Virus record (IMG/VR): IMGVR_UViG_3300037882_001770
Span: 1-64,000 of that record
DNA length: 64,000 bases
Direction: 5' to 3' (one strand)
The notes under the pieces are model-generated. The model was not told the DNA's origin, made no database searches, and saw only the letters and a list, made by a program, of their open reading frames with translations. Positions 1 to 64,000 of this stretch are shown one piece after another; within the stretch, counting starts at the first letter, position 1, and every line of letters begins with the position of its first letter. The translations under genes were made by a program, and so were the position numbers.

Positions 1-99
1 ATAATAGAAATAGGCAATGCAGTTACAAATCTTATTGATTCCAATGAAGGCTGGATTGAATTTGCTAGAGCAATACTAAAGAAAGCGAGTGAGAAATGA
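1..99 (+). CDS. 3' end of a hypothetical phage protein (partial; ...WIEFARAILKKASEK*)
   Basis: Frame open from position 1 to TGA at 97-99, overlapping ATG 96 (ATGA). Confidence 0.6.
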   Translation: MIEIGNAVTNLIDSNEGWIEFARAILKKASEK

Positions 100-281
100 C
101 AGAAAAAGAAATATTTGAGTTGTTTGATTTATATGGCACTGACATGGGTGATTACTATGAAATTGAAGTAGGTCGTATTGCACTGACCACTTACAACCTG
201 CCGTTCCAGCCTACCAAGCTGAAAAACTTTGATGAGTTTCATCAGCGTTATGGCAAGTATATCTTGCAAGCTTCGGCCTAG
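96..281 (+). CDS. hypothetical protein, 61 aa
   Basis: ORF track; ATGA coupling with upstream ORF. Confidence 0.6.
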   Translation: MTEKEIFELFDLYGTDMGDYYEIEVGRIALTTYNLPFQPTKLKNFDEFHQRYGKYILQASA

Positions 282-334
282 GAATAGGCCCGGAAGGCTG
301 TGGTCATCACAGGCTGTGTCCTCCACAGCCTTCC
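275..334 (+). promoter_or_regulatory. two adjacent RNA hairpins (possible terminator or processing structure)
   Basis: GGCCTA-GGAA-TAGGCC (275-290) and GGAAGGCTGTGG...CCACAGCCTTCC (292-303/323-334, perfect 12-bp stem). Confidence 0.5.
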
Positions 335-364
335 ACCTTTAACCAAAGATCCAAGGAGCCAAAT

Positions 365-598
365 ATGGGATTTGTAGTTTACTCCAAGAAGGACGGTGAA
401 ATGTTGCGCTACTATGACAATAGGTCAAAGGCACAAGCACAGGTCACCGGACACAATCGCAAGGCCATTATACAAGTACTCAAGGGCGATGAGTATGCAA
501 AAGAATGGGACCTATGTGAGTGGGCCGAATATGAACAGGTGTATGCTGAATATTACAACCGAAACAAGATGTATCTGCTGAGCCGGAGCAACTGGTAA
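365..598 (+). CDS. hypothetical protein, 77 aa
   Basis: AAGGAG SD upstream; TAATG coupling to next gene. Confidence 0.75.
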   Translation: MGFVVYSKKDGEMLRYYDNRSKAQAQVTGHNRKAIIQVLKGDEYAKEWDLCEWAEYEQVYAEYYNRNKMYLLSRSNW

Positions 599-939
599 TG
601 AACTATACCTTGATCCGGCTGGATCGGCGACACTCCTATCATGAACAGTTTGCCTACATGATAGAATTTCGCAAGCGACCCGATTGGGCCATTGGCGGAA
701 CTTCGGGTGTGCTAGATTTTGACCGTGTACGCAAGTGGATGAACGAAAGCTGGGGCTGGAGTCAGGATGTAGAAACTCGCACAGAAATGATCAAGGCACA
801 TCGCACCGCCAAGACCGAATCCACAGATGTAAATCGTCGCTGGGCCTGGAGTTGCAGATATCAAGAATATCGTATCTACATGGATGAAAGTGCTGTAAGC
901 CTGTTCAAACTCAAATGGAGCCAGGATGCGGTTGCCTGA
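598..939 (+). CDS. small 'LRW-family' protein
   Basis: C-terminal YMDESAVSLFKLKW; internal KWMNESWG. Confidence 0.75.
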   Translation: MNYTLIRLDRRHSYHEQFAYMIEFRKRPDWAIGGTSGVLDFDRVRKWMNESWGWSQDVETRTEMIKAHRTAKTESTDVNRRWAWSCRYQEYRIYMDESAVSLFKLKWSQDAVA

Positions 940-1144
940 TGCCGACTGGCCCTATATCTGTTATACCAGCCATCCCTATCCTGAAGTGTGTGCCTGGTGT
1001 GAACAGAATATTGGCAATTTTGATCGGGATTGGTACAAGCTGGGCGAGGATATCATGGCGCAGAGCATAATGACAGACTACAAAAGTACTTACATGTTCC
1101 GTGACCAGCGGCATGCCATGCTGTTCGAGTTGAGGTGGGCATGA
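926..1144 (+). CDS. small 'LRW-family' protein
   Basis: AWCEQNIG; ends YMFRDQRHAMLFELRWA. Confidence 0.8.
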   Translation: MRLPDADWPYICYTSHPYPEVCAWCEQNIGNFDRDWYKLGEDIMAQSIMTDYKSTYMFRDQRHAMLFELRWA

Positions 1145-1347
1145 TGGTATACAAATCTCCCGCAATGCCAGAGGCTTGGGCCTGTATGGAGTGGTGTCGG
1201 GTTCAGTTTGGTGGCGAAGGTGAACCCTACTGGGAAAAGTATGGCGGAGTTGATATTGCACATGGGTTACGCTGGTGGCGCAGACAAGGACACTTGTTTT
1301 TTTGCAATGAGAAAGATTACTTGTTATATTTGTTGAGGTGGGCATAA
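1141..1347 (+). CDS. small 'LRW-family' protein
   Basis: Start moved to ATG 1141 after GAGGTG; ends FFCNEKDYLLYLLRWA. Confidence 0.8.
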   Translation: MMVYKSPAMPEAWACMEWCRVQFGGEGEPYWEKYGGVDIAHGLRWWRRQGHLFFCNEKDYLLYLLRWA

Positions 1348-1517
1348 TGACACTCAATAAAGATCATGCAGTTTCGTGTAAAGACATAACCAACGATCAA
1401 TGGAACTGGTTGTGCAATACTATAGGAACTCCTAGAAAAGATTGGCACTATAACTTTGCACATATTTGGTTTCTTCGAGAAGAACACAAAACTCTTTGGA
1501 TGTTAAGGTGGGCATGA
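1347..1517 (+). CDS. small 'LRW-family' protein, 56 aa (not in ORF track)
   Basis: Manual translation MTLNKDHAVSCKDITNDQWNWLCNTIGTPRKDWHYNFAHIWFLREEHKTLWMLRWA; coupled on both sides. Confidence 0.8.
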   Translation: MTLNKDHAVSCKDITNDQWNWLCNTIGTPRKDWHYNFAHIWFLREEHKTLWMLRWA

Positions 1518-1867
1518 AAACCGTACGCAGAACCATTATTATCCGCGAGCGGGATTTGTTTGCGCTCATGCAAACCACCATTCGCAAGAATCTATTTGAT
1601 CGCTTTGATGTGGAACCGCTAACTTATCAGGAGATACAGAATGAAATCCTGATCAACACCCTTAAAGGTGAGACTCCGCCTCAGTACAGCACCTTGCCCA
1701 ACGTGTACGAAACTCTCATGTACAAGGAAGGCAACTTGTATAATAAACAGTATTTGTCCTGGCACCTGACCATGGACTATCCTGCTGGACAGATCTATGT
1801 GCAGAGTCGTATGAATCAACCTAGAGAACCCTTGCATCGTGTGACCTTTGAGAAGGATTATGCGTAG
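1514..1867 (+). CDS. hypothetical protein
   Basis: ATG 1514 overlaps previous TGA, SD AAGGTG. Confidence 0.65.
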   Translation: MKTVRRTIIIRERDLFALMQTTIRKNLFDRFDVEPLTYQEIQNEILINTLKGETPPQYSTLPNVYETLMYKEGNLYNKQYLSWHLTMDYPAGQIYVQSRMNQPREPLHRVTFEKDYA

Positions 1868-2102
1868 ACGATTACACGAATCTCGTTGTTTTAGACTGCA
1901 ACAAGAAACCAACCGTAAAGGTCGTAAGTTCTATCGTATTGTCTGGTGGAATTGGATTGACTTGCATGATCAAGACGAACAACTAAGAGACCTAATAGAT
2001 CCACAACGCAACAAAAGTGGAAAGAATGGTAGCAGTTGGAAGTTTAGCAATCTTAAAGAAGCAGAACAAATGTATAGTATGTTGTTGTTGAGGTGGTCAT
2101 AA
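1860..2102 (+). CDS. small 'LRW-family' protein
   Basis: AAGGA SD; ends WKFSNLKEAEQMYSMLLLRWS. Confidence 0.75.
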   Translation: MRRRLHESRCFRLQQETNRKGRKFYRIVWWNWIDLHDQDEQLRDLIDPQRNKSGKNGSSWKFSNLKEAEQMYSMLLLRWS

Positions 2103-2314
2103 TGACAAGAGTCCTAGACAAAACCTTATGGCCTTGCTGGGTTGATACCGAGTTTGTCAGTGTGGATGATTCTTTTAAGAGGCAACACTGGCTCAAAGAC
2201 AATGTTGGTGCACAACACACAGACTGGCATTTGATCAGTCCTAGCATGGGTGTTCAGCGTTGGCACTTTGCCCGTGAACAAGATGCTGTGCTATTTCAGT
2301 TGAGGTGGGCATGA
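2102..2314 (+). CDS. small 'LRW-family' protein
   Basis: HWLKDNVG; ends WHFAREQDAVLFQLRWA. Confidence 0.8.
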   Translation: MTRVLDKTLWPCWVDTEFVSVDDSFKRQHWLKDNVGAQHTDWHLISPSMGVQRWHFAREQDAVLFQLRWA

Positions 2315-2586
2315 CCGGTCAACTTGATCGACTCGAAGACGAACTTACTGAGTCACTCGGTAAAGCAATGAGTGAATCTATAGACTTCGAAGTGCTGTGC
2401 AGTGTGTATGTGCCTGAAGGTTGGACTCGAATTGAAACCAAATATGTTGCTTGCAACGAGGCAGAGTGGGCTGAAATAATTGGGTGGGTCAACAGTAATT
2501 TTACCGGTGCTTATCGAGAAAACTGTGGTGTATGGTTGATCGAACGACCCGAAGATGCTACAATGTTTATGTTGAGGTGGGTATGA
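2311..2586 (+). CDS. small 'LRW-family' protein
   Basis: GWVNSNFTG; ends WLIERPEDATMFMLRWV. Confidence 0.8.
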   Translation: MTGQLDRLEDELTESLGKAMSESIDFEVLCSVYVPEGWTRIETKYVACNEAEWAEIIGWVNSNFTGAYRENCGVWLIERPEDATMFMLRWV

Positions 2587-2960
2587 AAATTAAAGAATTT
2601 TACAACCGGTTTGAAATGCGTGTGCAAACTAGCAATCATCGTTTACGCAGAATGAAGCCGCTCCATCTCAGAACTGATGTTTGGAACACTCATCTCAGTG
2701 ACGAACTTGTATGGAACTTGACCGAGGCAGCAGAAGAAGTCGAGTGCGTGGATGTGACCATGCCTGTGGATCGGCTTAAAGAGTTAGAGAGATTCCTAAC
2801 GCACTATGAGCGAGCCGAAGACGAATGGCGCAAGCATATGAGTAAGACAGGAGAACTATTGGCACAACACCGCGAGGACGAGCGTGTTAGGATTAAGAAT
2901 CCAGCAGTTCGTCAAGCATACGAGCACTACTTAACATTATTAAACTTGTGTAGAGATTAA
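2583..2960 (+). CDS. hypothetical protein (C-terminal NPAVRQAYEHYLTLLNL helix)
   Basis: ATG 2583 overlaps previous TGA. Confidence 0.7.
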   Translation: MKIKEFYNRFEMRVQTSNHRLRRMKPLHLRTDVWNTHLSDELVWNLTEAAEEVECVDVTMPVDRLKELERFLTHYERAEDEWRKHMSKTGELLAQHREDERVRIKNPAVRQAYEHYLTLLNLCRD

Positions 2961-2961
2961 T

Positions 2962-3285
2962 ATGCAACCCTGGCAAGCCGAGATGTTGATCAAGCTCGAA
3001 CAAGGTCCGTTGACCATAAACGTAGGTCGTCAATCAGGTAAATCTGATTGGTATAAATTGTTTAGGAGTTTTATGGAAAAGCCAGCCAGCAGATTTGTGC
3101 CTTATACCTTACATCACCGGACGGGCTTGATGATACAAGACTACATGTGGTGGCATGAGAACGAGCGTGAAATTTTAAACTGGATGGCGGAACATTTGCC
3201 CCGTGGCATCGAGCATCAGCAGGGTATGACTATTACCTTTGATACGGATAAAGATCGCATGATATTCTTGCTGAGGTGGGCATAG
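2962..3285 (+). CDS. small 'LRW-family' protein
   Basis: NWMAEHLP; ends ITFDTDKDRMIFLLRWA. Confidence 0.8.
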   Translation: MQPWQAEMLIKLEQGPLTINVGRQSGKSDWYKLFRSFMEKPASRFVPYTLHHRTGLMIQDYMWWHENEREILNWMAEHLPRGIEHQQGMTITFDTDKDRMIFLLRWA

Positions 3286-3455
3286 TGTTCAAGTTCTCTC
3301 GACAATATGCTGTGTTTGGTCGCATCACAAACGATCAGTGGAACTGGTTGTGCAATAGTATTAGTCTACCGCAAAAAGAATGGACCGTGAGCAAAGGTGC
3401 TGTTTGGTTCAAACAAGAAAAACACAAAACACTTTATGTATTGAGGTGGGCATGA
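3285..3455 (+). CDS. small 'LRW-family' protein, 56 aa, GTG start (not in ORF track); paralogue of 1347-1517
   Basis: Manual translation MFKFSRQYAVFGRITNDQWNWLCNSISLPQKEWTVSKGAVWFKQEKHKTLYVLRWA. Confidence 0.8.
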   Translation: MFKFSRQYAVFGRITNDQWNWLCNSISLPQKEWTVSKGAVWFKQEKHKTLYVLRWA

Positions 3456-3715
3456 AACTCATAAGATCTACAACCACTGTAAATTATTGGAGATTCTGCG
3501 ACGGGGAGGTTCGTGATCATCCCATTATGGATCACCAGCCACGCGGTTGGTACTGTTGGGTATATCCCCGGGACGACACCGAATTTGTCACGTGGATGAA
3601 AGCCAACTGTCCCGGTGCCGAAGTCACACATAGATTCAACAACGGTAATCCCATGCATACAGTTTACATTAGTGACGATCAGGAAGCCACTGTGTTTGGC
3701 TTGAAATGGCTATGA
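3452..3715 (+). CDS. small 'LRW-family' protein
   Basis: ATG 3452; TWMKANCP; ends VYISDDQEATVFGLKWL. Confidence 0.8.
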   Translation: MKLIRSTTTVNYWRFCDGEVRDHPIMDHQPRGWYCWVYPRDDTEFVTWMKANCPGAEVTHRFNNGNPMHTVYISDDQEATVFGLKWL

Positions 3716-3894
3716 TCAAATTTAGAGGACCCCAAGGACCCTGGGAACCAGTGTTTGCGTGGAAACCGGTCAAGGATATTCACGGTAAGAGGCATTGGTT
3801 AAAACGGATTTATCGTAGAGAACTCAATCAATATGTATGGCCGCCACGAGGTTGGGAATACGGCAATGTATTTGATGTGTTACGAGACTCATGA
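3712..3894 (+). CDS. hypothetical protein
   Basis: ATGA coupling on both sides. Confidence 0.65.
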   Translation: MIKFRGPQGPWEPVFAWKPVKDIHGKRHWLKRIYRRELNQYVWPPRGWEYGNVFDVLRDS

Positions 3895-4139
3895 TCGGCA
3901 TACCGTTACTGAATCACGACGAGCGGCCCGCCTGGTGGTATCGTTTTATAGAGGACATTGTGCGTGTTCAGGATCGTCAACATCTTCCTAAATGGGAACG
4001 CTATAGTTCGTGGATTCAAGATGTCAACAGCAAGCTACAGTTGCACGGGGGTGCTATCAGACGCCTGAACAGTGGCACCTTGTTGGTAACTTTCCGATTA
4101 GATAGCAATTATACTATGTTTGTGTTAAAATATGCATAA
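3891..4139 (+). CDS. small 'LRW-family' protein
   Basis: Ends VTFRLDSNYTMFVLKYA. Confidence 0.75.
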   Translation: MIGIPLLNHDERPAWWYRFIEDIVRVQDRQHLPKWERYSSWIQDVNSKLQLHGGAIRRLNSGTLLVTFRLDSNYTMFVLKYA

Positions 4140-4360
4140 TGATTAGAGTCAGTACAGCAGATCCTGTATTCAATCGGGCATACTTAAATGCGTTCCGTGC
4201 TTTGCCGCTCGGCGATTTAGAAGGGCCCAGACAGTATGGACAGCGTTGGCGTGCGGCGTATCGGTGTAGGGTCGAAATTGGGGGTGCCGAGTGGCCTCAT
4301 TGCAGTTACGTATTTGATCGCGACGAAGACTACACTTGGTTCATGTTGCGATGGGGTTAA
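4139..4360 (+). CDS. small 'LRW-family' protein
   Basis: Ends YVFDRDEDYTWFMLRWG. Confidence 0.8.
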   Translation: MIRVSTADPVFNRAYLNAFRALPLGDLEGPRQYGQRWRAAYRCRVEIGGAEWPHCSYVFDRDEDYTWFMLRWG

Positions 4361-4563
4361 CAATACTTGTGCGGAATGCTGCAGATGCGTTAGTGTTTAA
4401 AGAGCAAGTAGAGGAGCTCTGCACCAAAAACGGCTTTACCTGGCGCTATACTCCGCAAGTAAATAACTGGTTAGGTGATGAGATTATAACTCCTGGCACA
4501 GTAGAATTTAATTTTGCAGATGAAAAAATGGCAACATACTTTCAATTACGGTGGGCTCAATGA
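4351..4563 (+). CDS. small 'LRW-family' protein
   Basis: Ends FNFADEKMATYFQLRWAQ. Confidence 0.75.
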   Translation: MGLTILVRNAADALVFKEQVEELCTKNGFTWRYTPQVNNWLGDEIITPGTVEFNFADEKMATYFQLRWAQ

Positions 4564-4865
4564 CAAGCAAAAAAACAGGAAATTATACTTCCCCTGACAA
4601 AGATGATCTTCATAGATGGTATGTGTACACGCACACCGACCCAGTAACAGGTGAAATTGTATATGTAGGCGAAGGAACCGGACAAAGATTTGCAGCGGTC
4701 AATACAAGAGATGCGCCACATTCTCAATTTCTTAAAGAAATAATCCACGATAAACAATTAGAGTGTTTTTGCATAGTCGAATCAAGACTTACTAAAGAAC
4801 AAGCGAGAGAAATTGAACGAGGATTGATTGCTAAGTACCGACCACGTTTTAATAAATTAAAATGA
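4560..4865 (+). CDS. GIY-YIG family nuclease (stand-alone domain)
   Basis: YVY...YVG...R, helix with E (AREIERGLI) and terminal FN, the order of GIY-YIG catalytic residues. Confidence 0.75.
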   Translation: MTSKKTGNYTSPDKDDLHRWYVYTHTDPVTGEIVYVGEGTGQRFAAVNTRDAPHSQFLKEIIHDKQLECFCIVESRLTKEQAREIERGLIAKYRPRFNKLK

Positions 4866-5143
4866 ACTATTATTACGAAATAGATCCTAGGTACAACGGC
4901 ACTGTGTTTGGTGACAAATGGCGCTACTGGTGCATGTATAACTGTAGTCCTGCGGACAATGGTAAGATGTGTTTTAAAACACACGACGACTTCGTGGCTC
5001 GAAGTACTCGGGTATGGTTAGAAAATCGCAACGGTGTGTATCAGGTACATCCGGCGTGGCACGGGCATCGCCGAGTAGATCCACATGAGTTTACACTAGT
5101 AAAGCTCAAAGCCAAAACAATCAAGTGGTGGCACGATGAATGA
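4862..5143 (+). CDS. hypothetical protein (possibly a divergent LRW-family member)
   Basis: Coupled ORF; DPHEFTLVKLKA weakly resembles the family motif. Confidence 0.65.
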   Translation: MNYYYEIDPRYNGTVFGDKWRYWCMYNCSPADNGKMCFKTHDDFVARSTRVWLENRNGVYQVHPAWHGHRRVDPHEFTLVKLKAKTIKWWHDE

Positions 5144-5477
5144 CAACAAAGTAAAGGTCTTGCATGACAAGTTGCGTGGGTTCAGCAATCAACTACCGGG
5201 ACAAGCCGGAGATGAATATTATGATAGTCAAGCCGCTAGATTAGATACCATCATAGGTGGCGATACCCAACACTTCTTACGCCTGCAACGGGTTAAGAAT
5301 GAATATGATGAACTGGCCAGAGCTGTGCCTGTTGGACAAGGGTTCCTGACCTTTGATGACTATGTACGAGAATACTACGGAATCAAATTGCAGTTTGATG
5401 GTGACAATGTTACACTAGCATATAGCGTTATTAATGAAAAGAAATATGTCATGTTTGTGTTAAAGTTTAACAGATAA
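5136..5477 (+). CDS. small 'LRW-family' protein
   Basis: Ends YSVINEKKYVMFVLKFNR. Confidence 0.75.
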   Translation: MNDNKVKVLHDKLRGFSNQLPGQAGDEYYDSQAARLDTIIGGDTQHFLRLQRVKNEYDELARAVPVGQGFLTFDDYVREYYGIKLQFDGDNVTLAYSVINEKKYVMFVLKFNR

Positions 5478-5725
5478 TGCACGTAAACAATTTTTCTCTT
5501 CCTAGACCATCAGACCGAGCATTAGATCAGTGTCATACGGTTTATATCAACGATCCTGCGTTTAAGATGTGGACTATGAAGAAGTTTTGTAGAGAAAACA
5601 ATTTAAGTTTGATGTGGTCAGAGTTAGTCGAAACTTCGGATGTTAGTGAGTTCTTTGATGAAGTGTGTGCGTTTTATTTTATTGATCCAGCGGATGCTAC
5701 CCTGTTTACATTGAAGTTCAAGTAA
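5477..5725 (+). CDS. small 'LRW-family' protein
   Basis: Ends FYFIDPADATLFTLKFK. Confidence 0.75.
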   Translation: MHVNNFSLPRPSDRALDQCHTVYINDPAFKMWTMKKFCRENNLSLMWSELVETSDVSEFFDEVCAFYFIDPADATLFTLKFK

Positions 5726-5792
5726 TGGCCATAGACCGTAATTCTCAATTAATTTGCTTGCAAGGCAATAAACACAGTAAAAGGACTGCCTG

Positions 5793-6110
5793 TTGAAAAT
5801 CACTGTTAAACATAAGTTAATCATATTTCATAACCCGTATGAATGGTACAACTTGGCCGAACGTTTGAGAAAAGAATACGGCCAAAGTATTATGCTGATC
5901 TCGGCAAGATGTAAACGTGAATTGGGATTTACCGTTAGGCATCACAAAGGACTGGTTCCACATGATCCAGTAGAATGGGAAGTAATGAAATCAGAAGGGT
6001 GGCACCATCGTCATCACTACGAAGACCAAGTACATTTGGATTGGTATAACGAGTCGGCGCAGACTTGGTTTGTGCTTAAATACCTTAATAATGGGCAGGT
6101 TGACCAATAA
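5793..6110 (+). CDS. small 'LRW-family' protein (TTG start)
   Basis: AAGGA SD; LDWYNESAQTWFVLKYL. Confidence 0.7.
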   Translation: MKITVKHKLIIFHNPYEWYNLAERLRKEYGQSIMLISARCKRELGFTVRHHKGLVPHDPVEWEVMKSEGWHHRHHYEDQVHLDWYNESAQTWFVLKYLNNGQVDQ

Positions 6111-6128
6111 AGGCATTTTGGCTATAAT
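6100..6128 (+). promoter_or_regulatory. sigma70-type promoter
   Basis: TTGACC (6100-6105), 17 bp, TATAAT (6123-6128). Confidence 0.75.
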
Positions 6129-6134
6129 AGTAGT

Positions 6135-6428
6135 ATGAAAATAGTTAAATTGGATCAAAGATACGCAGGCTTTCCCAAGTGGAAGTATGCTCTCCAATTT
6201 CCTTTACGCAATCACAACTATAACAAGGAATATTTCAAGTATAAAACCGTATTCCAGGCAATATATGGCCCAGATGCCGAGATAAATCCAGAGTATCATA
6301 CCGCCCAATGGGGTAGTACTCCAAAATGGTTTTATAACGAGAATTGGCATACCAGCTTCGAAAAACGGCGAATTTACTATAATGATCAACGGGTTATGAC
6401 CATGATTCAGCTTAAAATAACAGCTTGA
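6135..6428 (+). CDS. small 'LRW-family' protein (divergent)
   Basis: Ends RIYYNDQRVMTMIQLKI. Confidence 0.7.
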   Translation: MKIVKLDQRYAGFPKWKYALQFPLRNHNYNKEYFKYKTVFQAIYGPDAEINPEYHTAQWGSTPKWFYNENWHTSFEKRRIYYNDQRVMTMIQLKITA

Positions 6429-6453
6429 CCATTAATTCGTGTTATTGTATAAT
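6425..6453 (+). promoter_or_regulatory. sigma70-type promoter
   Basis: TTGACC (6425-6430), 17 bp, TATAAT (6448-6453); followed by AGTAGTAT like the 6100 promoter. Confidence 0.75.
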
Positions 6454-6482
6454 AGTAGTATAGTGAATAATAAGGACAAGTC

Positions 6483-7772
6483 ATGACAACTAGCACACAA
6501 AACAAAAAAGAATCAGACAAGTTTAAGGACTTGCTTGGCCCTACAGATCCCAAATTGGATCGCGAAATACGTGAAAAGCTGATCACAGCTCGTGTAGGAC
6601 TCTTGCTTCGTGCTAGTTTCTTTGGCAACCTGGCTACTCGACTCAAGCTGGTTAATGCCGATGAGTGGTGTCCTACTGCCGCAACCGACGGACGTCACTT
6701 TTACTACAATAGCAGATTTGTAGACATGCTCAAGCCCAAAGAGATTGAGTTCCTGTTTGGACATGAGGTCTTGCACTGTGTGTATGACCACTTTGGTCGT
6801 CGTGGTGATCGTGATCCACAACTGTTCAACATTGCCAATGACTATTGTGTAAATGGCGATTTGAAAAAACATCGTGTAGGTGAGTTTATCACTTCAGTTC
6901 CGTGCTTGTATGATGCCAAGTATGAAGGCATGAGCTCTGAAGAGATCTATGACATCTTGTATGAAAATGCGGAAAAAATCGACATTGGCAGTTTGATCGA
7001 CAAATTGCTGGATGACCACTTGGATGGCGAAGGTCAAGATGGTAGTGGTGAAGGCGACGGTGATGAAAAGAGTGGCAAAGGGTCAGGCCGTCCCAAGTTG
7101 AGTGCAGAAGAGCGTCAAAAGATCAAGGACGAAATCAAAGAAGCTGTGCTTGCGGCTGCGGCTGCCAGTGATGGTGCAGGCAACTTGCCAGCAGGTGTCA
7201 AACGCATTATTGAAGACATGACTGCACCCAAGATGAACTGGCGTGAACTGTTGCGTATGCAATTGGAAAGTACCATGAAGAGTGATTACACCTGGATGCG
7301 TAGCAGTCGCAAAGGTTGGCACATGGACGCGGTAATGCCAGGTATGAAGCTGGATCCAATGATTGATATTGCTGTGAGCTTGGATGCATCTGGATCAATT
7401 AGTGCCAAAATGCTTAACGATTTCTTGAGTGAAGTCGGCGGTATTATGGAACAGTTTCCAGCATATCGCATTCACGTGGTAACCTTTGATACTGAGTGCT
7501 ATAACCCTGTACAGTATGATAGTGAAAACTTGGATGATATCAACACTTACGAAGTCAAAGGTGGTGGTGGCACAGACTTTGATGCTGTATTTCGTTACTT
7601 TAAAGATAATGAAATTGAACCCAAGCGTCATATTATGTTTACAGACGGTTACCCATGTGGTAGCTGGGGCGATGAGATGTACTGTGACACTGTGTTTATT
7701 ATCCACGGTAGCACTAGTATTGTTCCACCATTTGGTCAATATGCTTACTACGAAGAAGAAAAAAGTCACTAA
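6483..7772 (+). CDS. putative metallopeptidase plus VWA-domain protein (DUF2201-like)
   Basis: TAATDG, HEVLH (HEXXH), acidic linker, MIDAS DASGS, GGGGTDF, FTDG. Confidence 0.85.
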   Translation: MTTSTQNKKESDKFKDLLGPTDPKLDREIREKLITARVGLLLRASFFGNLATRLKLVNADEWCPTAATDGRHFYYNSRFVDMLKPKEIEFLFGHEVLHCVYDHFGRRGDRDPQLFNIANDYCVNGDLKKHRVGEFITSVPCLYDAKYEGMSSEEIYDILYENAEKIDIGSLIDKLLDDHLDGEGQDGSGEGDGDEKSGKGSGRPKLSAEERQKIKDEIKEAVLAAAAASDGAGNLPAGVKRIIEDMTAPKMNWRELLRMQLESTMKSDYTWMRSSRKGWHMDAVMPGMKLDPMIDIAVSLDASGSISAKMLNDFLSEVGGIMEQFPAYRIHVVTFDTECYNPVQYDSENLDDINTYEVKGGGGTDFDAVFRYFKDNEIEPKRHIMFTDGYPCGSWGDEMYCDTVFIIHGSTSIVPPFGQYAYYEEEKSH

Positions 7773-7960
7773 TGCATAAAAAAATTAAACAACTTAAGTT
7801 GCAGGCTGGCATACAGGACAATCCAGATCAAGAAGGGCTAGATTTGTTTGCTGAATTGATTATACAAGAGTGTGCTCATATAGCTGACTGTCCAAGTAGT
7901 TTCAAGCACACTAACGGATACAAGATTCTTCGTTACTTTGACGTAAAGGAATTAGTATAA
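7772..7960 (+). CDS. hypothetical protein (FAELIIQEC motif)
   Basis: TAATG-coupled ORF. Confidence 0.65.
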   Translation: MHKKIKQLKLQAGIQDNPDQEGLDLFAELIIQECAHIADCPSSFKHTNGYKILRYFDVKELV

Positions 7961-8127
7961 TGAACAAGTTTAGAGCGTGGTACCTTCGTAACTATACCGA
8001 AATTACTTGGTTCCTAATTGGCTTTTTGACCTTTGCTGGATTGCAAGATCTGTCACAGGGTGATTATGTGCAAGCTGTTATCAGTTTTATTTTGGTAGCG
8101 GTGAACTGGTCATTTGCACGTCGATAA
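7960..8127 (+). CDS. small membrane protein, 55 aa (not in ORF track)
   Basis: MNKFRAWYLRNYTEITWFLIGFLTFAGLQDLSQGDYVQAVISFILVAVNWSFARR; two hydrophobic segments; TAATG coupling; followed by terminator. Confidence 0.7.
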   Translation: MNKFRAWYLRNYTEITWFLIGFLTFAGLQDLSQGDYVQAVISFILVAVNWSFARR

Positions 8128-8143
8128 GCAGGTCAGTTTAGCC

Positions 8144-8170
8144 AAAACACCCCATTTAGGGGTGTTTTTT
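8144..8170 (+). terminator. Rho-independent terminator
   Basis: AAAACACCCC-ATTTA-GGGGTGTTTT plus T-run. Confidence 0.85.
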
Positions 8171-8217
8171 ATTGTAAAAATAAATTAACAGCATGTATTT
8201 CTATTAAATATCACTGT

Positions 8218-8421
8218 ATGGAAAACAATCAAATCACAGTAACTGATCTTGTTACTATAAAGAATATCATAGATCTAGCATCTGCGCGAGGAGCATTTCG
8301 AGCAGGCGAAATGAAAGAAGTTGGCGAAGTGTATGAAAAACTTACGCAATTTTTAGAAGCAGTAATAGCGCAGGCACAGGCCGCCAATGGCACCGAGCCT
8401 GACCAAACCCAAGGAGAATAA
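8218..8421 (+). CDS. hypothetical protein
   Basis: ORF preceded by TAAATA. Confidence 0.7.
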   Translation: MENNQITVTDLVTIKNIIDLASARGAFRAGEMKEVGEVYEKLTQFLEAVIAQAQAANGTEPDQTQGE

Positions 8422-8422
8422 A

Positions 8423-9127
8423 ATGGCATTTATGAAACACGTAGGTAAACATAGCGATCGTAGCATTGCTTTGTTATTTAGACAAGTACCAGGCGAGGAC
8501 CATATGTGCTTGCTCATCTATCCAGAAGTGTTACCAGCACACTGGCACGATGCAATCATGAAAGTATTAGAAAGCGATGTTGGTCAACAAGCAGAAGAGT
8601 TTGCAGAAGCATTGAGCCGTAGCCTGTTGCCGGACGGTCGTGTGATTCTTAACACCTTGCATCAAGAAAAGATGATCAAAAAAGTTCGTACCAGCGATGT
8701 TATCATGACTCCTAATTCGGGTGCTAGAATTCGCCTCGATGAACTTAACAAAATGTTAAACGAAATGAAACTTGGTGCAGATGCTATCAAAAAGATGGCG
8801 GAAAATGATGCGGCTCGTGGCCTAGTTGACGCACCTACCAAACGTGCCGCCGAAGCAGAATTCAAAGCTGGTCGTCAAGCTCCTGTACAAGCTCCACAGA
8901 ATGGTGCATTAAGTGATCGCGATATTGCAGCTAACATGTTGACCCAAGCACAACGCATGGAAATTGAAGCCAAGGGCATGATTGCCGAAGCCGCACGTAT
9001 GAAAAAAGACGCCGAGCGTATGCACCCAGGTGTAATTGCAAACGATTCTTCATCAACCTCTGCTACTACTGCACCCAAGCGCGGTCGTCCAGCTAAAGCT
9101 AAGGCGGTAGCGGATGCAGCTCAATGA
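8423..9127 (+). CDS. hypothetical phage protein with coiled coil and basic C-terminal tail
   Basis: AAGGAG SD, ATG 8423 (MAFMKHVG...); C-terminal PKRGRPAK (AT-hook-like). Confidence 0.75.
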   Translation: MAFMKHVGKHSDRSIALLFRQVPGEDHMCLLIYPEVLPAHWHDAIMKVLESDVGQQAEEFAEALSRSLLPDGRVILNTLHQEKMIKKVRTSDVIMTPNSGARIRLDELNKMLNEMKLGADAIKKMAENDAARGLVDAPTKRAAEAEFKAGRQAPVQAPQNGALSDRDIAANMLTQAQRMEIEAKGMIAEAARMKKDAERMHPGVIANDSSSTSATTAPKRGRPAKAKAVADAAQ

Positions 9128-9416
9128 TGATTTTCTAGAGCAGTGGGAACATATAATTGCTACAGTAAACAAGACAGATGTTCCATTAGAATGCATTAAA
9201 AAAGTAGTAATCAAATTAAAAGGCGGCAAACAAAAAACTATTAACGTAAGTACTCTCCAGCGACAAGGATTAGATCTAGTCGAAATTGAAGGCATGCTTA
9301 CCCGTGTGTTCAATGAAATGGACAGTGAAATACGAGATGTAGATTTTGTAGTAGATATTTCTGCTGTAGCGGCCCTTGTTCAACCAGAAACTGACAAATT
9401 GTTAGGAAAACTTTGA
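9114..9416 (+). CDS. hypothetical protein
   Basis: Coupled ORF, 100 aa. Confidence 0.7.
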   Translation: MQLNDDFLEQWEHIIATVNKTDVPLECIKKVVIKLKGGKQKTINVSTLQRQGLDLVEIEGMLTRVFNEMDSEIRDVDFVVDISAVAALVQPETDKLLGKL

Positions 9417-10090
9417 AAGTAACATTAGTATCAAGCAGTGAGCCAAGTAAGGAACTAGTTGCACAGGGCATAGTAAATGCTCAAGAACTAGTTGCTTACT
9501 GTGCTCGTGTTAGCAATCCAGCCAACCAAACCAACACAGACACCAGCGAGAAGCTGATTCGTTATCTTATCAAACATAAACACTGGAGCCCGCTTGAAAT
9601 GGTGTCGGCTTGTTTAGAAATTGAAACCACTAGAGACATTGCTAGACAAATACTACGTCATCGTAGTTTCAGTTTTCAGGAGTTCAGTCAGCGTTATGCG
9701 GTAGCTGATCTAGGTTGGGAACTGAAAGAAACTAGACTACAAGATACCAAAAATCGCCAGAACAGTATTGCACTAAGTGGACTGACTCTTAAAGAACAAA
9801 ATCTAATGGAGCAGTGGAAGGTCAAACAAGAACAATTGATACAAGATGCCGAGTATGCCTACGACTGGGCAATCACCAACGGCATTGCTAAAGAACAAGC
9901 TAGAGCTGTTCTGCCAGAAGGCCTCACTGTGAGTAGACTGTATATGCAAGGTACGCTACGTTCATGGCTACACTATATCGAGCTACGTTCGGGGCCAGAA
10001 ACTCAAAAGGAACATAGGCAGGTAGCCGAAGCCTGCGCAGGTGCATTAGAAACTATTTTTCCAATGGTTACCGAATTCCTTGTAAAGTAA
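9413..10090 (+). CDS. thyX: FAD-dependent thymidylate synthase
   Basis: ThyX motif RHRSFSFQEFSQRY; HWSPLE; EQARAVLP. Confidence 0.95.
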   Translation: MKVTLVSSSEPSKELVAQGIVNAQELVAYCARVSNPANQTNTDTSEKLIRYLIKHKHWSPLEMVSACLEIETTRDIARQILRHRSFSFQEFSQRYAVADLGWELKETRLQDTKNRQNSIALSGLTLKEQNLMEQWKVKQEQLIQDAEYAYDWAITNGIAKEQARAVLPEGLTVSRLYMQGTLRSWLHYIELRSGPETQKEHRQVAEACAGALETIFPMVTEFLVK

Positions 10091-10108
10091 TGTCTTTTCT
10101 GTTATAAT
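10080..10108 (+). promoter_or_regulatory. sigma70-type promoter with extended -10
   Basis: TTGTAA, 17 bp, TGnTATAAT; ATG 10114 only 5 nt downstream. Confidence 0.6.
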
Positions 10109-10113
10109 ACAGT

Positions 10114-10449
10114 ATGGCCATTGCAAATACACATCGATCAGAAGATGCCACTCGTTTATTTAAAGCACCCGAGTATAAACTCATCAATGATAAAGTAGTA
10201 AAATTTAACGATGTCAAGGTGCACGAATTTAATATGGGAGATGTAGAGGACCCTGACTTGTATGCGGCAGAGCCATTATGGCAGTGGCAACAAACAGAAG
10301 CCGGAAAATGGGTCATGTCTCATGCAGTAGAAACTCCCTTCTGGCATCGCATAGTGAATCCATACACTTTTGGTTATACTTACTACGTGATTGCTCGGCT
10401 TTGCGAGCAGGATCAAACATACTGGACACTTAAATGGCAAAAATCTTAG
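10114..10449 (+). CDS. LRW-family-like protein heading the sugar operon
   Basis: Ends ARLCEQDQTYWTLKW; KWVMSHA helix. Confidence 0.7.
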   Translation: MAIANTHRSEDATRLFKAPEYKLINDKVVKFNDVKVHEFNMGDVEDPDLYAAEPLWQWQQTEAGKWVMSHAVETPFWHRIVNPYTFGYTYYVIARLCEQDQTYWTLKWQKS

Positions 10450-11405
10450 TAACAGGTGGTCTTGGGTTCATCGGGCACAATGTTGTAGCCCTGTTAGAAT
10501 CTCAAGGTCATCACTGTGTCATTACCGATACTCAAACTACCTACGGTATTATCCCACAAGACGAAATAGATTATCTCGTAAGTGAACGAAAAACAAAAAT
10601 AAAAACTGACAGAATCTATCGAATCGACATTGCTGATCGAGATGGTATTGATTGGGTCGTACGCGAACACAAGCCCGATGTTGTCATACACATGGCCAGC
10701 TTTCCTAGACAGAAAGTAGTCAATGCTAATCCTTCCTATGGCGCCCAGGTCATGATGGAGGGGTTGATTAATGTGTTAGAAAGCGCAAAACGTCACAAGG
10801 TAGAACGTGTAGTTTATATTTCAAGTTCAATGGTATATGGTGACTTTGAAGATCAAGTAACTGAGGATAGTGAATGCAATCCTATTGGACAATATGGCAT
10901 TATGAAATTCGCAGGGGAGCAACTTGTTAAAGATTACCATCGCCGCGGCGCTTTTGATTATGTCATTATTCGCCCCAGTGCTGTATATGGGCCACTTGAT
11001 GTCGAAGATAGAGTCGTTGCAAAATTTATGCTGGCAGCCATGCGCGGAGAAACTCTCAAGGTAAACGGCGCAGAAGAAACCCTAGACTTTACCTATGTTG
11101 ACGATGCTGCTGCCGGTATTGTATCCGCCACTACACGTGTCATGAGTGCCAATCGCATATATAATATTACAAAATCATGTTCAGTTGCGCTGTTAACCGC
11201 GGCCGAAATGATTGTTGCCCTTGTGGGCAAAGGAACCGTAGAAGTTCGCGACAGAGACGCAGATTTTCCCAGTCGCGGCGCATTAGATATTGATCGTGCT
11301 AGAGTAATTCTTGGCTACGATCCTAAGATTGATATTGAAGAGGGTTTCCAAAGGTACTATGATTGGCTTAAAAATTCCGTTTACTGGTCTCAAAAAACAG
11401 TATAA
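10434..11405 (+). CDS. NAD-dependent NDP-sugar epimerase/dehydratase (extended SDR)
   Basis: TGGLGFIG, SSSMVYG, YGIMK (YxxxK), RPSAVYGP, DFTYVDD. Confidence 0.93.
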   Translation: MAKILVTGGLGFIGHNVVALLESQGHHCVITDTQTTYGIIPQDEIDYLVSERKTKIKTDRIYRIDIADRDGIDWVVREHKPDVVIHMASFPRQKVVNANPSYGAQVMMEGLINVLESAKRHKVERVVYISSSMVYGDFEDQVTEDSECNPIGQYGIMKFAGEQLVKDYHRRGAFDYVIIRPSAVYGPLDVEDRVVAKFMLAAMRGETLKVNGAEETLDFTYVDDAAAGIVSATTRVMSANRIYNITKSCSVALLTAAEMIVALVGKGTVEVRDRDADFPSRGALDIDRARVILGYDPKIDIEEGFQRYYDWLKNSVYWSQKTV

Positions 11406-12441
11406 CAATCTTCGCACAGAGATATTAGATGCCACGGACGAAGTACTACGTTCAGGACAACTCATGGCAGGTAATCACACTGCTGAGTTTGAAAACTGGC
11501 TGGCCAAGAAAAATAAAAGCAAATATGCTATAACTTGTCATAGCGGCAGCCAGGCGCTTGAAATTATTGCAGAATACTATCGAGGCTTATCTAGTACCAA
11601 TCCACCCACGGTTGCCATACCCAGCATGACCTATGTTGCCACGGCAAACTCATTTTTAAGAGCCGGATGGAACTTGTACATTGCGGATACTGATCAGTAT
11701 GGTATACTGAACAAAAAGAAAATACCACACGATCTAAGTATTCAAGCAACTTGCCTAGTAGGATTGTATGGTATGGCCATCGATCAGCTAGACAATAAAT
11801 TTTGGGCCACAGATTTAATTATTGAAGATGGTGCCCAGCACTGGTTATCCAGCAACTGCAATCGTATTGGCAACGCTACTGCTATCAGCTTTGATCCAAT
11901 GAAAAACTTAAATGCGTATGGCAATGGCGGTGCTGTAGTTACAGATGATGTAGATCTTTTAGAATATGCTCGCGGGTGGAGTAATAACGGCAAGCCCAAA
12001 CATACCAATGTTGGAACCAATAGTCGAATGAGCGAAGTAGAGTGTGCTCAAATGTTGGTCAAAATCAAATATATCGATCTATGGCAGGATCGGCGTAGTA
12101 ACATTGCTCGCTACTGGATCGGTCGATTAAAAGACACCGGTGTCAGATGTTTGATTGACAAAAATAATGTCAACACACATTCATTTCATAAGTTTGTTAT
12201 TGATGTCGATCAACGAGATATATTAAAACGCAATCTCGAACTAAAGCATATTGAAACTAAGGTACATTACAATTTGCCATTGCACGAACTTCCAGTATAC
12301 GAAACATTTTCTGGACCAGATATTTTGAGCTGTGCTAGTAGTCTAAGTCGACGTGTGTTGAGTTTACCAATGTATCCGGAACTAACTGATCTTGAAGTTG
12401 AATATATTATTGATCAGGTGTTAGATTGCGCTTTATCATAG
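11359..12441 (+). CDS. DegT/DnrJ/EryC1/StrS PLP-dependent sugar aminotransferase
   Basis: SGSQAL, EDGAQ, SFDPMKNL (PLP lysine), GTNSRMSE, LSLPMYP. Confidence 0.93.
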   Translation: MIGLKIPFTGLKKQYNNLRTEILDATDEVLRSGQLMAGNHTAEFENWLAKKNKSKYAITCHSGSQALEIIAEYYRGLSSTNPPTVAIPSMTYVATANSFLRAGWNLYIADTDQYGILNKKKIPHDLSIQATCLVGLYGMAIDQLDNKFWATDLIIEDGAQHWLSSNCNRIGNATAISFDPMKNLNAYGNGGAVVTDDVDLLEYARGWSNNGKPKHTNVGTNSRMSEVECAQMLVKIKYIDLWQDRRSNIARYWIGRLKDTGVRCLIDKNNVNTHSFHKFVIDVDQRDILKRNLELKHIETKVHYNLPLHELPVYETFSGPDILSCASSLSRRVLSLPMYPELTDLEVEYIIDQVLDCALS

Positions 12442-14611
12442 CATAAGTGGCCAGCCACTCCCAGTCATAGGATTTTTTAAGTTCTTCAAAGTTTCCGCCA
12501 ACCGATTCATAGTAGTGTACCGCATCCTCTGCGCCCTTGATTGACCATTGCTCGGGTGTGTTATCCTTGTTGAGCCATTGTTTTAATCTGTATTCGTTTT
12601 CAATATTTGGCAAACTGTGTTTCAATTTGATACACTCGCGGAACGCAGTACGCCAACACATCCATGCTGTTGTATGATAGTTGGCCATACCAGATAGTAT
12701 AGGAACTACTTCGTGTGCTTGATCTAGCGTAAAGTCTAATCCTTCGGCAGTATTGGACATGACCAATTCCTTATTATAAGCGATCATGGCTTGATGCCCA
12801 TATACTAACTCGTTTACAGGATTGTATGCGTGGAATATGTAGTGTTTAGATTCTTGTAAGCGATCCGGTTGCCAGTCCCAGTCAAAGTTGGGATTAACTT
12901 CTAACTTGGCAAACACCGCAAAGAACCAAGGTGTAGTACTTAACTCTGCAGCTGCTCGATACGCAGCTACACGCCCGTTAACTCCACTACTGCGATGTAT
13001 ATTGTTTGCAATACTCACATGTGGTAATTGTAGATAATTATACTCGGCATTGGATTCTCCGTTGTCAATAAACACAAGATCCAGTGGCTCGTCTGGCAAC
13101 AAATGACGCTGAGTGCGATCAATGTTAGGATAATCGTACAACTGTTTTTTAATATAAGGAACACTTACTTTAGGAACAATACAAACACTTGCGCCAGAAC
13201 TAAGAGGTACAATAGTTTTAACTTTCTCGCGCCATAACGGAACAGGCGGAACTTCTATGTTCTCAGGCAACTCCTGTGTTGTAAATATTGCCAGTGGCCC
13301 TTTCCAATCAATGGTTTGTACCGCTTCAACGTGAGTATCAAATGCATGTGTAACTGTTGGTAGTTTGCGACGCGGTACACTGGTGCCTACATAATTTATA
13401 TCGTACCAATCTAGTAATTCGCATTTTTCACTGCGGTACAAGAATGTTGGAACATGCATAAAAAATGTATCGCCGAATTTCATTCCGTCACTGGCAAATA
13501 CGTGCAGCATGGTTGCTTGCCATTGTTCTGGATGCCATGTAAAATCAAAATTAGTATAGTCACATACACTACTACATATCCAGACAAATTCGTGTTCTTC
13601 CGGTATGTTTTTTGCCAAGCGGCGCAAGGTATCCAAATAGTTGTCAAAGTATCGAACTGTCTTATTTGCATTAGGAACTTGGCCTGCGTTGCCGTCCATG
13701 TGATCCAATTCGTATATTGCTGTGGCAACTCTTTCTGTGCGTATCTTGATTTGATCCACATACTTTATATCCGTTGCTCCGGGCATGCGATATTGCGGGC
13801 CACCTGTCTTTTGATGCTGAGTAGCAAATTGATAAATGTACGGCGGACTTCCTGGATCCGGACACCAAGAGAAGTCTATGTCTGCAGAATCGACACTGTC
13901 GGGCACGGTCCATAAGGTTTTATCAGCCAGCAGATCAGCTCGAGGGTATCGCATAAACTTACGCTCGGTTGCACCGTCAGCATGATATTCCACAGTGGGC
14001 ATGGTTTCTGCACGATGCCACTGATTGCCAAATACGTAAATGTAAGGAGGGTCTCCTGGATCTGGTCTCCACGAGTAGTTCCACTCACAATCAACTAGTA
14101 TATGCCAGTGATTATCGTGACGTTCTAGCAGTGTTGCTTGAGGCTTGTCTACAAATTTACGTTCAGTTGCGCCCGGTACATGATATTCTATTGTGGGCAT
14201 TTTGTTTGCAGGCCACCACTGATTACCAAACACATAAATGAATGGCGGATCCAGCGGATGTGGATGCCATGTATAGTCAAACTCTATTCCTTCAACCAAC
14301 TGTTTGTAGTTTTCTTGTCGTTCACGATTGGGCAACACTTTGGTATGAAATTTATACTCAAGTTTGCTGGCATGTTTAGGAACCAAGTAAGTGCCTGAGT
14401 ATGCGTGATGCTGACTTGGCCAGGTGTGAGTATATTGACTTTCCCACGGAACCGGCTCCCAAAGAAAATCCCATCCAGTGTAGTCCGATAAGTAACTTAC
14501 CCACCAGAAATATCTTGTTTTACTTAACTGTTGTGCATGTTCAATAGAAGTTGCTTCTTGCTCGTGTGCAAAAAGATTAGGTTTAACTCCGAAATAAAAA
14601 ACGTCAAACAT
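12407..14611 (-). CDS. 734-aa repeat protein with degenerate glycosyltransferase-like modules
   Basis: Three WxPxPxxPPxIYxF...GATxxK repeats; C-terminal domain aligns by eye with 31311-32237. Confidence 0.7.
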   Translation of the reverse strand: MFDVFYFGVKPNLFAHEQEATSIEHAQQLSKTRYFWWVSYLSDYTGWDFLWEPVPWESQYTHTWPSQHHAYSGTYLVPKHASKLEYKFHTKVLPNRERQENYKQLVEGIEFDYTWHPHPLDPPFIYVFGNQWWPANKMPTIEYHVPGATERKFVDKPQATLLERHDNHWHILVDCEWNYSWRPDPGDPPYIYVFGNQWHRAETMPTVEYHADGATERKFMRYPRADLLADKTLWTVPDSVDSADIDFSWCPDPGSPPYIYQFATQHQKTGGPQYRMPGATDIKYVDQIKIRTERVATAIYELDHMDGNAGQVPNANKTVRYFDNYLDTLRRLAKNIPEEHEFVWICSSVCDYTNFDFTWHPEQWQATMLHVFASDGMKFGDTFFMHVPTFLYRSEKCELLDWYDINYVGTSVPRRKLPTVTHAFDTHVEAVQTIDWKGPLAIFTTQELPENIEVPPVPLWREKVKTIVPLSSGASVCIVPKVSVPYIKKQLYDYPNIDRTQRHLLPDEPLDLVFIDNGESNAEYNYLQLPHVSIANNIHRSSGVNGRVAAYRAAAELSTTPWFFAVFAKLEVNPNFDWDWQPDRLQESKHYIFHAYNPVNELVYGHQAMIAYNKELVMSNTAEGLDFTLDQAHEVVPILSGMANYHTTAWMCWRTAFRECIKLKHSLPNIENEYRLKQWLNKDNTPEQWSIKGAEDAVHYYESVGGNFEELKKSYDWEWLATYAMIKRNLTPDQ

Positions 14612-15701
14612 GATTAGAATAGATGAAATTTACAACCATACATTTTGGCCTTGGATAAACCGGCACAAAGCCGGTACGAGAATGCTGTACTGCGATCCAC
14701 CTGGTAGGTCAGATCCTGAAAGTTTATGCGTGTTTGGCAAATCAACTTCCATAGAAACCGACTATGTGTTTTTTCACGATCAAGAACCGATACATATGGA
14801 TTTGCATGAACCTTTATTTAATGATGTTATGATTCGTACTGGAGATTTATCAGACCACACTAGAGGACACATAATTGTTAGCGAACAAGGACAATTTGCC
14901 GACCAACTGACTGAGAAGTACGGGTGGAAACAACACTACTATTTTTATCATGGCTGGGCCTGCCAGGATTGGTTTCGTGGTTACGATAAAGCATTTTTAA
15001 TTCCCAGAGCCGAAGATCGCAAGCCCAATAAAACGTTTATGAGTCCGAATCGTATTATTGCTGGCAAAAGAGATCATCGTGTGTTATTTCTTTATAATGT
15101 ATTCAAAAATAAATTGGAACAAAATCATATCAGTGCTCCAAGAATCTGCACCTACGAAAATGTAGATATATCTAGTATAGCACAAAAATACATCAATGTA
15201 TACCAGGATATAACCGATGTGTTTACGCAGGCCGAACTGCCAAGACTATTTGTAGGCGAAGACCAACAAGAAATGGCATCGTGCTGGCTGACCAACTTTG
15301 CCGAAGCGCAGGATAGTTTAGTGTATGTCCCAACCGAAACTGTTTATTTTGGAAACAGATTACACATCACTGAAAAAACATTCAAGGCTATTGCATTAGA
15401 AATGCCGTTTGTGTTAGTAGCACCAGCTGGCAGCTTAGAGTACATGCGCAGGTATGGATTTCAAACCTTTGGATCAATATTTGATGAGAGCTACGACGAA
15501 GAAACTAACGACATTCGTCGAATTGAAAAAGTTACCAAACTGCTTAAAGATTTAGATAATCTTACTGTGAAAGAGCGGCGAGAGATCCACCATGCATGTC
15601 TAGACACGGTCAAACACAACTATCATCATTTTTACAATGGCGGACTCACTGAAATACTGTGGAATGAATTAATCAACATGATGTACGAGCTTAGAGTTTA
15701 A
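14610..15701 (+). CDS. putative glycosyltransferase ('TEK' family, GT10-like motif)
   Basis: ET...ITEKTFKAI...PFV...GFQTF...DESYD. Confidence 0.6.
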   Translation: MIRIDEIYNHTFWPWINRHKAGTRMLYCDPPGRSDPESLCVFGKSTSIETDYVFFHDQEPIHMDLHEPLFNDVMIRTGDLSDHTRGHIIVSEQGQFADQLTEKYGWKQHYYFYHGWACQDWFRGYDKAFLIPRAEDRKPNKTFMSPNRIIAGKRDHRVLFLYNVFKNKLEQNHISAPRICTYENVDISSIAQKYINVYQDITDVFTQAELPRLFVGEDQQEMASCWLTNFAEAQDSLVYVPTETVYFGNRLHITEKTFKAIALEMPFVLVAPAGSLEYMRRYGFQTFGSIFDESYDEETNDIRRIEKVTKLLKDLDNLTVKERREIHHACLDTVKHNYHHFYNGGLTEILWNELINMMYELRV

Positions 15702-15720
15702 TTTTGTAGCTGATCGTATT

Positions 15721-16869
15721 GTGCGTAACAAAGCCTATCCAGCACTGGCACAGTGGCAGGCCGATCCGTATACCCCCAAATGGAGACAATTTGTTAACCA
15801 TTGGCCCAATACTGTTCCGTGTGAGTTACACGAACACTGTGCTACACACAATTTTCCGTACCAGTTACAAACTACAAAAGATACATATACTCGGCATGAC
15901 TTTTATACAATAGGGTTGGGATTTTTTAATTTTGATGTGGATTATTTTGGTCTATTAGATTTAGATATTCTTCGTGAGTTACAACAGTTAAATCTACGAG
16001 TGTTGTTCTATTATCACGAAGGTGACAATCCTTATCAAATTAAACAACGGTTGGATACCCTGTGCGTTGCTCATCGATTGAGTACAGATTGTTATCGTTT
16101 CGTTAGCGGAAATACCGCTGCTGACCGTATAAAAAACTTTGCTTGGTTTCCAGATCATGAACTGCTGTATTGGCATCGTAATCGATCAATTCCAGCAGAG
16201 CCAGTTAACGTAACTCCTCGGCAATATGATTTTACCTTGCTAAGCCGTACACACAAATGGTGGCGTGCCACTGTGGTCACAGATTTACATCGCACAGGAT
16301 TGTTGGACTGTAGTCAATGGAGCTACAATATCATTGATATAGGTGATTGTGAAGAAGATAATCCTATAGAAGTTGACAGCTTTGATAATTTACGTAACGA
16401 CATGCACTCATTTTTAACGCATGCTCCATATAGTTGTGATAGTTTGTCTTCGGATCAGCACAATGATCACCATCTGACAGAAAGTTCACACTACACAAAT
16501 AGCTACTTTAATATAGTGTTAGAAACACACTTTGATGCTGATGGGTCTGGTGGCGCATTCTTGACCGAAAAGACTTTTAAACCAATCAAGCATGCTCAAC
16601 CATTTGTTGTAATAGGTGCTCCGGGCAGTTTGTCTGCGCTGAGAGATTTAGGTTACCGCACATTTGATCATGTTATAGACACCGGCTACGATACTATACA
16701 AAACAATACCCAACGCTGGCAAGCTGTTAAATCTACCATTGAGCAAATTAAACAAAATCCTGCAGAATATTTTGCTCAATGCCTTGATGACGTACAACAT
16801 AACCAGCAATTATTTTTATCCAGCAAATACAACCGATTAAATAGATTACTTGAAAGATTACAAACATGA
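15721..16869 (+). CDS. putative glycosyltransferase ('TEK' family)
   Basis: FNIVLET...LTEKTFKPI...PFV...GYRTF...DTGYD; true start may lie upstream. Confidence 0.6.
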   Translation: MRNKAYPALAQWQADPYTPKWRQFVNHWPNTVPCELHEHCATHNFPYQLQTTKDTYTRHDFYTIGLGFFNFDVDYFGLLDLDILRELQQLNLRVLFYYHEGDNPYQIKQRLDTLCVAHRLSTDCYRFVSGNTAADRIKNFAWFPDHELLYWHRNRSIPAEPVNVTPRQYDFTLLSRTHKWWRATVVTDLHRTGLLDCSQWSYNIIDIGDCEEDNPIEVDSFDNLRNDMHSFLTHAPYSCDSLSSDQHNDHHLTESSHYTNSYFNIVLETHFDADGSGGAFLTEKTFKPIKHAQPFVVIGAPGSLSALRDLGYRTFDHVIDTGYDTIQNNTQRWQAVKSTIEQIKQNPAEYFAQCLDDVQHNQQLFLSSKYNRLNRLLERLQT

Positions 16870-17885
16870 TTAACAGTTATACCTCGTGGCAACCATTAGA
16901 AGAAGTTATTGTAGGCCGTGCTTACAGCCCTGATTATTTTGATTTTATTGATAACCCACAAGTACGCAATCAGCTACAGCAAATTCTGTCAGAGACCGAA
17001 GAAGATCTAAACAATCTTCAAAAAACCATCGAAACCTATGGTGCACGAGTTCGTCGTCCACATCTTCCCAGCAAAGACAGCTTTGTCTGGCATCAGACTG
17101 AAGGTGGTGGAGCTCCGTTGCCTCCGTTAACTCCCAGAGATTGGCAAATCAGTTTGGGAGACAAACTATTGCGTGTGTTGGCCATGCCCGAGCTGGACGA
17201 AATTTGTGCAGACTTTGCAGATCAAGTTGTCAATCCACACAAGAGTGCATGGGATCAGGATTGTATTTTAAATCAAGCCAGCGCCAGTTGTATTGTGCGT
17301 GTGGGCACAGATGTATTTTTTGACAACAGCGATTTTTTACGTCCAGAGCAAACACAATGGATTGTGGATAATTGCCTGGATAGTCGTTATCGCATTCACG
17401 AAGCAGTAACAGACGGCCACGGAGATGCGGTATTTGCTATTCTCAAACCCGGAGTTATTTTAAGCAGCAAGCACGATGTCAATTTGGATCTTGCCAAGGA
17501 CTTTCCAGGATGGGAAGTTCTTAAGATCTGGGATAGTAGTATTTGGGCAGCTATGGAAGTGGGCAAGTTCAAGTATGAAGAAAGTCCAGGTGCTTGGTAT
17601 GTACAAGGACAAACACCCACAGCCGAGTTCTCACAGTTTGTAGACACTTACTTGAACAAGTGGACTGGCTTTGTGGCCGAAACTGTGTTTGATGTCAACT
17701 GTTTGGTACTGGATGAAGAAAATGTCATTTTCTCAGCCTACAACAAAGATGTTTTTGATTTTTGTAAAAAGCACAAAATCAATCCTATTATTTCAGAATT
17801 GCGACACAGCTACTTCTGGGATGGCGGTATCAGTTGTTGTACACAAGACTTGACACGACGTGGCGGTTTAGAAACTTATCTCTAA
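16866..17885 (+). CDS. amidinotransferase (glycine/inosamine-phosphate amidinotransferase family)
   Basis: INSYTSWQPLEEVIVGR, PRD, HGD, FDVN, GGISCCTQDL with catalytic Cys position. Confidence 0.88.
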   Translation: MINSYTSWQPLEEVIVGRAYSPDYFDFIDNPQVRNQLQQILSETEEDLNNLQKTIETYGARVRRPHLPSKDSFVWHQTEGGGAPLPPLTPRDWQISLGDKLLRVLAMPELDEICADFADQVVNPHKSAWDQDCILNQASASCIVRVGTDVFFDNSDFLRPEQTQWIVDNCLDSRYRIHEAVTDGHGDAVFAILKPGVILSSKHDVNLDLAKDFPGWEVLKIWDSSIWAAMEVGKFKYEESPGAWYVQGQTPTAEFSQFVDTYLNKWTGFVAETVFDVNCLVLDEENVIFSAYNKDVFDFCKKHKINPIISELRHSYFWDGGISCCTQDLTRRGGLETYL

Positions 17886-17894
17886 TACTGTAAA

Positions 17895-19067
17895 TTATTT
17901 TGTAAACTCTGGCCACAATGCGTCAAACGACAGGCCAGGTGGCGGCATTGTTTGTTCTTGCCGAGCGTGCCATTGTGCCAGCTGTGCCACAGAAGTAATG
18001 TTAATCGCTGGCAGTGCCAATTGAGCACGATATCGTTTTAATATATCCAGACTTAATCGATATGTGTTAGCCGGATCGCTTTCGTATTTTGCCAACACAA
18101 GATCAATTTCTTCTTGCGCACGAGTTTTTAGTACGTTGGGCAATTTGCGAACATCCAGCACCGGCGGATCTATCAAATCGCACCAGTATATTTCAATATT
18201 ATAAAGTCGACAGAACTCAAAATAATCAACTAGATCAAATGCACAGTAGATAGAATAAGCAGGATGTGCTACTATGTGTTGTTGATCGTCTTTCATTAGT
18301 TGTAGATTACGTTTGAATATTTCCCAACTTGCACCACGTCTGACGTACTCGAACTTGGCTGGATCTGCATTGTCAAAACTAATTTGCCAGGCCACACTGG
18401 GCCATTTACGTAGTTCTTGATAGATGGCATTTTTAGTCAGATCTATACTTAAATTAGTAGTAACAACTACCTTGGCCTGAGTAGAATCAATCTCTTTGAG
18501 AAATTCCAATAATCCTGGCTGCAACAACGGCTCGCCACCGCCGAGAGTTAATCCTATTAGGCTATCACGATTGTCCTTGGCCAGTTGTATTAAATCATCT
18601 GATTTGTTACGCACATGGGTAATTGGAATTTTTTTTATGTGTTGCCATGCAGTACTAGTTTCTGGATTACAGTAGGTACAAGTTAAATTACATAAATTAG
18701 TCCAACATACCGTAAGATTAATTAGTTTAAAAAAGTTGATGTCTAGATCAATTTGATCCATTAGGTTAGCTGGTATGCGCCGAGTCAGTCTGGCACTATT
18801 CCCGCCCGTTGATTCGTTGTGTTGGCAGCTTTGGCAAAAGCTGTGCCATTCGCCTTGTGCTATAGTTTCTTTAAGTTCTTTTAATGTTGGGCCATTGATA
18901 ATAGATTGTATGCTTTGTTGTTTGATTGATCCTAGCGAGTTTTGTTTGTTATTCAGATAGTTCCAACCATAGCTATGTAGGCACGGCAATACTTGTCCTG
19001 TTTGATCTATATTCAACGTAGTCCACGGCTCTGGACAAAATGTTGGGCTCTTTGTTATTTTAGACAT
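17895..19067 (-). CDS. radical SAM protein with N-terminal twitch/SPASM-like domain
   Basis: FCPEPW..PC..CQSC; CNLTCTYC; GGEP. Confidence 0.9.
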   Translation of the reverse strand: MSKITKSPTFCPEPWTTLNIDQTGQVLPCLHSYGWNYLNNKQNSLGSIKQQSIQSIINGPTLKELKETIAQGEWHSFCQSCQHNESTGGNSARLTRRIPANLMDQIDLDINFFKLINLTVCWTNLCNLTCTYCNPETSTAWQHIKKIPITHVRNKSDDLIQLAKDNRDSLIGLTLGGGEPLLQPGLLEFLKEIDSTQAKVVVTTNLSIDLTKNAIYQELRKWPSVAWQISFDNADPAKFEYVRRGASWEIFKRNLQLMKDDQQHIVAHPAYSIYCAFDLVDYFEFCRLYNIEIYWCDLIDPPVLDVRKLPNVLKTRAQEEIDLVLAKYESDPANTYRLSLDILKRYRAQLALPAINITSVAQLAQWHARQEQTMPPPGLSFDALWPEFTK

Positions 19068-19764
19068 TGTTTCCTGATAGATAATCGTGTATTTTTTTTG
19101 CTACGTATTTGTGCCCGTCAACTGACATGTGGCCTCCGGGACAGACTGGAATGTGCTCGGTCCATGTTAACATGTGTTCGTGTGGGAACCCAGGATAATT
19201 TTTGACTTGAATTAAATTTTCAAATTTATTTAAACGGGCAAATACCCCGGGGTAAAACCAAGTTTCGCAACTGTTGATAAACAGATATTTTTGACCTATT
19301 GTTCTAAAATGATTTTGCAGAGCAATTACCTGTGCAAACTGTTTATCAAATTGATGGTTATCATCGTAATGATGCTTAATATAATCATTTAACCACGGCA
19401 TGCGTTTTAATAACACCAGGCTGTTGACCGTAAACGGTAAATCCTTGCCCTGGTAAAATAAGTCAAATCGAGGCATTGCGGTCCATGCACATATTACTAA
19501 ACTATATTGTTGATCTACAGTTTCTGTCATGGCCATGCGAAAGATTCGATCATTGCTGCCGCCTATCAGACTGAGATTAACAACCGGCGTGTTTTGAAGT
19601 TTTCCAAGCAGCTCTGGCCAAGCCAATTGGCTAGGAGCAAGCGGCAGTATTTGTGCGACTCGATTATCAAAATATTCATTTCCTAACTCAGTGGTCACCG
19701 TAGCAGGTACGTCGGGCAATTCTAACCCAAATGAATTGCTGTCACCTATTACTAATATAGTCAT
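19060..19764 (-). CDS. SGNH/GDSL-like protein
   Basis: GDSNSFG, GGSNDRI, terminal GGH...GH. Confidence 0.7.
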   Translation of the reverse strand: MTILVIGDSNSFGLELPDVPATVTTELGNEYFDNRVAQILPLAPSQLAWPELLGKLQNTPVVNLSLIGGSNDRIFRMAMTETVDQQYSLVICAWTAMPRFDLFYQGKDLPFTVNSLVLLKRMPWLNDYIKHHYDDNHQFDKQFAQVIALQNHFRTIGQKYLFINSCETWFYPGVFARLNKFENLIQVKNYPGFPHEHMLTWTEHIPVCPGGHMSVDGHKYVAKKIHDYLSGNNV

Positions 19765-20324
19765 GCACGGTTGTACCTAAGATATACGCTATTGCGTTGC
19801 ATGCCAGGAGGAACTGGTGTTGCTAATCCATGCAATACCTGTCCTGGCTTTTCAAAAAAATATCCAAAGTTATTTCGATAAGGGAGTTGTAATAGTATTT
19901 TGTCTGGGGTTTGATATATTGTAGTGCCCAATATTGGACCATTCCATTTTGCAGATTCTCGAGACATGTATATTTGTACTGCGTAATCAAAAAAATCAGG
20001 ATCCTGGTGTGGACTGATAGTGTATCCTTCAAAGTCGGCCCAAAGACTTATTCCTGCAGGGATGACCGGCCTCCCCAACATGCCGTTAATTTCTTTTAAT
20101 ATTTCAGAGCTAGCAGCGTAAGATACTATTTGATCGACAATCTTGCTTTTTCCTCGATACAAACGTCGACCTGCGCGATGACTAAAAACTTCAGTATCGG
20201 GCCAATCTGTGTCATCTATATTGTCAAATATAGAGAGTACTTGTTCTGCTAATTCTGCGGTAAAAAAATTATCTAGTAGATAAATGTTGGACTGTCCTAG
20301 ATAATTGATTACTGTATTCTTCAT
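19761..20324 (-). CDS. 2OG-Fe(II) oxygenase
   Basis: HQD...H...RxS arrangement (PHQD, VLHG, RNS). Confidence 0.75.
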   Translation of the reverse strand: MKNTVINYLGQSNIYLLDNFFTAELAEQVLSIFDNIDDTDWPDTEVFSHRAGRRLYRGKSKIVDQIVSYAASSEILKEINGMLGRPVIPAGISLWADFEGYTISPHQDPDFFDYAVQIYMSRESAKWNGPILGTTIYQTPDKILLQLPYRNNFGYFFEKPGQVLHGLATPVPPGMQRNSVYLRYNRA

Positions 20325-21829
20325 TAGCTACAAACCTTTACACCATATTCTTTCTCAAAACGATCTGCATCTGCGCGGTCATTAACCATGGGCTCTCCAC
20401 GTATGTTAAGACTAGTGTTTAAAAGCATAGGACATCCTGTTTCTTTGTACCACGCTTCGAGTAATCTTCTAATGCCTGAGCCATTATCTGCAACCGTTTG
20501 AATTCGGCTAGTACCATCCACATGACAGATAGCAGGAAATAAATCAGGACGGCGACAATGGGCGACAATTTGCATATAACTGCTATCACTCCAGCCCCGG
20601 GGCATAATAAAAAATTCATCCACATGCTCTGCCAGGATAACCGGTGCAAACGGTCTAAACTTTTGTCTACGCTTGATTTCATTTACTCGATCCTTTATAT
20701 CCACTCCTCGGGGGTCGGCAAGGAGACTTCTATTTCCCAGTGCTCTGGGTCCAAACTCGGCTCGACCACTAGCGACACCGACGATTCTATCACGGAGTAA
20801 ACAATCAACAAGGGCATGGACAGGATATTCTCCTGAGATGTTATGGCCAAGGTACGCATCTCGCCAGTTAACTCGTTTTCCGTAGGCCAGTGCGGCAGCA
20901 CCAAGACTGCTACCAGCGTCGCCAGGGCAAGGCATGATCCAAATGTTTTCAAAGTATTCACCGAGTTTTCTATTAGCAAGACAATTCAACGCCACGCCGC
21001 CCATGTACACTAGATTCGAACTCCAGTTAAACTCCTGAGCACGTTGCATAACACTATATATCAATTCTTCTGCCACCGATTGTGCAGCTCCGGCAATATC
21101 TTCATTGGATACGCCATACATAAATTCTTTTTCTACACCCAAGTGTAGATTTTCTTTAAATTTAAGTTCTTGTACATCGTCTACCAAATGATGTTTCATT
21201 GGGTGGGCATACACATTGCCATGAGTACTGTATGCACTCATGCCCATGGTAATATATTCTTCATCCATTGGATGCAGGCCAATTCGTTGAGTCATTGCAC
21301 TATAAAAAAGTCCAATAGAGTGTGGATATCGTTGTCTCCATAGTCGTTTGTAGATTGCGTGACCCGATCCAGTGTATTCTGCGCCCCAAATGCTAATAGT
21401 ATCAAACTCACCAATTGCATCAATTACTACCACAGTGGCACGTTCATATGGACTGGTTTGAAATCCGGCAGCTGCATGACTCAAATGGTGCGGATAACAT
21501 ACTTCATGTTCGGCCGAATTTGGATACCATGCACCAAGATGTTGAGTCAATGCGCCACGCACAGTCCACGGACCAAATTTATTTTGTCTGGTATATAGCT
21601 GTTGTAAATTGTGCATCCATGGGCGCTCATACCAGGCCACAGTATCAAACTGCCACGGGCATAGTTGTGAAACAAACTCGTCACAAAAATTACTATCATT
21701 TTTAATTTTACTGTAGCGTTCACTGTGTCCAGCAAACTCTATGTCGCCGTGACTGTTAATAACCGTGGCTGCGGCATCGTGATATCCTGCACTTAATCCT
21801 AGGGTGTACTTGACTGGCGCTCGTTTCAT
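20324..21829 (-). CDS. carbamoyltransferase (NodU/CmcH family)
   Basis: HDAAA, HHLSHAA, GGVALNC, GDAG, EFGPRALGNRS, FRPFAP, LLNTSLN. Confidence 0.95.
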   Translation of the reverse strand: MKRAPVKYTLGLSAGYHDAAATVINSHGDIEFAGHSERYSKIKNDSNFCDEFVSQLCPWQFDTVAWYERPWMHNLQQLYTRQNKFGPWTVRGALTQHLGAWYPNSAEHEVCYPHHLSHAAAGFQTSPYERATVVVIDAIGEFDTISIWGAEYTGSGHAIYKRLWRQRYPHSIGLFYSAMTQRIGLHPMDEEYITMGMSAYSTHGNVYAHPMKHHLVDDVQELKFKENLHLGVEKEFMYGVSNEDIAGAAQSVAEELIYSVMQRAQEFNWSSNLVYMGGVALNCLANRKLGEYFENIWIMPCPGDAGSSLGAAALAYGKRVNWRDAYLGHNISGEYPVHALVDCLLRDRIVGVASGRAEFGPRALGNRSLLADPRGVDIKDRVNEIKRRQKFRPFAPVILAEHVDEFFIMPRGWSDSSYMQIVAHCRRPDLFPAICHVDGTSRIQTVADNGSGIRRLLEAWYKETGCPMLLNTSLNIRGEPMVNDRADADRFEKEYGVKVCS

Positions 21830-21927
21830 TTATAGATAAACGGATCCCGTTTGCGTAGTTCTTTAAGTTTCTTACGATAGCGTATTTCTAATCGAATACG
21901 GCTGATTAAATTTTTAATCCATTTCAT
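21826..21927 (-). CDS. 33-aa basic peptide ending DPFIYK (not in ORF track)
   Basis: MKWIKNLISRIRLEIRYRKKLKELRKRDPFIYK; ATGA overlap on both sides, fills the gap exactly. Confidence 0.8.
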   Translation of the reverse strand: MKWIKNLISRIRLEIRYRKKLKELRKRDPFIYK

Positions 21928-23012
21928 TTTACATTCCTTAATTGAAAATCATAACCTGGGCGCAACTGATTAATCTGTTGGGACTTGTAATCACTGTCAG
22001 ACCAGCAGTAGTCAAACGTTTGCGAAATTCCGTCAACTTCAACACAATATATATCTAGGTAGTTGCCTAGTATCTTCCAAATGTCCTCACCGTTTTCTGT
22101 GCCAAAACTTTGTTTTAATTCAACCTGTGCAATGGGCAAGTAACCCAAGCTAAGTGATGGATCTGTTCTATCTTGATTGTTTGCGTCTAACCAAGCATGA
22201 AATGCCAATTGCTCTTTGGTATGCCACGGATTATCTCCAGCCATGGTAACATCATTGCCCCATTCAACATCAAATTCGCCACTGTAAAATCTAAGGCTAG
22301 TAATGGCCTCGCATACTGTTTCGGTTAACTCGGGTGCGCCCTCATCACGAAACACTTCAAATAAAGTTTTGCCTATCTGTGTCCAGTGCATATATACTCC
22401 GCCTAGCACACGATCGTACCCGTTGATAGCAAAGCCATCGCGGTGTGCTGGTTTCAAATCGTATCTGTCGGCCGTTAGCCATGTGGTAATTTGGCTCGGT
22501 CGTACCCAATATGGTGAGGTTGCAGCCTTGCGTTGTCCTAAAATAAGATTTTCCATTTCGTGGCAAATATTGTTAAGTTGACGAATAGCATATTTGGTCG
22601 AATAATCTGCTTTTTGATACCACGGGCTAAGATTCCACACTGTGCCCTGTAATACCTCAAAGTGGTTGTGCAATATGTTCATAATTTCATGATTGACTCC
22701 GTTGTCAGCATAGTCAAATCCCACTACACTTTCTGGGGTGAATATCTGTTCGATTTGATAACCAGGAAAAAATGAATTAATCTGATCCACTGCTTGATTG
22801 AGTTCATTGCACAAATATGGCAAATCTCTAGCGGTGTTAGGAAATCCCATAAAGCAAAAATTCTTTTCTAACATCTTGCCACTTTGCAATAGCTTCTTAA
22901 GTGCTACAATCCAGTCGTGCGCCAATTCGTGATCCTGCGCAGTAATTACATAATCGATTTGATCTTGTTTTTTTAATGGGTTTCGTAATACGATTTTAAC
23001 AGTCGATGTCAT
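21924..23012 (-). CDS. hypothetical protein, 362 aa
   Basis: Long coupled ORF; no motif recognised. Confidence 0.8.
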   Translation of the reverse strand: MTSTVKIVLRNPLKKQDQIDYVITAQDHELAHDWIVALKKLLQSGKMLEKNFCFMGFPNTARDLPYLCNELNQAVDQINSFFPGYQIEQIFTPESVVGFDYADNGVNHEIMNILHNHFEVLQGTVWNLSPWYQKADYSTKYAIRQLNNICHEMENLILGQRKAATSPYWVRPSQITTWLTADRYDLKPAHRDGFAINGYDRVLGGVYMHWTQIGKTLFEVFRDEGAPELTETVCEAITSLRFYSGEFDVEWGNDVTMAGDNPWHTKEQLAFHAWLDANNQDRTDPSLSLGYLPIAQVELKQSFGTENGEDIWKILGNYLDIYCVEVDGISQTFDYCWSDSDYKSQQINQLRPGYDFQLRNVK

Positions 23013-24300
23013 TCCACCACCTTAAAATATCTGCACGTTGTGATAATATATTTTGCATATTTGTTTTTGCTGTTCTTATACTTTCTAGTCGTAATATTCT
23101 GGCCTTGCCCTTGGCAAGTCCGGCTTGATATTGATCCGGCCACTGTTCTTCAAAAGTTGGGCGATTTTTTAATTGTATCAGTACATTTTGCATTGCGCCA
23201 CCGGTGTTAGGCACTAATTCGTCAATCCAAGATTCAAGCAGTGGACGCGGTAACGCCAAGGGACTCATAACTATGTCTGGGGTAAACGAAAATATCACTT
23301 TGGCCAATAGTTCTACACCCAGTTGATTGGCTAGCTGGGTCATTGCAGAAACTTCAAACATGCCTGGCAATGTAAGCGTAAAGTCTAGTCGCATTTGCCT
23401 GCGATTTTTGGATATAGTTAATCCTTGTTTAAAGTTTTCTAGAAAAACGGGCCACGATAAGCCTGTTCTGATATATTCTCCGATGTCTCCGGTTCCGTCA
23501 ACGGAGGCACATATTTGCCAATCACGTAAATTTTCCAACACGCCACTATAAAGATTAATGCCGTTGTAATCCACACGACTGAGATTGGTATTGTATCTTG
23601 CATAGACATTTGGTCCGTCTCCTAATTCAATAATGCGTTTCATGTAACGCCAGTGTTGCTCGTACATAAGTGGTTCGCCGCCGACCCAATATATTTCTTC
23701 TACTCTGTGTTCTTCTACTGCCTCGGCGAACTCTGCTTCAATTTGTTGATCTTGAAATTGACTAATTTGTTTTCTAACGTCAGAGCGCATCCACAAATTT
23801 TTTGTGTTACTCCAGTCCACCATATCGTGTTGTTTTTGTTCTGTTTCCCAACTGCTTGACAACATATCGCCGCAGGTTCTACATTTAAAATTGCACAGAT
23901 TACTGAATCTATAATCCCAACTTACAGGTTTCATAGTAGTATATCCTGTTTCGTCAGTCTCGTTCCATAACTTTTCATACTTGTGATTAAACAAATGACT
24001 AAAATATGTTCGATATACATCAGTGTTTAACAATTTGTCATTGCAGACTTCGCATTCGGGCAGTGTTTCGCCGGCCATCATACGGCGACGTACACTACGC
24101 ATGTGGTCACTGTTCCAGTGTTGCTCTAGAGTTATTGGGGTGTACTTTCCAGTGCCTGTGCTGGTGTCAATGTATTGTTCAAAACTCTGTGCAGGTTCAC
24201 GACTTGCACAGCACAACCTACGCTCTGTTTGTGGGCTCAGATAAGTGTGTGTCCATGGCGCCATGCACAACGTATCGGGCCGTTTATCCGGGGAATTCAT
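22996..24300 (-). CDS. radical SAM protein with N-terminal twitch-like domain
   Basis: LCMAPW..LCC..CEVC; CNFKCRTC; GGEP. Confidence 0.9.
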   Translation of the reverse strand: MNSPDKRPDTLCMAPWTHTYLSPQTERRLCCASREPAQSFEQYIDTSTGTGKYTPITLEQHWNSDHMRSVRRRMMAGETLPECEVCNDKLLNTDVYRTYFSHLFNHKYEKLWNETDETGYTTMKPVSWDYRFSNLCNFKCRTCGDMLSSSWETEQKQHDMVDWSNTKNLWMRSDVRKQISQFQDQQIEAEFAEAVEEHRVEEIYWVGGEPLMYEQHWRYMKRIIELGDGPNVYARYNTNLSRVDYNGINLYSGVLENLRDWQICASVDGTGDIGEYIRTGLSWPVFLENFKQGLTISKNRRQMRLDFTLTLPGMFEVSAMTQLANQLGVELLAKVIFSFTPDIVMSPLALPRPLLESWIDELVPNTGGAMQNVLIQLKNRPTFEEQWPDQYQAGLAKGKARILRLESIRTAKTNMQNILSQRADILRWWNDIDC

Positions 24301-25501
24301 ATTCGATCAACTTGGCAAATTCTGGTTCAACTATCGCAAGATTTTGTTTACGCTTGCGATCTAAGTCTGCTACCCTCATACGTAATATAAATCCATCAAG
24401 GCTGGTGCCACGATTCATAAACTCAATAATATTGGCAAACTCTTGTTGAGTCTTTTGATCTACTTGTGCTGTTTGTAATTTTTGTGTAATTCCTTGTTTT
24501 GCTGTGTCTGGTAAGGTGGCAATACTAAAATAATAAGCATCGTGCATCATGTTCCAGTAGACAAAATCAAATCCTTGTGTTTTAATCCAGTTGGCCACTT
24601 GTTCAATATAATACACGTTAAACACATTGACAGTGGTACAAACTTGTAGTTGAACATTTTTGTTGCGGCTTCGTAACAGTTTAAATTTATTAATATTGTT
24701 ACAGACGTCTGCCCAGATGGCATTACTGCGTTGATACTCAAATCTCTCGCCTACATCGTCAATGCTAAATGCAATCTCGACTGTTTTAAAGTGTTTCCAA
24801 ATTTCTTCTGCTTGTTCGGGCCACTGGGTTCCATTGGTGTTGTAATGTATTTCAATGTTGCCGGCGATTCCTCTATCGACTAGGCCTTGCAATAGATCAA
24901 AGTGTTCTTGGATCATAAATGGCTCACCGCCGGTGAACTCTATGTATTGTATTTGCTCGCTCACTTGTTCAATTTCTTGCCAAAATTTAGGATTCTCTCT
25001 GGGCCATGCTCCTTGCTTGAGCATAGTGTAGTGATGGCTCGACTTCTTGTCCTCATCGCGTCCTAAGAATTGCAATTCTTCTGTGGCAAATGTACTTGAA
25101 CTCCAACTTCCACAAATACGACATTTCAAATTGCAAATGTTTCCTAATTTTAAATCCAAAAACATCAAAGGCTTTGGTGCTGCTGTCCACTCTGAGTCAG
25201 GAAGCATGTGTTTCAAACGATCTAGTGTATGCATGCGTTTACTAGTTCGACCGGATCTTTCCTCTCGCCAGCATTTACGACATGTTTGTGGTTGTTTCTT
25301 GTCGAGAAAATCTTGGCGAAGTTGTTGCATGTTGTTGCTGGTTTGGATTTCTGCAAAGCTGGCAGTATTCAAATCAAACTTGTTTCCGGCGTTGTCAACA
25401 ATTTCGTCATCGGCTAGACAGCACGGACGTACTGTGCCAATGGGGCTAGTCTCTAAACTGATCCATGGCAATACGCAAAATTTATCGTGTGGTATATTCA
25501 T
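24284..25501 (-). CDS. radical SAM protein with N-terminal twitch-like domain
   Basis: FCVLPW..PCC..CRKC; CNLKCRIC; GGEP. Confidence 0.9.
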   Translation of the reverse strand: MNIPHDKFCVLPWISLETSPIGTVRPCCLADDEIVDNAGNKFDLNTASFAEIQTSNNMQQLRQDFLDKKQPQTCRKCWREERSGRTSKRMHTLDRLKHMLPDSEWTAAPKPLMFLDLKLGNICNLKCRICGSWSSSTFATEELQFLGRDEDKKSSHHYTMLKQGAWPRENPKFWQEIEQVSEQIQYIEFTGGEPFMIQEHFDLLQGLVDRGIAGNIEIHYNTNGTQWPEQAEEIWKHFKTVEIAFSIDDVGERFEYQRSNAIWADVCNNINKFKLLRSRNKNVQLQVCTTVNVFNVYYIEQVANWIKTQGFDFVYWNMMHDAYYFSIATLPDTAKQGITQKLQTAQVDQKTQQEFANIIEFMNRGTSLDGFILRMRVADLDRKRKQNLAIVEPEFAKLIEYEFPG

Positions 25502-26868
25502 TCTGATTTTAATTTAAAAATTGTGTTGACTAATGGAGCCAACGGATCCAGGGCATGTTTTTCTTTTTTAGGGCGATATTCAATAATTTGTTCTAGTTCC
25601 GGAACTACTTGCATAAGTGACTCGGATCTTGCATTGTCCAGTTGTTCTACTGATTTCCAAAATTCTGGCAATAGATAACTGTTATCAGTGGACATCATGA
25701 ACTGTATTGCTCCTTGAAATCCACCAACGGCTCGTTGTATAGTATCGCGTGGGCGTAACCATTCAATATGTTCTTCAAACTGTTGTTTAAACTTTTCTTT
25801 TAAATGAGTTGGCAACATGTCAATTCTGTAATTGGCCGGGCCTTGCAAAATATTTAGATTAAAATCTTTTGGTTCAATAAACCCTTGGTCAATCATGTAT
25901 CTGTGATAAGATACAAAATTCCAAATATTCATCATACTAAGTGTAGGACTGATCATAAAATCAATGTGTGGACATTCGCGTTTTAAATCACGAATGTTTT
26001 GTTCTACTTGTGCCCAGTCTGTGCCAGAACGTATAATTGCAGCACGGTCGCCCATGTCGTCTAAGCTGGCCGCAACACACACGCTAGGAAAATGCTTCCA
26101 CAAATCCAATACATTTTGTTTTTTAAATTTTAACTCGGTTAGATTTGTGTTATAAATTAATTTTACCTTTGTATTGCCTTTTTCAATCAATAGTTTAAGA
26201 ATACGATTGTGTTCTTCCATGATCAAAGGTTCGCCGCCGGCAAAGTAGATCTGGTCCAGGTGAGGAATATGTTCTTGCATCTGTTCCCATACGTCTTCTT
26301 CGTGACGCCCAGCAAATTGTACTCTAGGACGCAGCGGTTTGCCCCACAGCTTGACATCGTCATCATACCAACGGCTACTAAAAATGCTGCCACAGCTACG
26401 ACATTTTAAATTACAAATATTGCTAAAACGCACATCCCAATAGTGCAATTTCATATCAGGTAAACTACCATCGGGCAATGTTTGGTCTACTTCTGCAATA
26501 TGTTGGCCAAAGTTTTTGTTTGAATTGTTGCGCATACTTGCAAACCCAGCAGCTTCTTGTTCATAACAATCTGTACATTCTTTGCAAGGTTTATCTGCCA
26601 ACATGTTTGTACGCATTTCACGCATGGGCACATCATTCCAGATTTCTCGCATGCTCTTTTCTTTGAAGTTGCCAACTGGATGTTTTGCATTGCCCAAGCA
26701 ACAAGGATACGCACGACCATCGGGCCAGGCATGCAAATGTATCCACGGAATCATACAAAATGTTTCTGATTCTACTAATCTATGTTTTTGTTTTTCGGTT
26801 AAATCTTCTAACGGAATGTAACTTGGTACACGATCTTTCCAATTGTACTTGCCTAATATTTTACTCAT
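25498..26868 (-). CDS. radical SAM protein with N-terminal twitch-like domain
   Basis: FCMIPW..PCC..CTDC; CNLKCRSC; GGEP. Confidence 0.9.
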   Translation of the reverse strand: MSKILGKYNWKDRVPSYIPLEDLTEKQKHRLVESETFCMIPWIHLHAWPDGRAYPCCLGNAKHPVGNFKEKSMREIWNDVPMREMRTNMLADKPCKECTDCYEQEAAGFASMRNNSNKNFGQHIAEVDQTLPDGSLPDMKLHYWDVRFSNICNLKCRSCGSIFSSRWYDDDVKLWGKPLRPRVQFAGRHEEDVWEQMQEHIPHLDQIYFAGGEPLIMEEHNRILKLLIEKGNTKVKLIYNTNLTELKFKKQNVLDLWKHFPSVCVAASLDDMGDRAAIIRSGTDWAQVEQNIRDLKRECPHIDFMISPTLSMMNIWNFVSYHRYMIDQGFIEPKDFNLNILQGPANYRIDMLPTHLKEKFKQQFEEHIEWLRPRDTIQRAVGGFQGAIQFMMSTDNSYLLPEFWKSVEQLDNARSESLMQVVPELEQIIEYRPKKEKHALDPLAPLVNTIFKLKSE

Positions 26869-28196
26869 AATTCAAGATACCAGTTGTTTAGTGCAGGAAA
26901 TGCAGATGCAAAATTCTTGCCACGACGGTTGTCGTATTGTTTATAAAAGTTTTTAAAGTCATTCAAAAGTTTTGGCATTTCAAATGCTTCTTTGTGCGGG
27001 GTTTTAACCACATCAAGATAATCAATTAACCGTTGCGTATGATTAACTTCGTGTTCCTGTAGTAGTCCGGTAGGCCTAGCGCGATCTAACCACTGCTCCA
27101 AATTGAGTTTGTATTTTGAAAGTATTTCAGGAGGCAATACTAACGGAGATTGAAAACTTGGAAACCTCAATATGTTCAATGTGAAGTTTGGAAAATCTTT
27201 TCCGTATTGTTTTTTTAGATCTAGGCATACATCCAAAAATTCTGGCAGGCTGTCCAAACACAATGCATTGATAGTGTTCATTACATGCAGTCCTCTGATT
27301 TTTTTACTGCTGGCGATCTTGTGCATGTTATCTACCCATGCTTGCCAGTCAAGACCATCGCGAATGTATTCGGCTTGTGCTCCTACACTTTCATTACTGG
27401 TGTAGATGTCTACTTCTAGTCCGTCAATACTATCCAGTAAACGATCTATATCTACTTCTGCACCTAGATTACTGTTAATAGCCAGCCGAGTCGTACTTTT
27501 ACCTTTGTTGTTTTTAAACCAGTCTAGTAATTTCCAGGTTTCACCCGACATTAGTGGCTCTCCGCCGGTTACTCTCAGTTCTTGAAGAGTCTTGTGTAGA
27601 TCTGTTTCCCACCACTTAAAGAACGCTTCAACATAGGGATTTGTTTCGCCAAAGCGGTATAGTTGAGCACTATTGTGACCATGAGTAAAGTGGTTACGCC
27701 CATCAGACACCAGGCGCTCATAGGGACCGTTGCGTTGTATGTCTTTAACCCATGTACTACTGAAAGCAGGGTTACAATAGCTACAAGCAAATTGGCAAGT
27801 GCGATCGAATGCAATTTCAAGCGTGCGAAGATTGACGTCATCTTCTGGCGGAGTGTTGTATGCTTCATTAAGGGCCTCTATAGGATAAATTTTTGATTTG
27901 TATACACGGTCGCTAATAGCTTCTCGTCCCATGTCTTCAATCTTCCAGCAGTACTCACATCCTGACGGACGTTCTCCTGCTAGCATTTTACGCCGATCGT
28001 CTTTCTTTTGATCAGTGTTGTGTAATAGTTTAGGGTTATCGACAACTTTGTTGATATCAACTAAATGAGCCGGTGGGTGATGACAGCTTGTGGTCATGCC
28101 CGAGCCCAACCATATAGTAGCATTGTACCACTTGGCTCCACAAAAACTGGCACTTTTGGCATCTAATATCTGTTGTCGAAATTCTAAATCATTCAT
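26865..28196 (-). CDS. radical SAM protein (AKW/CHHP subtype)
   Basis: FCGAKW..SCHHP..CEYCW; CQFACSYC; GGEP. Confidence 0.9.
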   Translation of the reverse strand: MNDLEFRQQILDAKSASFCGAKWYNATIWLGSGMTTSCHHPPAHLVDINKVVDNPKLLHNTDQKKDDRRKMLAGERPSGCEYCWKIEDMGREAISDRVYKSKIYPIEALNEAYNTPPEDDVNLRTLEIAFDRTCQFACSYCNPAFSSTWVKDIQRNGPYERLVSDGRNHFTHGHNSAQLYRFGETNPYVEAFFKWWETDLHKTLQELRVTGGEPLMSGETWKLLDWFKNNKGKSTTRLAINSNLGAEVDIDRLLDSIDGLEVDIYTSNESVGAQAEYIRDGLDWQAWVDNMHKIASSKKIRGLHVMNTINALCLDSLPEFLDVCLDLKKQYGKDFPNFTLNILRFPSFQSPLVLPPEILSKYKLNLEQWLDRARPTGLLQEHEVNHTQRLIDYLDVVKTPHKEAFEMPKLLNDFKNFYKQYDNRRGKNFASAFPALNNWYLEL

Positions 28197-29343
28197 TGAT
28201 AGTAAGGTGTTGGTTTATAAATTGAAAAAAACGGTTTGGAAATTCTTGCCGAACTTGCAATCTCATGTCAGCAAGATGTTGTTGATTGTATTTACACGTT
28301 TCTTCCGCAGCGGCTAGGAAAGCTGAAAGATCTTGTTTGCACAATTCCTCAACTACGGCGGCTATACGATCAATTCGTTGTTGCCCATCTTCTATGTTAT
28401 CGAAACTTTCGTCGATTAGATGCCCAAACGTTTTAAATCCTAAATTGTGCAGGTCTCGGTAGTAACCCTGATTAGCTACCACTATAAATGGATGACCAAT
28501 TGCAATGGGTTTCCAAATTTTTTCTGTTCTAAAGCTGTATGGGTAGTCAAACACTGTTTCGGTAACTAGGCTAAAATATGTGTCAATATAAGGAGCTGGC
28601 TCTAGATAGATTTCTCCCCACGAGTTATCAAATAGATTGTACTTTATATAGTCAACTGAAAATTTTGTGTTGACTCGATCTTTATAAAATTTATATTCGT
28701 ACTTGGGATCCAAACACTTGATCACCCCGGGTGCAGACAGCAAATTGGTTGATTGTCTCCATAATTTTATAAAACGACTTTTTACAGGTGTGACGTCGAG
28801 ATTGGTCCAGATACTTTGATCCAGTATATTTGCTAGTTTGAATTTTTCAATAAGATATTTTCTGTGTGGCCGTGAACGCCCGTTTAAAAATAAAAACTTA
28901 TAAGGTTTGTCGGACCTGGCATAGATCTCATCAACTCTGGCGGCTGCTTCTACATTTTCTTCATAATCATACAGTTTAGGCAAAAAACTATCGTATTGTA
29001 AACATTTGTAGGAATCATCCATGTCGCCGCCGCCAATGATTAAAACTTTTCCAGCATGTGCTAGATCTTCAATGGGTATCGCCTGCATTAGCTGACCAGC
29101 AATAGTTTCAGAGCCTTCGGCTGGATTGCTAAAAATGTAGTATGCAAGACCTTGCTCAATTTCTCTTCTAATTCGTTCATGATACTTTATAAATTCTTTA
29201 CGGCTGATTACATACACTGCGCCCGGAATGGTTTCATGATTGCTAAAGTCCCAGAAGTCTCCGTCGGCGTAAGGTTGTAGTAAGTCGTAGACTTCACAAA
29301 ATGTATCTAGAATTAGTTTAAATTGTTTTTGCATGATACTCAC
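28189..29343 (-). CDS. putative glycosyltransferase ('TEK' family)
   Basis: FSLVTET...RTEKIWKPI...HPFI...GFKTF...DESFD. Confidence 0.6.
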   Translation of the reverse strand: MSIMQKQFKLILDTFCEVYDLLQPYADGDFWDFSNHETIPGAVYVISRKEFIKYHERIRREIEQGLAYYIFSNPAEGSETIAGQLMQAIPIEDLAHAGKVLIIGGGDMDDSYKCLQYDSFLPKLYDYEENVEAAARVDEIYARSDKPYKFLFLNGRSRPHRKYLIEKFKLANILDQSIWTNLDVTPVKSRFIKLWRQSTNLLSAPGVIKCLDPKYEYKFYKDRVNTKFSVDYIKYNLFDNSWGEIYLEPAPYIDTYFSLVTETVFDYPYSFRTEKIWKPIAIGHPFIVVANQGYYRDLHNLGFKTFGHLIDESFDNIEDGQQRIDRIAAVVEELCKQDLSAFLAAAEETCKYNQQHLADMRLQVRQEFPNRFFQFINQHLTINE

Positions 29344-30739
29344 ACTCTGCCCACCATGAACTCATTTCTGGAAAGGTTTCTAAAAAATTAGTTCCGCGTC
29401 GACGATCGTGTTCGCTAAAAAATTTGTAAAAGTCGGCCTTGTTACGATTAATATATGTAGGATCTAACTTTTGTCCATCGCGCATCCAGGCTATGTCTCG
29501 GTCCAATCTAGCTATCTCGTAGTCTTTGAATCCTTTAAAACGAGTTTCTTCTGTTTCAATTTGTCGAATCATCCAAGCCCATAATTGTTCAAGTTGGTCC
29601 ACATAACTTTCAGGCAACAGTTGCAGACTCTGCCATGTGGGCTGACGTAGAACTGGAGTATCAAACCATACACGCTGATAAGTGTTGCTGTATATTTTAC
29701 GTAGTCCTAGTATGCCAGCGAACAACGAACTAAGATTAGTGACACTAAGATTATTCATAGTAACAATAAAGGTAATGCTGTTTCGTCCTGGTATCTCCGT
29801 CAGGAACTGATTAACACGATCCCACAACAGGTCAAAATTTAGACCGTGTCTAATATATTCTGCTTGATCACCAAAACTGTCTAAACTGATAAACTGCATG
29901 AAGTGTTCAATTTTTTCACCTTCACATAGTTCCTTTACATACCCCTTATACTTCTGCCAGGACTTTTCATCCACGCTGAAGTTACTAGTCACATTCAAGT
30001 GTAGGTCTGGTTTGGGGTTGGCCAACACGTAATCAAAGACACGATAGGTATTTTTATCTAACATGGGTTCGCCACCAGTCATACGAAAGTGTTGTAGTTC
30101 TGGGTATAGTGTGGGCCACCATTCCCAAAATGCATCTACATACGGATTGTCTTCGCGGACAGGTATAGGACGATTCCGGCCAACAAAGTGGCCAGGATCA
30201 TTGTGAGTAGTTGATGTAGGATATCCTCCTAGGCGATCAACTTCTTGTTGCCAAGTACTACTAAACTGCGGACTACAATAACTGCAAGCAAGATTGCATA
30301 CGTGATTAAAATTAACTTCCACATAACTAGGAACAACATCTTCGTCTCCATTGGAGTTTACTATAATATCAAAGTCCTTGGCAGCCCAAGGCTCGCCACT
30401 ACGATAATGTCTGTCGCTTAACTTGTTGTTATCCTCCATGGCCCAGCAGTAGCTACATTCGCTAGGGCGTTCTTGCTTGAGCATAATCTTACGTTGTTCT
30501 TTCTTGTAAGGAGTATTATGCAATGCGGCAGGATTATTCTTTAATAGTTCTGCAGGTATAGGATGTAACGGTGGATGATAACAACTATTATTAAGTCCGG
30601 TTGGCAGATGTAAACTTACCTGTTTCCATTTGGCCAAGCAAAGTGCATGACCAAGTTGATCTTTCATTTCTTCGGCAGATGACAAGAACTTTGATTTAAA
30701 GTCTTGTGTCATATTGTCGCCTTTGTTTTGAGAATTCAT
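29318..30739 (-). CDS. radical SAM protein (AKW/CYHP subtype)
   Basis: LCLAKW..SCYHP..CSYCW; CNLACSYC; GGEP. Confidence 0.9.
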   Translation of the reverse strand: MNSQNKGDNMTQDFKSKFLSSAEEMKDQLGHALCLAKWKQVSLHLPTGLNNSCYHPPLHPIPAELLKNNPAALHNTPYKKEQRKIMLKQERPSECSYCWAMEDNNKLSDRHYRSGEPWAAKDFDIIVNSNGDEDVVPSYVEVNFNHVCNLACSYCSPQFSSTWQQEVDRLGGYPTSTTHNDPGHFVGRNRPIPVREDNPYVDAFWEWWPTLYPELQHFRMTGGEPMLDKNTYRVFDYVLANPKPDLHLNVTSNFSVDEKSWQKYKGYVKELCEGEKIEHFMQFISLDSFGDQAEYIRHGLNFDLLWDRVNQFLTEIPGRNSITFIVTMNNLSVTNLSSLFAGILGLRKIYSNTYQRVWFDTPVLRQPTWQSLQLLPESYVDQLEQLWAWMIRQIETEETRFKGFKDYEIARLDRDIAWMRDGQKLDPTYINRNKADFYKFFSEHDRRRGTNFLETFPEMSSWWAECEYHAKTI

Positions 30740-31317
30740 TGTTCTATTAGTTTTATTAAATTACGAAACAAATGAGCCGTGCCGTCGGCATTTAAGTGCC
30801 CATCTGGTAACCGATGTGAAGGAGTAACATGCGGAAGGAACACCGGTATTTTCACATTTCGCGGTTCCCAACTAAAAAATAAAACTTGTTTATTTTGAGA
30901 AATAATATTTGAATACGCGGTAGATACCAACATGTCACTTACGGAATTCCAATGATCGGTATCAAACAAACTGTATAAAGATTTATGTAAAAGTTGATAG
31001 CTGTCCTCGATGCATTGACTGTCTAATTCCAGCGGAAGTTCAATAAATTCTTTTGATGATAACAGGTCAATATTTTGTTTATGATATTTTAAATGCCATC
31101 TAGAACTAAAAGTCCACCCAACAACTACTGCATCGTGTTTTTCAAAATTTTCATAAACATCAAGTGCTATTGCAGAATTACTTTTTCCAGGTCTTGATAA
31201 ATTTGTAACCTCATATCCCAGCTCAACAAAATGCTGGTTAAGTGTTTCTTTAGGATCAAGATGCAATCCGTAAGTAAAGCTACATCCATCGATCAATAAT
31301 CTTTGTTGCATTACCAT
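30736..31317 (-). CDS. SGNH-like protein
   Basis: GCSFTYG, GKSNSAI, DGHLN. Confidence 0.65.
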   Translation of the reverse strand: MVMQQRLLIDGCSFTYGLHLDPKETLNQHFVELGYEVTNLSRPGKSNSAIALDVYENFEKHDAVVVGWTFSSRWHLKYHKQNIDLLSSKEFIELPLELDSQCIEDSYQLLHKSLYSLFDTDHWNSVSDMLVSTAYSNIISQNKQVLFFSWEPRNVKIPVFLPHVTPSHRLPDGHLNADGTAHLFRNLIKLIEQ

Positions 31318-32237
31318 CCTTCTTGTCTGCGTATTACATCTATTTCTCTAACCATAACCCCTTGATTATGCCAGTTGCTACGGTAGTGATTTTTAAAAAA
31401 CTTACTTGCAATTTGATCTAGCCATATAATAGGCAAGTCCAACTGCGATGCTAAATCGTCTGAAATACGGCCAGCAACTAATTCTGGATCATGCGACTCG
31501 ATAGTTTTCCATAGTTCAGCCAGTGCATCAAAATTTTGCACTTGTTTATAATCCCACTCAGTAAGCATGGTCATGTAAGTTCCCATTCTTGCTCCGACTA
31601 TGCTCCAAATGCCATGGTCAACATCTCGACCAACATTGTGCCATATGCTAAGATGATCAAAGTTTCTGTGATGGACTCTTTCTCTAAAATCTGCTACAGT
31701 GGGAATTGATCCTTTGTTCAAGCACATTTTAACACCTTCTCTGAAGCCAGCTCTCCAAGCATGAAAAGGACTGCCGTTTGGGTAAGTCACACTGTAACAA
31801 TCATGCATGGCCCAATACAACGGATCAAAACAAAATTCAACCACTGTTTCGTCACGACCGTCGGTAACTTCGTGGGTTCGCATATCATTGACAAACTTTC
31901 GTGTCCACGAACTAAGCCCACCATTGCCATACATGAGTCCATTGACGTGGTTTCTAGCTCGCCAACGAAATACTGCATTCTCCCATTGTGGATCTGGGAA
32001 GGTCAAAGTTAAATTAAAAAATTCTGGACTAGGTAAATTATCGCCATCGATCAGAATAAATCGCTCTGTATCACTGGCAGCCGCAGCGGCTTTGTGTGCC
32101 GCGTCACTGCCCTTGACTCCGTCTACACGCTTGGCCCACGGAATCATATTTTGTATTTTTATCCAAAATTCTTCCTTTTGTGGCTCGTCATACGTTAGAT
32201 AAACGCAGTCCAAGTCTGCTACATCAATTTGATTCAT
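31311..32237 (-). CDS. putative GT-A fold glycosyltransferase
   Basis: VYLTYDEP, GVKGSDAAH, ILIDGDN (DxD after hydrophobic strand). Confidence 0.65.
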   Translation of the reverse strand: MNQIDVADLDCVYLTYDEPQKEEFWIKIQNMIPWAKRVDGVKGSDAAHKAAAAASDTERFILIDGDNLPSPEFFNLTLTFPDPQWENAVFRWRARNHVNGLMYGNGGLSSWTRKFVNDMRTHEVTDGRDETVVEFCFDPLYWAMHDCYSVTYPNGSPFHAWRAGFREGVKMCLNKGSIPTVADFRERVHHRNFDHLSIWHNVGRDVDHGIWSIVGARMGTYMTMLTEWDYKQVQNFDALAELWKTIESHDPELVAGRISDDLASQLDLPIIWLDQIASKFFKNHYRSNWHNQGVMVREIDVIRRQEGW

Positions 32238-32577
32238 AAGTTTTTACACTCCATTTAATATGTGGTTGAGATTCGTTTACAACAACGCAAACGTCTCGAG
32301 GATCACACGCAACTCCGTCGGTTGACGGCGCAAGTTTTATATTGGCCTGGGTGGTAACTCTAACCAGTTGGCTGTTGATTACCTTAACTCGGCTCGGCGA
32401 TTCGGCATAGGTTGTTGCATCGATATCTATGTAATTACCTGGCATATCCTCCATACTGTAAAATAGCGGATTACCATCGTTGTCATAGTACAGTCTATAA
32501 AATATTTTTAATGGCTTTGTGTCTGGAACTTCGGCCCAGGCAGCCCAAAAATTATCTGTGGTGTTATCATTGATCAT
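32224..32577 (-). CDS. hypothetical protein
   Basis: ATG 32577 overlaps upstream stop. Confidence 0.7.
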   Translation of the reverse strand: MINDNTTDNFWAAWAEVPDTKPLKIFYRLYYDNDGNPLFYSMEDMPGNYIDIDATTYAESPSRVKVINSQLVRVTTQANIKLAPSTDGVACDPRDVCVVVNESQPHIKWSVKTYESN

Positions 32578-33350
32578 GATATAACCCAATCTTTTACGTG
32601 GTAATGTACAAAACCCCATTGTGCTACTGTATTAATTCTAAGCCCAGGATCAGTATGTTCCCATATTAGTTCCTGGGTCCAGTTTTTGCTTTGAATTGGA
32701 ATAACATGTTTTTTCATATGTACTATAGTAGGGCCCATACCAGACGGTAGTGTACAAAGCTCGGGTCCAAGAATTTGTGCAGCTAATGCATACACAACAT
32801 CAGTAGTTGCTACATCGTCTCGGAACTTTAACAAGGTTTTGTACTGCTCCCAATTTTCAAATATTTTTCGTACGGTGCGGAAAAATTCTTGCGCAAAGGG
32901 GCTGGCACGCCAGTAGGTAATAGCATTATACACGTCTGGCAAATGGTTTGAATCAAATAGTTTTCTGTAATGTCTCGAGGTCGATAGTTCATCGTAAAAA
33001 TTTCTGCAACCAGTACTAATTACTAAATCTCTGGTTTCAAATAACTTCCACCAGTGGTCAATTGGACTCGCCGCAAGCATGTCTGCTTCTAGTTTAATAG
33101 TTTGTCTGTAAGGACTAGCAGAAAACACTTGCCAGTCATTAGCATAGCCTCCTAGGTCACCATATGGTAACGGAACAACATGATCAAATACTGGATCATT
33201 ACACCGTTCGACTGTAATTACAGAGATGTTGGCATCTGGATGCCATTGACGAATGGACTTGGCCAATTGTACGGCACAGGCCAAGTAGTCCACTGATTCT
33301 GTATTGACAGCCGGTATAAGATAACCGCGTTCAGCAAGGATTGGCAACAA
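32574..33350 (-). CDS. putative GT-A (GT8-like) glycosyltransferase
   Basis: SPYRQTIKLEADML, terminal HYH; paralogue of next gene. Confidence 0.65.
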   Translation of the reverse strand: MLPILAERGYLIPAVNTESVDYLACAVQLAKSIRQWHPDANISVITVERCNDPVFDHVVPLPYGDLGGYANDWQVFSASPYRQTIKLEADMLAASPIDHWWKLFETRDLVISTGCRNFYDELSTSRHYRKLFDSNHLPDVYNAITYWRASPFAQEFFRTVRKIFENWEQYKTLLKFRDDVATTDVVYALAAQILGPELCTLPSGMGPTIVHMKKHVIPIQSKNWTQELIWEHTDPGLRINTVAQWGFVHYHVKDWVIS

Positions 33351-34137
33351 TGGCTCCTAATTGACTTTTTCCCATAGCATGGAAATCTTGATTTACTAAC
33401 TTGATCCAGCGGTGTTGTTTTTGTGCTGTAAAATAATCGACTCGATACTGGTCTTGGTCAATTTGTTTTAGGATCGGACCGGATGTGAGTGATGCCAGGC
33501 CCCACGGAATTGTATTATGGTTGATAACATGTCCGTTGACCATCCCCAAGGCAATACTTAACGCATGGTCGTTACGATATGTTGCTTTTGAATTTTTGTA
33601 CACATTTCTATAGTGTAACCAGTTATCATGAATCATGATCATACTGTTAAACAGCAACTCAGCAGTTTTTGAACGCCGAAAAAACATTACTGTGGCCCAC
33701 CACATGGGCATGTTGTGTCGCCCAAACACGTTCAGATCGGTGAATGGCTGTAATCCGGTGATGTCGTATGCTGTGCGGTGTGCTAAAAAATCTTCTTTGC
33801 TTTCTAATAGCACCAGCAGTTGATCACTGGCCACAATATAATCTGCATCGAGCACCATAGTGTTGTCCCACGGTGACAACGCATATGCATCAATTCTATT
33901 GGCATTATACCAGTTGACCACTCCTTCAATATCGCCAAAATGGCGATACGACGGTTCTCTGTGCTTAGTTTTTACCACGCAATCAAAGTTGTAATGCACT
34001 GGAATATTTTCACAATCTGTTACGACACATACAGGAAGATTTAGATGTCGACGAATGTTATTGGCCGACCAGGCTGCCATGGCCAGATAGTCAATCTGAT
34101 CATTATTAAATGCAAAAATTAAAACACCGGTGGTCAT
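33331..34137 (-). CDS. putative GT-A (GT8-like) glycosyltransferase
   Basis: SPWDNTMVLDADY (DxD), RNDHAL, HAMGK. Confidence 0.7.
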   Translation of the reverse strand: MTTGVLIFAFNNDQIDYLAMAAWSANNIRRHLNLPVCVVTDCENIPVHYNFDCVVKTKHREPSYRHFGDIEGVVNWYNANRIDAYALSPWDNTMVLDADYIVASDQLLVLLESKEDFLAHRTAYDITGLQPFTDLNVFGRHNMPMWWATVMFFRRSKTAELLFNSMIMIHDNWLHYRNVYKNSKATYRNDHALSIALGMVNGHVINHNTIPWGLASLTSGPILKQIDQDQYRVDYFTAQKQHRWIKLVNQDFHAMGKSQLGAIVANPC

Positions 34138-34442
34138 CTTGTTTTTGTTAACTCAGTGTACTCAACCAACCAACCGTTTAACTGTTCTTGCCATCGTCGT
34201 TGGCTTTGTTCTAACAGTTCTTTGGTGTTTATTTTGATTGGGTTTTCATACAGATCCAACAGTACCACAGTATCGTTACTTCCACTAGTAACTATTGCAG
34301 AGTGCAATTCTGGACCGGCAAGCCAAAGCCCGCCATTATATGCAAATGTCAGTTTGGCCTGGTATTTTTCTTTGAGCACCCGCTTGGCTGATGCGTGATC
34401 AAATCTGCCGCGAGAGTGTGTGAGTAATTCTTCAGTATTCAT
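34134..34442 (-). CDS. hypothetical protein (first gene of the minus-strand tailoring operon)
   Basis: Coupled ORF directly after a promoter. Confidence 0.75.
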   Translation of the reverse strand: MNTEELLTHSRGRFDHASAKRVLKEKYQAKLTFAYNGGLWLAGPELHSAIVTSGSNDTVVLLDLYENPIKINTKELLEQSQRRWQEQLNGWLVEYTELTKTR

Positions 34443-34448
34443 GAGTTA

Positions 34449-34477
34449 ATTATACAGGAATTTAAAACAAAAAGCAA
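34449..34477 (-). promoter_or_regulatory. sigma70-type promoter for the GT/radical-SAM operon
   Basis: Minus strand TTGCTT (34477-34472), 17 bp, TATAAT (34454-34449); ATG 6 nt downstream. Confidence 0.65.
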
Positions 34478-34483
34478 ATTGAC

Positions 34484-34511
34484 ACTGCCCAATCTTGTTA
34501 AATTGGGCAGT
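34484..34511 (-). terminator. hairpin terminator after the tail-fibre genes
   Basis: ACTGCCCAAT/ATTGGGCAGT 10-bp inverted repeat; T-rich tract follows a few nt later on the minus strand. Confidence 0.6.
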
Positions 34512-34539
34512 TAGATTTTTAAAACTAAATTAATAAATT

Positions 34540-35523
34540 TTAGGCTACTGTGGCAGCAACTGTGGGTGTGCCCCACGATGACTCGGTTAAGTATGTGGCA
34601 CTTGGTGGAAAGTATGTGACCACTGTGGTAGGGGCTGTGCCAAACGTGATACCGGTTGTTGCGGTTCCACCTGAGATATTATCATTTGGAAATAGTGCTC
34701 CGCCTGGATCAGTCCATACAGTAGTCAGCACCAACTGCGTACCCGAGCCAGCGGTTTTAGCACTAAGTTGAATAAACTGGTCTGTGTATGAATAGGTATC
34801 AGCAAACTGCTTGTATAAAATAGTATCTGTGGTAATCAAATCATACCAGCCTGTGGTTGTGGCCAATGTGGTAGGTGTTCCTGTTCCGCCCGACTTGGTA
34901 GTGCCTGTGTAGTTTGTGCCGGCAATGGTTGCAAAATCGCCGCCGGTAATAAAAATATCACCAACTAGTGTGTTGGCCAAGTCATTCCATTCATCGTCAG
35001 CATCTGTACCGGTTGATGTCTTTGATGTTTCCCATTTGATGCGGCCGCCGGCATTGAAAAAATAACGTGCAGCGTTAGCACTACCCCAAGTAATAGTATG
35101 AGTAAACGTGATAGTCCATGCGGTGTTTCCAGAACCAGTGGCAGTAGTTTTAGAACTAGTGCCTGTCCAAGAAGTATATTGACTGCCCGATAATGCAGCA
35201 TTGGCACGATTGGTTGTAAGATTAACTAGGTCTGTATTTAATGCTGACAAAATACCAATAGTGCTGCCTGCAACTGGATTGGCTCTTGATGTAATTCCGG
35301 TTCCTTGGTGCGCAGCCAAAGAACTGATTCTATTATTAAGTGTTGCCCATTGTGTAGCAGTAACCGTTGCGCCTGCCGACACTGTGGCTAATGTGGTACT
35401 TTGCCCGTATCCAGCATTGGTTGAACCCGCTCCCCAAATTCCGTTGACGTTGGCCGCCGCTGTGTCGTTAGCAAAACCATTATAGTCTGTTGCTTGTATT
35501 AATCCGCCTATTGAGTATGTCAT
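34540..35523 (-). CDS. Thr/Gly/Ala-rich virion (tail-fibre-like) protein
   Basis: Composition; ARYFFNAGG; position at the end of the structural module. Confidence 0.65.
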   Translation of the reverse strand: MTYSIGGLIQATDYNGFANDTAAANVNGIWGAGSTNAGYGQSTTLATVSAGATVTATQWATLNNRISSLAAHQGTGITSRANPVAGSTIGILSALNTDLVNLTTNRANAALSGSQYTSWTGTSSKTTATGSGNTAWTITFTHTITWGSANAARYFFNAGGRIKWETSKTSTGTDADDEWNDLANTLVGDIFITGGDFATIAGTNYTGTTKSGGTGTPTTLATTTGWYDLITTDTILYKQFADTYSYTDQFIQLSAKTAGSGTQLVLTTVWTDPGGALFPNDNISGGTATTGITFGTAPTTVVTYFPPSATYLTESSWGTPTVAATVA

Positions 35524-35536
35524 TACTGTATCCTAA

Positions 35537-36928
35537 TTATTTTGTCGCAACAATGGCTTCTACTGTGCCCTCGTTTACATCTGTTTTGTTTCGCAGTGCG
35601 CGACCAATAACATTAAACGCAGTGGCCTCACCTAACTTTGCAGATCTTGCTAGACCATTTCCAGCCGAAACCAAACGATCTCCTTTGTTTATCACGCCAA
35701 CTACTCTAACTGGGACCCGGCCTGTCATTGCCACCGGTGGGTGAGTTTTATCGTCGCCTGCTCCGGCATTCATGAGATAAGCCGCATTTGTACTTATAAC
35801 ACCAAATACATTTTCGCTCAATTCGTCAACAGAACAGGTGATTTCTGCAATACCGCCGAGCTCTACCACTGTGCCCGGAAGTAGTTCTACATCTGATTCG
35901 AAGCGTTCTGCAACGTCGGCGTATTGTGCCGAAGTTGCTTTGGCAAATACAGTGTTGAAATAGTTTGAACTTGAACCAAGATTGCCCACTCCGTTGGCGT
36001 TACTGTTGATCAAATTATTAACTGCTACGTTGCCGCCAGCAATGTTTCCGCTGAAACTTGGGATATCAACTACACCAGTGGTGCCGTTGATAGTAATTGC
36101 ATTGATTGGCGACCCACCTTGGTTAACTTGTATATTTAAATTACCATTAGAGGTTTGGTTAGCGAGAGTTACGGTACTGCCAGAAACACTTGCTTTAAAA
36201 TCTGAGTCCACGCCAACTTGCAAACCGGCATCATTTAGAACACCCACAGTGCCTGTAGTACTGGTGTTTGCTGTGGCTCGCATAAAGTCGGAGCTGGCTA
36301 AACTGTCAAGTAGTTGTGAATTGGTTGCTGTTCCTTGGAACAATTGTGGAACCGCGCCGATTGCTGTTGCTAAGGTAATGCCAGGACGAATTGTTGTGAA
36401 CCCTGTGATTGCAGATGCCGGAGTGAATGATGCATCTTTACTGATAATGCCCACAATGCTGTTGCCAACAGTTAATTCAATAACCGGGTGAGTCACTGCT
36501 AGGTTATCTGTGATAGTTGTTGTCTGAACACCTGTACCGTTGGTCACAGACGGACCAACTACCAACCAGGCAGTTCCGGTATATACATTTAATAATTGAG
36601 TAGACGTGTTGAACCAAAGATCACCAGCAATGTTGCTCGACGGAGCTGATGCACTGGCTGTTGATCCTGAAATTGTTTTAAAAGTAGTACCATTGTACAC
36701 TTTAAGAACAGCATTGGTTTTATCCCACCAAAGCTGACCTGTTAGTGGAGCACCGGGTGCTGTAGTATTTGCGCCGTTCTCCAAAAGATGAATAAAGTTT
36801 TCGTCTAAGAAATCACCGTATCCAGCGTAGTTTTTACCGATTAAGGTCATTGAACTGGCGGTGTTAATTGTACCATCTGGAATGGTAGCAAAAATTGTGC
36901 CGTCAGTTAAGTTAATTGTATATGCCAT
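35537..36928 (-). CDS. tail fibre protein with C-terminal intramolecular-chaperone/autocleavage-like domain
   Basis: GKNYAGYG..ENF..LLEN, GQLWWD/GDLWFN repeats; AQYADVAERF..PGTVV..GRVPVRV. Confidence 0.75.
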   Translation of the reverse strand: MAYTINLTDGTIFATIPDGTINTASSMTLIGKNYAGYGDFLDENFIHLLENGANTTAPGAPLTGQLWWDKTNAVLKVYNGTTFKTISGSTASASAPSSNIAGDLWFNTSTQLLNVYTGTAWLVVGPSVTNGTGVQTTTITDNLAVTHPVIELTVGNSIVGIISKDASFTPASAITGFTTIRPGITLATAIGAVPQLFQGTATNSQLLDSLASSDFMRATANTSTTGTVGVLNDAGLQVGVDSDFKASVSGSTVTLANQTSNGNLNIQVNQGGSPINAITINGTTGVVDIPSFSGNIAGGNVAVNNLINSNANGVGNLGSSSNYFNTVFAKATSAQYADVAERFESDVELLPGTVVELGGIAEITCSVDELSENVFGVISTNAAYLMNAGAGDDKTHPPVAMTGRVPVRVVGVINKGDRLVSAGNGLARSAKLGEATAFNVIGRALRNKTDVNEGTVEAIVATK

Positions 36929-36950
36929 TTAGTCTTACTCCGTCCTTTTG

Positions 36951-36957
36951 TATTTAC
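36951..36957 (-). promoter_or_regulatory. putative late promoter (RTAAATA)
   Basis: GTAAATA upstream of 36928; same motif precedes other structural genes. Confidence 0.45.
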
Positions 36958-36978
36958 CGCGCATTAATATACTCATAT

Positions 36979-37584
36979 TTATGCCGAACTTAAATTAGTC
37001 AAAGTCTGAATACGTAAGGTATAGTCAATCTGGATTTGCCTATTCAAACTTTTTTGTACCGGGTGAAAAATCACGTGTGTAATTAGGCGCAAATCTGTGG
37101 TGCTTCCGTTCCACGATTTTAATCCTAATTCGTCAAACACATATTCACCATTAAAATTGGTACTGTTATCAAATGCTTGTTGCCCTGCAGGCTCGCCGTA
37201 GTCCAATAAACAAGTTACCAAAATATCCGTATAAACTTTGCCAGTGGTGTGTAACACTGTCATTTTGTTGTTGGCCGGATCTGTGTCGGCAGCAGAGTTG
37301 TCGTTAACAACTTTGGCATAGGTTTGGTTGTACAAATCGGCATTTTGACCTGTGGTGTTGGGCGGCAAATATGTAATAACTCCGGTTGGGTCCACACTGC
37401 TTCCGCCATTGCCAAATGCCATTTCGTAAATGTATCCTAAGTTTCGATCGCTTAGGGTTTGTGCCATAGCAATACTGATATTCTCATAATGTATTGCATT
37501 TTTCTTATCTACTAAAACTTCTCCAGAAATTGGATCTGTGATTTTAACAAATCCTTCGATCTTGGCTAAACCTGGTTGAATCAT
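36979..37584 (-). CDS. virion structural protein (baseplate/fibre-associated)
   Basis: KKNAIH, FGNGG, FDELGL, LITHVIFHPVQKS; structural context. Confidence 0.7.
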   Translation of the reverse strand: MIQPGLAKIEGFVKITDPISGEVLVDKKNAIHYENISIAMAQTLSDRNLGYIYEMAFGNGGSSVDPTGVITYLPPNTTGQNADLYNQTYAKVVNDNSAADTDPANNKMTVLHTTGKVYTDILVTCLLDYGEPAGQQAFDNSTNFNGEYVFDELGLKSWNGSTTDLRLITHVIFHPVQKSLNRQIQIDYTLRIQTLTNLSSA

Positions 37585-37727
37585 GCTCGTTTCTCCACAA
37601 ATACTTCTTGATTTTTTGGATCAAAAATTTTCACAAAGCCTTCAACACTAACGCTTCCGGTCTCATTGGGACGTTTTGCAACAGGTTTTACAGTCGGGTC
37701 AGGGCGGTTAATTGTGTCTTTTTGCAT
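37581..37727 (-). CDS. 48-aa protein resembling the N-terminus of the downstream gene (not in ORF track)
   Basis: MQKDTINRPDPTVKPVAKRPNETGSVSVEGFVKIFDPKNQEVFVEKRA; ATGA-coupled; GTAAATA at 37735-37741. Confidence 0.75.
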   Translation of the reverse strand: MQKDTINRPDPTVKPVAKRPNETGSVSVEGFVKIFDPKNQEVFVEKRA

Positions 37728-37746
37728 TATGATTTATTTACCTTGA

Positions 37747-40700
37747 TTATAGTCCCCGTAAAAACCTTGCGGCCTTGGTCTGAGTATCTTGTAACGCTAC
37801 GCCATCACTAGCAGTATTAATACCCTGAGCATACCAGGTTACTCCACGACGTATTAGTATTGTAACTTCAACTCCGTCATCTGGCGGAGTATCAAATACT
37901 ACAGTTACAGGATTGTCAGCAATTATTGTATAGTTGCCAACTTGATATGTGCCGCCAACGTACACTTCGACTGCTTCCTCTAAACTGGTGCTGTCGAGTG
38001 TGCCAACATCAACGTTGTCTGCGGTAAAAGATACTGTGACGCCGTTTGCCGCAAAACTATTGCTAACGATGTAATTTTGATATTCTGCTGGTAGTAAATT
38101 ACCACGTCCCATATCATACAGATCAGTACCAACGCTGTGTGCCGCGGCAGCGGTACCAGCTGTTCCTCTACGTAAACTGCTAATAGTGTTGTTGACCGTA
38201 TCTCTTTCACGATACATGATACGTTCGCCGTCAATGGTAACAATACCCCAGATGTTGATATTCACATTTGGATCACTTAACCGACTTGCGTCTTCAACAT
38301 ATATTATGTCTGCAGTATCACTTAATGGTTGTGCTAATGTTGTTGTAGTTGCTGGCGTAATTCTATATGTGGCCTGCGCTCCGCGCATATCTTGAAATAT
38401 ACGGAATGCCATGGCTTCTGGAACCAGACTTTCGGTAAATTCAGTTATTATCACTATGTCAGATGCTGTCATTAAACCAGAAGTAAGAATTAACTCTTGA
38501 TCCTGAATGGCAAAATCCTGGCCATAGAATATGCGTTTACCATTAAAAGTGACCCAAAGTCGATCTGGATCTGTTATGGTTCTTTCTAAAGAAAGATTGT
38601 TAACAATTACTTCGGCGCCAGCACTGTAGTCAAACGATCCAGCTGTGCCATTGGTAACGTCTGTGGTGGTGCTTCTCGAATAGTTAGTTACTGCAATTTT
38701 TACTGCATATCCAAATGTTGGAGCCACATCAAATACCACAGTCAACGGCCCCGGAGTTGACAGTACCGTGTATCCACTAACCTGCAACACTCCGCCAACA
38801 TACACTGCAACTGGAAGATATGTTGTGTCAATTACTTGAATTGTATTGGCCACAAAGGTAGTAGACCCGGTTGCTACAAAATTTTGTTCTACTGTATTAG
38901 ATGCTGGAATAAAATCTGTATCATAATTGACTTCGTCGTACCCTTCCACTAGTGTGATACCAGTTACTACAGGCCCAACAAATACCTGAGTTAATATATC
39001 TTGTTGGCGAGTGTCGTTCCATGTGGTTACTGCAATGACGTCGCCATCTTGCGGGATCAGTCCTGCAGACGAATTAAATGTCAACTGATTATTATTGGAC
39101 ACATAACATTGAGTGTTTGTATCCACTGTAACCAACACGCGAGTACCAGGTTCTGGCAAGGTGTTAAGAATAATCGAACGAGCATCATCAAACGGACTGT
39201 ACGGTTCAACCGCAAAATCAACATTTAATGTCTGAGGTATATCGTTGAGATACACGTGAACTTCGTTGTCAGAAATCAACTGTTGACTGAATCCTAATCT
39301 ATTAGGCAATAAGAATTCTGTGCTGTCGTCGCTGTAGTATTCGGCGCCAGCAGATGTTCTGGCACGTAGTCCATTAACTGTCACAATTAAATTGTCAGGA
39401 TTACTATACTCTAAAGTATTAGTTAACTCGTACACTAATACTCCGGTTGTACCCGTAATAACCTGGGTTTGTGGCGCACTCCAGCTGTAATTAACTTCTG
39501 TGTCGTTAACCAAGGTTGGACCAATGGCTGTTAATGTTACTTCATCTGCACTTGCTAGTGTCGTTCCAAAGACAATACGAGTTTGCAAGTTCTCCGCAGC
39601 CTCGTACACATAATCGGTAGTTATTTGTCCATTAACAAATATTGCCAGCTCTTGTATTTCTGAAAATTGCACAGGAATCAACAAGGTATTGCCAATATCA
39701 GCGCCATTAACCAGAGCTTTGTATAACTGACTACCGCCGCCAAGCTCATATGAACTAATCACAATAATTTGTCCGGTAGTAGCACCAGACGTAACTGTGA
39801 CTGTTTGATTTACCCAGTTGACTGTGTAATTAACTCCTTCAACTAGTTGTATTCCTGTGCTTTGATTGGCTACTGTTACCTGTGAGGGATATGGCAGTAA
39901 TCCAGCAAAACTCATTTCAGACACAGTTGGATCTATCGCATACTTGATTACAACCTCTGGAAAACCATGGCCGTCAAGCGCCCAATAACTACCAGGACGA
40001 GTGTATACTCGCATGTCCATAGTATCAAACTCACTACCAGGAATTAGTTCTTCCGGTGCATGACTGCTGTAAGTGTCGATATAGGCGCCGCCGTCAACAT
40101 TGATATCTGTAAAGCGAGTTCCTAGATATAAATCAAGGTATGAGCTTTCATAAATTGCGTTTAACTCTGTGGTTTCTGTATAGCCAAGGCCATAAACCTG
40201 TACTCCGGGATAGTCCACTCCGTCAATCAACAATGGTAATTCTAGTCCAGGTTGATTTGAAGTGGGCGTGTAAAGTCCCATAGTGCGGTCAACACCTGTA
40301 ATGTATGTTGATCCGGGTGTAATCTCATAGTAGTTGCCACTGGTGTTGTACTGCAAGGTAACTAGTGCTGGGTTTACTCGAATCCACTGCTCAGGATTAA
40401 ATGTGGGACTGTTTACAGCACTGCTGTCGTCACTGTTGGCCTCCCAAATCTGATCAATATATCTCACCAACGTACCGTTGTCAAAACTGGTATTGGCTTC
40501 CCAATCCATAATGGTACTAGAGTATTGATATCTGTCATACTTCATCACTGTTTTGATTGAGCGCACCAGATCATTGCCCATGATTGATGTCGCACGAGCG
40601 CCTAGTCCGTTACCGCCAACAAATGTTATTTCAGCCGTAGTGCTGTATCCAGATCCTGGATTATCAACAGTAACTCCTACTACCTGCCCTGCACTGTTAA

Positions 40701-43700
40701 TGATTGCTGTCATTTCTGCTGGTACTTCACAATCTCCTGTGACCACAACTTCTGGTGCTACTGTGTATCCGGCGCCGGTGTCAACTACATTTACTCCCTG
40801 AATACTCAACAAGTAATTATTGTACCATTCTTTCCATGGACGCAAGGTCCAAATTTCTGAGTTAGGTTCGGCATCACTTACAGTCGATTCACCTTCGCTT
40901 CTGGCCTGTGTATATGGTGTCAATACTGGGCTAACATATTGTGGTGGCACCAACTCGGTATTAAAGTATGCCGGAATATCGAAGTCTGTTAGGTCTCCAA
41001 AATATGCATCGCTACCGTCGTACGTCAAGTTAAACTCTCTAATTTGCACATGATATGGCTTAACTTCTTGAATATAGTCTAGTACAAAGTCCTGGTTGTC
41101 TTGCAAGTAGGTCTGGAACGGTAATAGTGCGCGGATCTTGTGGTCAACATCAACTAAACTGGTTTTAACCAACCACTCTGGTGCAGTAAATTCACTATAA
41201 ATGTAATGGAACATCAGCATCAAGCTGCGATTACGTTCAATTGCTAAGTCATCAATAAACAATTCTTCATTGATGGCTTGAATGATTTTTCTGGTTTCAA
41301 TTACAGGCTCTTGATCAAAGTATTGAGCGTCAAATACTTCAACGTCAAATCCAAAATTACCAAGTGCATAATTCCATAGTTCTTGATTGAATTGAATGGT
41401 TCCGTCCTGCAATCCTACCCGGTTCCATCCCAGGTCAGTTCTTTGATACACTTCAAATTTGCCTTGTGCATTTGCAGTCACTTGAACACTGCTACCAACC
41501 GGCACTGCTGTCAAGGTCAATGTGTCTAGACTTGTGTAGTTTGGAACTTCGGCTACAGGATTAATGGTGTTGTTATAGCCAGGAAGGTACCAATCAATAT
41601 GGCTCCAGTAGCGGCGAGTATCATAATTTTGTACACGAACAAGATTTAATACACGAACCGATGCCACTTCAGCAACTTCATAAATGGTCCATAGTCCATT
41701 TTGTGAACTGTCAGAATCTACTAGATATAGGTATCCTAGTGCTACTGTATTGATGTTTTGATACCCAAGCACGTCCAAGTTGGCCACACGAAGGTTCCAA
41801 ATTGTAGTAGAATCCACAGTTGCTGGTGGTTCTGGCTCGCGACTGTTTAACAAATTAAAACTGCGCATTTCCACAATAGGATATTGTGCCAGCACGGTAT
41901 TTGCACGAGTTAGATAATTTTCTAGTGCGGTATAACGGTCAGCAAACATACTCTGGCGTGGGCGGAACTGTACACCATAACGTTCAGCCGGACTAAGGAA
42001 TGGGTCTGGAACAACTCCGCCACGAGTATCGACTCCGCAGAACGAGTCTTGCATCTTGCGATACAAGATATCATTTAAGAAAGAATCCCCCCGACCGTCG
42101 GCAATTAATTGAAATTCTTGATGCACCGCTGCATCTGTGAATTGACGATCATACTCAATATGTAAAATTGTATCGGCAGCGGAAACTAAATCTAATGCAT
42201 TGTAAATTGCAACAGTACTGGCATTCAACGGTGCCACATACGGAATACCGCTTGACCGTGGGTTTTCAATATATCGAGCAATGCCGGTTGAACTTAGGGT
42301 TTTTCCTGCCTTGGTATCAATGGTTGTTAATCCGCGAACCCAAAAATAGTATCTAGTTTCAAGAATATTTTGTTGGTTCAGCGCAGTACTTACAGTATAA
42401 CTTGAAGTACTTAAAGGAGTACCGGGCCCCGGGTATGATACAGGAGCGACCAAACTTGAAATCCATTGATAGATATCAACTCTACTACCAGGAAATAACT
42501 GTCCCCATCGTCGACTTGCATAAACAATATCATCCTGATTAGGATCAATGAATCTTACTGTATCGGTATCCCACCAAATTTCTCCAACATGTTCTTGTGC
42601 CCAGCTATTTCCAAGGTTATGAATGGATCCAACGTTGTAGTCTGCTGGATCAACTGCTCCAATATAGTCAATATTTCTTTGTGCGGCTCCAAGAATTTTT
42701 CCTTGTAACGGATTAAAAAAGTCAAAATACTGCTGGCCACCCGAAGTTAACTTGTCGTAGGCAAAGACAGAATTTATCAAGTCAATGTCAACCACCGGCT
42801 GTTGCTGATGTATCACTGCCCAGGCTGGAGTATCATTTACATTGTTGAATACACTGACCCTACCGGCAAAAGTTAAATTTTCAACTGTGCTGTTAGGACT
42901 GCCAATTATTAATCGGCTACTGGTGTAGTTGACTGCTGTGCCAAATTCATCATTGGCTGCGATTGACGTATCATAAATTTGTTGACCAAACACAAACAGT
43001 CCAGGGTTAGAAATATTGTCAGTGCCACTAGACAAGTAATCAAACGTATACACTACACCACCGTCGGCAATTGGCGTAAAAAATGTTGTGCTGCTATCGT
43101 CAAATACTGTGTTACCGCCATCAAATGTAACCGGCTCATACACATTGCCATGTGGAGCTCCTACTACCAATGTTGTACTGTCATCGTTAATGTTCAATGC
43201 GCTGCCAAATTTAGCATACGCCGACGCTGCTGGACTAACGATAGTCTGTGTCCATGGATAAGTGTCAAACAATAAATCTGTGAATGCCGTAGGCAACACC
43301 GACGATACTGCGCTTACTACCCCTGGCAATATTGTAAGTTTATTAAATGGTGTAGCTGCTATTGAATTTTTCACCGATAATGTTAATCTTCCAGATACTA
43401 CCAAAATTACACTGTTCTTAGCCGGAGCAGAAGTAAAGATTATTTGTTCTGAAGTATTGTTGTAACTATAATCAACACCACTAGTTTGTAATACATTATT
43501 TACATAGACCACAGTGGTGTAAGAATCGGCTGCGGAGTATAATGATCCAATACCAAATATATTGGTTATTCCATCGCCGGCAAATGTCAGGTCGGTTGTA
43601 GTTGATGCAATCACATTAGGAATTGGCGGATCAAACGTGTTGATTGCATTGGCAAGACCGCCTACTGTGTTGTTGGGGCTGTTAGGAACAGTGACTTCGA

Positions 43701-46700
43701 TATTGTTGATGCGGATAGTATCGCCAGCAACCAACGTTGGATTGGCAATTAGTGATGTTGTCACTCCATACACCCGAGATTGATTAACTCGGCGATCCAC
43801 AGACCCGGCCTGTGACAATACCGAACCGTCAAATGGTGCTCCAATATAGATACTGCAATTTGTTGGGCACACATCAATGGCATGACCAAAGTCAGCTTCG
43901 TCAAATGGGGAGTTTGCAGAGATTGTCTGCACCAATTGGAACTGATTTGTTTCTATTTCTAATATATCACCAATGGTCAACTCTGTTGAACTTGACAGTA
44001 CCACGTCACTTCCAACAATTGTGTACTGCCCATTAACTGCAAACTGTGTGCTGGTTAAATATTCACCATTTAATACTACCATTATAGGATCGACCGGAAC
44101 TCCTGGAATTGCGTAAGTATCTTCTAAAACATCATTTACGCTGTAACGAATTACACTGCGGTCATATACATAAGTGTTTCCTGCTAATATAGGTGTTGGT
44201 GCTCCATTAACTGTGATTGTAACTTCATCGTCCGGTGCTCCAATCATCACTTGACGGCCGTCGGTTGTGGTGTCAACACTATGGCCAAATCGTGATCCGG
44301 AAGGACCGGTTATAGTATCAGCATACTGCCAGTATACACCGGCTCTGACTGATATAACCGACCCACTACCCGGCAAGGTAGTAAAGGTAATAGTTGTGGT
44401 TCCGTTGTTAAATGTATAATCTAAAAACGGACGTTGTATAATTCCATCGACTACTACTGTGAATGAATAAATGTTGGTAGCAGTATACAAAGACGGTTCA
44501 AGATTGAACGAAGCTGTGTTTGAAATGCCACCACCAGTGAACGTGAAGTCGGTAATTATACCAGCAACCAATGTTGTGACCCCGGTGATTGTAATAGTTA
44601 CATCGTTTGCAGGGCTAGTGCCACCAATGCTGGTTCCCGGAATGGTTAATGTATTTCCTACTGTGTAACCCGTGCCCGGATTTACAATAGTTACGCCGTA
44701 GACCCCCCGCACATTGTTAACACTGAAACGAGCGCCAGTGCCAGATCCACCAGTTGCTACGACATTAACATACACTCGGCTGTCGAGCTGTACTGTATCT
44801 CGTCGTGCGATGTTAAGTGGTTGATCCGCAATTGGTGCAATTGTGAATATTACATCTTCGGCATCGATTGTGTAGTCGGCGCCGTATGTTAATTGATTAC
44901 TGTTTAGCGTTACTAATAACTGTGCTGGATTAGCACTGTCAATTTGAATCGTGTCTGAGTAATTAAATGACGCAGTGCTGCCATCTGTTCGATAGTTTAC
45001 CGATTGTGGATCAGCATCAACACGACCATATGCATACACACGGTCTCCATCAGGAGCACCAACATACATCCAACGTTCATCTCTGCTGATAGTCACCGAC
45101 TCACCAAACTTGATAGGATCAATCACAGAAGGATTGATGTCAGGTGGTATTAATAATTGTACCTGTAAGAAATCTGGTGTGGTCGGAATCTGATAAAGAG
45201 ATATCGCGTACCCGGTGTTACTTAAACTCTTGCTTGCGCCAGCAACTGCCCACGACTGATTACCAAATTTTACGCTATTACCAAAGCCAACAGTGTTGGC
45301 AGCCAACAGCACCAGAGTGCCACTGTCAATATACAAATTATCTACGCCTTGATTAAAGGCGTTAATTGTGCCTGCTCCCGAGTTGGCGCTAGGTGCTCCA
45401 ACTAGTGCTGAAAAATTATTAAGAGTCTGCGTAATACTTGTTCCAAAATTTGCATTGCTTTCCACTGACTCTGCTGTGATCTCATTATAACTTGTGAACG
45501 GATTTTGTTTTTCTAAAACTGCCCAGTGCCCGTTTCCGTTATTGTCAACCCAGGCCTTTGCGCCAGCTGTTAATAAATTTGCAAAAGGCAACAATGCAAC
45601 ATCACTGGCCTGAGTGACCCGCGAGCTTTGTAGTTCAAATGCCAAGCCTTCGCCAAATACCTGTGTTTGGTTGGTGTTGTTGAAGTTGAATGCAATAACC
45701 ACCGAAGTGATTGAAGGAACAGACAACACTCTGTAGACTCCGTCGATTGCAGTATCAAAATAACGAATAATAATCAAATCACCAACTTCTAAATCGTGCG
45801 CCGTATTAAATTGCGCCACACTGGTACCGTTTAAATTATCAATTACTTGTTGAACTTGACCCGCAACACGTCCACAACGATAGATGTTCCAGTCGTAACT
45901 GTTGGTTTTGGCCACCCAGATAATTGTACCAATCCCGATGCTATCCAAACTAGCCGAAATACTCGAAGGATCGTCTAGGCTGAATACGTTGATATCTGTA
46001 TCATTAAGATTTACATACCCGGCACTTGGCAATGCAGTATCTGTTTGTGTTGTATAAGTGGTCGGTAATATATCTGTGGATGTAAGTTTATAACTTTCTC
46101 TCCAGACGTCTGACAGCAACACAGTCTGCTCGGCGTTACTCTGCTGTTGTGGCTGAATAACTTGTATTGTGCTAGGATTTGACGATAACAATGCTTCGTT
46201 TAATCTCAATTCAATGAAACTACGATTGGCATTGGCACCATACGTTGACACCAATACTCCCCAGTTTTCGTAAATATTGTATTCAGCACTTTCTTTGCCA
46301 AGGTCGGCTCGTGTAAATATTTCTGCACTGCGAACTGTGCCTTTAGATTTTAAAAACTGTTGATAAATGTTTACTTGACTTACGTCGTCAAGATTCAATG
46401 CTTCCATGTACTGGCGTGGGCGGAACCCAATTAATCCATAACTTAATAGATCATTGTCGCCTTCAAGGTTGGCCACATTGGTATTGTAACTGTTAGCCAA
46501 TTGGTCGGCTTTGTTTGCAATATTGGGTAACAGGCCTTTTTGTATTGCAGTATAATCGCTTTTGACCCAGTCGTTGTAATCAAACTCCAGCTTAGGTTGT
46601 ATGATCCCTTGAGCTGACCAATAAGTGCCTTTATACTTGACAATCTCACCTTTGGTATATCTACGATTTGATTTCCATTCTTTGACATTGTCTTGATTTA

Positions 46701-49700
46701 AAATAAATCCTTGAGCATCAAGTGTTCCATTCCACTCGGTAGTCGTGGAAGCCATAATACGAATACGGTTTTGCCTAGCGCCAGTGGTTGGATTGTAAAT
46801 TAAATCGTTAAAAATGCTTAAATTATCTAATACCACTAAATTTTCATAATTGGTAAAGCGTAGTTGTAGGTATGATATTGTTTGGTTAGTAGCCGAACTA
46901 ATAGTAAAGCGATTGTCAATACGTTCAATTAATAAATCTCTAGTAGGCAATACCGTGCGATTTTGATCTAGCAACATATTTTCAGGTGTAACGCTAACAA
47001 TGGTGTCAACCACTGCACCCGGACGCACCGCGGTGAGTTTTGATGCCGACGGATTCAAGTTGATCATGGTGCCAACTGCCCATCCTTGTTGACTGAAATA
47101 TAAAAATTCTTCAGCCATTTGGTTCCAGTTTAGAGTATACCCATTTTCAACATCGTCAAAAACTAAACCCTGGCTCTTAAGGTACGCGCCATAACTAAGA
47201 ATAAAATCAACCATGATGGTGGTGTTGGTAAACACGTATCCATATGGAACTTGAACAACTGTGTCTGTATACTGTGATGGAACTCGAACACTTGCGCCGC
47301 CGGCTGACACAGTGGTCAATAGGCCATTGCTGGCGCTGGCAAATATTTGAAAATATGGTGCTGTGGTACTATACCCATAGACTGCGTATCCGTTTTGAAC
47401 ACGCTCGATGATTAATGCGCTATACACAATCTCAGCAAACGGTTGGTTTTTGTATAATAATAAATTGTAGCTTTCGTCAGGCAACAACAGGCCCGAGTTC
47501 AAACTGTCAGGACTTGATCGCTCTGTGTAAATTTTTAAATACTGTTTGTCTGTGAAGGTGGCCATGCGATAACATAGTCTTACATCCAAATTCTGTAAAT
47601 CTTCTGTTAGTCTAGTTGTACTACTACGTCCCAACTGTTGGTTATAGTCAACAATCCAGTTGATATAGCTAGCTTTGCTAACTCCGTTTCCGTATACTTC
47701 GATTCCATTGGCGTCTAATCTATAACGACCGTTGTACAAGTACTGATCCAACTCAGCATCAAATCGATATAAGTCGCGGTCTGCAAATAAACTAAAAAAT
47801 TGTGCTGGCCGTGTTAGTGCCAGTAACCGCATAACCGCAAACGGATAACTAGAACTAGTCCACCAAGCACTTTCAGCTGGGCCGCCGTCACCGACTACCC
47901 AGCTCTTACGGAATGCAGTAGGATCATATGGACCCACAACACTGTCGATCGGAGCTAACAGTTGCCCCTCTGACCCAGCGGGTAACACCGAGGTCAATCC
48001 AGGGCGACGGTATTTTTCAATCACATACGGAGCAACAGGATCCGCTACATAGCCGGCCTCTAGATCATCCCATAGAACTAAGTTATCACTGGTGTATGGA
48101 GCAGGACCATATTGGTCTACCCACCAGGCTGGTTCCTCGCTGAATCCCAACATCTCCCAAGGGCGTGTATTAGGAGATTCTGTATCATAGAAATAACGAT
48201 AAATTCCGCGCCACGCTCCTAATAGTGGGGTATTAGTAATCCTATTTCCGGCACTGCTGTAATTGTAAGTAAACGGATTATTGGCAATATAATCCTGAGT
48301 TTTGTAATCAATTTTGTTCCAGCCAACCCAAGTTAAAAAGCTCTGGCTTAATATATTTGTAATTTCGGTTTGGCTATAACCAGTGGTTCGGAAAAATCCA
48401 GGTGCAATATCAGCAAATGACAACGGCGTTGGATTGTTGTCATTTTTTAAATTGTTGTAAATTCTGGTTTCAAATTCTAAAAGAATCTGATCTCGTATAT
48501 CACCAAAGGCCACTGTGATGCTGCCGTCGTGCCCTTGAATAACTGTTGTAGGATTTACATAGCTGGTGTCAACATAAATTTCAGGCCGGAACCGTGGATA
48601 CAATCCAATTTTAGTCGGAGTGTTTGGTACATAATTGCCGACCGTGGTTGTATATTCGCGAATGGTTACTTTTTCACCAACTGCCAATGGTATTGTAATT
48701 GTCAATCGTGGTCCGTCTATTGCTACATCGTATTCAATGCCGCGCTGCAACAACACTGTTTCGGGCTGATTATTTACAGTACGAGTAAGATATACCAACA
48801 GTCCTAGATAATTTGAACTGGTAAAATCATAAGTTTGTAGTGTGCTGAATATGTTAGTTGTAATTGGGGTGATTGTTGTAACTGTGTCTGTAAACACCGA
48901 TCCGGCAGGCAACATGTCACTCCAGTAAAATGGATTTAACTCGGTTCTTCCTTGGGTGATTTCGCTGATAGCCGAATCTAAAATTTGTGAAACTGTTTGA
49001 CTTACATAGTCATTACGGATTACAGTCTCTAGCAGTTGAGATTTAAATTTGATATACTCTCTGCTGTTATATTCAATCGATGCAAATATGTTATACTCTG
49101 GATTCCGCATAAAGTAGCCAGCAAGAGTAAGCGGGCTACTTTGTTGTAGTATTTGTAAACCATAAGGAATTATATTACCAAGGTCACGAGTGTTATTAGC
49201 TCCATTAATTGGGCCTTGCAACGCAATAAGATTTTTTGCAATCGAACCATAGTGACTGCGAATGGTGCCTAGAGTAAAAGTGTCGCTGTTGGCATTTAGC
49301 GGATTAGATTCAAGATTTCCGGGCACTTGGTAAAAGCCAACTGCACTAATTTGATCGCTCAACACTTCTACTTCAATAATGTCGCCAGGAACATAGGCTG
49401 TGGTCAAAACAATAGTAGTTGTGTTGTCTGTGGTAGTGTAGGTATAATTTCCTGTTTCTTGGAACTGAGAACCAACATACAATTGAATTGCAGGAACAGT
49501 ATTATTTTCTACAACCTTGACATCTAATTGTAGTGGACTGCCGTCGTATGTGAATTGGAATTGTTGTCTTATCAACTCCGGAGTTACTGCTGGTTGCCAC
49601 CCAATTTCGCGAACATATGTGATACGATCACTGTATTGACGCACGAATCCAATACTGGTTGGTTGTGTTTTTCCTACTGAATCAGTTACATAAACAAAAG

Positions 49701-52530
49701 TATCTTTATATAAATTATTGTCAAACACGATATCGCCAACGTTGGCTAAACTCAAGTACCGCAATGGAAATCCTAATACCGGATCATTTACATTACCGGG
49801 TCCTATTGCATAGCTAAACAATTTATTACCAGCAAAAGTGGTACTTGGGTATTTTGACGACGATCCAAGACTAATACCGTCAGCATCATACACATCAAAC
49901 AACGGTGGTTGGTTGACTCCAGTTTTTTGTTGAGTTTCGAGCCATTCAATACCATCAAAGTAAAAACTTATTCCTTGCAAAGTATTACCACTTAAGCAAA
50001 CTATATTTTGATCAACCAACACTGTAGCGTCAGCTGCCGGAACCAAATTGATAATAGGTTGAGCAATCAACGGTGGCACAGTATCTGGAACAATAAATTC
50101 AACTAGGTATATTTTATTACGTACATCTGGGTCAGAATCAGCAGCAAAAATAACCCGAGTTCCGTTGGCCAATTCATATCCGTCAATAGAATACGTAGCT
50201 GTTCCGGTGCCAGCAGCAGTTGCTTCGGCAGTGATAATATCTCCGGCGCTGTACACAATGCCAGCGGTACCGGCTACTGTGTTCCAGTCAGTGGTGCCCA
50301 CTGTTGTAATTGTGTAAGAGTATCCAATTACCAAATTACTAGATTCAAATGTTCCGGTTGTTCCGTTAATAGTGCTGAGTACATCTGTATTAGAAAAATC
50401 AATAATATCAACTGGTTGCTTGCCCTGAGTTCCAAAATTAAACAATCGAGTTCCGGCACGATATTCCAACACCGGGCGTTTTGCTCTTGACAAATTATTC
50501 ACTGTAGGTGCAACATTATTGTATTCGGCGGTAGCATTGATGACATCAATATGGAACCAGCGATTACTTCTAGTCCAAGGATTTAAATCCGGACTGGCAC
50601 GATTTATTGTTAGATAATCTGTAACCTCTGGGGCATTTAAAGTAGTGTCATATCCACCAACATCGAACGGAGCACTATCATACGGAATACTTTCGCTCTT
50701 GGTGTAGGTTTCCGGAGTAACAAAGTTGGTCACCGGTAATAATTGAATAGCTGTGCCAACACCCTCTATATAATAAGAATTGTTTTGATAGCTTTCTGGA
50801 ATTACATTGCCTCTAAATGTTACCTTGAGGCCATTGGTGAACACCACACCGTTGGGGCTGGTGTAGTCGGGCTCGCCAATAATATCTTCAATGTTAAGAG
50901 TAGTATCTAGTGATTGGTCGATCAATCGAATACGGCCAAAAATTTCAGGATCTGTGCCGTCCTGGTACCAGAGGGTATCAAGTATTGCAGTTAGTAATGG
51001 AATTTGTTCAAAATATCCTTCGGCATTTTTATACCATTGTGTGCTGGCATATTGCTGACCAAACTGAATTGAAAACTTTTCTAAATTGTTGACCTCTTCC
51101 ACACTGTTTAATTGCATAAACTGTGTGCCGTCTGAGGTTGTTACATATTCAATTTGCCACACGCTATAACGCAAGGACTGGTTGGTAATGTCTGTGGTTT
51201 GATCAAATGTAGTTGTGTCAAAGGCTCCAACAATACCAGTATCGGGTGCCGTGTCTGGCAATGGGTCAAACTGTGTGGTAATTTGCCAGCCGCCGTCTTG
51301 TGCATCGACAATTTGATTTAAAAATATTACGGTGCGGCCGTTGAGATTTGTTATTCCGTCAATGCCGCCATATTGCTCAAGGAATGGGTCAACAAATTGA
51401 TTGTTGATTTGATTGAACTTGAGATTGGTTACTAGATCAACTGTGCCAATGCTGGTTAATCCGTAGTAAAAATTCTGTGCAGTACTCAGCGGAACGTTAA
51501 AAGTTACTGTCCCTAAATCTTCACCGTTGTTAATTACTCCCAACACATCACGACTGCTAATATTAGGAGTGCTAGGGATTGTTCCGCTAATGCCTGGATC
51601 GGTTTGTATCCAGAATCCAGGACCGGTTCCGGGAGTGCCATCGATTATGTTGATTTGACCGCGCATGTTAAACTGCGTAGCACTAGAGTAATACAGTGTG
51701 TCGGGCGCATCTTGTGGGACTTCAAATGTGATTGTTCCGGTGGTTGAACCGTTGCGACTTACCCCAGTGCTATACGTGTTAACGTTGCCAAGGCTTGCTA
51801 TTGTTTTGATCCAAAATGGTGACGGCACATTCAGTGACAAATCAAACGTATATGTGTTGCCGCGAGTCAAGGTCAACGTTGGGTTCGTTAAAAAGTCAAT
51901 CACATAAGCCGATGTACTGTTGTTGGTCACTCGATAATTAACAGTCTCCTTAGCGTTTTGCGCAACTTGAAAAGTATAATTGCCGCCACGCACTAATGTG
52001 ATTGCCGGATTGGTGCCCGAAATTCCACTAAATGTGTACGCACCATTGGCGCGAGTCACAGTGATATTATCAGTTAATGGTACTGTGGTTGCCGATACAT
52101 CAACATCGTCTGGACCCGACGGTAACCAGTAGTATTGACTAAAGTTAACCATTTTGTCAAAATCAACAAATGGGTCCCATGTGTAGTATTCGCTAGTATA
52201 TAGGCGAGCCGGGTTATTAGTGACGGCGCCTTGTAATCTAAGTGCATCATTGATACCAGGATAGGTAATAACATCATTGATATCGTCTGAGTCTGGTTCT
52301 AATGAAACAACGCCGGGTTCTAATTGATAGTCTGTACGAATTTTTGTTGGCTCTGTCACGTATCGATCGTTGGGATTTACACCAGGACCAACCCGACGAC
52401 CCACAAAGCCTTGAGTCTTTTGAAATTTTGGTTCTTGAACTAATTGATCTAATGTTGCATTTAAAAATTGTTCGGTAACCGGAGTCTGGAATATTTCTGG
52501 GAGGAAATCAACAGTTCTTATTTTTGCCAT
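37747..52530 (-). CDS. giant (4927 aa) virion protein, baseplate/fibre-like, with FG-GAP-like propeller and beta-rich repeat modules
   Basis: Uninterrupted 14.8-kb ORF coupled to the gp6-like gene; FGxS/AV...GAP repeats; VxVNG..Q..GxDY repeats. Confidence 0.85.
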   Translation of the reverse strand: MAKIRTVDFLPEIFQTPVTEQFLNATLDQLVQEPKFQKTQGFVGRRVGPGVNPNDRYVTEPTKIRTDYQLEPGVVSLEPDSDDINDVITYPGINDALRLQGAVTNNPARLYTSEYYTWDPFVDFDKMVNFSQYYWLPSGPDDVDVSATTVPLTDNITVTRANGAYTFSGISGTNPAITLVRGGNYTFQVAQNAKETVNYRVTNNSTSAYVIDFLTNPTLTLTRGNTYTFDLSLNVPSPFWIKTIASLGNVNTYSTGVSRNGSTTGTITFEVPQDAPDTLYYSSATQFNMRGQINIIDGTPGTGPGFWIQTDPGISGTIPSTPNISSRDVLGVINNGEDLGTVTFNVPLSTAQNFYYGLTSIGTVDLVTNLKFNQINNQFVDPFLEQYGGIDGITNLNGRTVIFLNQIVDAQDGGWQITTQFDPLPDTAPDTGIVGAFDTTTFDQTTDITNQSLRYSVWQIEYVTTSDGTQFMQLNSVEEVNNLEKFSIQFGQQYASTQWYKNAEGYFEQIPLLTAILDTLWYQDGTDPEIFGRIRLIDQSLDTTLNIEDIIGEPDYTSPNGVVFTNGLKVTFRGNVIPESYQNNSYYIEGVGTAIQLLPVTNFVTPETYTKSESIPYDSAPFDVGGYDTTLNAPEVTDYLTINRASPDLNPWTRSNRWFHIDVINATAEYNNVAPTVNNLSRAKRPVLEYRAGTRLFNFGTQGKQPVDIIDFSNTDVLSTINGTTGTFESSNLVIGYSYTITTVGTTDWNTVAGTAGIVYSAGDIITAEATAAGTGTATYSIDGYELANGTRVIFAADSDPDVRNKIYLVEFIVPDTVPPLIAQPIINLVPAADATVLVDQNIVCLSGNTLQGISFYFDGIEWLETQQKTGVNQPPLFDVYDADGISLGSSSKYPSTTFAGNKLFSYAIGPGNVNDPVLGFPLRYLSLANVGDIVFDNNLYKDTFVYVTDSVGKTQPTSIGFVRQYSDRITYVREIGWQPAVTPELIRQQFQFTYDGSPLQLDVKVVENNTVPAIQLYVGSQFQETGNYTYTTTDNTTTIVLTTAYVPGDIIEVEVLSDQISAVGFYQVPGNLESNPLNANSDTFTLGTIRSHYGSIAKNLIALQGPINGANNTRDLGNIIPYGLQILQQSSPLTLAGYFMRNPEYNIFASIEYNSREYIKFKSQLLETVIRNDYVSQTVSQILDSAISEITQGRTELNPFYWSDMLPAGSVFTDTVTTITPITTNIFSTLQTYDFTSSNYLGLLVYLTRTVNNQPETVLLQRGIEYDVAIDGPRLTITIPLAVGEKVTIREYTTTVGNYVPNTPTKIGLYPRFRPEIYVDTSYVNPTTVIQGHDGSITVAFGDIRDQILLEFETRIYNNLKNDNNPTPLSFADIAPGFFRTTGYSQTEITNILSQSFLTWVGWNKIDYKTQDYIANNPFTYNYSSAGNRITNTPLLGAWRGIYRYFYDTESPNTRPWEMLGFSEEPAWWVDQYGPAPYTSDNLVLWDDLEAGYVADPVAPYVIEKYRRPGLTSVLPAGSEGQLLAPIDSVVGPYDPTAFRKSWVVGDGGPAESAWWTSSSYPFAVMRLLALTRPAQFFSLFADRDLYRFDAELDQYLYNGRYRLDANGIEVYGNGVSKASYINWIVDYNQQLGRSSTTRLTEDLQNLDVRLCYRMATFTDKQYLKIYTERSSPDSLNSGLLLPDESYNLLLYKNQPFAEIVYSALIIERVQNGYAVYGYSTTAPYFQIFASASNGLLTTVSAGGASVRVPSQYTDTVVQVPYGYVFTNTTIMVDFILSYGAYLKSQGLVFDDVENGYTLNWNQMAEEFLYFSQQGWAVGTMINLNPSASKLTAVRPGAVVDTIVSVTPENMLLDQNRTVLPTRDLLIERIDNRFTISSATNQTISYLQLRFTNYENLVVLDNLSIFNDLIYNPTTGARQNRIRIMASTTTEWNGTLDAQGFILNQDNVKEWKSNRRYTKGEIVKYKGTYWSAQGIIQPKLEFDYNDWVKSDYTAIQKGLLPNIANKADQLANSYNTNVANLEGDNDLLSYGLIGFRPRQYMEALNLDDVSQVNIYQQFLKSKGTVRSAEIFTRADLGKESAEYNIYENWGVLVSTYGANANRSFIELRLNEALLSSNPSTIQVIQPQQQSNAEQTVLLSDVWRESYKLTSTDILPTTYTTQTDTALPSAGYVNLNDTDINVFSLDDPSSISASLDSIGIGTIIWVAKTNSYDWNIYRCGRVAGQVQQVIDNLNGTSVAQFNTAHDLEVGDLIIIRYFDTAIDGVYRVLSVPSITSVVIAFNFNNTNQTQVFGEGLAFELQSSRVTQASDVALLPFANLLTAGAKAWVDNNGNGHWAVLEKQNPFTSYNEITAESVESNANFGTSITQTLNNFSALVGAPSANSGAGTINAFNQGVDNLYIDSGTLVLLAANTVGFGNSVKFGNQSWAVAGASKSLSNTGYAISLYQIPTTPDFLQVQLLIPPDINPSVIDPIKFGESVTISRDERWMYVGAPDGDRVYAYGRVDADPQSVNYRTDGSTASFNYSDTIQIDSANPAQLLVTLNSNQLTYGADYTIDAEDVIFTIAPIADQPLNIARRDTVQLDSRVYVNVVATGGSGTGARFSVNNVRGVYGVTIVNPGTGYTVGNTLTIPGTSIGGTSPANDVTITITGVTTLVAGIITDFTFTGGGISNTASFNLEPSLYTATNIYSFTVVVDGIIQRPFLDYTFNNGTTTITFTTLPGSGSVISVRAGVYWQYADTITGPSGSRFGHSVDTTTDGRQVMIGAPDDEVTITVNGAPTPILAGNTYVYDRSVIRYSVNDVLEDTYAIPGVPVDPIMVVLNGEYLTSTQFAVNGQYTIVGSDVVLSSSTELTIGDILEIETNQFQLVQTISANSPFDEADFGHAIDVCPTNCSIYIGAPFDGSVLSQAGSVDRRVNQSRVYGVTTSLIANPTLVAGDTIRINNIEVTVPNSPNNTVGGLANAINTFDPPIPNVIASTTTDLTFAGDGITNIFGIGSLYSAADSYTTVVYVNNVLQTSGVDYSYNNTSEQIIFTSAPAKNSVILVVSGRLTLSVKNSIAATPFNKLTILPGVVSAVSSVLPTAFTDLLFDTYPWTQTIVSPAASAYAKFGSALNINDDSTTLVVGAPHGNVYEPVTFDGGNTVFDDSSTTFFTPIADGGVVYTFDYLSSGTDNISNPGLFVFGQQIYDTSIAANDEFGTAVNYTSSRLIIGSPNSTVENLTFAGRVSVFNNVNDTPAWAVIHQQQPVVDIDLINSVFAYDKLTSGGQQYFDFFNPLQGKILGAAQRNIDYIGAVDPADYNVGSIHNLGNSWAQEHVGEIWWDTDTVRFIDPNQDDIVYASRRWGQLFPGSRVDIYQWISSLVAPVSYPGPGTPLSTSSYTVSTALNQQNILETRYYFWVRGLTTIDTKAGKTLSSTGIARYIENPRSSGIPYVAPLNASTVAIYNALDLVSAADTILHIEYDRQFTDAAVHQEFQLIADGRGDSFLNDILYRKMQDSFCGVDTRGGVVPDPFLSPAERYGVQFRPRQSMFADRYTALENYLTRANTVLAQYPIVEMRSFNLLNSREPEPPATVDSTTIWNLRVANLDVLGYQNINTVALGYLYLVDSDSSQNGLWTIYEVAEVASVRVLNLVRVQNYDTRRYWSHIDWYLPGYNNTINPVAEVPNYTSLDTLTLTAVPVGSSVQVTANAQGKFEVYQRTDLGWNRVGLQDGTIQFNQELWNYALGNFGFDVEVFDAQYFDQEPVIETRKIIQAINEELFIDDLAIERNRSLMLMFHYIYSEFTAPEWLVKTSLVDVDHKIRALLPFQTYLQDNQDFVLDYIQEVKPYHVQIREFNLTYDGSDAYFGDLTDFDIPAYFNTELVPPQYVSPVLTPYTQARSEGESTVSDAEPNSEIWTLRPWKEWYNNYLLSIQGVNVVDTGAGYTVAPEVVVTGDCEVPAEMTAIINSAGQVVGVTVDNPGSGYSTTAEITFVGGNGLGARATSIMGNDLVRSIKTVMKYDRYQYSSTIMDWEANTSFDNGTLVRYIDQIWEANSDDSSAVNSPTFNPEQWIRVNPALVTLQYNTSGNYYEITPGSTYITGVDRTMGLYTPTSNQPGLELPLLIDGVDYPGVQVYGLGYTETTELNAIYESSYLDLYLGTRFTDINVDGGAYIDTYSSHAPEELIPGSEFDTMDMRVYTRPGSYWALDGHGFPEVVIKYAIDPTVSEMSFAGLLPYPSQVTVANQSTGIQLVEGVNYTVNWVNQTVTVTSGATTGQIIVISSYELGGGSQLYKALVNGADIGNTLLIPVQFSEIQELAIFVNGQITTDYVYEAAENLQTRIVFGTTLASADEVTLTAIGPTLVNDTEVNYSWSAPQTQVITGTTGVLVYELTNTLEYSNPDNLIVTVNGLRARTSAGAEYYSDDSTEFLLPNRLGFSQQLISDNEVHVYLNDIPQTLNVDFAVEPYSPFDDARSIILNTLPEPGTRVLVTVDTNTQCYVSNNNQLTFNSSAGLIPQDGDVIAVTTWNDTRQQDILTQVFVGPVVTGITLVEGYDEVNYDTDFIPASNTVEQNFVATGSTTFVANTIQVIDTTYLPVAVYVGGVLQVSGYTVLSTPGPLTVVFDVAPTFGYAVKIAVTNYSRSTTTDVTNGTAGSFDYSAGAEVIVNNLSLERTITDPDRLWVTFNGKRIFYGQDFAIQDQELILTSGLMTASDIVIITEFTESLVPEAMAFRIFQDMRGAQATYRITPATTTTLAQPLSDTADIIYVEDASRLSDPNVNINIWGIVTIDGERIMYRERDTVNNTISSLRRGTAGTAAAAHSVGTDLYDMGRGNLLPAEYQNYIVSNSFAANGVTVSFTADNVDVGTLDSTSLEEAVEVYVGGTYQVGNYTIIADNPVTVVFDTPPDDGVEVTILIRRGVTWYAQGINTASDGVALQDTQTKAARFLRGL

Positions 52531-55500
52531 TAAATTACTCCGCTACCGGGTGCAGTACGAATATTTGTACTGGTTAATGCCTGAATTACTTCAACATCAT
52601 TAACTGTTGCCGCATTAACAAAAATTTGATTAGGGGCTGATCTAATTTCGTACAAATCACCAAATGATTTTTGAGGGTTAAGTGGAACCAACACTACAGA
52701 GCTTACAATATCTCCAATTTGACTATGCAGGTAGGCAGCCAGTTCACTGAAATAAAATGTATCGCCAAAATCCCACTTGTCTAAACTAAAGTAAGCTTCG
52801 ACATTGGCGACAACTAAATTTTTAATTTCGCTCACGCTGGCTATGCTATTTGCAGCCTTAATGACCTTAATAGTTGCCCGCAACTCTTGAGAGGCCTTTG
52901 CTCCAAACAACGGTTTAAATTCAACGCTGTTTAAAATCACATTGTCTGAAATCATTTTATAATCTTGCAATCCGGCATACTCCGTAGTAAGTTGATCAAT
53001 AGTTGGCGGGGTTGGTACGGCCACTGTACCGGTTGAATCTTTGATCCAATTTTGATAGGCAGTATAATATTGTAATGTCACCACATATAGGTCAATAATG
53101 TTTGTTGTGCCAGGGTCAAGTCTTGAAGTCAACGGACTATTGTGTCGATACTGGAAGAATAGATCTTGGCGACCAGTTCTGGCCACCCATTCTGAACTAA
53201 CATCTGTTAAAGTGCCAACTCCTAAACTGTTTACTGTCAATTTGTAAAACGACTGATTATCAATGCTAACAGTTGAGTCTTGATTCCATGCATAGAATAT
53301 TTGTCCGTCAAAGTACTCAGACTTGATTGCGTTAATTGCATCAAGAGTAGGATACTCACTGTTGACTACTCCTGCTTCGACCAACAAGTAACGTTCAAGA
53401 TTATCAAAGTCTACAGTTTTTTCTAAGAATACCAACTTTGATTCAGGGTTAACTAACGGTGCCACAATGTCATTGAAGAAATCTGGGTTGTCGGGGATGC
53501 CATCACTATCGCTATCCTGGAAGCTGACTAAAACTTGGAAGTCGTCAACAAATCCATCACTTTCAACTGGTTGACCAATAATACGTAGTTTGGTATCACC
53601 ATCGAGTGGATAATTGCTATCAGGTTTACTATTGGTTTTTAAAACTTTGACAAAGTCTGAAATTACTGTGCCGGTGCGACTGTCGTAGATTTTTTGATCT
53701 GTAAAGAAAAAGAATCGTGTTTCCAACACTGATCCAAAATAGTAATCTAAGCTTCGACTAACTACTGTGTATTTTTCGCCGTCGGTGGTGGCTTGGATAA
53801 ACCAGCTGGCATCATCGTTTACACCGGCGTCACTTTGAGCGTTTGCTAAACTAAAAGTGGCGCCAACATCCAAATTAGTGCTAGTAATTACGTACCACTC
53901 AGCAGTAAGGTTATCATATCCTAGACCAAAATTACGATTTAAAATAATTTGATCTGCTACACTTTGTATTATAGTTGTTGGCAAATCTGTTACAAAAAGT
54001 GGAATAACTTCATCGCATATTGCGCCGGTAGGAACAAAGTTATTAAGAACTACCGGACCGGTTCCGTTGGCTAAATTTCCAAGTCCCTGGTTTGTTCCAT
54101 CAACAAACACCGCAGTTGGGCTGGCCCAGATACTTAGTCTTTCGTCGGCTGTGGTCGGAGTGCCCGGAACTAATTGATTGTTAATATCAAAGAAATATCC
54201 TGTAGGTGCTACAAATTTTACCAAGCTGCCAACTTGAATATACTTGGTGTTGCTTGACGAATACACACCAATTGATACTGGCGAGCCGGTAAAGGTTTGA
54301 AAGTATCCTGTAGTTTCATTGGCCAATGTAGTGCTTTGTTTCCAAGACACACTCAATGACAATAAGTCTGGGCGAGGATAATTTGCATAATAAAATTGTT
54401 TTGCAGTATCTTCGATCAATGTTGGAGTGATACGATTTGTAATTGTATCGCTAATATCGTTATTGGTCAGCCATGTGAATTGAAACGCCGGTAAGGTGTT
54501 GTATTCATACAATGCGCCGTCACTGCTAAAAGTATTGGTGCTGGAATATTTTCCAGTGTTGTCTACCAAATCAAGATATCGACTGGTACCAATACTGGCA
54601 CGATTCAATGCCTTGCTTTTTAAAATTGAGTTGTAGTTGGTAAACGGAAAATTATTATAATCTTCGCCGTTGACCATACGATTTTGTGTATAGTATCTTG
54701 CTGGCGCACGTTGCTTGATCTCGTCAATAGTTTCGCGTGCCTGTGCATTGCTAACCGGTTCGGTGATGCCACAAGTGAATGTAATTGTTTCAATTTGACC
54801 AGTGCGGCTCACATAACTGATTGGGATTACCACACTTTGCATTTCTTCTGGATTGATAATGTATTGCAATCCATTTGATGCACGCACATAAGCCCGGAAC
54901 AAGCCCACAGGAATTTCACTGAATACTCCGTCACCAAAGTTTAATGTGATTTGATCGTTTGTTCTTGAAGTTACGCTGAATAATTTTCTAATGTTTGGGC
55001 TTAACTGCTCAACCGCGGCTGCATAAACGCTTTCTACAAAGGTCCATTCCTGAGCCACGTTGCCTACGTTGTCTAATTGATACAGCCAACGGTCTGTGTT
55101 ATTGACGCCCTCGATGTTGATATTCACAGTACGGTTGCTGATACGTTCTGGCAAGTTAAAATCCTGATTTTGCAACACACCTTGTTTGAACATAAAGAAG
55201 TAACCGGTATTGGCACTAGCAAATCCCAGTTCGTCGTTGCGGAATAGTACATTAAATTGTCCATTTGGCAATGGGCTCGGTTCATATACAAAGCTCTTGC
55301 CGATTGCAGTTGATGTAACTGCTTCAAATGGCATATTAACACCGTCAATGGTAGAAGTATATGGAATAACCGGCAGGTATCCGGGAACTAAATTTATTGT
55401 GTATTCATCTGTGCGCACACCTAAGATTGTGTTTCTTGCGCCTGGGCGGCCAACTCGCTGAGTATTGACCAAGCTGGCATTAACAATTGATGTAAATTGC

Positions 55501-55961
55501 TCTTGCCAATCAAAGTTGCTGGGATCGGCCCAGTTAACTGTAATATTGGCCAGGTTAATCCCGTTGTAGTCAATAACGCTTTCGGTTGTACTAACTGAAA
55601 ACACCTTGAGATACCCCTGAGCAGCAGTGTTACGCTTGGGGGTATAACTGACTAAATTGGCTAGTTTTACAACACTATCTCTGCGCTCGGCGGTGTCTAA
55701 ATAGTTTTCACGTGTGTTTAAATCGGTACGGAATGCTAGTGCTTGACCCATAAAGGCCATAATATCAAGTAGAGCAATGAACTCACTTGATTCAATGTAA
55801 TCATTAAATGTTTCGGGATAATACAGGCGTAAGTAGTCTACAAAACTTTTGCGTAAGGTTTCAAAGTCGTAGCTTTGAAAGTCAGCTTCGCGATAAGTTT
55901 GATAGATTCTTTTCCAATCTTCAACACCAAAAATCGCGGTTTGTCTTGTGGTTTTTGCCAT
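52530..55961 (-). CDS. baseplate wedge subunit (T4 gp6-like)
   Basis: DFETLR, YLDTAERRDSVVKLA..Y.P, FGDGVF..IP, ETIDEIKQRAP..Y..QNRMV..EDY. Confidence 0.85.
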   Translation of the reverse strand: MAKTTRQTAIFGVEDWKRIYQTYREADFQSYDFETLRKSFVDYLRLYYPETFNDYIESSEFIALLDIMAFMGQALAFRTDLNTRENYLDTAERRDSVVKLANLVSYTPKRNTAAQGYLKVFSVSTTESVIDYNGINLANITVNWADPSNFDWQEQFTSIVNASLVNTQRVGRPGARNTILGVRTDEYTINLVPGYLPVIPYTSTIDGVNMPFEAVTSTAIGKSFVYEPSPLPNGQFNVLFRNDELGFASANTGYFFMFKQGVLQNQDFNLPERISNRTVNINIEGVNNTDRWLYQLDNVGNVAQEWTFVESVYAAAVEQLSPNIRKLFSVTSRTNDQITLNFGDGVFSEIPVGLFRAYVRASNGLQYIINPEEMQSVVIPISYVSRTGQIETITFTCGITEPVSNAQARETIDEIKQRAPARYYTQNRMVNGEDYNNFPFTNYNSILKSKALNRASIGTSRYLDLVDNTGKYSSTNTFSSDGALYEYNTLPAFQFTWLTNNDISDTITNRITPTLIEDTAKQFYYANYPRPDLLSLSVSWKQSTTLANETTGYFQTFTGSPVSIGVYSSSNTKYIQVGSLVKFVAPTGYFFDINNQLVPGTPTTADERLSIWASPTAVFVDGTNQGLGNLANGTGPVVLNNFVPTGAICDEVIPLFVTDLPTTIIQSVADQIILNRNFGLGYDNLTAEWYVITSTNLDVGATFSLANAQSDAGVNDDASWFIQATTDGEKYTVVSRSLDYYFGSVLETRFFFFTDQKIYDSRTGTVISDFVKVLKTNSKPDSNYPLDGDTKLRIIGQPVESDGFVDDFQVLVSFQDSDSDGIPDNPDFFNDIVAPLVNPESKLVFLEKTVDFDNLERYLLVEAGVVNSEYPTLDAINAIKSEYFDGQIFYAWNQDSTVSIDNQSFYKLTVNSLGVGTLTDVSSEWVARTGRQDLFFQYRHNSPLTSRLDPGTTNIIDLYVVTLQYYTAYQNWIKDSTGTVAVPTPPTIDQLTTEYAGLQDYKMISDNVILNSVEFKPLFGAKASQELRATIKVIKAANSIASVSEIKNLVVANVEAYFSLDKWDFGDTFYFSELAAYLHSQIGDIVSSVVLVPLNPQKSFGDLYEIRSAPNQIFVNAATVNDVEVIQALTSTNIRTAPGSGVI

Positions 55962-55980
55962 ATCTATTCCAGTCTAATAT

Positions 55981-55987
55981 TATTTAT
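55981..55987 (-). promoter_or_regulatory. putative late promoter ATAAATA
   Basis: T4-late-like motif about 20 nt upstream of the gp6-like start. Confidence 0.5.
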
Positions 55988-56007
55988 GGTAATAATAATC
56001 TGGGTAG

Positions 56008-56382
56008 TTAAACGTACGAGGCTCGACGAGTTTCTTGATTAAAGAAGATAGACAGACGCTCTGCACTGGTGCTCGGAACCACTGTAATTTCTATTTGCAA
56101 CAACATGCCGTTGTTCTGTGGAAACAGTTCGATACTACTGACATAAATTCTAGGGTCGCCGCCGGCCACTCGTTGTATTTCCGCTGTGATTCCTCGTTCG
56201 GTTTCTTGCGTTTGATTTTCAAACACATAATCCCATAACACAGTACCGTAGGCCGGTCTTCCAACCACCTGCCCTTGCTGTATATTAAACGCATTTAGCA
56301 GGTCGCGTTTGATTAATTCAAAGTCAACTAGTGTAAACTTTTTATTTTGATTGATTGTATTAAATCCGATAAAAGTGGCCAT
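56008..56382 (-). CDS. baseplate wedge subunit (gp25-like)
   Basis: LIKRDLLN..G..P.YGT.LW..FE...DPRI pattern; size and position. Confidence 0.8.
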   Translation of the reverse strand: MATFIGFNTINQNKKFTLVDFELIKRDLLNAFNIQQGQVVGRPAYGTVLWDYVFENQTQETERGITAEIQRVAGGDPRIYVSSIELFPQNNGMLLQIEITVVPSTSAERLSIFFNQETRRASYV

Positions 56383-56399
56383 GCTGTATTTACTTTCGT

Positions 56400-58136
56400 T
56401 TAAAGAGTGACATTTTGACCAAACACATTATTTGATGACCGTGCATCCTTTAAGAAATTTTGTGCCAGCGATATATCAAGTCTCGACGCAATTGACGGCA
56501 AACTTGGATAGGTAAAGTTAGGAAGTGGTACTTTGGTGCTGCCTAACACTCGCCCAAATGCTGCATCAACTGTGGTTCTATTGACGGTGTTGCTGAATCC
56601 AGCGGCTACTTGGGTTCCTGACACTAGGTCACCGCCACCACCAAATAGACTACCTAAACTGCCTAAATTTGCTAGTCCACCAAAGTTGCCTAACACTCCG
56701 CTTAGTTGTCCCTGAAGTGCAGTAGATAATTGGGTTGTGATTGCTCCGACCCCTGGCAGTTTAGTTAAGTCCCCGATGCTGCTTAAATTTCCTAGATCGC
56801 TTAAATTGCCAAAACTACCAAGGGGATTTGCAAAATTCAAAGAAAATTGTGAACCTTTGCCAAATATATCTAATTGGCTGGTTAAATTGCTCAACGACCC
56901 TGGCACTAGATTTGTTAAGTTTGTACTAATACTGTTAAAATCTAATTTTGATAGTGATCCTGTGAGGCCTGGCACAGAACTGCCTAGTCCAGATTTCGCC
57001 CATAGTGCCGTGGCATCCACCCCAAATTTACTAGCATTGGTTACTAAAGCACCGATGTCACCAGTTACCTTGCTGTTTAAAATAGAGTTAAGATTGGTAA
57101 AATTCAAACTGCCTACACCCAGACTGTTAATTGCACCCGACGCAAGTGTTTTTAAATTTGTCAACGGCGATGATAATAAACTGCCCAACACTGAATTATT
57201 GGTATTGATGTTTTTTAATATTCCATTAATGGTTGAATTAACTCCAGCACCTAACAATGTCAATGCAGATGCCGTACGTAGTCCGCCTTGTGTAAACACT
57301 TGGCCACTGTTTACACTTACGGCCGGGGTTATTACATTGGTGATAATACCAGCAGCAGTCAACGAGTCATAACCAAGCGCCATTAAATCAGTCTGAATGT
57401 GTGTCTGCGCAGTTGGATCAGTTAACAAATCATTTAATGAGTTAACTCCGTTTAATCCGGTCCACACACTTGGGCTGCTCATTACAGAGACAAAATCTTC
57501 GGGGTCCACTGCAAAAAAACGCAGACTGGTTCCGGGCTTGACATAGCCGGCTTGCTCAAGTTGGTAGGCATTAAACCCGTACTGCCCGATACCTTTTTCT
57601 TTTGTAATTTCATTGGCGGCCTGGGCGATCAAGTTTGCCAGCTGAGCCAATAATGCCTGTATCTGGTAAGGAGTCAATGGGCCTACTCCCAACGGACCGA
57701 GGTCGCCAATGTTGACTGATATAATATCAGCCTGTGTAATTGGAGCTTGTAGTGGCACGTCCACCAATGACGGAATGCCAGTTACAATTGGCAATCCTTC
57801 TAATATTGATAACACGGCTGTGGCATCATTGCCAGAAATAGACAGAGTTTCTTGTGTTTGTCCGGTGCCACTGCTAACCACCACTGGAAGTCCTTGCGAA
57901 ATCGAATACACTATTGGATTATCAACACCGGCGGTTCCTCGTTCTAAACGGCTAAGTTCAAAAGTGGTGATCTTGGTTGCTGCACTAGTTAATGTTTGTC
58001 CCACTTCGTAGCCAACCAAGGCACCAGCTGCCACTTGTTCATAAAATATACGGTCTGCCTGTACTTGAGTCGCCCCGGGTGGGCCATTGACCACAAACTG
58101 TGCGCCGGAAGGTAAGGTATATTCAAATTTAGCCAT
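56400..58136 (-). CDS. baseplate-associated hypothetical protein with Gly/Ser/Leu-rich region
   Basis: Long ORF between gp5-like and gp25-like genes. Confidence 0.7.
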   Translation of the reverse strand: MAKFEYTLPSGAQFVVNGPPGATQVQADRIFYEQVAAGALVGYEVGQTLTSAATKITTFELSRLERGTAGVDNPIVYSISQGLPVVVSSGTGQTQETLSISGNDATAVLSILEGLPIVTGIPSLVDVPLQAPITQADIISVNIGDLGPLGVGPLTPYQIQALLAQLANLIAQAANEITKEKGIGQYGFNAYQLEQAGYVKPGTSLRFFAVDPEDFVSVMSSPSVWTGLNGVNSLNDLLTDPTAQTHIQTDLMALGYDSLTAAGIITNVITPAVSVNSGQVFTQGGLRTASALTLLGAGVNSTINGILKNINTNNSVLGSLLSSPLTNLKTLASGAINSLGVGSLNFTNLNSILNSKVTGDIGALVTNASKFGVDATALWAKSGLGSSVPGLTGSLSKLDFNSISTNLTNLVPGSLSNLTSQLDIFGKGSQFSLNFANPLGSFGNLSDLGNLSSIGDLTKLPGVGAITTQLSTALQGQLSGVLGNFGGLANLGSLGSLFGGGGDLVSGTQVAAGFSNTVNRTTVDAAFGRVLGSTKVPLPNFTYPSLPSIASRLDISLAQNFLKDARSSNNVFGQNVTL

Positions 58137-59631
58137 TTTTTGTTATGCTCCACTCACTAGGCAAATCTGGGCTGCCTGGCGGCGGCGAAGCTTGCCCTTC
58201 TTCCAGTGATACACTGACTGCTACTCCTTGATTGTGGTACGGATAAGGTTCGTGCGTTGGCGCTCGAGTTACAATACTTTCTAATCCAGTTGGGCTTACT
58301 ACCCATCCAGTACTACTGTTAAATTCTGTTTCGGGCATGAGTGTTTTTGTGATGCCTTTAGGGACCGATGCCGGCAATGTTGGGCCGCCGTTGAGCATGA
58401 TTGGCGTCGCTTTTAGACTTAAAGGGCCCGATGCATTCCAACTGCCTGTTTTGCTTTCTACTGCCAATACCCCATTACTTTTTACTGATAATTTGGTTGA
58501 ACTAAACAATACCAATTCTTTTTTACAGGCCACGTTGATGTCTTTTTCGCTTTGTATTGACGTTCCCTCGTTGCTTTTCATGTTGATTTTTTTGCCTGCA
58601 AACATGTTTATATCTTCGTCGGCGTGTAAATTAATAGTGCCTTGTGTGCGAAGATTTATTGAGTTGGTGGCAAACACATCCAAGGTGCCTTCTTGGCCCA
58701 TTTCGATCCAGGCTTGGCCGTTGGCATGTGTTATATAAAAACAATTACCATCGTCACTCATGGTAATCTGGTGTCCTTTTGCTGTTCTAATGCGAATTAA
58801 GTTGTCGTTTCCTTCAAGGTCACCGTCATCCATAACAAATGTGTGGCCTCCGCGGCGACCTATAACTTTTACGTCTTCGGATTTTAAGTTTTGAACTGCC
58901 GCAGCAGCACCAGTATCTACATTCAGTCCAGAATATACTGCACGACCTGGCGTACTCATGCCATAACAAGCACTTGGACTTTCGCGCTGACTGCTGGATC
59001 CAATTGTGCCACGAACAGGGTCGTTGATTAACCCTTGTGCAAACAATACACCTGCTACAAAACTATGTACTGGTTTTTGTTGCTCAAAAAACTTTGGATT
59101 TTGACTAATACTTTTATTTTCGTTGTTGATTTCTGTGACCGGCAATAACGGTGCGCCGGCAAAATAGGTGGCTTGATTATTGTTTTGTGTTTGTGCTTTG
59201 TTACGAGTCACCGCCCCGATTGCCGGAATCATATGGTTAATACCTTGCTCAGGAATACACCCTACATAGTAACCTTGGTTAGGATCGCCTGCTACAAAGA
59301 AGCACAACACTTGTGTTCCTAAATCTGGAGGAGTGAACCACATGCCGTAGCTTTGTTGGTTGCCTTGTAGATAGGTGCCCACACCAGCACTGCCTTGCTT
59401 GGGAGTAGCGCCATAAAATGGTGGGCAATAACTAACTGTACGCCATAGAGATTGGTCTTTTGGGTCTGGACCGGCAAACTGTTCAATATAAACTTGCAAT
59501 CTGCCTTGTCGTGTAGGATCTACGTTGTTGGTGACCGATCCAATAAAGGGACCAAACTCAGTCGGGCTACCGCCGCGGTCAAATTTAAAACTTTTTGGTT
59601 GGCCGGTACTGCGTTGTATATTCTCACTCAT
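58129..59631 (-). CDS. baseplate central spike (gp5/VgrG-like OB fold plus beta-helix)
   Basis: DPTRQGRLQVYI, GMWFTPPDLGTQVLCFF, GHTFVMDD, IRIRTAKGHQI, short beta repeats. Confidence 0.8.
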   Translation of the reverse strand: MSENIQRSTGQPKSFKFDRGGSPTEFGPFIGSVTNNVDPTRQGRLQVYIEQFAGPDPKDQSLWRTVSYCPPFYGATPKQGSAGVGTYLQGNQQSYGMWFTPPDLGTQVLCFFVAGDPNQGYYVGCIPEQGINHMIPAIGAVTRNKAQTQNNNQATYFAGAPLLPVTEINNENKSISQNPKFFEQQKPVHSFVAGVLFAQGLINDPVRGTIGSSSQRESPSACYGMSTPGRAVYSGLNVDTGAAAAVQNLKSEDVKVIGRRGGHTFVMDDGDLEGNDNLIRIRTAKGHQITMSDDGNCFYITHANGQAWIEMGQEGTLDVFATNSINLRTQGTINLHADEDINMFAGKKINMKSNEGTSIQSEKDINVACKKELVLFSSTKLSVKSNGVLAVESKTGSWNASGPLSLKATPIMLNGGPTLPASVPKGITKTLMPETEFNSSTGWVVSPTGLESIVTRAPTHEPYPYHNQGVAVSVSLEEGQASPPPGSPDLPSEWSITKNG

Positions 59632-61247
59632 TATGCTTCTCGATTTCCAATTTGTGGTGCGTTAGTATTTACAGTTCCATCGCCCGCCGGCAACGTTAAT
59701 AGGTCACCATTACTGGTTGGTCCACTAAGTTGCAACGGCTCGGCTGGGTTATTCTGATCAGACTGATTGTCATCTTCGTTTGGTAATGCATCTGTGCGAA
59801 GAGTCGAAAAGCCATCAACTTCGGCCCAATCTCCTGTGCCGGGTGGCAATGTTGCGCTGGTTCTGTTATTGCCGTATACTACCCCGTTGTCGCCATCATA
59901 CCCCTCGTTAGCATTAGGTCGTCCGTCGCTGACCTGCTTTGTAACTTTTTCAAATTCAATCAGCAATCGACCTTCAAGTTCTTGTTCAAATCGGCCTTTG
60001 CTAAAAAAGTTTTTACATTTAATAGCAGTGTATGTGGCATTTTCTTGAGGTTGATTATTTTTTGTACTTGTGGCGTTGATGTCTGTTAGCCCGGTATTGA
60101 AATTATAGTCGCTGGGTCTATTCCAGCTGATGTCAAATACTATTTCTTGGCTGTCAAAGTTGATCCCACCATCACTGTTAAATGGAGAAAAACTAAAATT
60201 ACTACCTGTGACTCCGCCGGCTACTTCACCCTGTTGCATCCAGGCTGGGTCGCCAACAATTCGCATCTTAACCTTTGCCAAATCAGTTGGACTGTATAAA
60301 AAGCTAGCCGCACTGTCGCCTGGCTCGTTAGTGTACCCGTCGGCTCCTTTGGCTGCATTTTCGTTAGTGGGCATAGCAATTCGACGAGCTTGATCTCTAA
60401 AATCCGTGCGAGACTGTTGTTGAATCTGGTTACCAATTCCGCTAATAATTAACCTGTACATGTTGTTAAATTCTTGTTCAAAATTCAAAATTTCTGTATT
60501 TGCTCCGGTAAACCAATAGTTATAACTCTTGTGGCTTCCGCGATATCGACTGTTAGAGAAAAAATTACTTTGTAGAGTATTAACAGCATATGGTGTGATA
60601 AGATATTTCAAACGGTAAGCATGGTCATGTCTTTTTGGATCGTAATCAAGTTGCGTAGCCTGCACACTGATTTTATACCAGGCCACTTGTCCAGAGTTGG
60701 GTGGACTTTTGTTAGTTTCCTGTTTCTGCGTGGCATCGTTTACTTGAGTAGTTGCTTGATCCAACACATAGGTACTGTTGCGCATTACTTGATCAATAAA
60801 CTGTATAATTTGTGTGCCGGCTGTAATTTGCATGCTGCGGCTGTTGGTATCCATGCTGTTTTTAGTAGGCAACGTTTTGTCTGCTGCTGTTTTTGTATCT
60901 TGCATTCCGGTTTTGCTGTAATCAACTTCTCCGGGCTTTTTAAGTAAAAACCCTGCCATGCTAGCCGGCTGAAATTCTATTTCGTATTCGTCGGCTACTG
61001 TGTATTTTTTTTGTTCAACTAATTTTTGTTGATAGGTGTTGAGTGCCTCAACCAACCCTGTAAAAATATCTTTGGTTGATCCTTTGCGTGCAGCCGGTGC
61101 CTTTGCTGGAGCTGATTGTGCGCTCGACGGCGTAGCTGAGCCGGTGGCCTGTGCAATTGGGGACTCACGTACTCCCTCGCCGGTGCCTCCAAATTCAGCT
61201 TCTAAACTGGATCCTGGTAGTTCTTCTAAGCGTGGACTGCGGGCCAT
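59631..61247 (-). CDS. baseplate hub protein (gp27-like), C-terminal part
   Basis: ATG 61247 with GGAG SD; KSYNYWFTGANTEIL, MRIVGDPAW, FSKGRFEQEL; lies upstream of the spike gene. Confidence 0.6.
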   Translation of the reverse strand: MARSPRLEELPGSSLEAEFGGTGEGVRESPIAQATGSATPSSAQSAPAKAPAARKGSTKDIFTGLVEALNTYQQKLVEQKKYTVADEYEIEFQPASMAGFLLKKPGEVDYSKTGMQDTKTAADKTLPTKNSMDTNSRSMQITAGTQIIQFIDQVMRNSTYVLDQATTQVNDATQKQETNKSPPNSGQVAWYKISVQATQLDYDPKRHDHAYRLKYLITPYAVNTLQSNFFSNSRYRGSHKSYNYWFTGANTEILNFEQEFNNMYRLIISGIGNQIQQQSRTDFRDQARRIAMPTNENAAKGADGYTNEPGDSAASFLYSPTDLAKVKMRIVGDPAWMQQGEVAGGVTGSNFSFSPFNSDGGINFDSQEIVFDISWNRPSDYNFNTGLTDINATSTKNNQPQENATYTAIKCKNFFSKGRFEQELEGRLLIEFEKVTKQVSDGRPNANEGYDGDNGVVYGNNRTSATLPPGTGDWAEVDGFSTLRTDALPNEDDNQSDQNNPAEPLQLSGPTSNGDLLTLPAGDGTVNTNAPQIGNREA

Positions 61248-61248
61248 G

Positions 61249-62664
61249 TTAAGCTCCAAATCCAAGTGTGGGCGTTTCAAAATTTCCTGCATCATTGTCG
61301 GATGCGGATGCTGGTGCAGACGATGGCTGTGGCACAGTGGGCGAAGTTGTGGTGGTTCTTTCGCCCGAGGATGTTGGGTATGTTGTGCCCACTGGTTTGC
61401 CAACTAATACATCTCCTACCGTTTGTCCCAGTAATCCAAATGCAAAAGGAATGGTGCCGCGGTCCTGGCTAAGATTATAAAAGTGCCCGATGGGTCTGCC
61501 GTCGACCATGTACTCAATTGCACGATTGGCAACTCTAAATTTAATATTTGTAATCACAAACGGATAAAATTTTTCAACAACGCTGCTAGGATCAGTCGAA
61601 TTAACATTTTTATTGTTGCCTTGTTTTCCGACCTGTATTAAATTTCCATTCTGATCATATCCATAGAATCTTACCACCAGGCAATACTGTGCCATTGGAT
61701 AGTTTGGACTGTTAGCTACACTTTTTTGTTTGTATAATGTGTCAACTGCTCGATAAAGATTGGTCAATAAAGTTATTCCGTTTGGCTCTGTCACTTTGAA
61801 TCTTAATGCTGTGGCTGAGTGTGCCATGTTGGTACCTTTGAGTGGTACCAAACTTTCAATTTCTAAATCGTCTAGATAATAATCAAGATCAAAAAATTGA
61901 TTACGTCCGGGCTGGTTTGTGCCTGCGACCGCAACAGGTGCTCCGCCGCTTTGCATTAGCAACTGCCACCCAGCTATGTTTCTTTTCTGAGTCAACAACA
62001 TAGAATTGTATTGATCGGGGGTCAACAGATACCAACTGATACTGTACGTATAGCTGGCATATTGATCCAAAATATTAGGTTTAGGAGTTATCCTGGCGTT
62101 GTCGCCGCCACCAAACTGTGCGGTGATAATCTGTTGGGCAGTTGCGCCGCCGCCAGATGGAACATTGTCGTCGTTGCGGGCGCCAACACCAGCAGTTTGA
62201 TTGGAAGTAGCACCCGGGTCGTTTAAATTTATTGCCGGAGTGCTTTGTGTTTCATCTAATGTGCGAACTTCGTCATCTGTGCCAGATTCTTCTGTGTTGT
62301 TTGTTTCGGTTACATACCCAGTTGTTGAATCTGGGGTTAATGTTGTACGGGCCGCGGTGATTCTCCCGACCGGCTCAAGTATTTGATTTGCTGATTGTGG
62401 GTTTTGTGTATTTGCTCTATCATCTCGTGCCTGCTGACTCACAGTGACTACTTCACCAGAACTAGCAGTAGACGTAGATTGAACGCCATTTAATTGGTTT
62501 CTTAATGCAGTAAGCTCTGCCTGCTGTATCTGCAACTGATCGTTGAGAGCCCGCTCTAGCGTAGCATTACTGCTGTTGATTGCCGCTTGAAGTTGCTGTA
62601 TGGTTCGACTAACCTCGTTCTGCAATTTAAAAATTCGAGCAGAAAGTTCGGAACTAGTTGACAT
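61249..62664 (-). CDS. baseplate hub protein, N-terminal part
   Basis: NILDQYASYTY, FKVTEPNG, LVVRFYGYD; N-terminal coiled coil. Confidence 0.6.
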   Translation of the reverse strand: MSTSSELSARIFKLQNEVSRTIQQLQAAINSSNATLERALNDQLQIQQAELTALRNQLNGVQSTSTASSGEVVTVSQQARDDRANTQNPQSANQILEPVGRITAARTTLTPDSTTGYVTETNNTEESGTDDEVRTLDETQSTPAINLNDPGATSNQTAGVGARNDDNVPSGGGATAQQIITAQFGGGDNARITPKPNILDQYASYTYSISWYLLTPDQYNSMLLTQKRNIAGWQLLMQSGGAPVAVAGTNQPGRNQFFDLDYYLDDLEIESLVPLKGTNMAHSATALRFKVTEPNGITLLTNLYRAVDTLYKQKSVANSPNYPMAQYCLVVRFYGYDQNGNLIQVGKQGNNKNVNSTDPSSVVEKFYPFVITNIKFRVANRAIEYMVDGRPIGHFYNLSQDRGTIPFAFGLLGQTVGDVLVGKPVGTTYPTSSGERTTTTSPTVPQPSSAPASASDNDAGNFETPTLGFGA

Positions 62665-62665
62665 A

Positions 62666-62965
62666 TTAGAATCCTAAAGTATTTTTAAGTGTTGTAATCT
62701 TGGGCAGGTAGATCAAGGTGTCGGCTTTGAAGTCCAACGGCGGCTTTTGTAAAGTGTTAGGGTTGCGTTGATAAAACACCCACCATAAGTTTGGATTTTC
62801 ATAAAGGTCAAATGCCAGCAAATCGGGCCTGTACTGATAAGTTTGATTTATTTTAAAAGCAATATCGTCTGTTAATTTTGGAATAGGTCTATTGACCATG
62901 ACATCTAAAAAGAACTGGCTATAGCCTGTTTGGAAATAAGGACTAGTTGAGTCGTATGTAGCCAT
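62666..62965 (-). CDS. baseplate wedge subunit (gp53/LysM-like)
   Basis: YQYRPDLLAFDLYENPNLWWVF. Confidence 0.8.
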   Translation of the reverse strand: MATYDSTSPYFQTGYSQFFLDVMVNRPIPKLTDDIAFKINQTYQYRPDLLAFDLYENPNLWWVFYQRNPNTLQKPPLDFKADTLIYLPKITTLKNTLGF

Positions 62966-64000
62966 TACCAGAATCCTCCTTTGAGTAGATCGCCGTTGGC
63001 AAATTGCTTGAGGCTAAATTGTTTACTAACTTGTTGTCGACTCTGAACTGGCAACAAGGTCAGGTTAATTTCCATTTTGGTGGGCACATAGGTTGGGCGA
63101 TTAAGTCCTAATGTAGGTGGGGCAAACGGAGTTGGCACTGCGCCGGCCGGTATCAATGCGGCTGCCAAACGATTGAGACTACCAAACAGACTGTTGGTGC
63201 TGACGCTTTGACGATCTCGAAGAGTTGTCAAATTTACACCGTTTTGGTTTGGGCTTCCGGCCCGTACATAATCCACATCGGCTGGCAAGTTGTAGTTGAA
63301 TGATTGTATTAAACAAGGATGTTCGTTAAATTGATATTCACCGAGACCGGTTAGATATACCAATGGTGGCGGGCTTCCCCGTTCGGTATCTTGACCGTAG
63401 AACATTTTGGTAGCAGATTTTAAAAAGTGTATCACTGCTAACAAATAATTGGCGTCAGCTGTTCCTTGGGCCGTAAACGTTGCTCTCATTGAGATTGCAT
63501 CAACATAACTATTTTGATAAAAATATCCACGATAGTTGCTGTGCGTTAAATCATACGCACTATAATTGGCCTTGTATACTGTGTCAATTTGTGGTGTATA
63601 CGGAAAAATAATTCCATCAGTTACTGCCAACGGCTGTAATATTCCGGGTTGAGGGGCATTGTACAAATATTTACTTTGTGGTGCTAACCGTAACCGTACT
63701 CGCCAGTCACCGTTGTTGATTTGTCGACGTTGTTGAGCAATGGTTTGCTGTTGACGTGCTTGTTCTCTCGCAGCTGTTTCTCTATCTGCATCAGCTTGTG
63801 CCTGTGTTGCTGGCTCTACAAATCCACTGCCCACATAAACTGGATTGTTGTCTTCGTCTAAGGTCCACCCAGGATTAATGTTTCCATCGTCGTCGTAGGG
63901 TGTTTCTCCATCTGGGCCAGCTGGATATTGATATACTGTATTTCCAGGAACGTCCCTGGCATTTAACAATACTGGACCGGTTGACTCATCAATTGGTGGC
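62965..64000 (-). CDS. tail tube initiator/baseplate protein (gp48/gp54-like), 5' partial
   Basis: IIFPYTPQI, LTHSNY, GSPPPLVYL, VPTKMEINLTL; frame open to the window edge. Confidence 0.7.
   Translation of the reverse strand, partial: PPIDESTGPVLLNARDVPGNTVYQYPAGPDGETPYDDDGNINPGWTLDEDNNPVYVGSGFVEPATQAQADADRETAAREQARQQQTIAQQRRQINNGDWRVRLRLAPQSKYLYNAPQPGILQPLAVTDGIIFPYTPQIDTVYKANYSAYDLTHSNYRGYFYQNSYVDAISMRATFTAQGTADANYLLAVIHFLKSATKMFYGQDTERGSPPPLVYLTGLGEYQFNEHPCLIQSFNYNLPADVDYVRAGSPNQNGVNLTTLRDRQSVSTNSLFGSLNRLAAALIPAGAVPTPFAPPTLGLNRPTYVPTKMEINLTLLPVQSRQQVSKQFSLKQFANGDLLKGGFW

What the first reader, a model, noticed from the sequence alone, without database searches (positions are those of the whole stretch)
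598..6428. Tandem array of at least 17 divergent small paralogues sharing a C-terminal F-x-L-[RK]-W motif
Seen: ORFs at 598, 926, 1141, 1347, 1860, 2102, 2311, 2962, 3285, 3452, 3891, 4139, 4351, 5136, 5477, 5793 and 6135 end in approximately aromatic-x-F-x-[DN]-E-x-D-[AY]-x-x-F-x-L-[RK]-[WYF]. Many also carry a W-[CLM]-x-x-[NH]-x-[GP] helix, while the rest is hypervariable. Inference: one small alpha/beta fold with a conserved terminal helix and a variable surface, expanded as a repertoire, for example adaptors, anti-defence or host-takeover factors binding a common partner. I know of no assigned function for it.
Basis: partly seen in the sequence, partly recalled or inferred. Interest (0 to 1): 0.8.

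Follow-up and report, generated by a model that had tools for sequence, protein, structure and literature searches.

The report
Tandem array of small phage paralogues
A jumbo phage from an environmental sample carries about 17 back-to-back genes for diverged copies of one tiny, undescribed protein domain; the last codons of each copy also provide the ribosome-binding site or start codon of the next gene, and what the proteins do is still unknown.

Summary
Between 598 and 6428 (+ strand), 16 of the 17 named ORFs end in [FLWYIM]-x-L-[RK]-[WYF], against 3 of 594 other ORFs in the window (Fisher p 2.5e-20). Fourteen or fifteen are statistically supported members, 5793 and 1860 are probable, and 6135 is doubtful. 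An 18th member lies at 10114-10449.

It is a real protein family, not an RBS by-product. AlphaFold gives confident models of two members (pLDDT 87 and 89) with the same beta-alpha-beta-beta-alpha core of about 50 residues. Orthologues evolve at dN/dS 0.06-0.23. A profile search finds about 167 more clusters of small phage proteins with the domain at the extreme C-terminus.

The RBS idea is still half right. The motif Arg is AGG in 8 of 10 cases (background 2.4%), forming GAGG five bases before the next ATG.

The array fills a variable hotspot between the MoxR-type ATPase and the vWA-metallopeptidase genes. Relatives carry 0 to more than 20 copies, and whole genes come and go at the start/stop overlaps. 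Pfam, PHROGs, NCBIfam, PDB and Foldseek gave no match. Cultured phages Phosso and Atu_ph07 carry members annotated as hypothetical.

The function is inferred only: a repertoire of small binding modules for host takeover or counter-defence.

The parts
96..281 (+). Last ~61 codons of the MoxR-type AAA+ ATPase gene; left boundary of the hotspot
   Evidence: tblastn of the intact 361-aa ATPase of L001 matches window 60-278; the last 36 aa are identical to L003
292..334 (+). Stable hairpin with a perfect 12-bp stem, between the ATPase end and the array
   Evidence: Sequence; folding gives -34 kcal/mol, z -3.7; no T-run follows
365..598 (+). 77-aa ORF, not a demonstrable member
   Evidence: hhalign P 0.04, the same as controls
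598..939 (+). Member with an N-terminal extension; a core member kept in 51 of 82 related loci
   Evidence: hhalign P 8e-6; conservation
926..1144 (+). Member (72 aa)
   Evidence: Leave-one-out E 1e-4; ends LRWA with an AGG codon and an ATGA overlap
1141..1347 (+). Member (68 aa)
   Evidence: Leave-one-out E 2e-3; junction TAATG
1347..1517 (+). Minimal member (56 aa), the bare domain
   Evidence: AF2 pLDDT 87.3, strands 8-10, 33-36, 39-42 and helices 16-26, 45-55
1514..1867 (+). 117-aa ORF inside the array, not a member
   Evidence: hhalign P 0.06; has 79% orthologues in L003 and L018
1860..2102 (+). Probable member with a short insertion before the last helix
   Evidence: Regex hit; leave-one-out weak, E 0.34; orthologue in L003 hit at 7e-5 by an HMM that had this ORF in its training set
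2102..2314 (+). Member (70 aa)
   Evidence: Leave-one-out E 7e-6; its 3' end is shared with an unrelated body in L018
2311..2586 (+). Member (91 aa) with an acidic helical N-terminal module
   Evidence: Leave-one-out E 1.5e-5; exact loss of this gene in a metagenome contig (joint 2310 to 2583)
2583..2960 (+). 125-aa ORF inside the array, not a member
   Evidence: hhalign P 0.54
2962..3285 (+). Member (107 aa)
   Evidence: Leave-one-out E 0.011; family HMM hit
3285..3455 (+). Minimal member (56 aa, GTG start), 60% identical to 1347-1517
   Evidence: Leave-one-out E 5e-6; orthologues P0001, P0004, P0005
3452..3715 (+). Member (87 aa); its K-W codons contain the ATG of the next gene
   Evidence: Family HMM hit; leave-one-out E 0.054; junction
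3706..3894 (+). 62-aa ORF, not a member
   Evidence: hhalign P 0.13; replaced in two metagenome contigs (joint 3715 to 3907)
3891..4139 (+). Member (82 aa), ends LKYA
   Evidence: Leave-one-out E 2.5e-3
4139..4360 (+). Member (73 aa); CGA TGG supplies the next start codon
   Evidence: Leave-one-out E 2e-7; orthologues in 16 loci
4351..4563 (+). Member (70 aa)
   Evidence: Leave-one-out E 6e-5
4560..4865 (+). 101-aa ORF with weak GIY-YIG likeness, an insertion private to this genome
   Evidence: Pfam GIY-YIG E 0.011, below cut-off; no orthologue in 82 loci; precisely absent in L016
4862..5143 (+). 93-aa ORF, possible very divergent member
   Evidence: hhalign P 4e-3; orthologues in 23 loci
5136..5477 (+). 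Member (113 aa), domain in residues 57-112
   Evidence: hhalign P 1e-6
5477..5725 (+). Member (82 aa), ends LKFK
   Evidence: Leave-one-out E 6e-5
5793..6110 (+). Probable member (TTG start, 105 aa); a core gene kept in 62 of 82 loci
   Evidence: AF2 pLDDT 88.7: an N-terminal extension, then strand 45-55, helix 58-66, strands 73-83, helix 86-97; hhalign P 3e-3
6100..6128 (+). Sigma-70-like promoter, 11 of 12 consensus positions, copy 1
   Evidence: the extended pattern occurs only twice in 64 kb
6135..6428 (+). Doubtful member (97 aa), flanked by the two promoter copies
   Evidence: Leave-one-out fails, E 18; hhalign P 6e-4; orthologues in only 2 loci
6425..6453 (+). Same promoter, copy 2, in front of the vWA gene
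6483..7772 (+). Metallopeptidase-vWA protein (DUF2201_N + DUF2201); right boundary of the hotspot
   Evidence: phrog_1314 E 2e-106; the two Pfam domains are recorded for the orthologues
10114..10449 (+). Outlying 18th member, between thyX and an epimerase gene; kept in 70 of 82 loci
   Evidence: HMM E 5e-3; hhalign P 3e-5; ORF

Best explanation
Shown. The region is a tightly packed, same-strand array of 15-18 old paralogues of one phage-specific domain of about 50 residues (beta-alpha-beta-beta-alpha) that always forms the extreme C-terminus of a small protein. The array lies in a variable hotspot between the MoxR-type AAA+ ATPase gene and the vWA-metallopeptidase gene of an uncultured jumbo T4-like myovirus. 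The conserved Trp, Phe and Leu residues and the E-x-D-A cap of the last helix look like fold core, while surfaces, charge and N-terminal extensions differ between copies. Each copy is under purifying selection. The final codons do double duty. L-R-W-x-stop written as TTG AGG TGG NNA TGA places GAGG five bases before the next ATG. Alternatively NNA TGG itself holds that ATG. Every cassette therefore carries the translation start signal for whatever follows it, and whole genes are gained and lost at these junctions.

Inferred. This self-contained junction makes duplicated or shuffled cassettes immediately expressible, which would explain why the family forms tandem arrays in all seven loci examined outside this clade. 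The proteins are most likely small non-enzymatic binding modules, each aimed at a different target during host takeover or counter-defence.
For: Family and fold.

Phage-only spread and C-terminal position: 169 hits at E<=1e-3, of which two (P0138, P0212) are repeat artefacts and nearly all the rest are 43-128 aa with the match ending at the C-terminus. Foldseek against BFVD finds about 20 uncultured-phage proteins. Atlas clusters are viral.

Strand control: 183 HMM hits in 83 loci, all on the + strand.

Purifying selection: dN/dS 0.06-0.23, against 0.07 for the neighbouring vWA gene.

Dual coding: AGG is used for 8 of 10 motif Arg codons, against 2.4% of Arg codons in the large genes and 4 of 95 in the array gene bodies. 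In 132 dereplicated members elsewhere, AGG accounts for 28 of 33 Arg codons when the ATG lies 8 or 11 nt on, and CGA for 5 of 5 when the ATG sits inside CGATGG. In 123 of 132 the next start lies within 20 nt.

Hotspot and copy-number variation.

Junction-bounded indels: and joints 2310 to 2583, 1513 to 4139 and 1865 to 2108.

Arrays elsewhere: L087, L090, L091, L092, Phosso.

Non-enzymatic guess: the only conserved polar residues are helix caps and one basic residue, and pI varies from 4.2 to 10.2.
Against: No functional evidence of any kind was obtained: no homologue of known function, no solved structure, no expression data (no RNA run was listed), and no partner.

No promoter was found at the head of the array, so early timing is assumed.

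dS is saturated in most pairs, so the dN/dS values are rough.

Recombination inside the conserved 3' end is documented in only 3 of 68 informative pairs. Junction-bounded indels could equally reflect selection against broken genes.

The only hint of an anti-defence neighbourhood is a precomputed Gad2 label in L091, which was not reproduced.
Confidence: 0.5

Rival explanations
1. The shared ending is only a by-product of the ribosome-binding site embedded in each gene's 3' end, and the ORFs are otherwise unrelated.
For: The junction really is an SD plus start/stop overlap, and codon choice follows it.
Against: Similarity extends over about 45 residues, including an invariant Trp 34 residues upstream. 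Two members have the same predicted core. Lys variants (AAA or AAG) keep a basic-aromatic ending without forming an SD. In L087 three paralogues keep nearly identical 17-residue tails despite many synonymous differences.
Confidence: 0.02
2. The proteins are accessory subunits, adaptors or substrates of the flanking MoxR ATPase / vWA-metallopeptidase machine. The conserved C-terminal helix would dock on that common partner and the variable part would select clients.
For: The array sits exactly between the two genes. The best-kept members (598 and 5793) lie towards its two ends. Phosso and Atu_ph07 have members 0.2-4 kb downstream of the vWA gene. An unrelated 2.9-kb contig again links members to a DUF2201 gene.
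Against: L025 and L058, with a 76-78% identical vWA protein, have the ATPase and vWA genes adjacent with no array, as does Phosso. Phosso also has a five-gene run 200 kb away from the pair. Arrays in L090-L092 show no such neighbour on the sequence available. The one VMAP Pfam hit has E 0.16.
Confidence: 0.15
3. They are nucleic-acid-binding regulators, for example a set of specific transcription or translation factors, like the roughly 35-copy zinc-ribbon expansion proposed for Bacillus phage G.
For: The fold is a small alpha/beta unit whose noise-level Foldseek neighbours are RRM, P-II and E2-type domains. There is a precedent in PMC7824862.
Against: All those matches have E of about 1 or more and TM below 0.5. 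Many members are strongly acidic (pI 4.2-4.9) and the median pI is 6.1. No conserved basic patch was seen beyond a single Arg/Lys.
Confidence: 0.1
4. They co-assemble through the conserved helix into a hetero-oligomeric structure, or are packaged virion or internal proteins.
For: Translational coupling favours balanced synthesis. Eight of the eleven positions of the last helix are conserved.
Against: Copy number ranges from 0 to more than 20 among close relatives, which is hard to reconcile with a fixed assembly. The array lies in a replication/metabolism neighbourhood, not with the structural genes at 35-64 kb.
Confidence: 0.07

Closest known systems
Lineage-specific expansions in jumbo phages, e.g. 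the roughly 35 zinc-ribbon genes of Bacillus phage G (Iyer et al. 2021, PMC7824862)
   Same: One small domain is multiplied to tens of copies in a jumbo phage, with function only guessed.
   Different: This is a different domain with no metal ligands, strictly tandem and translationally coupled, in group 2.2-type T4-like phages. It is not mentioned in that survey, which does describe the flanking MoxR-vWA pair.
Hyperplastic regions and promoter/stem-loop (PeSL) cassettes of T4-type phages (Arbiol et al. 2010, recalled from memory, not read here)
   Same: Small accessory ORFs between conserved genes, with cassette-wise gain and loss among relatives. ORF 6135 is flanked by two copies of one promoter.
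   Different: In the rest of the array the repeated junction is not a promoter. It is the coding 3' end of the preceding paralogue, which doubles as SD or start codon. The cassettes are also homologous to each other.
Genomic accordions and multigene families of large eukaryotic DNA viruses (reviewed in PMC13359090)
   Same: A gene family expands and contracts between close relatives and is thought to track host defences.
   Different: The copies here are old: dS is saturated and each has its own orthologues. They are not recent identical amplifications.
Polyimmunity loci: tandem arrays of diversified immunity-protein paralogues in bacteria (Zhang, Iyer and Aravind 2011, from memory)
   Same: The architecture is a run of diverged small paralogues with a common scaffold and variable surfaces.
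   Different: There is no sequence or fold relationship, these arrays are phage-borne, and no toxin partner is known.
Host-takeover module of Bacillus phage SPO1 (from memory)
   Same: A block of about two dozen small genes with strong translation signals.
   Different: The SPO1 genes are not paralogues of one another.

Membership tests
The undescribed C-terminal F-x-L-[RK]-W domain family itself | Profile match over about 45 residues, including the invariant Trp of helix 1 and the F-x-x-E-x-D-A-x-x-F-x-L-[RK]-W block | tested here: met
   12 of 17 by leave-one-out; 598, 5136 and 10114 by hhalign; 1860 and 5793 probable, 6135 doubtful
The undescribed C-terminal F-x-L-[RK]-W domain family itself | Shared beta-alpha-beta-beta-alpha fold | tested here: met
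   AF2 models of 1347 (pLDDT 87.3) and 5793 (88.7) show the same order of elements. Coordinates could not be superposed with the tools at hand.
Any curated protein family (Pfam, PHROGs, NCBIfam, PADLOC) | Score above the family threshold | tested here: not met
   No consistent hit for window members or for 138 relatives
Ferredoxin-like small domains (ACT, RRM, P-II, CutA) | Significant structural match | tested here: not met
   Best PDB E 0.7-1, TM below 0.5; Atlas P-II TM 0.48; PDB sequence profile search gives nothing
vWA-MoxR associated proteins (VMAP) | Match to a VMAP model and obligate linkage to the MoxR-vWA pair | tested here: not met
   A single hit at E 0.16; the pair exists without the array in L025, L058 and Phosso
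PeSL-type mobile regulatory cassettes | A repeated early promoter (with or without stem-loop) flanking each small ORF | tested here: inconclusive
   Met for ORF 6135 only; no such repeats between the other cassettes
Known anti-defence proteins | Homology to, or tested inhibition of, a defence system | not testable with these tools
   No dedicated anti-defence library was available. Pfam models of such proteins gave no hit. The Gad2 neighbour label in L091 was not reproduced.
GIY-YIG homing endonuclease (ORF 4560-4865 only) | GIY-YIG catalytic domain above threshold | tested here: inconclusive
   E 0.011, 16.4 bits against a cut-off of 22.6; the presence/absence pattern fits a mobile insertion

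The most novel reading that the evidence does not exclude
The family is a set of interchangeable adaptors for the flanking AAA+ ATPase and vWA-metallopeptidase. The invariant C-terminal helix would plug into that machine, and each variable face would capture a different host protein, for instance an immune effector, for unfolding or cleavage. That would make it a phage-encoded, cassette-programmable targeted-proteolysis system.
Probability: 0.07. Interest if true: 0.9.

Novelty: new member of a known kind. Interest (0 to 1): 0.55.

Why it matters
The family is large, phage-restricted and absent from every curated library searched. It has a confident predicted fold with no solved relative, and it forms tandem arrays in all seven loci examined outside this clade. 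That makes it a clean target for a new domain definition and for anti-defence or host-takeover screens.

Two cultured jumbo phages with tractable hosts, Sinorhizobium phage Phosso and Agrobacterium phage Atu_ph07, carry members, so the question can be tested directly.

The junction shows how one helix end can encode both fold core and the translation signal of the next gene. This offers a simple explanation for why some phage gene families grow as arrays.

Tried and rejected
- **Near-identical DNA in GenBank phages:** none.
- **tblastn of single members against isolates:** only chance hits for 2311. P0150 gave the first lead to Phosso.
- **Pfam, PHROGs, NCBIfam and PADLOC:** nothing, on window members and on 138 relatives.
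- **PDB, by profile and by Foldseek, for two models:** nothing significant.
- **ESM Atlas:** only viral hypothetical clusters.
- **RNA evidence:** no RNA run was listed. The two DNA runs hold only relatives, which were useful for joints but not for expression.
- **Rfam on 1-8500:** no match.
- **T4 late promoter TATAAATA:** absent.
- **First hhalign run:** it was accidentally global and was discarded and repeated in local mode.
- **False positives of the profile search:** P0138 (1674 aa, Ig-like repeats) and P0212, both repeat artefacts.
- **Gene conversion as the cause of identical tails in L087:** rejected, because synonymous sites differ.
- **Frequent recombination inside the 3' block:** not supported, only 3 of 68 pairs.
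- **ORF 1514-1867 as a frameshifted member:** examined in three frames and not supported.

Full report
**Source and setting.** The window is bases 1-64000 of the 317,493-bp contig IMGVR_UViG_3300037882_001770. Its large genes mark it as a T4-like jumbo myovirus. The 1143-aa baseplate wedge protein is about 34% identical to those of Sinorhizobium phage Phosso, Agrobacterium phage Atu_ph07, GAP32 and CBB. No GenBank phage is close at the DNA level. ORF 6483-7772 is the metallopeptidase-vWA protein (DUF2201_N + DUF2201). Iyer et al. (PMC7824862) describe this protein, together with a MoxR AAA+ ATPase, as typical of group 2.2 jumbo phages. In relatives the 361-aa ATPase gene lies upstream of the small-gene block. 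In the window only its last ~61 codons are seen, at 96-281 next to the contig start. The array is therefore bounded on both sides.

**The observation.**
- All 17 ORFs exist and align without gaps over their last ~17 residues.
- The five-residue ending occurs in 16 of 32 + strand ORFs of the array, against 3 of 594 ORFs elsewhere (p 2.5e-20).
- A leave-one-out HMM of the terminal 20 residues recovers 12 of 17 at E<0.02.
- Profile-profile comparison with a family alignment that excludes them supports 598, 5136 and the outlying 10114-10449. It gives intermediate values for 6135, 5793 and 4862, and control-level values for the five other ORFs of the block (365, 1514, 2583, 3706) and for neighbouring genes.
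- My count is 14-15 firm members, 2 probable (1860, 5793), 1 doubtful (6135), 1 possible extra (4862) and 1 outlier (10114).

**A real protein family.** A profile of the 17 was searched against 1.84 billion representatives. It found 169 hits at E<=1e-3. Two are repeat artefacts. Nearly all the rest are 43-128 aa, with the match ending at their C-terminus.

In the resulting 138-sequence alignment the conserved positions are:
- a Tyr in strand 1;
- W-[CL]-x-x-[NH]-hydrophobic-G at the end of helix 1;
- a Trp in strand 2;
- [FIY]-[YW]-F in strand 3;
- E-x-D-A-T-[LM]-F-x-L-[RK]-W in helix 2.

AlphaFold2 models the 56-residue member 1347 at pLDDT 87.3 as strand-helix-strand-strand-helix. It models the 104-residue member 5793 at pLDDT 88.7 as an N-terminal extension followed by the same order of elements. 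Foldseek finds no solved relative (best E 0.7-1, TM below 0.5). In BFVD it finds about 20 uncharacterised proteins of uncultured phages at TM 0.54-0.75. A sequence profile search of the PDB and the ESM Atlas add nothing. Pfam, PHROGs, NCBIfam and PADLOC have no model for the family.

Orthologue comparisons give dN/dS of 0.06-0.23, like the neighbouring vWA gene. dS is mostly saturated, so these values are rough. All 183 HMM hits in 83 loci lie on the coding strand and none on the other.

**The junction is dual-coded.**
- In the window the motif Arg is AGG in 8 of 10 cases. AGG makes up 2.4% of Arg codons in the large genes and 4 of 95 in the array gene bodies.
- These are exactly the cases where the next ATG overlaps or abuts the stop (ATGA or TAATG), so that GAGG lies five bases before the start.
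- In 132 dereplicated members from other loci, AGG accounts for 28 of 33 Arg codons when the ATG lies 8 or 11 nt downstream. CGA accounts for 5 of 5 when the ATG sits inside CGATGG.
- In 21 of 132 the next start codon lies inside the [RK]-W codons, and in 123 of 132 a start lies within 20 nt. In the window this holds for ORF 3706 and for the epimerase gene after the outlying member.
- Lys variants keep the basic-aromatic ending without forming an SD. Three paralogues in L087 keep almost the same 17-residue tail despite many synonymous differences. The peptide itself is therefore selected.

**Evolution of the array.** Loci with a 70-94% identical vWA protein carry from 0 to more than 20 members between the ATPase and vWA genes:
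- none in L025 and L058;
- 5 in L001;
- 9 in L020;
- 17 or more in L018;
- 17-21 in L003.

Three members are widely kept: 598 in 51 loci, 5793 in 62 and 10114 in 70. The others are patchy, and 3452 has no orthologue in the set. Gene order is largely colinear, with some moves.

DNA homology blocks between the window and its relatives end at gene boundaries. Metagenome contigs from two other runs show whole-gene differences with joints at the overlaps: 2310 to 2583 removes ORF 2311, 1865 to 2108 removes ORF 1860, and 1513 to 4139 joins two distant cassettes.

One clear mosaic exists. ORF 2102 and an unrelated gene body in L018 share their last 12 residues and 37 nt at 97% identity. Such pairs are rare, 3 of 68. 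Frequent recombination in the conserved 3' block is therefore possible but not shown.

The copies are old paralogues with their own orthologues. They are not a fresh amplification.

**Distribution.**
- Independent short contigs L087, L090, L091 and L092 consist almost entirely of tandem members.
- Phosso has a run of five at 369.5-371.0 kb and further members near its vWA gene.
- Atu_ph07 has at least two members downstream of its vWA gene.
- All of these are annotated as hypothetical.
- PA5oct, which shares the ATPase-vWA pair, showed no member in the 25 kb examined.

**Expression signals.**
- No strong promoter precedes the array.
- A stable hairpin without a T-run lies at 292-334.
- A sigma-70-like promoter occurs twice, flanking ORF 6135.
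- No terminator-like site stands out within the array, and terminator-like matches in 1-8500 are no more frequent than in shuffled sequence.
- The block most likely reads as one translationally coupled transcript. Its timing is unknown, and no RNA run was listed.

**Function.** Nothing here measures function. The inference of small non-enzymatic binding modules rests on five points:
- the core-type conservation pattern;
- the wide spread of charge (pI 4.2-10.2);
- the variable N-terminal extensions;
- purifying selection on each copy;
- presence/absence variation among close relatives in a non-structural region.

The position between the ATPase and the vWA-peptidase keeps the adaptor or client idea alive. 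Relatives that have the pair without the array, and arrays that lie elsewhere, argue against an obligate link. A precomputed Gad2 label on a neighbour in L091 was not reproduced and carries little weight.

**Verdict.** This is an undescribed, widespread phage domain family in a known kind of arrangement, with a neat dual-coded junction. Interest is moderate, 0.55.

Noticed in passing
window 1-281: Only the last ~36 residues of the MoxR-type ATPase are conserved here. Upstream of 96 the ATPase frame has several stops, and another ORF ends at 96. The gene may be split by an insertion, or the contig end may be chimeric.
   Followed up: partly
window 292-334: Perfect 12-bp inverted repeat that forms a -34 kcal/mol hairpin (z -3.7) between the ATPase end and the array. 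No T-run follows, so it could be an attenuator or a processing or stability element.
   Followed up: partly
window 6100-6128 and 6425-6453: Two copies of one promoter-like sequence flank ORF 6135. In the first copy the ATG lies 7 nt after the -10 box, which would give a leaderless mRNA. This looks like a promoter-bounded cassette insertion.
   Followed up: partly
window 4560-4865: ORF with weak GIY-YIG likeness and no orthologue in 82 related loci. It is precisely absent in L016, which suggests a free-standing homing-endonuclease-like insertion.
   Followed up: partly
window 17895-30739 (- strand): Run of at least five radical-SAM-like genes plus a NolO-like carbamoyltransferase (20324-21829): a large biosynthetic-looking cluster.
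   Followed up: no
window 37747-52530 (- strand): A single ORF of 4927 aa lies directly upstream of the baseplate wedge gene.
   Followed up: no
whole window: The T4 late-promoter octamer TATAAATA is absent from 64 kb (4.5 expected by shuffling).
   Followed up: no
window 2311-2586; P0002; P0139; L003 10380-10697: The same acidic helical N-terminal module (E-x-x-x-S-L-G-K-x-M...D-F) is joined to different versions of the C-terminal domain, which suggests shuffling between extension and core.
   Followed up: no
P0176 (147 aa, metagenome): One protein carries two copies of the domain in tandem, the only fusion seen. No fusion to any other domain was found.
   Followed up: no
L091 1367-1960: A neighbour of an 11-member array carries a precomputed Pfam label Gad2 (an anti-Gabija protein). 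My own Pfam scan gave no hit.
   Followed up: partly

What the first reader, a model, noticed from the sequence alone, without database searches (positions are those of the whole stretch)
1130..3455. Dual-coded 15-bp junction: protein motif, Shine-Dalgarno and stop/start overlap, a possible cassette-shuffling site
Seen: eight junctions read (T/C)T(G/A)AGGTGG(G/T)(C/T)AT(GA/AA/AG). Each encodes L-R-W-x-stop with Arg always as AGG, contains GAGGTG/AAGGTG, and overlaps the next ATG/GTG. Established: GAGGTG pairs with the 16S anti-SD. Inference: every family member carries the translation start signal for whichever gene follows, making the genes plug-and-play. The shared DNA could also seed microhomology recombination that duplicates, deletes or reorders cassettes without an integrase.
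Basis: partly seen in the sequence, partly recalled or inferred. Interest (0 to 1): 0.72.

Follow-up and report, generated by a model that had tools for sequence, protein, structure and literature searches.

The report
Gene-end motif doubling as ribosome site
In an uncultured giant phage, a large family of tiny genes ends in the same 15 bases, which encode the protein's last four residues, carry the ribosome-binding site for the next gene and overlap its start codon; this is a tidy case of ordinary translational coupling, and its proposed role in gene shuffling is plausible but not shown.

Summary
YTRAGGTGGKYAT occurs 8 times, all on the + strand between 1130 and 3455. It occurs nowhere else in the 317-kb phage genome, against 0.01 expected by chance.

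Each copy is the last four codons (L-R-W-A/S/V) plus stop of one member of a paralogous family of small proteins. The family has a confident beta-alpha-beta-beta-alpha model, about 3,955 metagenomic cluster representatives, and no Pfam, PHROG or NCBIfam entry.

The dual coding is well supported:
- AGG is the rarest Arg codon genome-wide (3.4%), yet it fills 9 of 11 family Arg positions here and 51 of 78 across relatives.
- AGG goes with a stop/start overlap placed 5 or 8 nt downstream.
- In IMG/VR, at least 120 copies of the exact AGG 15-mer sit at family gene ends. The synonymous CGT version does so once.

"Every member" is wrong: about half the family has Lys at this position and carries no Shine-Dalgarno sequence.

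The array is a hyperplastic region. Relatives differ by whole-gene gains, losses and reordering, and some breakpoints lie inside the motif. Genes outside the family show equally precise indels without it, so motif-driven recombination is consistent with the data but unproven.

Verdict: a new variant of a known kind, of moderate interest.

The parts
1130..1144 (+). Junction B|C: TTGAGGTGGGCATGA. It encodes L-R-W-A-stop of B, and the ATG of C overlaps the stop (ATGA).
1333..1347 (+). Junction C|D: TTGAGGTGGGCATAA, followed by TG. Stop TAA shares its last A with the ATG of D.
1503..1517 (+). Junction D|E: TTAAGGTGGGCATGA. The downstream gene E is not a family member.
2088..2102 (+). Junction F|G: TTGAGGTGGTCATAA, followed by TG. 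It looks like a chimera of the L006 F|n1 and n2|G junctions. L006 carries two extra family genes here.
2300..2314 (+). Junction G|H: TTGAGGTGGGCATGA. It is the left end of a metagenomic joint that removes H exactly (2310 joined to 2583).
2572..2586 (+). Junction H|I: TTGAGGTGGGTATGA. The downstream gene I is not a family member.
3271..3285 (+). Junction J|K: CTGAGGTGGGCATAG, followed by TG. The GTG start of K overlaps TAG by 1 nt.
3441..3455 (+). Junction K|L: TTGAGGTGGGCATGA.
926..1517 (+). Family genes B (926-1144), C (1141-1347) and D (1347-1517). All three end in the AGG-type motif.
   Evidence: Profile hits at E 1.7e-14, 6e-13 and 1.4e-12; alignment.
1514..1867 (+). Gene E, not a family member (ends FEKDYA). 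It is translated from the D junction. Orthologs are present in L006, L018 and L020.
1860..2586 (+). Family genes F (1860-2102), G (2102-2314) and H (2311-2586), all ending in the AGG-type motif. G is the member that was modelled.
2583..2960 (+). Gene I, not a family member.
2962..3455 (+). Family genes J (2962-3285) and K (3285-3455). K is a 71%-identical (nt) paralog of D.
3452..4139 (+). Family genes L (3452-3715, ends LKWL) and N (3891-4139, ends LKYA), with the non-family gene M (3706-3894) between them. These are Lys-type ends without an SD. M is absent in L006 and in two metagenome runs.
4139..4563 (+). Family genes O (4139-4360, ends L-R-W-G with CGA TGG) and P (4351-4563, Arg = CGG). 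The ATG of P is embedded in the CGATGG of O. Relatives keep CGATGG or CAATGG.
4560..5143 (+). Non-family genes Q (4560-4865) and R (4862-5143). Q is absent from L006. The indel is gene-precise and flanked only by AATGA.
5136..6110 (+). Conserved distal members S (5136-5477, LKFNR), T (5477-5725, LKFK) and U (5793-6110, LKY plus a tail). All are Lys-type and hold a fixed order in relatives. S and U match by the motif only, not by the profile.
598..939 (+). Gene A, ending FKLKWSQDAVA. It resembles the family at the motif level only.
10114..10449 (+). Outlying weak family member Y (ends TLKWQKS).
   Evidence: E 0.0017

Best explanation
The 15-mer is the 3' end of a gene family, shaped by three overlapping constraints.

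(1) Protein. The genes encode a small beta-alpha-beta-beta-alpha domain whose C-terminal helix ends in L-[R/K]-[W/F/Y], followed by one small residue. The domain, and so the ORF, stops there.

(2) Ribosome binding. Where the basic residue is Arg, the otherwise rare codon AGG is used, usually after a Leu codon ending in G or A. The mRNA then reads GAGGUG or AAGGUG, complementary to the 16S 3' end, 5 nt (ATGA type) or 8 nt (TAATG type) before the next start.

(3) Stop/start overlap. The last sense codon ends in A (GCA, TCA, GTA), so that with TGA it forms the next gene's ATG.

The genes sit head to tail in one promoter-poor early operon near the genome's left end. A ribosome finishing one gene is held by the Shine-Dalgarno (SD) sequence and restarts on the next (termination-reinitiation, possibly with some de novo initiation). 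Any gene placed behind a family member therefore inherits a working start signal.

Shown here: the motif, its reading frame, the codon bias and its link to downstream starts, the fold model, the size of the family, and the variability of the array among relatives.

Inferred: that the SD is used, that translation is coupled, and that the short shared sequence also helps precise whole-gene deletion, duplication or exchange by microhomology.
For: Motif and frame.

Codon bias:
- AGG is 136 of 4,056 Arg codons (3.4%) in 295 long ORFs.
- At the family position it is 9 of 11 in this genome and 51 of 78 in non-redundant members from 17 sources. Among AGR codons it is 51 of 59, against 14% expected.
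- The Leu codon before AGG ends in G in 31 of 51 cases, against about 20% otherwise (p = 5e-7).

Link to the next start:
- 47 of 51 AGG junctions have a stop/start overlap, against 67 of 109 others (p = 3e-5).
- The AGG-to-ATG spacing is 5 nt in 29 cases and 8 nt in 13.
- SD 4-mers genome-wide peak at -13 to -9 from the ATG, which brackets the motif's -9 and -12.

Not inherited identity: dS between the window and L006 orthologs is already 0.6-2.3, with dN/dS 0.06-0.2, and the paralogs share only about 20% of residues. Nucleotide identity stops sharply outside the 13-15 nt.

Virosphere-wide synonymous control: the exact AGG 15-mer gave at least 145 matches in a truncated scan, 120 of them at family ORF ends. 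The CGT synonym gave 98 matches in a complete scan, 1 at a family end. The AGA synonym gave 33 family ends among 94 matches.

A distant cultured phage (Sinorhizobium phage Phosso) uses AGG in the two members sampled whose Arg is followed by an ATGA overlap. It uses CGC or CGT in three members with no overlapping start.

Fold and family: pLDDT 87.4, with the helix at residues 59-69 ending in LRW; 3,955 representatives at E <= 1e-3.

General precedent: intragenic SDs before overlapping starts are typical, and removing them cut reinitiation by 60-90% in 3 of 5 E. coli gene pairs and abolished it in a fourth (PMC6728339).
Against: - No expression, ribosome-profiling or reporter data exist. The phage is uncultured and the host's 16S rRNA is unknown.
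- Half of the family has Lys at this position and no SD, so the SD is not required for the next gene to be made.
- The p-values treat paralogs and orthologs as independent, which they are not.
- A Lys-Arg toggle (AAR to AGR) would by itself favour AGR over CGN. It does not explain AGG over AGA.
- The TGA-type spacing (GAGG starting at -9) lies on the short side of the genome's SD distribution.
- The codon usage of the other contigs was assumed to resemble that of this genome.
Confidence: 0.8

Rival explanations
1. The motif is primarily a recombination site. The 13-15 bp of identity at gene ends seeds microhomology-mediated or short-homology recombination that deletes, duplicates and reorders whole genes. 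It would be an integrase-free counterpart of PeSL or integron cassettes, and that role would be why the DNA sequence is kept. This reading can coexist with the Shine-Dalgarno (SD) explanation.
For: - The array between genes a0 and R holds from about 3 to about 25 family genes in relatives. The order of C, D, I and J relative to E, F, G and H differs between the window, L006 and L020.
- BLAST segments of the window against L006 end inside the motif: window 2088-2103 aligns to both L006 1016-1031 and 1455-1470.
- Metagenome contigs join 2310 to 2583 (removing H exactly) and 1513 to 4139, each with 4 nt that fit either side.
- The F|G junction of the window reads as a chimera of two L006 junctions.
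- Genes ending in the motif are the ones rarely kept in relatives, while the Lys-type members O, P, S, T and U are kept in order.
Against: - Indels are just as gene-precise where the motif is absent. M is flanked by ATGA only. Q is flanked by AATGA. The F deletion in L018 joins at ATGC-TAGA around the start codons.
- In the window-versus-L006 comparison about 6 of 8 motif junctions are broken, against about 5 of 12 others, which is not significant.
- Selection for intact, still-coupled operons would filter random breakpoints to the same result.
- Young, dispensable paralogs would both share the motif and be variable, so the correlation is confounded.
- Recombination does not explain why AGG tracks the presence and spacing of a downstream start.
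- No circles or minority deletion reads could be examined, because only assembled contigs of relatives were available.
Confidence: 0.2
2. There is no nucleotide-level function. The identity reflects only conservation of the peptide L-R-W-A, plus shared descent or gene conversion among paralogs, plus a mutational path in which Arg arises from Lys (AAG to AGG).
For: - The position toggles between Arg and Lys about equally (78 and 78 of 160), and AAG to AGG is a single transition.
- L, [R/K] and [W/F/Y] are conserved as residues even where no SD results.
Against: - AGG outnumbers AGA 51 to 8, although AGA is six times commoner genome-wide and AAA is commoner than AAG.
- AGG correlates with stop/start overlap and with a preceding purine.
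- Synonymous sites are saturated even between orthologs.
- Identity ends abruptly at the motif, with no conversion tracts.
- The CGT synonym is essentially unused at family gene ends across IMG/VR.
Confidence: 0.05
3. The motif is another kind of signal: an RNA structure or known RNA family, a promoter-terminator cassette (PeSL), or an endonuclease or integrase target.
For: It is repeated at gene boundaries in a variable region.
Against: - There is no Rfam match in 1-8500 at E <= 0.1.
- The eight 81-nt junction windows fold no better than shuffles (z from -0.44 to +0.98).
- No strong sigma-70-like promoter falls on a junction. The strong promoters lie at 6100 and 6425.
- The genome has no tyrosine recombinase.
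- Q gave no Pfam hit, including GIY-YIG.
Confidence: 0.03

Closest known systems
Translational coupling at overlapping stop/start codons (ATGA, TAATG) with a Shine-Dalgarno (SD) sequence inside the upstream gene: termination-reinitiation (Huber et al. 2019, PMC6728339)
   Same: The genes are co-directional with 4-nt or 1-nt overlaps, and the SD lies in the last codons of the upstream ORF. The SD helps but is not always needed, which matches the Lys-type members here that lack one.
   Different: Here the SD is written into the conserved C-terminal peptide of a whole paralogous family. The same 13-15 nt therefore recurs word for word 8 times in one array and hundreds of times across uncultured phages, through a codon (AGG) that is otherwise rare. 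Coupling itself has not been measured.
PeSL cassettes (promoter-early stem-loops) in the hyperplastic regions of T4-type phages (Arbiol et al. 2010, PMC2839356; Comeau et al. 2014, PMC4122927)
   Same: A repeated regulatory motif sits at the borders of small, dispensable genes of unknown function in a hyperplastic region of a T4-related myovirus. Relatives differ by insertion, deletion and replacement of whole genes at those borders. Each mobile unit brings an expression signal with it.
   Different: PeSLs are intergenic sigma-70 promoters plus terminator hairpins that act on transcription. Here there is no intergenic space, no promoter and no hairpin. The signal acts on translation and lies inside coding sequence. 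PeSL recombination and mini-circles were shown experimentally; nothing comparable has been shown here.
Integron gene cassettes
   Same: Arrays of promoterless small genes in one orientation, with a repeated sequence at each boundary and variable content.
   Different: There is no integrase and no attC-like inverted repeat or structure. The repeat is coding sequence.
Deletions between short direct repeats in T4 and T7 (classical illegitimate recombination; cited from general knowledge, not checked here)
   Same: Repeats of around 10-15 bp can delimit precise deletions. The F deletion in L018 joins at ATGC-TAGA, and two joints fall inside the 13-mer.
   Different: Those are sporadic repeats. Here the repeat is supplied systematically by a gene family. 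The frequency of such events is unknown.

Membership tests
Overlapping gene pair with intragenic Shine-Dalgarno sequence (translational coupling) | Co-directional genes whose stop and start codons overlap (ATGA or TAATG type) | tested here: met
   All 8 junctions qualify: 5 ATGA, 2 TAATG, 1 TAGTG. So do 47 of 51 AGG-type junctions in relatives.
Overlapping gene pair with intragenic Shine-Dalgarno sequence (translational coupling) | A sequence complementary to the 16S 3' end within about 12 nt upstream of the downstream start, inside the upstream ORF | tested here: met
   GAGGTG or AAGGTG lies 5 or 8 nt before the ATG. The genome's own genes show SD 4-mers peaking at -13 to -9. The host 16S itself is unknown.
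Overlapping gene pair with intragenic Shine-Dalgarno sequence (translational coupling) | Downstream translation depends on upstream translation and on the SD | not testable with these tools
   This needs reporter constructs or ribosome profiling.
PeSL regulatory cassette (T4-type hyperplastic regions) | A strong sigma-70-like early promoter within the repeat | tested here: not met
   No junction carries a promoter match of 10-11 of 12. The strong ones lie at 6100-6128 and 6425-6453. None of the 27 genome-wide consensus promoters lies within the array upstream of 6100.
PeSL regulatory cassette (T4-type hyperplastic regions) | A stem-loop terminator within the repeat | tested here: not met
   The junction windows fold no better than shuffles (z from -0.44 to +0.98).
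PeSL regulatory cassette (T4-type hyperplastic regions) | The repeats coincide with indel or replacement breakpoints between related phages | tested here: inconclusive
   Several breakpoints lie in the motif, but others of equal precision do not. There is no significant excess.
PeSL regulatory cassette (T4-type hyperplastic regions) | Excised mini-circles joined at the repeat | not testable with these tools
   Only assembled contigs of relatives were available, with no raw reads of this phage.
Integron cassette array | An adjacent tyrosine-recombinase integrase | tested here: not met
   PF00589 gave no match in the 317-kb genome, and the controls were positive. The record is 89% complete.
Integron cassette array | An attC imperfect inverted repeat at each cassette end | tested here: not met
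   There is no significant structure at the junctions.
Uncurated 'LRW-tail' small phage protein family (defined here) | A domain of about 60 aa, beta-alpha-beta-beta-alpha, with the pattern W..N.G ... W.F..E.DA..F.L[RK][WFY] ending at the C-terminus | tested here: met
   Alignment A2. AF2 model with pLDDT 87.4. The profile finds 18 places in this genome and 3,955 representatives. A, S and U match only by the tail motif.
Any curated protein family (Pfam, PHROGs, NCBIfam) | A significant profile match | tested here: not met
   No hits. PDB fold matches are only generic ferredoxin-, ACT- or RRM-like, with Z <= 6.5.

The most novel reading that the evidence does not exclude
The junction is a self-propagating 'coupler'. 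Because every AGG-type family gene ends with a portable ribosome-binding site, an overlapping start and 13-15 bp of identity, these genes (and any gene caught between two of them) could be excised, duplicated and reinserted by short-homology recombination without an integrase, and be expressed wherever they land. That would drive both the expansion of this family to thousands of clusters and the hyperplasticity of the early regions of giant phages. It would be a translational counterpart of PeSL shuffling.
Probability: 0.15. Interest if true: 0.75.

Novelty: new variant of a known kind. Interest (0 to 1): 0.45.

Why it matters
- It is an unusually clean natural example of one short sequence under three selective demands at once: a protein helix end, a ribosome-binding site and a stop/start overlap. 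It comes with a built-in synonymous control (AGG against AGA and CGN) that can be read across thousands of metagenomic genes.
- It brings to notice a very large, uncurated family of small phage proteins, with up to about 25 copies per genome, that has no entry in Pfam, PHROGs or NCBIfam. One cultured carrier, Sinorhizobium phage Phosso, makes it testable.
- If the shared junction also promotes gene-precise recombination, it would explain how promoterless accessory genes are shuffled in the early regions of giant phages while staying expressed.
- Practically, the motif helps place the start codons of tiny genes in such arrays, and it marks the family in raw sequence.

Tried and rejected
- Curated families: Pfam, PHROGs and NCBIfam scans of window members, of 65 aligned members and of distant metagenomic members gave nothing.
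- Cultured phages: megablast and blastn of the region, and tblastn of member G, against 50,697 cultured phage records gave no match. The family was found in Phosso and Atu_ph07 only with the profile.
- Fold searches: PDB by Foldseek and VIA-align gave only generic alpha/beta sandwiches at Z <= 6.5, so no function can be read from the fold. BFVD returned only uncharacterized proteins.
- RNA: Rfam gave nothing. Folding of the junction RNA showed no structure above shuffles, so PeSL-like, attC-like and SD-masking hairpin readings are dropped.
- Integrase: none found.
- Sequencing runs: only three runs, kept as assembled contigs and holding 5-7% of the sampled words. Laying them gave the arrangements of relatives, not minority variants or circles of this phage. 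Several 'joints' with short sides or 'between: not known' were ignored.
- GTG inside AGGTGG as the true start: in frame with the ATG, but it has no SD upstream. It is considered less likely, not excluded.
The share of matches at family gene ends was used instead.
- Literature: a search for a prior description of the family found nothing relevant.
- Q had looked like a GIY-YIG homing endonuclease by eye, but Pfam gave no hit. That reading is left as an impression only.
Full report
**What the window is**

The window is the first 64 kb of a single-contig viral record of 317,493 bp with 42.7% GC. IMG/VR classes the record as linear and CheckV puts it at 89% complete.

The large ORFs include a baseplate wedge protein that is 32-35% identical to those of Agrobacterium phage Atu_ph07, Sinorhizobium phage Phosso and the Rak2/GAP32-like giant myoviruses. 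Nothing in 50,697 cultured phage records matches the region at the DNA level. It is therefore an uncultured jumbo myovirus. Related contigs come from metagenomes, among them a freshwater sediment run.

**The observation**

YTRAGGTGGKYAT occurs exactly 8 times, all on the + strand, between 1130 and 3453. Shuffles give a mean of 0.01. It occurs nowhere else in the 317 kb on either strand.

In frame, each copy reads Leu, Arg (AGG), Trp, a small residue, then stop, at the end of a small ORF. The next ORF starts in ATGA (5 cases), TAATG (2) or TAGTG (1).

**What the genes are**

The eight ORFs belong to a paralogous family of 56-113-aa proteins laid head to tail on the + strand from about 600 to 6110. 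Single members lie at 10114-10449 and near 194.4, 217.4, 219.2 and 220.7 kb.

The members share only about 20% of their residues, but they share a clear pattern: W..N.G ... W.F..E.DA..F.L[R/K][W/F/Y] plus one small residue at the very C-terminus.

With a 65-sequence alignment, AlphaFold2 gives a confident beta-alpha-beta-beta-alpha model (pLDDT 87.4, pTM 0.73). In it, L-R-W closes the C-terminal helix.

Comparison with the syntenic contig L006 gives dN/dS of 0.06-0.2 at dS of 0.6-2.3, so these are real proteins under constraint.

A profile of the family finds 3,955 representatives of 50%-identity clusters at E <= 1e-3. Nearly all are 60-90 aa with the domain ending at the C-terminus, and a few are tandem two-domain fusions.

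The family has no Pfam, PHROG or NCBIfam model. Its only fold matches are generic alpha/beta sandwiches and uncharacterized proteins of uncultured phages.

With the profile it is found in these records:
- the complete 344-kb relative G001: 23 places
- cultured Sinorhizobium phage Phosso: 34 places
- Atu_ph07: 5 weak places
- GAP32 and SCTP-2: none

Its function is unknown. Its position near the left genome end, its small size, its copy number and its turnover suggest early accessory proteins. That is an inference.

**Is the DNA identity more than the protein demands?**

Yes. In 295 long ORFs of this genome, AGG is the rarest Arg codon: 136 of 4,056, or 3.4%, against 19.9% for AGA and 34.6% for CGT.

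At the family's basic position the counts are as follows:
- In this genome, Arg is AGG in 9 of 11 members.
- In 160 non-redundant members from this genome and 16 related loci, the position is Arg 78 times: AGG 51, AGA 8, CGA 8, CGG 6, CGT 3, CGC 2.
- It is Lys 78 times.

Arg arising from Lys (AAR to AGR) could favour AGR over CGN. It cannot explain 51 AGG against 8 AGA when AGA is six times commoner genome-wide.

Three further links point to the ribosome-binding site:
- The Leu codon before AGG ends in G in 31 of 51 cases, against about 20% elsewhere (p = 5e-7), which gives GAGG.
- 47 of 51 AGG junctions have an overlapping stop/start, against 67 of 109 others (p = 3e-5).
- The distance from AGG to the ATG is 5 nt in 29 cases and 8 nt in 13.

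The genome's own genes carry SD 4-mers peaking at -13 to -9, which brackets the motif's positions.

The identity is not inherited. Synonymous sites are near saturation even between orthologs, and nucleotide similarity between paralogs falls away immediately upstream of the motif.

**A control across the whole IMG/VR collection**

Three exact 15-mers that encode the same peptide were scanned:

| 15-mer | Scan | Matches | At family gene ends |
|---|---|---|---|
| TTGCGTTGGGCATGA (CGT) | complete | 98 | 1 |

In Phosso, the two sampled members whose Arg is followed by an ATGA overlap use AGG. Three members with no overlapping start use CGC or CGT.

Another variant makes the same point. Member O ends L-R-W-G with CGA TGG, and relatives keep CGATGG or CAATGG. 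This places the ATG of the next gene, P, inside those two codons.

The p-values assume independent sequences and are therefore too optimistic, but the direction is consistent in every data set.

**How it most likely works**

The array has no strong promoter between its start and 6100. The phage's consensus early promoters (TTGACC-N17-TATAAT) number 27 on the + strand, and the first are at 6100 and 6425. The junctions have no intergenic space and no RNA structure above shuffles.

The simplest reading is a polycistronic early transcript. A ribosome terminating at TGA, TAA or TAG is retained by GAGGUG or AAGGUG pairing with the 16S 3' end, and restarts at the overlapping ATG.

This is the well-known arrangement of overlapping gene pairs. 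Intragenic SDs are typical there, and removing them reduced reinitiation by 60-90% in 3 of 5 E. coli pairs and abolished it in a fourth (PMC6728339).

What is particular here is that the SD is written into the conserved C-terminal peptide of a whole family. Any gene that follows such a member, including the non-family genes E and I, gets the signal.

The claim that every member carries it is wrong. The Lys-type half of the family (L, N, S, T and U in this window) has no SD at that place, so coupling by overlap alone must suffice for those.

**The shuffling idea**

The region is hyperplastic. Between the conserved genes a0 (96-281) and R (4862-5143), relatives carry from about 3 to about 25 family genes. 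The order of C, D, I and J relative to E, F, G and H differs between the window, L006 and L020. O, P, R, S, T and U keep their order.

Evidence that breakpoints fall in the motif:
- Window 2088-2103 aligns to two places in L006 that flank two extra family genes. The window's F|G junction reads as a chimera of those two junctions.
- Metagenome contigs join 2310 to 2583, removing H exactly. They also join 1513 to 4139. In each case 4 nt fit either side.

Evidence that the motif is not needed:
- M is lost between two plain ATGA junctions.
- Q is an insertion flanked only by AATGA.
- The loss of F in L018 and in run X2 joins at ATGC-TAGA around the start codons.
- The replacement of H and I by an unrelated 163-aa gene in L006 has its right end at a junction without the motif.

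Counting adjacencies between the window and L006, about 6 of 8 motif junctions and about 5 of 12 others are broken, which is no significant difference.

Short-homology joining at gene boundaries seems to be general here, and the 13-15-mer is the longest such homology on offer. Selection for intact, coupled operons would produce the same picture. No reads of this phage were available to look for circles or rare deletions.

The genome has no tyrosine integrase, and the junction has none of the parts of a PeSL or an attC site. I rate a real contribution of the motif to recombination at about 0.2. It can coexist with the SD role.

**Comparison with what is known**

- In mechanism, this is a member of the class 'overlapping genes with an intragenic SD'.
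- In genome dynamics, it resembles the hyperplastic regions of T4-type phages, where PeSL promoter-terminator cassettes mediate modular shuffling and mini-circle formation (PMC2839356; PMC4122927). The signal here is translational, coding and much shorter, and recombination has not been shown.
- It is not an integron.

**Verdict**

The dual-coding interpretation is well supported by independent codon statistics. The 'plug-and-play' reading is reasonable but holds for only about half of the family. Recombination at the motif is open. This is a new variant of a known kind, of moderate interest (0.45).

The most novel reading not excluded is a self-propagating translational coupler that drives cassette shuffling and the expansion of the family. 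I give it a probability of about 0.15.

Noticed in passing
window 6100-6136 and 6425-6461; genome-wide list: Two near-perfect sigma-70-like promoters (TTGACC-N17-TATAAT) share an identical 14-nt extension, TATAATAGTAGTAT. About 27 such sites lie on the + strand of the genome, against 2 on the - strand, with the consensus TTGACCAAAAAT..GCTATAATAGTTGTATAG. They are probably the phage's early promoters. The ORF at 6135-6428 starts 7 nt after the first -10 box, so its mRNA may be leaderless.
   Followed up: partly
window 283-345: A strong hairpin (GGAAGGCTGTGG ... CCACAGCCTTCC) sits between gene a0 (stop at 281) and gene a1 (AAGGAG SD, ATG at 365). It could be a terminator or an RNA-processing site at the head of the array.
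   Followed up: no
window 4345-4360 (O|P junction); L006 3600-3612; L017, L018, L020: Here the next gene's ATG is embedded in the Arg-Trp codons themselves (CGA TGG, or CAA TGG in relatives). It is a second, different dual-coded solution at the same family position, and it explains the CGA codons.
   Followed up: partly
window 4560-4865: Gene Q (101 aa, with a YVYTH...GEIVYVGEG segment) is present here but absent from L006. The indel is gene-precise and flanked by AATGA. By eye it resembles a small GIY-YIG nuclease, but Pfam gave no hit.
   Followed up: partly
window 6483-7772: PHROGs labels this 429-aa protein an HNH endonuclease (phrog_1314). Pfam instead finds DUF2201_N (putative metallopeptidase, E 2e-39) plus the VWA-like DUF2201 domain. 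The PHROG name looks misleading. The gene is absent from L006 but conserved in most other relatives.
   Followed up: partly
window 37747-52530 (- strand): A 4,927-aa ORF lies directly next to the baseplate wedge gene (52530-55961). Atu_ph07, Phosso and GAP32 also carry a giant structural-protein gene in the same position.
   Followed up: no
window about 8400-34100: A long block of genes looks like sugar or polysaccharide modification. A Nol-like carbamoyltransferase (20324-21829) and a nucleotide-sugar epimerase (10434-11405) were identified. In L006, hexapeptide-transferase and glycosyltransferase genes follow the array directly.
   Followed up: no
proteins P0013, P0014, P0020, P0037, P0057, P0072, P0090: Natural two-domain fusions of the family occur, in which the first domain's L-[RK]-W is followed by a linker and a second copy. 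This suggests that a junction is occasionally lost to give a fusion. A gene-calling artefact is not excluded.
   Followed up: no
Sinorhizobium phage Phosso (PV764938.1), e.g. loci L030, L031, L032: This cultured phage carries 34 profile matches in several arrays. The basic residue is often replaced by Thr or Ala (FKLTWS, FKLAWA). In some members an AGG appears one position earlier (F-R-L-T-W, TTT AGG TTA ACC TGG CTA TGA). Phosso is a tractable system for experiments.
   Followed up: partly
L018 7985-8005 compared with window 1855-1870 and 2095-2112: In L018 and in run X2, gene F is missing and E is joined to G at a 9-of-10 microhomology around the two start codons (ATGCGTAGA / ATGCCTAGA). This is evidence that short homology at gene starts, and not only the 15-mer, delimits indels here.
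   Followed up: partly

What the first reader, a model, noticed from the sequence alone, without database searches (positions are those of the whole stretch)
10434..34442. 24-kb phage tailoring cluster next to tail-fibre genes: candidate virion-glycan hypermodification system
Seen: about 24 consecutive genes comprising an SDR epimerase/dehydratase, DegT aminotransferase, amidinotransferase, carbamoyltransferase, 2OG-Fe(II) oxygenase, 2 SGNH-like proteins, 6 radical-SAM enzymes and about 7 GT-like proteins. The 16.5-kb minus-strand part is translationally coupled behind its own promoter and starts right after Ser/Thr-rich fibre genes. Established: these families build and decorate sugars by amination, amidination, O-carbamoylation, acylation and hydroxylation. 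Inference: the phage builds a heavily decorated glycan on virion fibres or baseplate, or alternatively on host surface or DNA. No nucleobase hydroxymethylase or modified-nucleotide kinase is in the window, which weakly favours a non-DNA target.
Basis: partly seen in the sequence, partly recalled or inferred. Interest (0 to 1): 0.88.

Follow-up and report, generated by a model that had tools for sequence, protein, structure and literature searches.

The report
Jumbo-phage glycan-building cluster beside tail fibres
An uncultured jumbo phage carries about 23 soluble sugar-building and sugar-decorating genes, including six radical-SAM enzymes of an uncharacterised family, right after its tail-fibre genes; the block is conserved across very many environmental phages and probably puts an unusual glycan on the virion, but the target is unproven.

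Summary
Positions 10434-34442 hold 23 tightly packed genes. Well supported are an NDP-sugar SDR, a DegT aminotransferase, a StrB1/AGAT-type amidinotransferase, a NodU-type carbamoyltransferase, an SGNH/GDSL-like protein, and six radical-SAM enzymes that all pass the NCBIfam cut-off for NF033640 (N-terminal twitch rSAM, function unknown). One protein (31311-32237) has a predicted GT-A glycosyltransferase fold, and a homologous domain sits in the 734-aa protein. The other five "GT-like" proteins, the 2OG oxygenase and the second SGNH protein rest on motifs or sub-threshold matches only. No cluster protein has a membrane segment.

The gene order, fibres followed by the module, recurs in dozens of IMG/VR contigs. 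A reduced core sits after a fibre gene in cultured Ralstonia phage RsoM2USA. In one bacterial chromosome the same rSAM family lies in a surface-polysaccharide locus.

Best reading: a cytoplasmic glycosylation and glycan-tailoring system, most likely acting on Ser/Thr-rich fibre or other virion proteins (about 0.45). DNA, host-surface and small-molecule targets remain open. It is a new variant of a known kind (virus-encoded glycosylation; cyanophage carbohydrate islands).

The parts
10434..11405 (+). Extended-SDR NDP-sugar epimerase/dehydratase
   Evidence: Pfam Epimerase 1.6e-46 and GDP_Man_Dehyd 2.7e-36. PDB best hits are a UDP-sugar 4-epimerase-type protein (6zl6), dTDP-glucose 4,6-dehydratases and UDP-glucose 4-epimerases.
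11311..12441 (+). DegT/DnrJ/EryC1-type PLP sugar aminotransferase; the real start is probably downstream of the TTG
   Evidence: Pfam PF01041 1.4e-54, with the match starting at residue 34.
12407..14611 (-). 734-aa protein. The C-terminal domain (aa 509-698) is homologous to the GT-A protein 31311-32237 but has the DxD replaced. The N-terminal half carries a repeated FDF.W.P..W motif.
   Evidence: hhalign A8 against A2: probability 99.6%, E 5e-24. Alignment. No Pfam, PHROG or PDB hit.
14610..15701 (+). GT-B-like family member (paralogue of 15721 and 28189)
   Evidence: Shared C-terminal domain. Family alignment A5 has invariant E-T...T-E-K...K. Fold evidence is weak.
15721..16869 (+). GT-B-like family member
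16866..17885 (+). Pentein-type amidinotransferase (StrB1/AGAT-like)
   Evidence: Profile A4 against PDB: StrB1 1bwd 2.9e-27, AGAT 4.7e-26, HsvA and SxtG. Invariant Cys324 near the C-terminus, in the GG-x-x-C-x-T motif. 78-91% identical in 16 related contigs.
17895..19067 (-). Radical-SAM enzyme, N-terminal twitch type (sixth, accessory paralogue)
   Evidence: NF033640 at 191 bits (cut-off 170). Pfam SPASM at residues 11-82, then Radical_SAM at 122-260. Best relatives in other contigs are only about 31% identical.
19060..19764 (-). SGNH/GDSL-like hydrolase or acyltransferase (DUF6071)
   Evidence: Pfam DUF6071 1e-7. Profile A9 against GDSL protein 4rsh 4e-4, plus TesA. GDS block conserved.
19761..20324 (-). 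Possible 2OG-Fe(II) oxygenase (motif only)
   Evidence: HxD/E...H...R conserved in 4 sequences. No Pfam or PDB hit.
20324..21829 (-). NodU/CmcH-type O-carbamoyltransferase
   Evidence: Pfam Carbam_trans_C 2.4e-48 and Carbam_trans_N 8.2e-30. NodU model 7.5e-37, below its equivalog cut-off. Present downstream in 42 of 58 related contigs.
21924..23012 (-). Conserved 362-aa protein of unknown fold
   Evidence: In 36 of 58 contigs. Many invariant residues. No Pfam, PHROG, NCBIfam or PDB hit.
22996..24300 (-). Radical-SAM enzyme, N-terminal twitch type
   Evidence: NF033640 at 286 bits. Orthologues 66-77% identical in other contigs.
24284..25501 (-). Radical-SAM enzyme, N-terminal twitch type
   Evidence: NF033640 at 344 bits.
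25498..26868 (-). Radical-SAM enzyme, N-terminal twitch type
   Evidence: NF033640 at 413 bits. More than 7000 metagenomic clusters at E<=1e-10.
26865..28196 (-). Radical-SAM enzyme, N-terminal twitch type
   Evidence: NF033640 at 305 bits.
28189..29343 (-). GT-B-like protein (modelled member of the three-paralogue family)
   Evidence: AF2 model pLDDT 93.4. Foldseek PDB hits are nearly all GT-B enzymes, but the best E is 0.035.
29318..30739 (-). Radical-SAM enzyme, N-terminal twitch type; the core paralogue
   Evidence: NF033640 at 311 bits. In 59 of 68 contigs. 34% identical orthologue in RsoM2USA at the ORF349 position.
30736..31317 (-). Possible SGNH-like protein (motif only); accessory
   Evidence: Invariant D-G-C-S, G-K-S-N and H in 5 sequences. 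No database hit.
31311..32237 (-). GT-A-fold glycosyltransferase of an unannotated, very abundant family
   Evidence: AF2 pLDDT 88. Foldseek: PBCV-1 capsid-glycosylating GT 2p6w 1.6e-4, probability 1.0, then GT2-type enzymes. BFVD hits include the Che8 GT. Invariant D64-G65-D66. At least 8000 clusters, none with a function name or Pfam domain among the 120 listed.
32224..32619 (-). Conserved 131-aa protein, unknown
   Evidence: In 28 of 68 contigs. No hit.
32574..33350 (-). GT8/glycogenin-like candidate glycosyltransferase (paralogue of the next gene)
   Evidence: Paralogy 1.9e-13. Profile hits only to glycogenin-1/2, E 0.07-0.7, aligned through the DxD. No Pfam hit.
33331..34137 (-). GT8/glycogenin-like candidate glycosyltransferase
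   Evidence: As above. The second Asp of the D-A-D motif is invariant. 2650 representative clusters.
34134..34442 (-). Conserved 102-aa first gene of the module, unknown
   Evidence: Evenly conserved, no Cys, not precursor-like. Homologue in RsoM2USA at the ORF354 position.
34443..34539 (-). Intergenic gap with a 10-bp hairpin (34484-34511) and a TGTATAAT 6 nt before the ATG
   Evidence: Promoter function not shown.
34540..35523 (-). Ser/Thr/Gly/Ala-rich putative fibre protein; candidate glycan acceptor
   Evidence: 29% Ser+Thr. Homologues have 24-33% Ser+Thr. No homologue in 50,697 phage records.
35537..36928 (-). Tail fibre/spike with a C-terminal autoproteolytic chaperone-like domain
   Evidence: PHROG tail-fibre and structural hits; weak Peptidase_G2 IMC match. 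Homologue of Atu_ph07 gp176.
36979..37584 (-). Conserved structural/baseplate-associated protein
   Evidence: phrog_11259 9e-73. 45-57% identical in 93 jumbo phage records, annotated as structural in some.
37747..52530 (-). Giant 4927-aa virion protein upstream in the same direction
   Evidence: Homologous to Atu_ph07 gp180 'virion structural protein' and, more weakly, to the DNA annotated as RsoM2USA_361. The RsoM2USA paper reports ORF361 (>288 kDa) in virions by MS (PMC8504454).

Best explanation
The region is a phage-encoded, entirely soluble glycosylation and glycan-tailoring module at the end of the late structural gene block (baseplate, giant virion protein, fibres).

Proposed mechanism (inferred):
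1. The SDR and the DegT aminotransferase convert a host NDP-sugar into an amino sugar.
2. Up to seven glycosyltransferase-like proteins add sugars one at a time to a cytoplasmic acceptor. These are one GT-A with a second GT-A-derived domain, two glycogenin-like proteins and three GT-B-like proteins.
3. The acceptor is most likely Ser/Thr residues of the adjacent fibre proteins or another virion protein.
4. The amidinotransferase, carbamoyltransferase, SGNH-type proteins and a possible 2OG oxygenase decorate the sugars, giving guanidino, O-carbamoyl, acyl or deacyl, and hydroxyl groups.
5. Five conserved N-terminal-twitch radical-SAM enzymes, plus one accessory copy, each do a distinct radical step on the sugars. 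Candidate steps, by analogy with BtrN, NeoN, AprD4 and BlsE, are oxidation, epimerisation, deoxygenation or decarboxylation.

Shown here: the gene content, the folds and families listed, the lack of membrane proteins, and the conserved linkage to fibre genes.
Inferred: the order of steps, the chemistry of the rSAM enzymes, and the acceptor.
For: Enzyme families.
GT-A fold with an invariant DxD.
All six rSAMs keep CX3CX2C, the GGEP motif and three N-terminal cluster cysteines.
Each rSAM paralogue has its own orthologues at 66-87% identity in other contigs, while paralogues are 20-31% identical to each other. That implies distinct functions.
No membrane segment in any protein, and no flippase, polymerase, initiating transferase or transporter family.
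Conserved order fibre, 102-aa protein, two GT8-like, GT-A, rSAM and so on. Of 68 contigs with at least 9 kb upstream of the query rSAM match, 57 carry the GT-A gene there and 54 the GT8-like genes.
The same core follows a fibre gene in cultured RsoM2USA. The RsoM2USA paper reports the neighbouring giant protein ORF361 (>288 kDa) and ORF356 (21.1 kDa) in virions by MS.
In a Crocinitomicaceae chromosome, three N_Twi_rSAM genes lie among a UDP-glucose dehydrogenase, a carbamoyltransferase, a GT1 fusion, GDSL proteins, a sulfotransferase and a dioxygenase.
A carbamoyltransferase lies within 10 kb of the rSAM in at least 6 further bacterial loci.
The adjacent protein and its homologues are 24-33% Ser+Thr.
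Against: No glycan was or can be observed here, so the acceptor is pure inference.
Conserved gene order in phage structural regions can be inherited without any functional link.
Five of the seven GT calls are below significance.
The N_Twi_rSAM family has no characterised member that I could find. Some bacterial members sit in unrelated neighbourhoods.
The left sub-cluster lies next to ThyX, a nucleotide-metabolism gene.
Only 64 kb of a roughly 330-kb genome was seen.
Confidence: 0.45

Rival explanations
1. DNA hypermodification. The transferases and tailoring enzymes build a decorated glycan or side chain on a modified base of the phage genome to block host nucleases. Precedents are glucosyl- or arabinosyl-hmC and the hypermodified thymidines.
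For: Soluble GTs with no membrane partners also fit a DNA acceptor.
Virus-encoded GTs that hypermodify DNA with diverse glycans are known (Pyle et al. 2024, cited in PMC12619734).
From my own knowledge, radical-SAM and PLP enzymes occur in thymidine hypermodification pathways.
The left sub-cluster is adjacent to ThyX.
Against: No hydroxymethylase, nucleotide kinase or DNA-binding family was found among the genes scanned in and beside the cluster.
ThyX makes ordinary dTMP.
The module sits at the end of the structural gene block, co-directional with the fibre genes, in all relatives seen.
Seven transferases and six rSAMs would be far beyond any known DNA modification.
Confidence: 0.15
2. Host-surface remodelling. 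The module makes or alters a host envelope polysaccharide during infection, borrowing the host's lipid carrier and export machinery. This has been proposed for the carbohydrate gene islands of T4-like cyanophages. Possible benefits are blocking superinfection or masking receptors.
For: The bacterial counterpart locus is a surface-polysaccharide cluster with an ABC transporter.
Cyanophage S-SCSM2R combines GTs, KdsA/B, an amidinotransferase and 2OG oxygenases, and its authors discuss host-surface modification.
Against: The phage module has no initiating phosphoglycosyl transferase, flippase, polymerase or transporter, and no membrane segment at all.
Its position in the late structural block would give little time for envelope remodelling. 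That timing is inferred, not measured.
Confidence: 0.15
3. A soluble specialised metabolite. The enzymes make an aminoglycoside-like or nucleotide-sugar-derived small molecule (amino, guanidino, carbamoyl sugar) that acts on the host or on competitors.
For: The enzyme set mirrors aminoglycoside pathways. It has a StrB1-like amidinotransferase, a DegT aminotransferase, twitch-type rSAMs (BtrN is one), a TobZ/NodU-type carbamoyltransferase and GT-B-like proteins.
The authors of S-SCSM2R labelled a similar trio 'antibiotic synthesis genes'.
Against: No cyclitol synthase (2-deoxy-scyllo-inosose or inositol-phosphate synthase), resistance gene or exporter was found.
Seven transferase-like proteins suggest a longer glycan.
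Stable linkage to fibre genes is not explained.
Confidence: 0.1
4. The radical-SAM enzymes act on protein rather than sugar. They would epimerise or cross-link residues of the fibre or giant virion protein, RiPP-style, while the transferases act separately.
For: SPASM/twitch rSAMs are best known as peptide maturases, and weak NCBIfam hits go to such maturases.
Agrobacterium phage Atu_ph07 has a different three-rSAM cluster at the syntenic place after its fibre gene.
Against: The adjacent fibre proteins have 0-1 Cys, so thioether chemistry is excluded there.
The small conserved proteins are evenly conserved and not precursor-like.
In bacteria the family co-occurs with sugar enzymes and carbamoyltransferases.
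Confidence: 0.1

Closest known systems
Virus-encoded virion glycosylation (chlorovirus PBCV-1 A64R and partners; mycobacteriophage Che8-type capsid and tail-tube glycosylation, Freeman et al. 2023)
   Same: Virus-encoded soluble GT-A transferases that act in the cytoplasm without the lipid-linked pathway. The best structural match of 31311-32237 is the PBCV-1 capsid-glycosylating enzyme, and the Che8 GT is among the viral hits. The genes lie next to structural genes.
   Different: Those systems have a few transferases and no radical-SAM, amidino- or carbamoyl-transferases. Here the glycan and acceptor have not been observed. The structural match is at the level of the general GT-A fold (TM 0.3-0.4, about 12% identity).
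Carbohydrate/'LPS' gene islands of T4-like cyanophages (P-SSM2, from my own knowledge; S-SCSM2R, PMC12801897)
   Same: Large phage islands of GTs and sugar-nucleotide enzymes. In S-SCSM2R there is also an amidinotransferase, a DegT-family enzyme, an rSAM and 2OG oxygenases. The function is unresolved.
   Different: Different phage lineage and gene families. The amidinotransferase is only about 31% identical. Those islands show no six-fold N-twitch rSAM array and no fixed position after the fibre genes.
NCBIfam NF033640, twitch domain-containing radical SAM protein (N_Twi_rSAM)
   Same: All six rSAMs score above the curated cut-off and share the domain order: twitch/SPASM first, then the rSAM core.
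   Different: The family has no assigned reaction. Here there are five or six ancient paralogues in one operon, with over 7000 metagenomic relatives at E<=1e-10.
Aminoglycoside-type tailoring enzymes (StrB1, BtrN, NeoN, AprD4, TobZ)
   Same: The same enzyme superfamilies are present: pentein amidinotransferase, twitch rSAM, and NodU/TobZ-type carbamoyltransferase. They offer the best chemical analogies for the steps.
   Different: No cyclitol synthase is present. The twitch domain is N-terminal rather than C-terminal. The context is a phage structural operon.
Bacterial flagellin/pilin O-glycosylation with decorated nonulosonic acids
   Same: Cytoplasmic O-glycosylation of Ser/Thr-rich surface filaments with amidino-decorated sugars. 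This is an analogy from my own knowledge.
   Different: No nonulosonic-acid synthase or Maf-type transferase was detected, and the amidino chemistry is different.

Membership tests
NF033640 N_Twi_rSAM | Whole-protein score above the curated cut-off (170 bits) | tested here: met
   191, 286, 344, 413, 305 and 311 bits for the six proteins.
NF033640 N_Twi_rSAM | CX3CX2C radical-SAM cluster motif and SAM-binding GGE motif | tested here: met
   Invariant C152, C156, C159 and G211-G212-E213-P214 in the six-paralogue alignment.
NF033640 N_Twi_rSAM | Auxiliary-cluster (twitch/SPASM) domain N-terminal to the rSAM core | tested here: met
   For four proteins Pfam SPASM lies near residues 10-100, ahead of Radical_SAM at about 120-300. 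Invariant C38, C98 and C101.
Pentein amidinotransferase (StrB1/AGAT) | Significant full-length similarity to solved amidinotransferases | tested here: met
   1bwd 2.9e-27 and 2jdx 4.7e-26, covering both halves of the protein.
Pentein amidinotransferase (StrB1/AGAT) | Catalytic Cys near the C-terminus, plus conserved His/Asp | tested here: met
   Invariant C324, H185 and D187 in 19 sequences. C324 aligns with the StrB1 Cys in the GG-x-x-C-x-T motif.
NodU/CmcH carbamoyltransferase | Both Carbam_trans_N and Carbam_trans_C domains above Pfam cut-offs | tested here: met
   104.8 and 164.3 bits. The N-domain match covers only profile positions 128-345. The NodU equivalog cut-off is not reached.
GT-A glycosyltransferase (31311-32237) | Rossmann-like GT-A fold | tested here: met
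   AF2 pLDDT 88. Foldseek probability 1.0 to 2p6w and other GT-A enzymes, E 1.6e-4. Viral GTs appear in BFVD.
GT-A glycosyltransferase (31311-32237) | DxD metal/nucleotide-sugar motif | tested here: met
   D64-G65-D66 invariant in 25 sequences.
GT-A glycosyltransferase (31311-32237) | Membership of a described GT sequence family | tested here: not met
   No Pfam hit better than E 0.07. No PDB sequence hit. The 120 best metagenomic homologues carry no Pfam domain.
GT8 (glycogenin-like) for 32574-33350 and 33331-34137 | Significant match to GT8 sequences or models | tested here: inconclusive
   All 19 PDB profile hits are glycogenin-1/2, but E is 0.07-0.7 (earlier). No member hits Pfam Glyco_transf_8.
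GT8 (glycogenin-like) for 32574-33350 and 33331-34137 | DxD motif at the end of the nucleotide-binding half | tested here: met
   The second Asp of D-A-D (D99) is invariant in 68 sequences and aligns with the glycogenin DxD.
GT-B glycosyltransferase for 14610, 15721 and 28189 | Two-Rossmann GT-B fold | tested here: inconclusive
   Confident model (pLDDT 93). Foldseek hits are nearly all GT-B, but the best E is 0.035 and TM 0.3-0.4. No Pfam or PDB sequence hit.
2OG-Fe(II) oxygenase (19761-20324) | HxD/E...H iron triad and 2OG-binding Arg | tested here: met
   H106, D/E108, H165 and R177 are conserved in 4 sequences.
2OG-Fe(II) oxygenase (19761-20324) | Detectable similarity to the family | tested here: not met
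   No Pfam hit. No relevant PDB profile hit.
SGNH hydrolase | Similarity to SGNH proteins with the block I GDS motif | tested here: met
   19060-19764: 4rsh 4e-4, TesA 0.19, G-D-S conserved. For 30736-31317 only motifs were found, so that one is inconclusive.
Lipid-linked surface polysaccharide pathway (Wzx/Wzy or ABC type) | Initiating phosphoglycosyl transferase, flippase/polymerase or transporter; membrane proteins | tested here: not met
   No such Pfam family. The highest 19-residue hydropathy is 1.69, in the SDR Rossmann fold, and no protein has a membrane-like segment.
Phage DNA glycosylation/hypermodification | Enzyme making the modifiable base (dCMP/dUMP hydroxymethylase) and/or a modified-nucleotide kinase | tested here: not met
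   None among the genes scanned in and beside the cluster; only ThyX. Not every ORF in the window was scanned, and the rest of the genome was not available.
Virion glycosylation system | Glycan covalently attached to virion proteins | not testable with these tools
   Needs mass spectrometry of virions.
Aminoglycoside-type biosynthetic cluster | Cyclitol-forming enzyme (2-deoxy-scyllo-inosose or inositol-phosphate synthase) | tested here: not met
   No DHQ-synthase-like or inositol-phosphate synthase family in any cluster protein.

The most novel reading that the evidence does not exclude
The module makes a new chemical class of glycan on phage tail fibres or other virion surface proteins. Its sugars would be reshaped by five or six N-terminal-twitch radical-SAM enzymes and capped with guanidino and carbamoyl groups. 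That would give the first reaction assignments for the uncharacterised NF033640 family. It would also be the first case of radical-SAM-dependent glycan tailoring on a virus particle, in one of the most widespread uncultured jumbo-phage groups.
Probability: 0.3. Interest if true: 0.85.

Novelty: new variant of a known kind. Interest (0 to 1): 0.68.

Why it matters
Virion glycosylation by bacteriophages has been shown for only a few phages, with small transferase sets. This would be a far larger, chemically richer system, and the metagenome counts suggest it is very common. The rSAM gives more than 7000 protein clusters at E<=1e-10. The GT-A protein gives at least 8000, and the 120 best listed carry no function name or Pfam domain.

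It offers a genetic context for an uncharacterised radical-SAM family that also occurs in bacterial polysaccharide loci. It brings several unannotated protein families into view. A reduced core exists in a cultured phage (RsoM2USA), so the question of what the target is can be tested directly. A decorated fibre glycan could affect adsorption, host range, resistance to proteases or grazers, and recognition by host defences.

Tried and rejected
- Near-identity DNA search of the 24 kb against 50,697 phage records found nothing.
- Pfam at E up to 10, PHROGs and NCBIfam gave nothing usable for 13 cluster proteins. Scanning every member of alignments A5 and A3 also gave nothing.
- PDB profile searches were empty or irrelevant for the GT-A family, the GT-B-like family, the 362-aa protein, the 734-aa protein and the 2OG candidate.
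It was repeated with an orthologue alignment.
- An artefact or a recoded stop codon as the cause of the N-terminal SPASM order was rejected. The window has a 4927-aa ORF in the standard code, and the order defines a curated family.
- The 102-aa protein as a RiPP precursor was rejected. It is evenly conserved and has no Cys.
- The promoter/terminator scan showed no enrichment over shuffles.
- An aminoglycoside cluster was rejected as the main reading because there is no cyclitol synthase.
- A second bacterial context (Reichenbachiella) showed no sugar genes, so the bacterial evidence is mixed.
- Literature searches found no paper on the N-twitch rSAM family or on this module.
- The Arch Virol 2025 'moraphage' paper notes core GTs in another aquatic jumbo lineage. 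I could not establish that it is the same clade.

Full report
**What phage this is.** The window comes from a jumbo myophage.
- The genes from 52530 to 63969 match baseplate wedge, hub and virion structural families.
- The 1143-aa wedge protein is about 34% identical to those of Sinorhizobium phage Phosso, Agrobacterium phage Atu_ph07 and the GAP32/CBB-type enterobacterial jumbo phages.
- The 24-kb region has no near-identical DNA among 50,697 deposited phage genomes.
- No tRNA is present.

**Layout.** The ORF list gives 23 genes in 10434-34442.
- The left part has mixed orientation. It holds the SDR and DegT genes on the plus strand, a 734-aa gene on the minus strand, and three plus-strand genes ending with the amidinotransferase at 17885.
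- From 17895 to 34442 there are 17 minus-strand genes. Neighbours overlap by 1-46 nt, and the only gap is 94 nt.
- Directly upstream, in the same direction, lie a Ser/Thr-rich 327-aa protein, a fibre with a C-terminal chaperone-like domain, a conserved structural protein and a 4927-aa protein.
- The giant protein is homologous to Atu_ph07 gp180. It matches more weakly the DNA annotated as RsoM2USA_361, which I take to be the ORF361 that the RsoM2USA paper found in virions by mass spectrometry.
- The 97-nt gap between the fibre gene and the first module gene holds a 10-bp hairpin, and a TGTATAAT sits 6 nt before the ATG. A similar TGTTATAAT sits 5 nt before the ATG at 10114. The generic promoter/terminator scan is not above chance, so "own promoter" stays unproven.

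**Families that are solid.**
- SDR NDP-sugar epimerase/dehydratase.
- DegT aminotransferase.
- Carbamoyltransferase.
- Amidinotransferase. An alignment of 19 orthologues hits StrB1, AGAT, HsvA and SxtG at 1e-22 to 3e-27, and the C-terminal Cys is invariant.
- SGNH-like DUF6071 protein.

**The six radical-SAM proteins.**
- For four of them, Pfam places the SPASM domain before the rSAM core.
- NCBIfam puts all six in NF033640, "twitch domain-containing radical SAM protein", above its cut-off.
- They keep the CX3CX2C and GGEP motifs and three N-terminal cysteines.
- They are only 20-31% identical to each other. Five of them have their own orthologues at 66-87% identity in other contigs, so they are old paralogues with separate roles.
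- I found no paper that assigns a reaction to this family.

**The "GT-like" proteins.**
- 31311-32237 has no Pfam, PHROG or PDB sequence match. With 25 homologues it gave a confident model (pLDDT 88).
- Its best structural match is the PBCV-1 enzyme that glycosylates the chlorovirus capsid (E 1.6e-4, probability 1.0). GT2-type enzymes follow.
- Among viral models it matches two uncharacterised multi-domain phage proteins, then phage glycosyltransferases including that of mycobacteriophage Che8. D-G-D is invariant.
- The C-terminal domain of the 734-aa protein is its homologue (99.6%), but the DxD is replaced.
- 32574-33350 and 33331-34137 are paralogues. With 31 and then 68 sequences, every PDB hit is glycogenin-1 or -2, aligned through the DxD, but E is only 0.07-1.5. 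No member hits a Pfam GT family.
- The three paralogues 14610, 15721 and 28189 gave an excellent model (pLDDT 93). Its matches are almost all GT-B enzymes and none is significant.
- So there is one well-supported transferase plus one derived domain, and five candidates.
- The 2OG oxygenase and the second SGNH protein rest on conserved motifs alone.
- 21924-23012, 32224-32619 and 34134-34442 remain unknown.

**No membrane machinery.** No protein has a hydrophobic stretch typical of a membrane helix. No initiating transferase, flippase, polymerase or transporter family appears. Whatever is built is built on a soluble acceptor.

**Distribution.**
- The rSAM query found 546 relatives in IMG/VR, of which the 80 best were fetched. 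It found more than 7000 protein clusters in metagenomes at E<=1e-10.
- The GT-A family has at least 8000 clusters. The 120 best listed carry no function name or Pfam domain.
- The GT8-like family has 2650 representative clusters.
- Mapping all window proteins on the loci shows one conserved order: structural protein, fibre, Ser/Thr-rich protein, 102-aa protein, two GT8-like, 131-aa protein, GT-A, rSAM, GT-B-like, four rSAMs, 362-aa protein, carbamoyltransferase. The oppositely oriented amidinotransferase and GT-B-like genes follow, then the 734-aa protein and DegT/SDR.
- In contigs with enough flank, the core genes are present in 52-59 of 68 upstream. Downstream, three are in 42-52 of 58 and the 362-aa protein in 36 of 58.
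- The amidinotransferase (17), SGNH (11), SDR (8), DegT (7) and 2OG candidate (3) are accessory. This looks like a constant core with variable decoration.
- Contigs binned in marine and freshwater MAGs carry the same block.

**Cultured relatives.**
- Only RsoM2USA has the GT-A family. There, an SDR, a fibre-like protein, the 102-aa protein, both GT8-like proteins, the GT-A protein, the core rSAM and a second GT-A-like protein lie in the same order after the giant virion protein. All are annotated hypothetical.
- Atu_ph07 has homologues of the structural protein and fibre, followed by a different cluster with three conventional rSAMs.
- The enterobacterial relative 7t3 has nothing comparable.

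**Bacterial context.**
- In a Crocinitomicaceae chromosome, three N_Twi_rSAM genes sit among a UDP-glucose dehydrogenase, an SDR, a carbamoyltransferase, a GT1-UbiA-GDSL fusion, a sulfotransferase, a GDSL protein, a PhyH dioxygenase and an ABC ATPase.
- A carbamoyltransferase, DegT or SDR homologue lies within 10 kb in about ten further bacterial loci.
- A singleton in Reichenbachiella has unrelated neighbours.
- The link to glycan loci is therefore real but not universal.

**Interpretation.**
- The evidence supports a sugar-building and sugar-decorating system with good confidence, about 0.8.
- For the acceptor, three things favour a virion protein: the soluble nature of all components, the position at the end of the structural block, and the deep conservation of the fibre-module junction. 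The neighbouring protein and its homologues are 24-33% Ser+Thr.
- None of this is proof, so I put the virion-protein reading at about 0.45. DNA hypermodification and host-surface remodelling are each about 0.15. A soluble metabolite and a protein-directed role for the rSAMs are each about 0.1.

**Relation to known systems.**
- The nearest kinds are virus-encoded virion glycosylation (PBCV-1, mycobacteriophages) and the unresolved carbohydrate islands of T4-like cyanophages.
- A 2025 paper on cyanophage S-SCSM2R notes a DegT-family enzyme, an rSAM and amidinotransferases. It calls them antibiotic synthesis genes of unclear purpose. One amidinotransferase and a 2OG oxygenase were found in its virion preparation.
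- This module differs in four ways: the six-fold N-twitch rSAM array, the unannotated GT families, the fixed position after the fibre genes, and its abundance.
- I rate it a new variant of a known kind, with interest 0.68.

Noticed in passing
window 37747-52530 (-): A single 4927-aa ORF. It is homologous to Atu_ph07 gp180 'virion structural protein' and, more weakly, to the DNA annotated as RsoM2USA_361. The RsoM2USA paper found ORF361 (>288 kDa) in virions by MS. Ser+Thr is about 18% throughout.
   Followed up: partly
L163 (Atu_ph07 NC_042013) 17445-24183: At the syntenic place after the giant protein and fibre gene, Atu_ph07 has a different cluster. Three conventional radical-SAM genes (gp171, gp168, gp165) are interleaved with hypothetical proteins of about 110-300 aa. 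This suggests that rSAM clusters after fibre genes are a wider trait of this jumbo-phage lineage.
   Followed up: partly
window 34447-34456 and 10095-10113: Extended -10-like TGTATAAT / TGTTATAAT elements lie only 5-6 nt before the ATGs of 34134-34442 and 10114-10449. This hints at leaderless or near-leaderless transcripts for both halves of the cluster.
   Followed up: no
window 12407-14611 (-), N-terminal half: A repeated motif of the form (D/C)Y..FDF.W.P..W occurs at least twice, ahead of the GT-A-derived domain. No known family matches it.
   Followed up: no
window 9413-10090 (+) and 6483-7772 (+): A ThyX flavin-dependent thymidylate synthase lies just upstream of the cluster. A DUF2201 metallopeptidase/VWA protein lies further left.
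   Followed up: no
L165 (Synechococcus phage S-SCSM2R PQ898602) 12566-17721: A cultured T4-like cyanophage has an amidinotransferase (about 31% identical) flanked by KdsA/B and 2OG oxygenases, near many GT genes. The published virion proteome contains that amidinotransferase and one oxygenase.
   Followed up: partly
L001 (Vibrio phage K566 OZ196521) 14980-21716: Three annotated rSAM genes match the N-twitch query at about 22-24% identity, and a weaker fourth match lies on the opposite strand. They are interleaved with hypothetical proteins, near a PagP-like gene and NAD-salvage genes, with no fibre genes nearby.
   Followed up: no
L137 (Reichenbachiella faecimaris) 9989-11194: A single bacterial N-twitch rSAM has no sugar genes around it. 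Its neighbours are a two-component system, DUF3108, YaaA and an AraC regulator. The family is therefore not restricted to glycan loci.
   Followed up: yes
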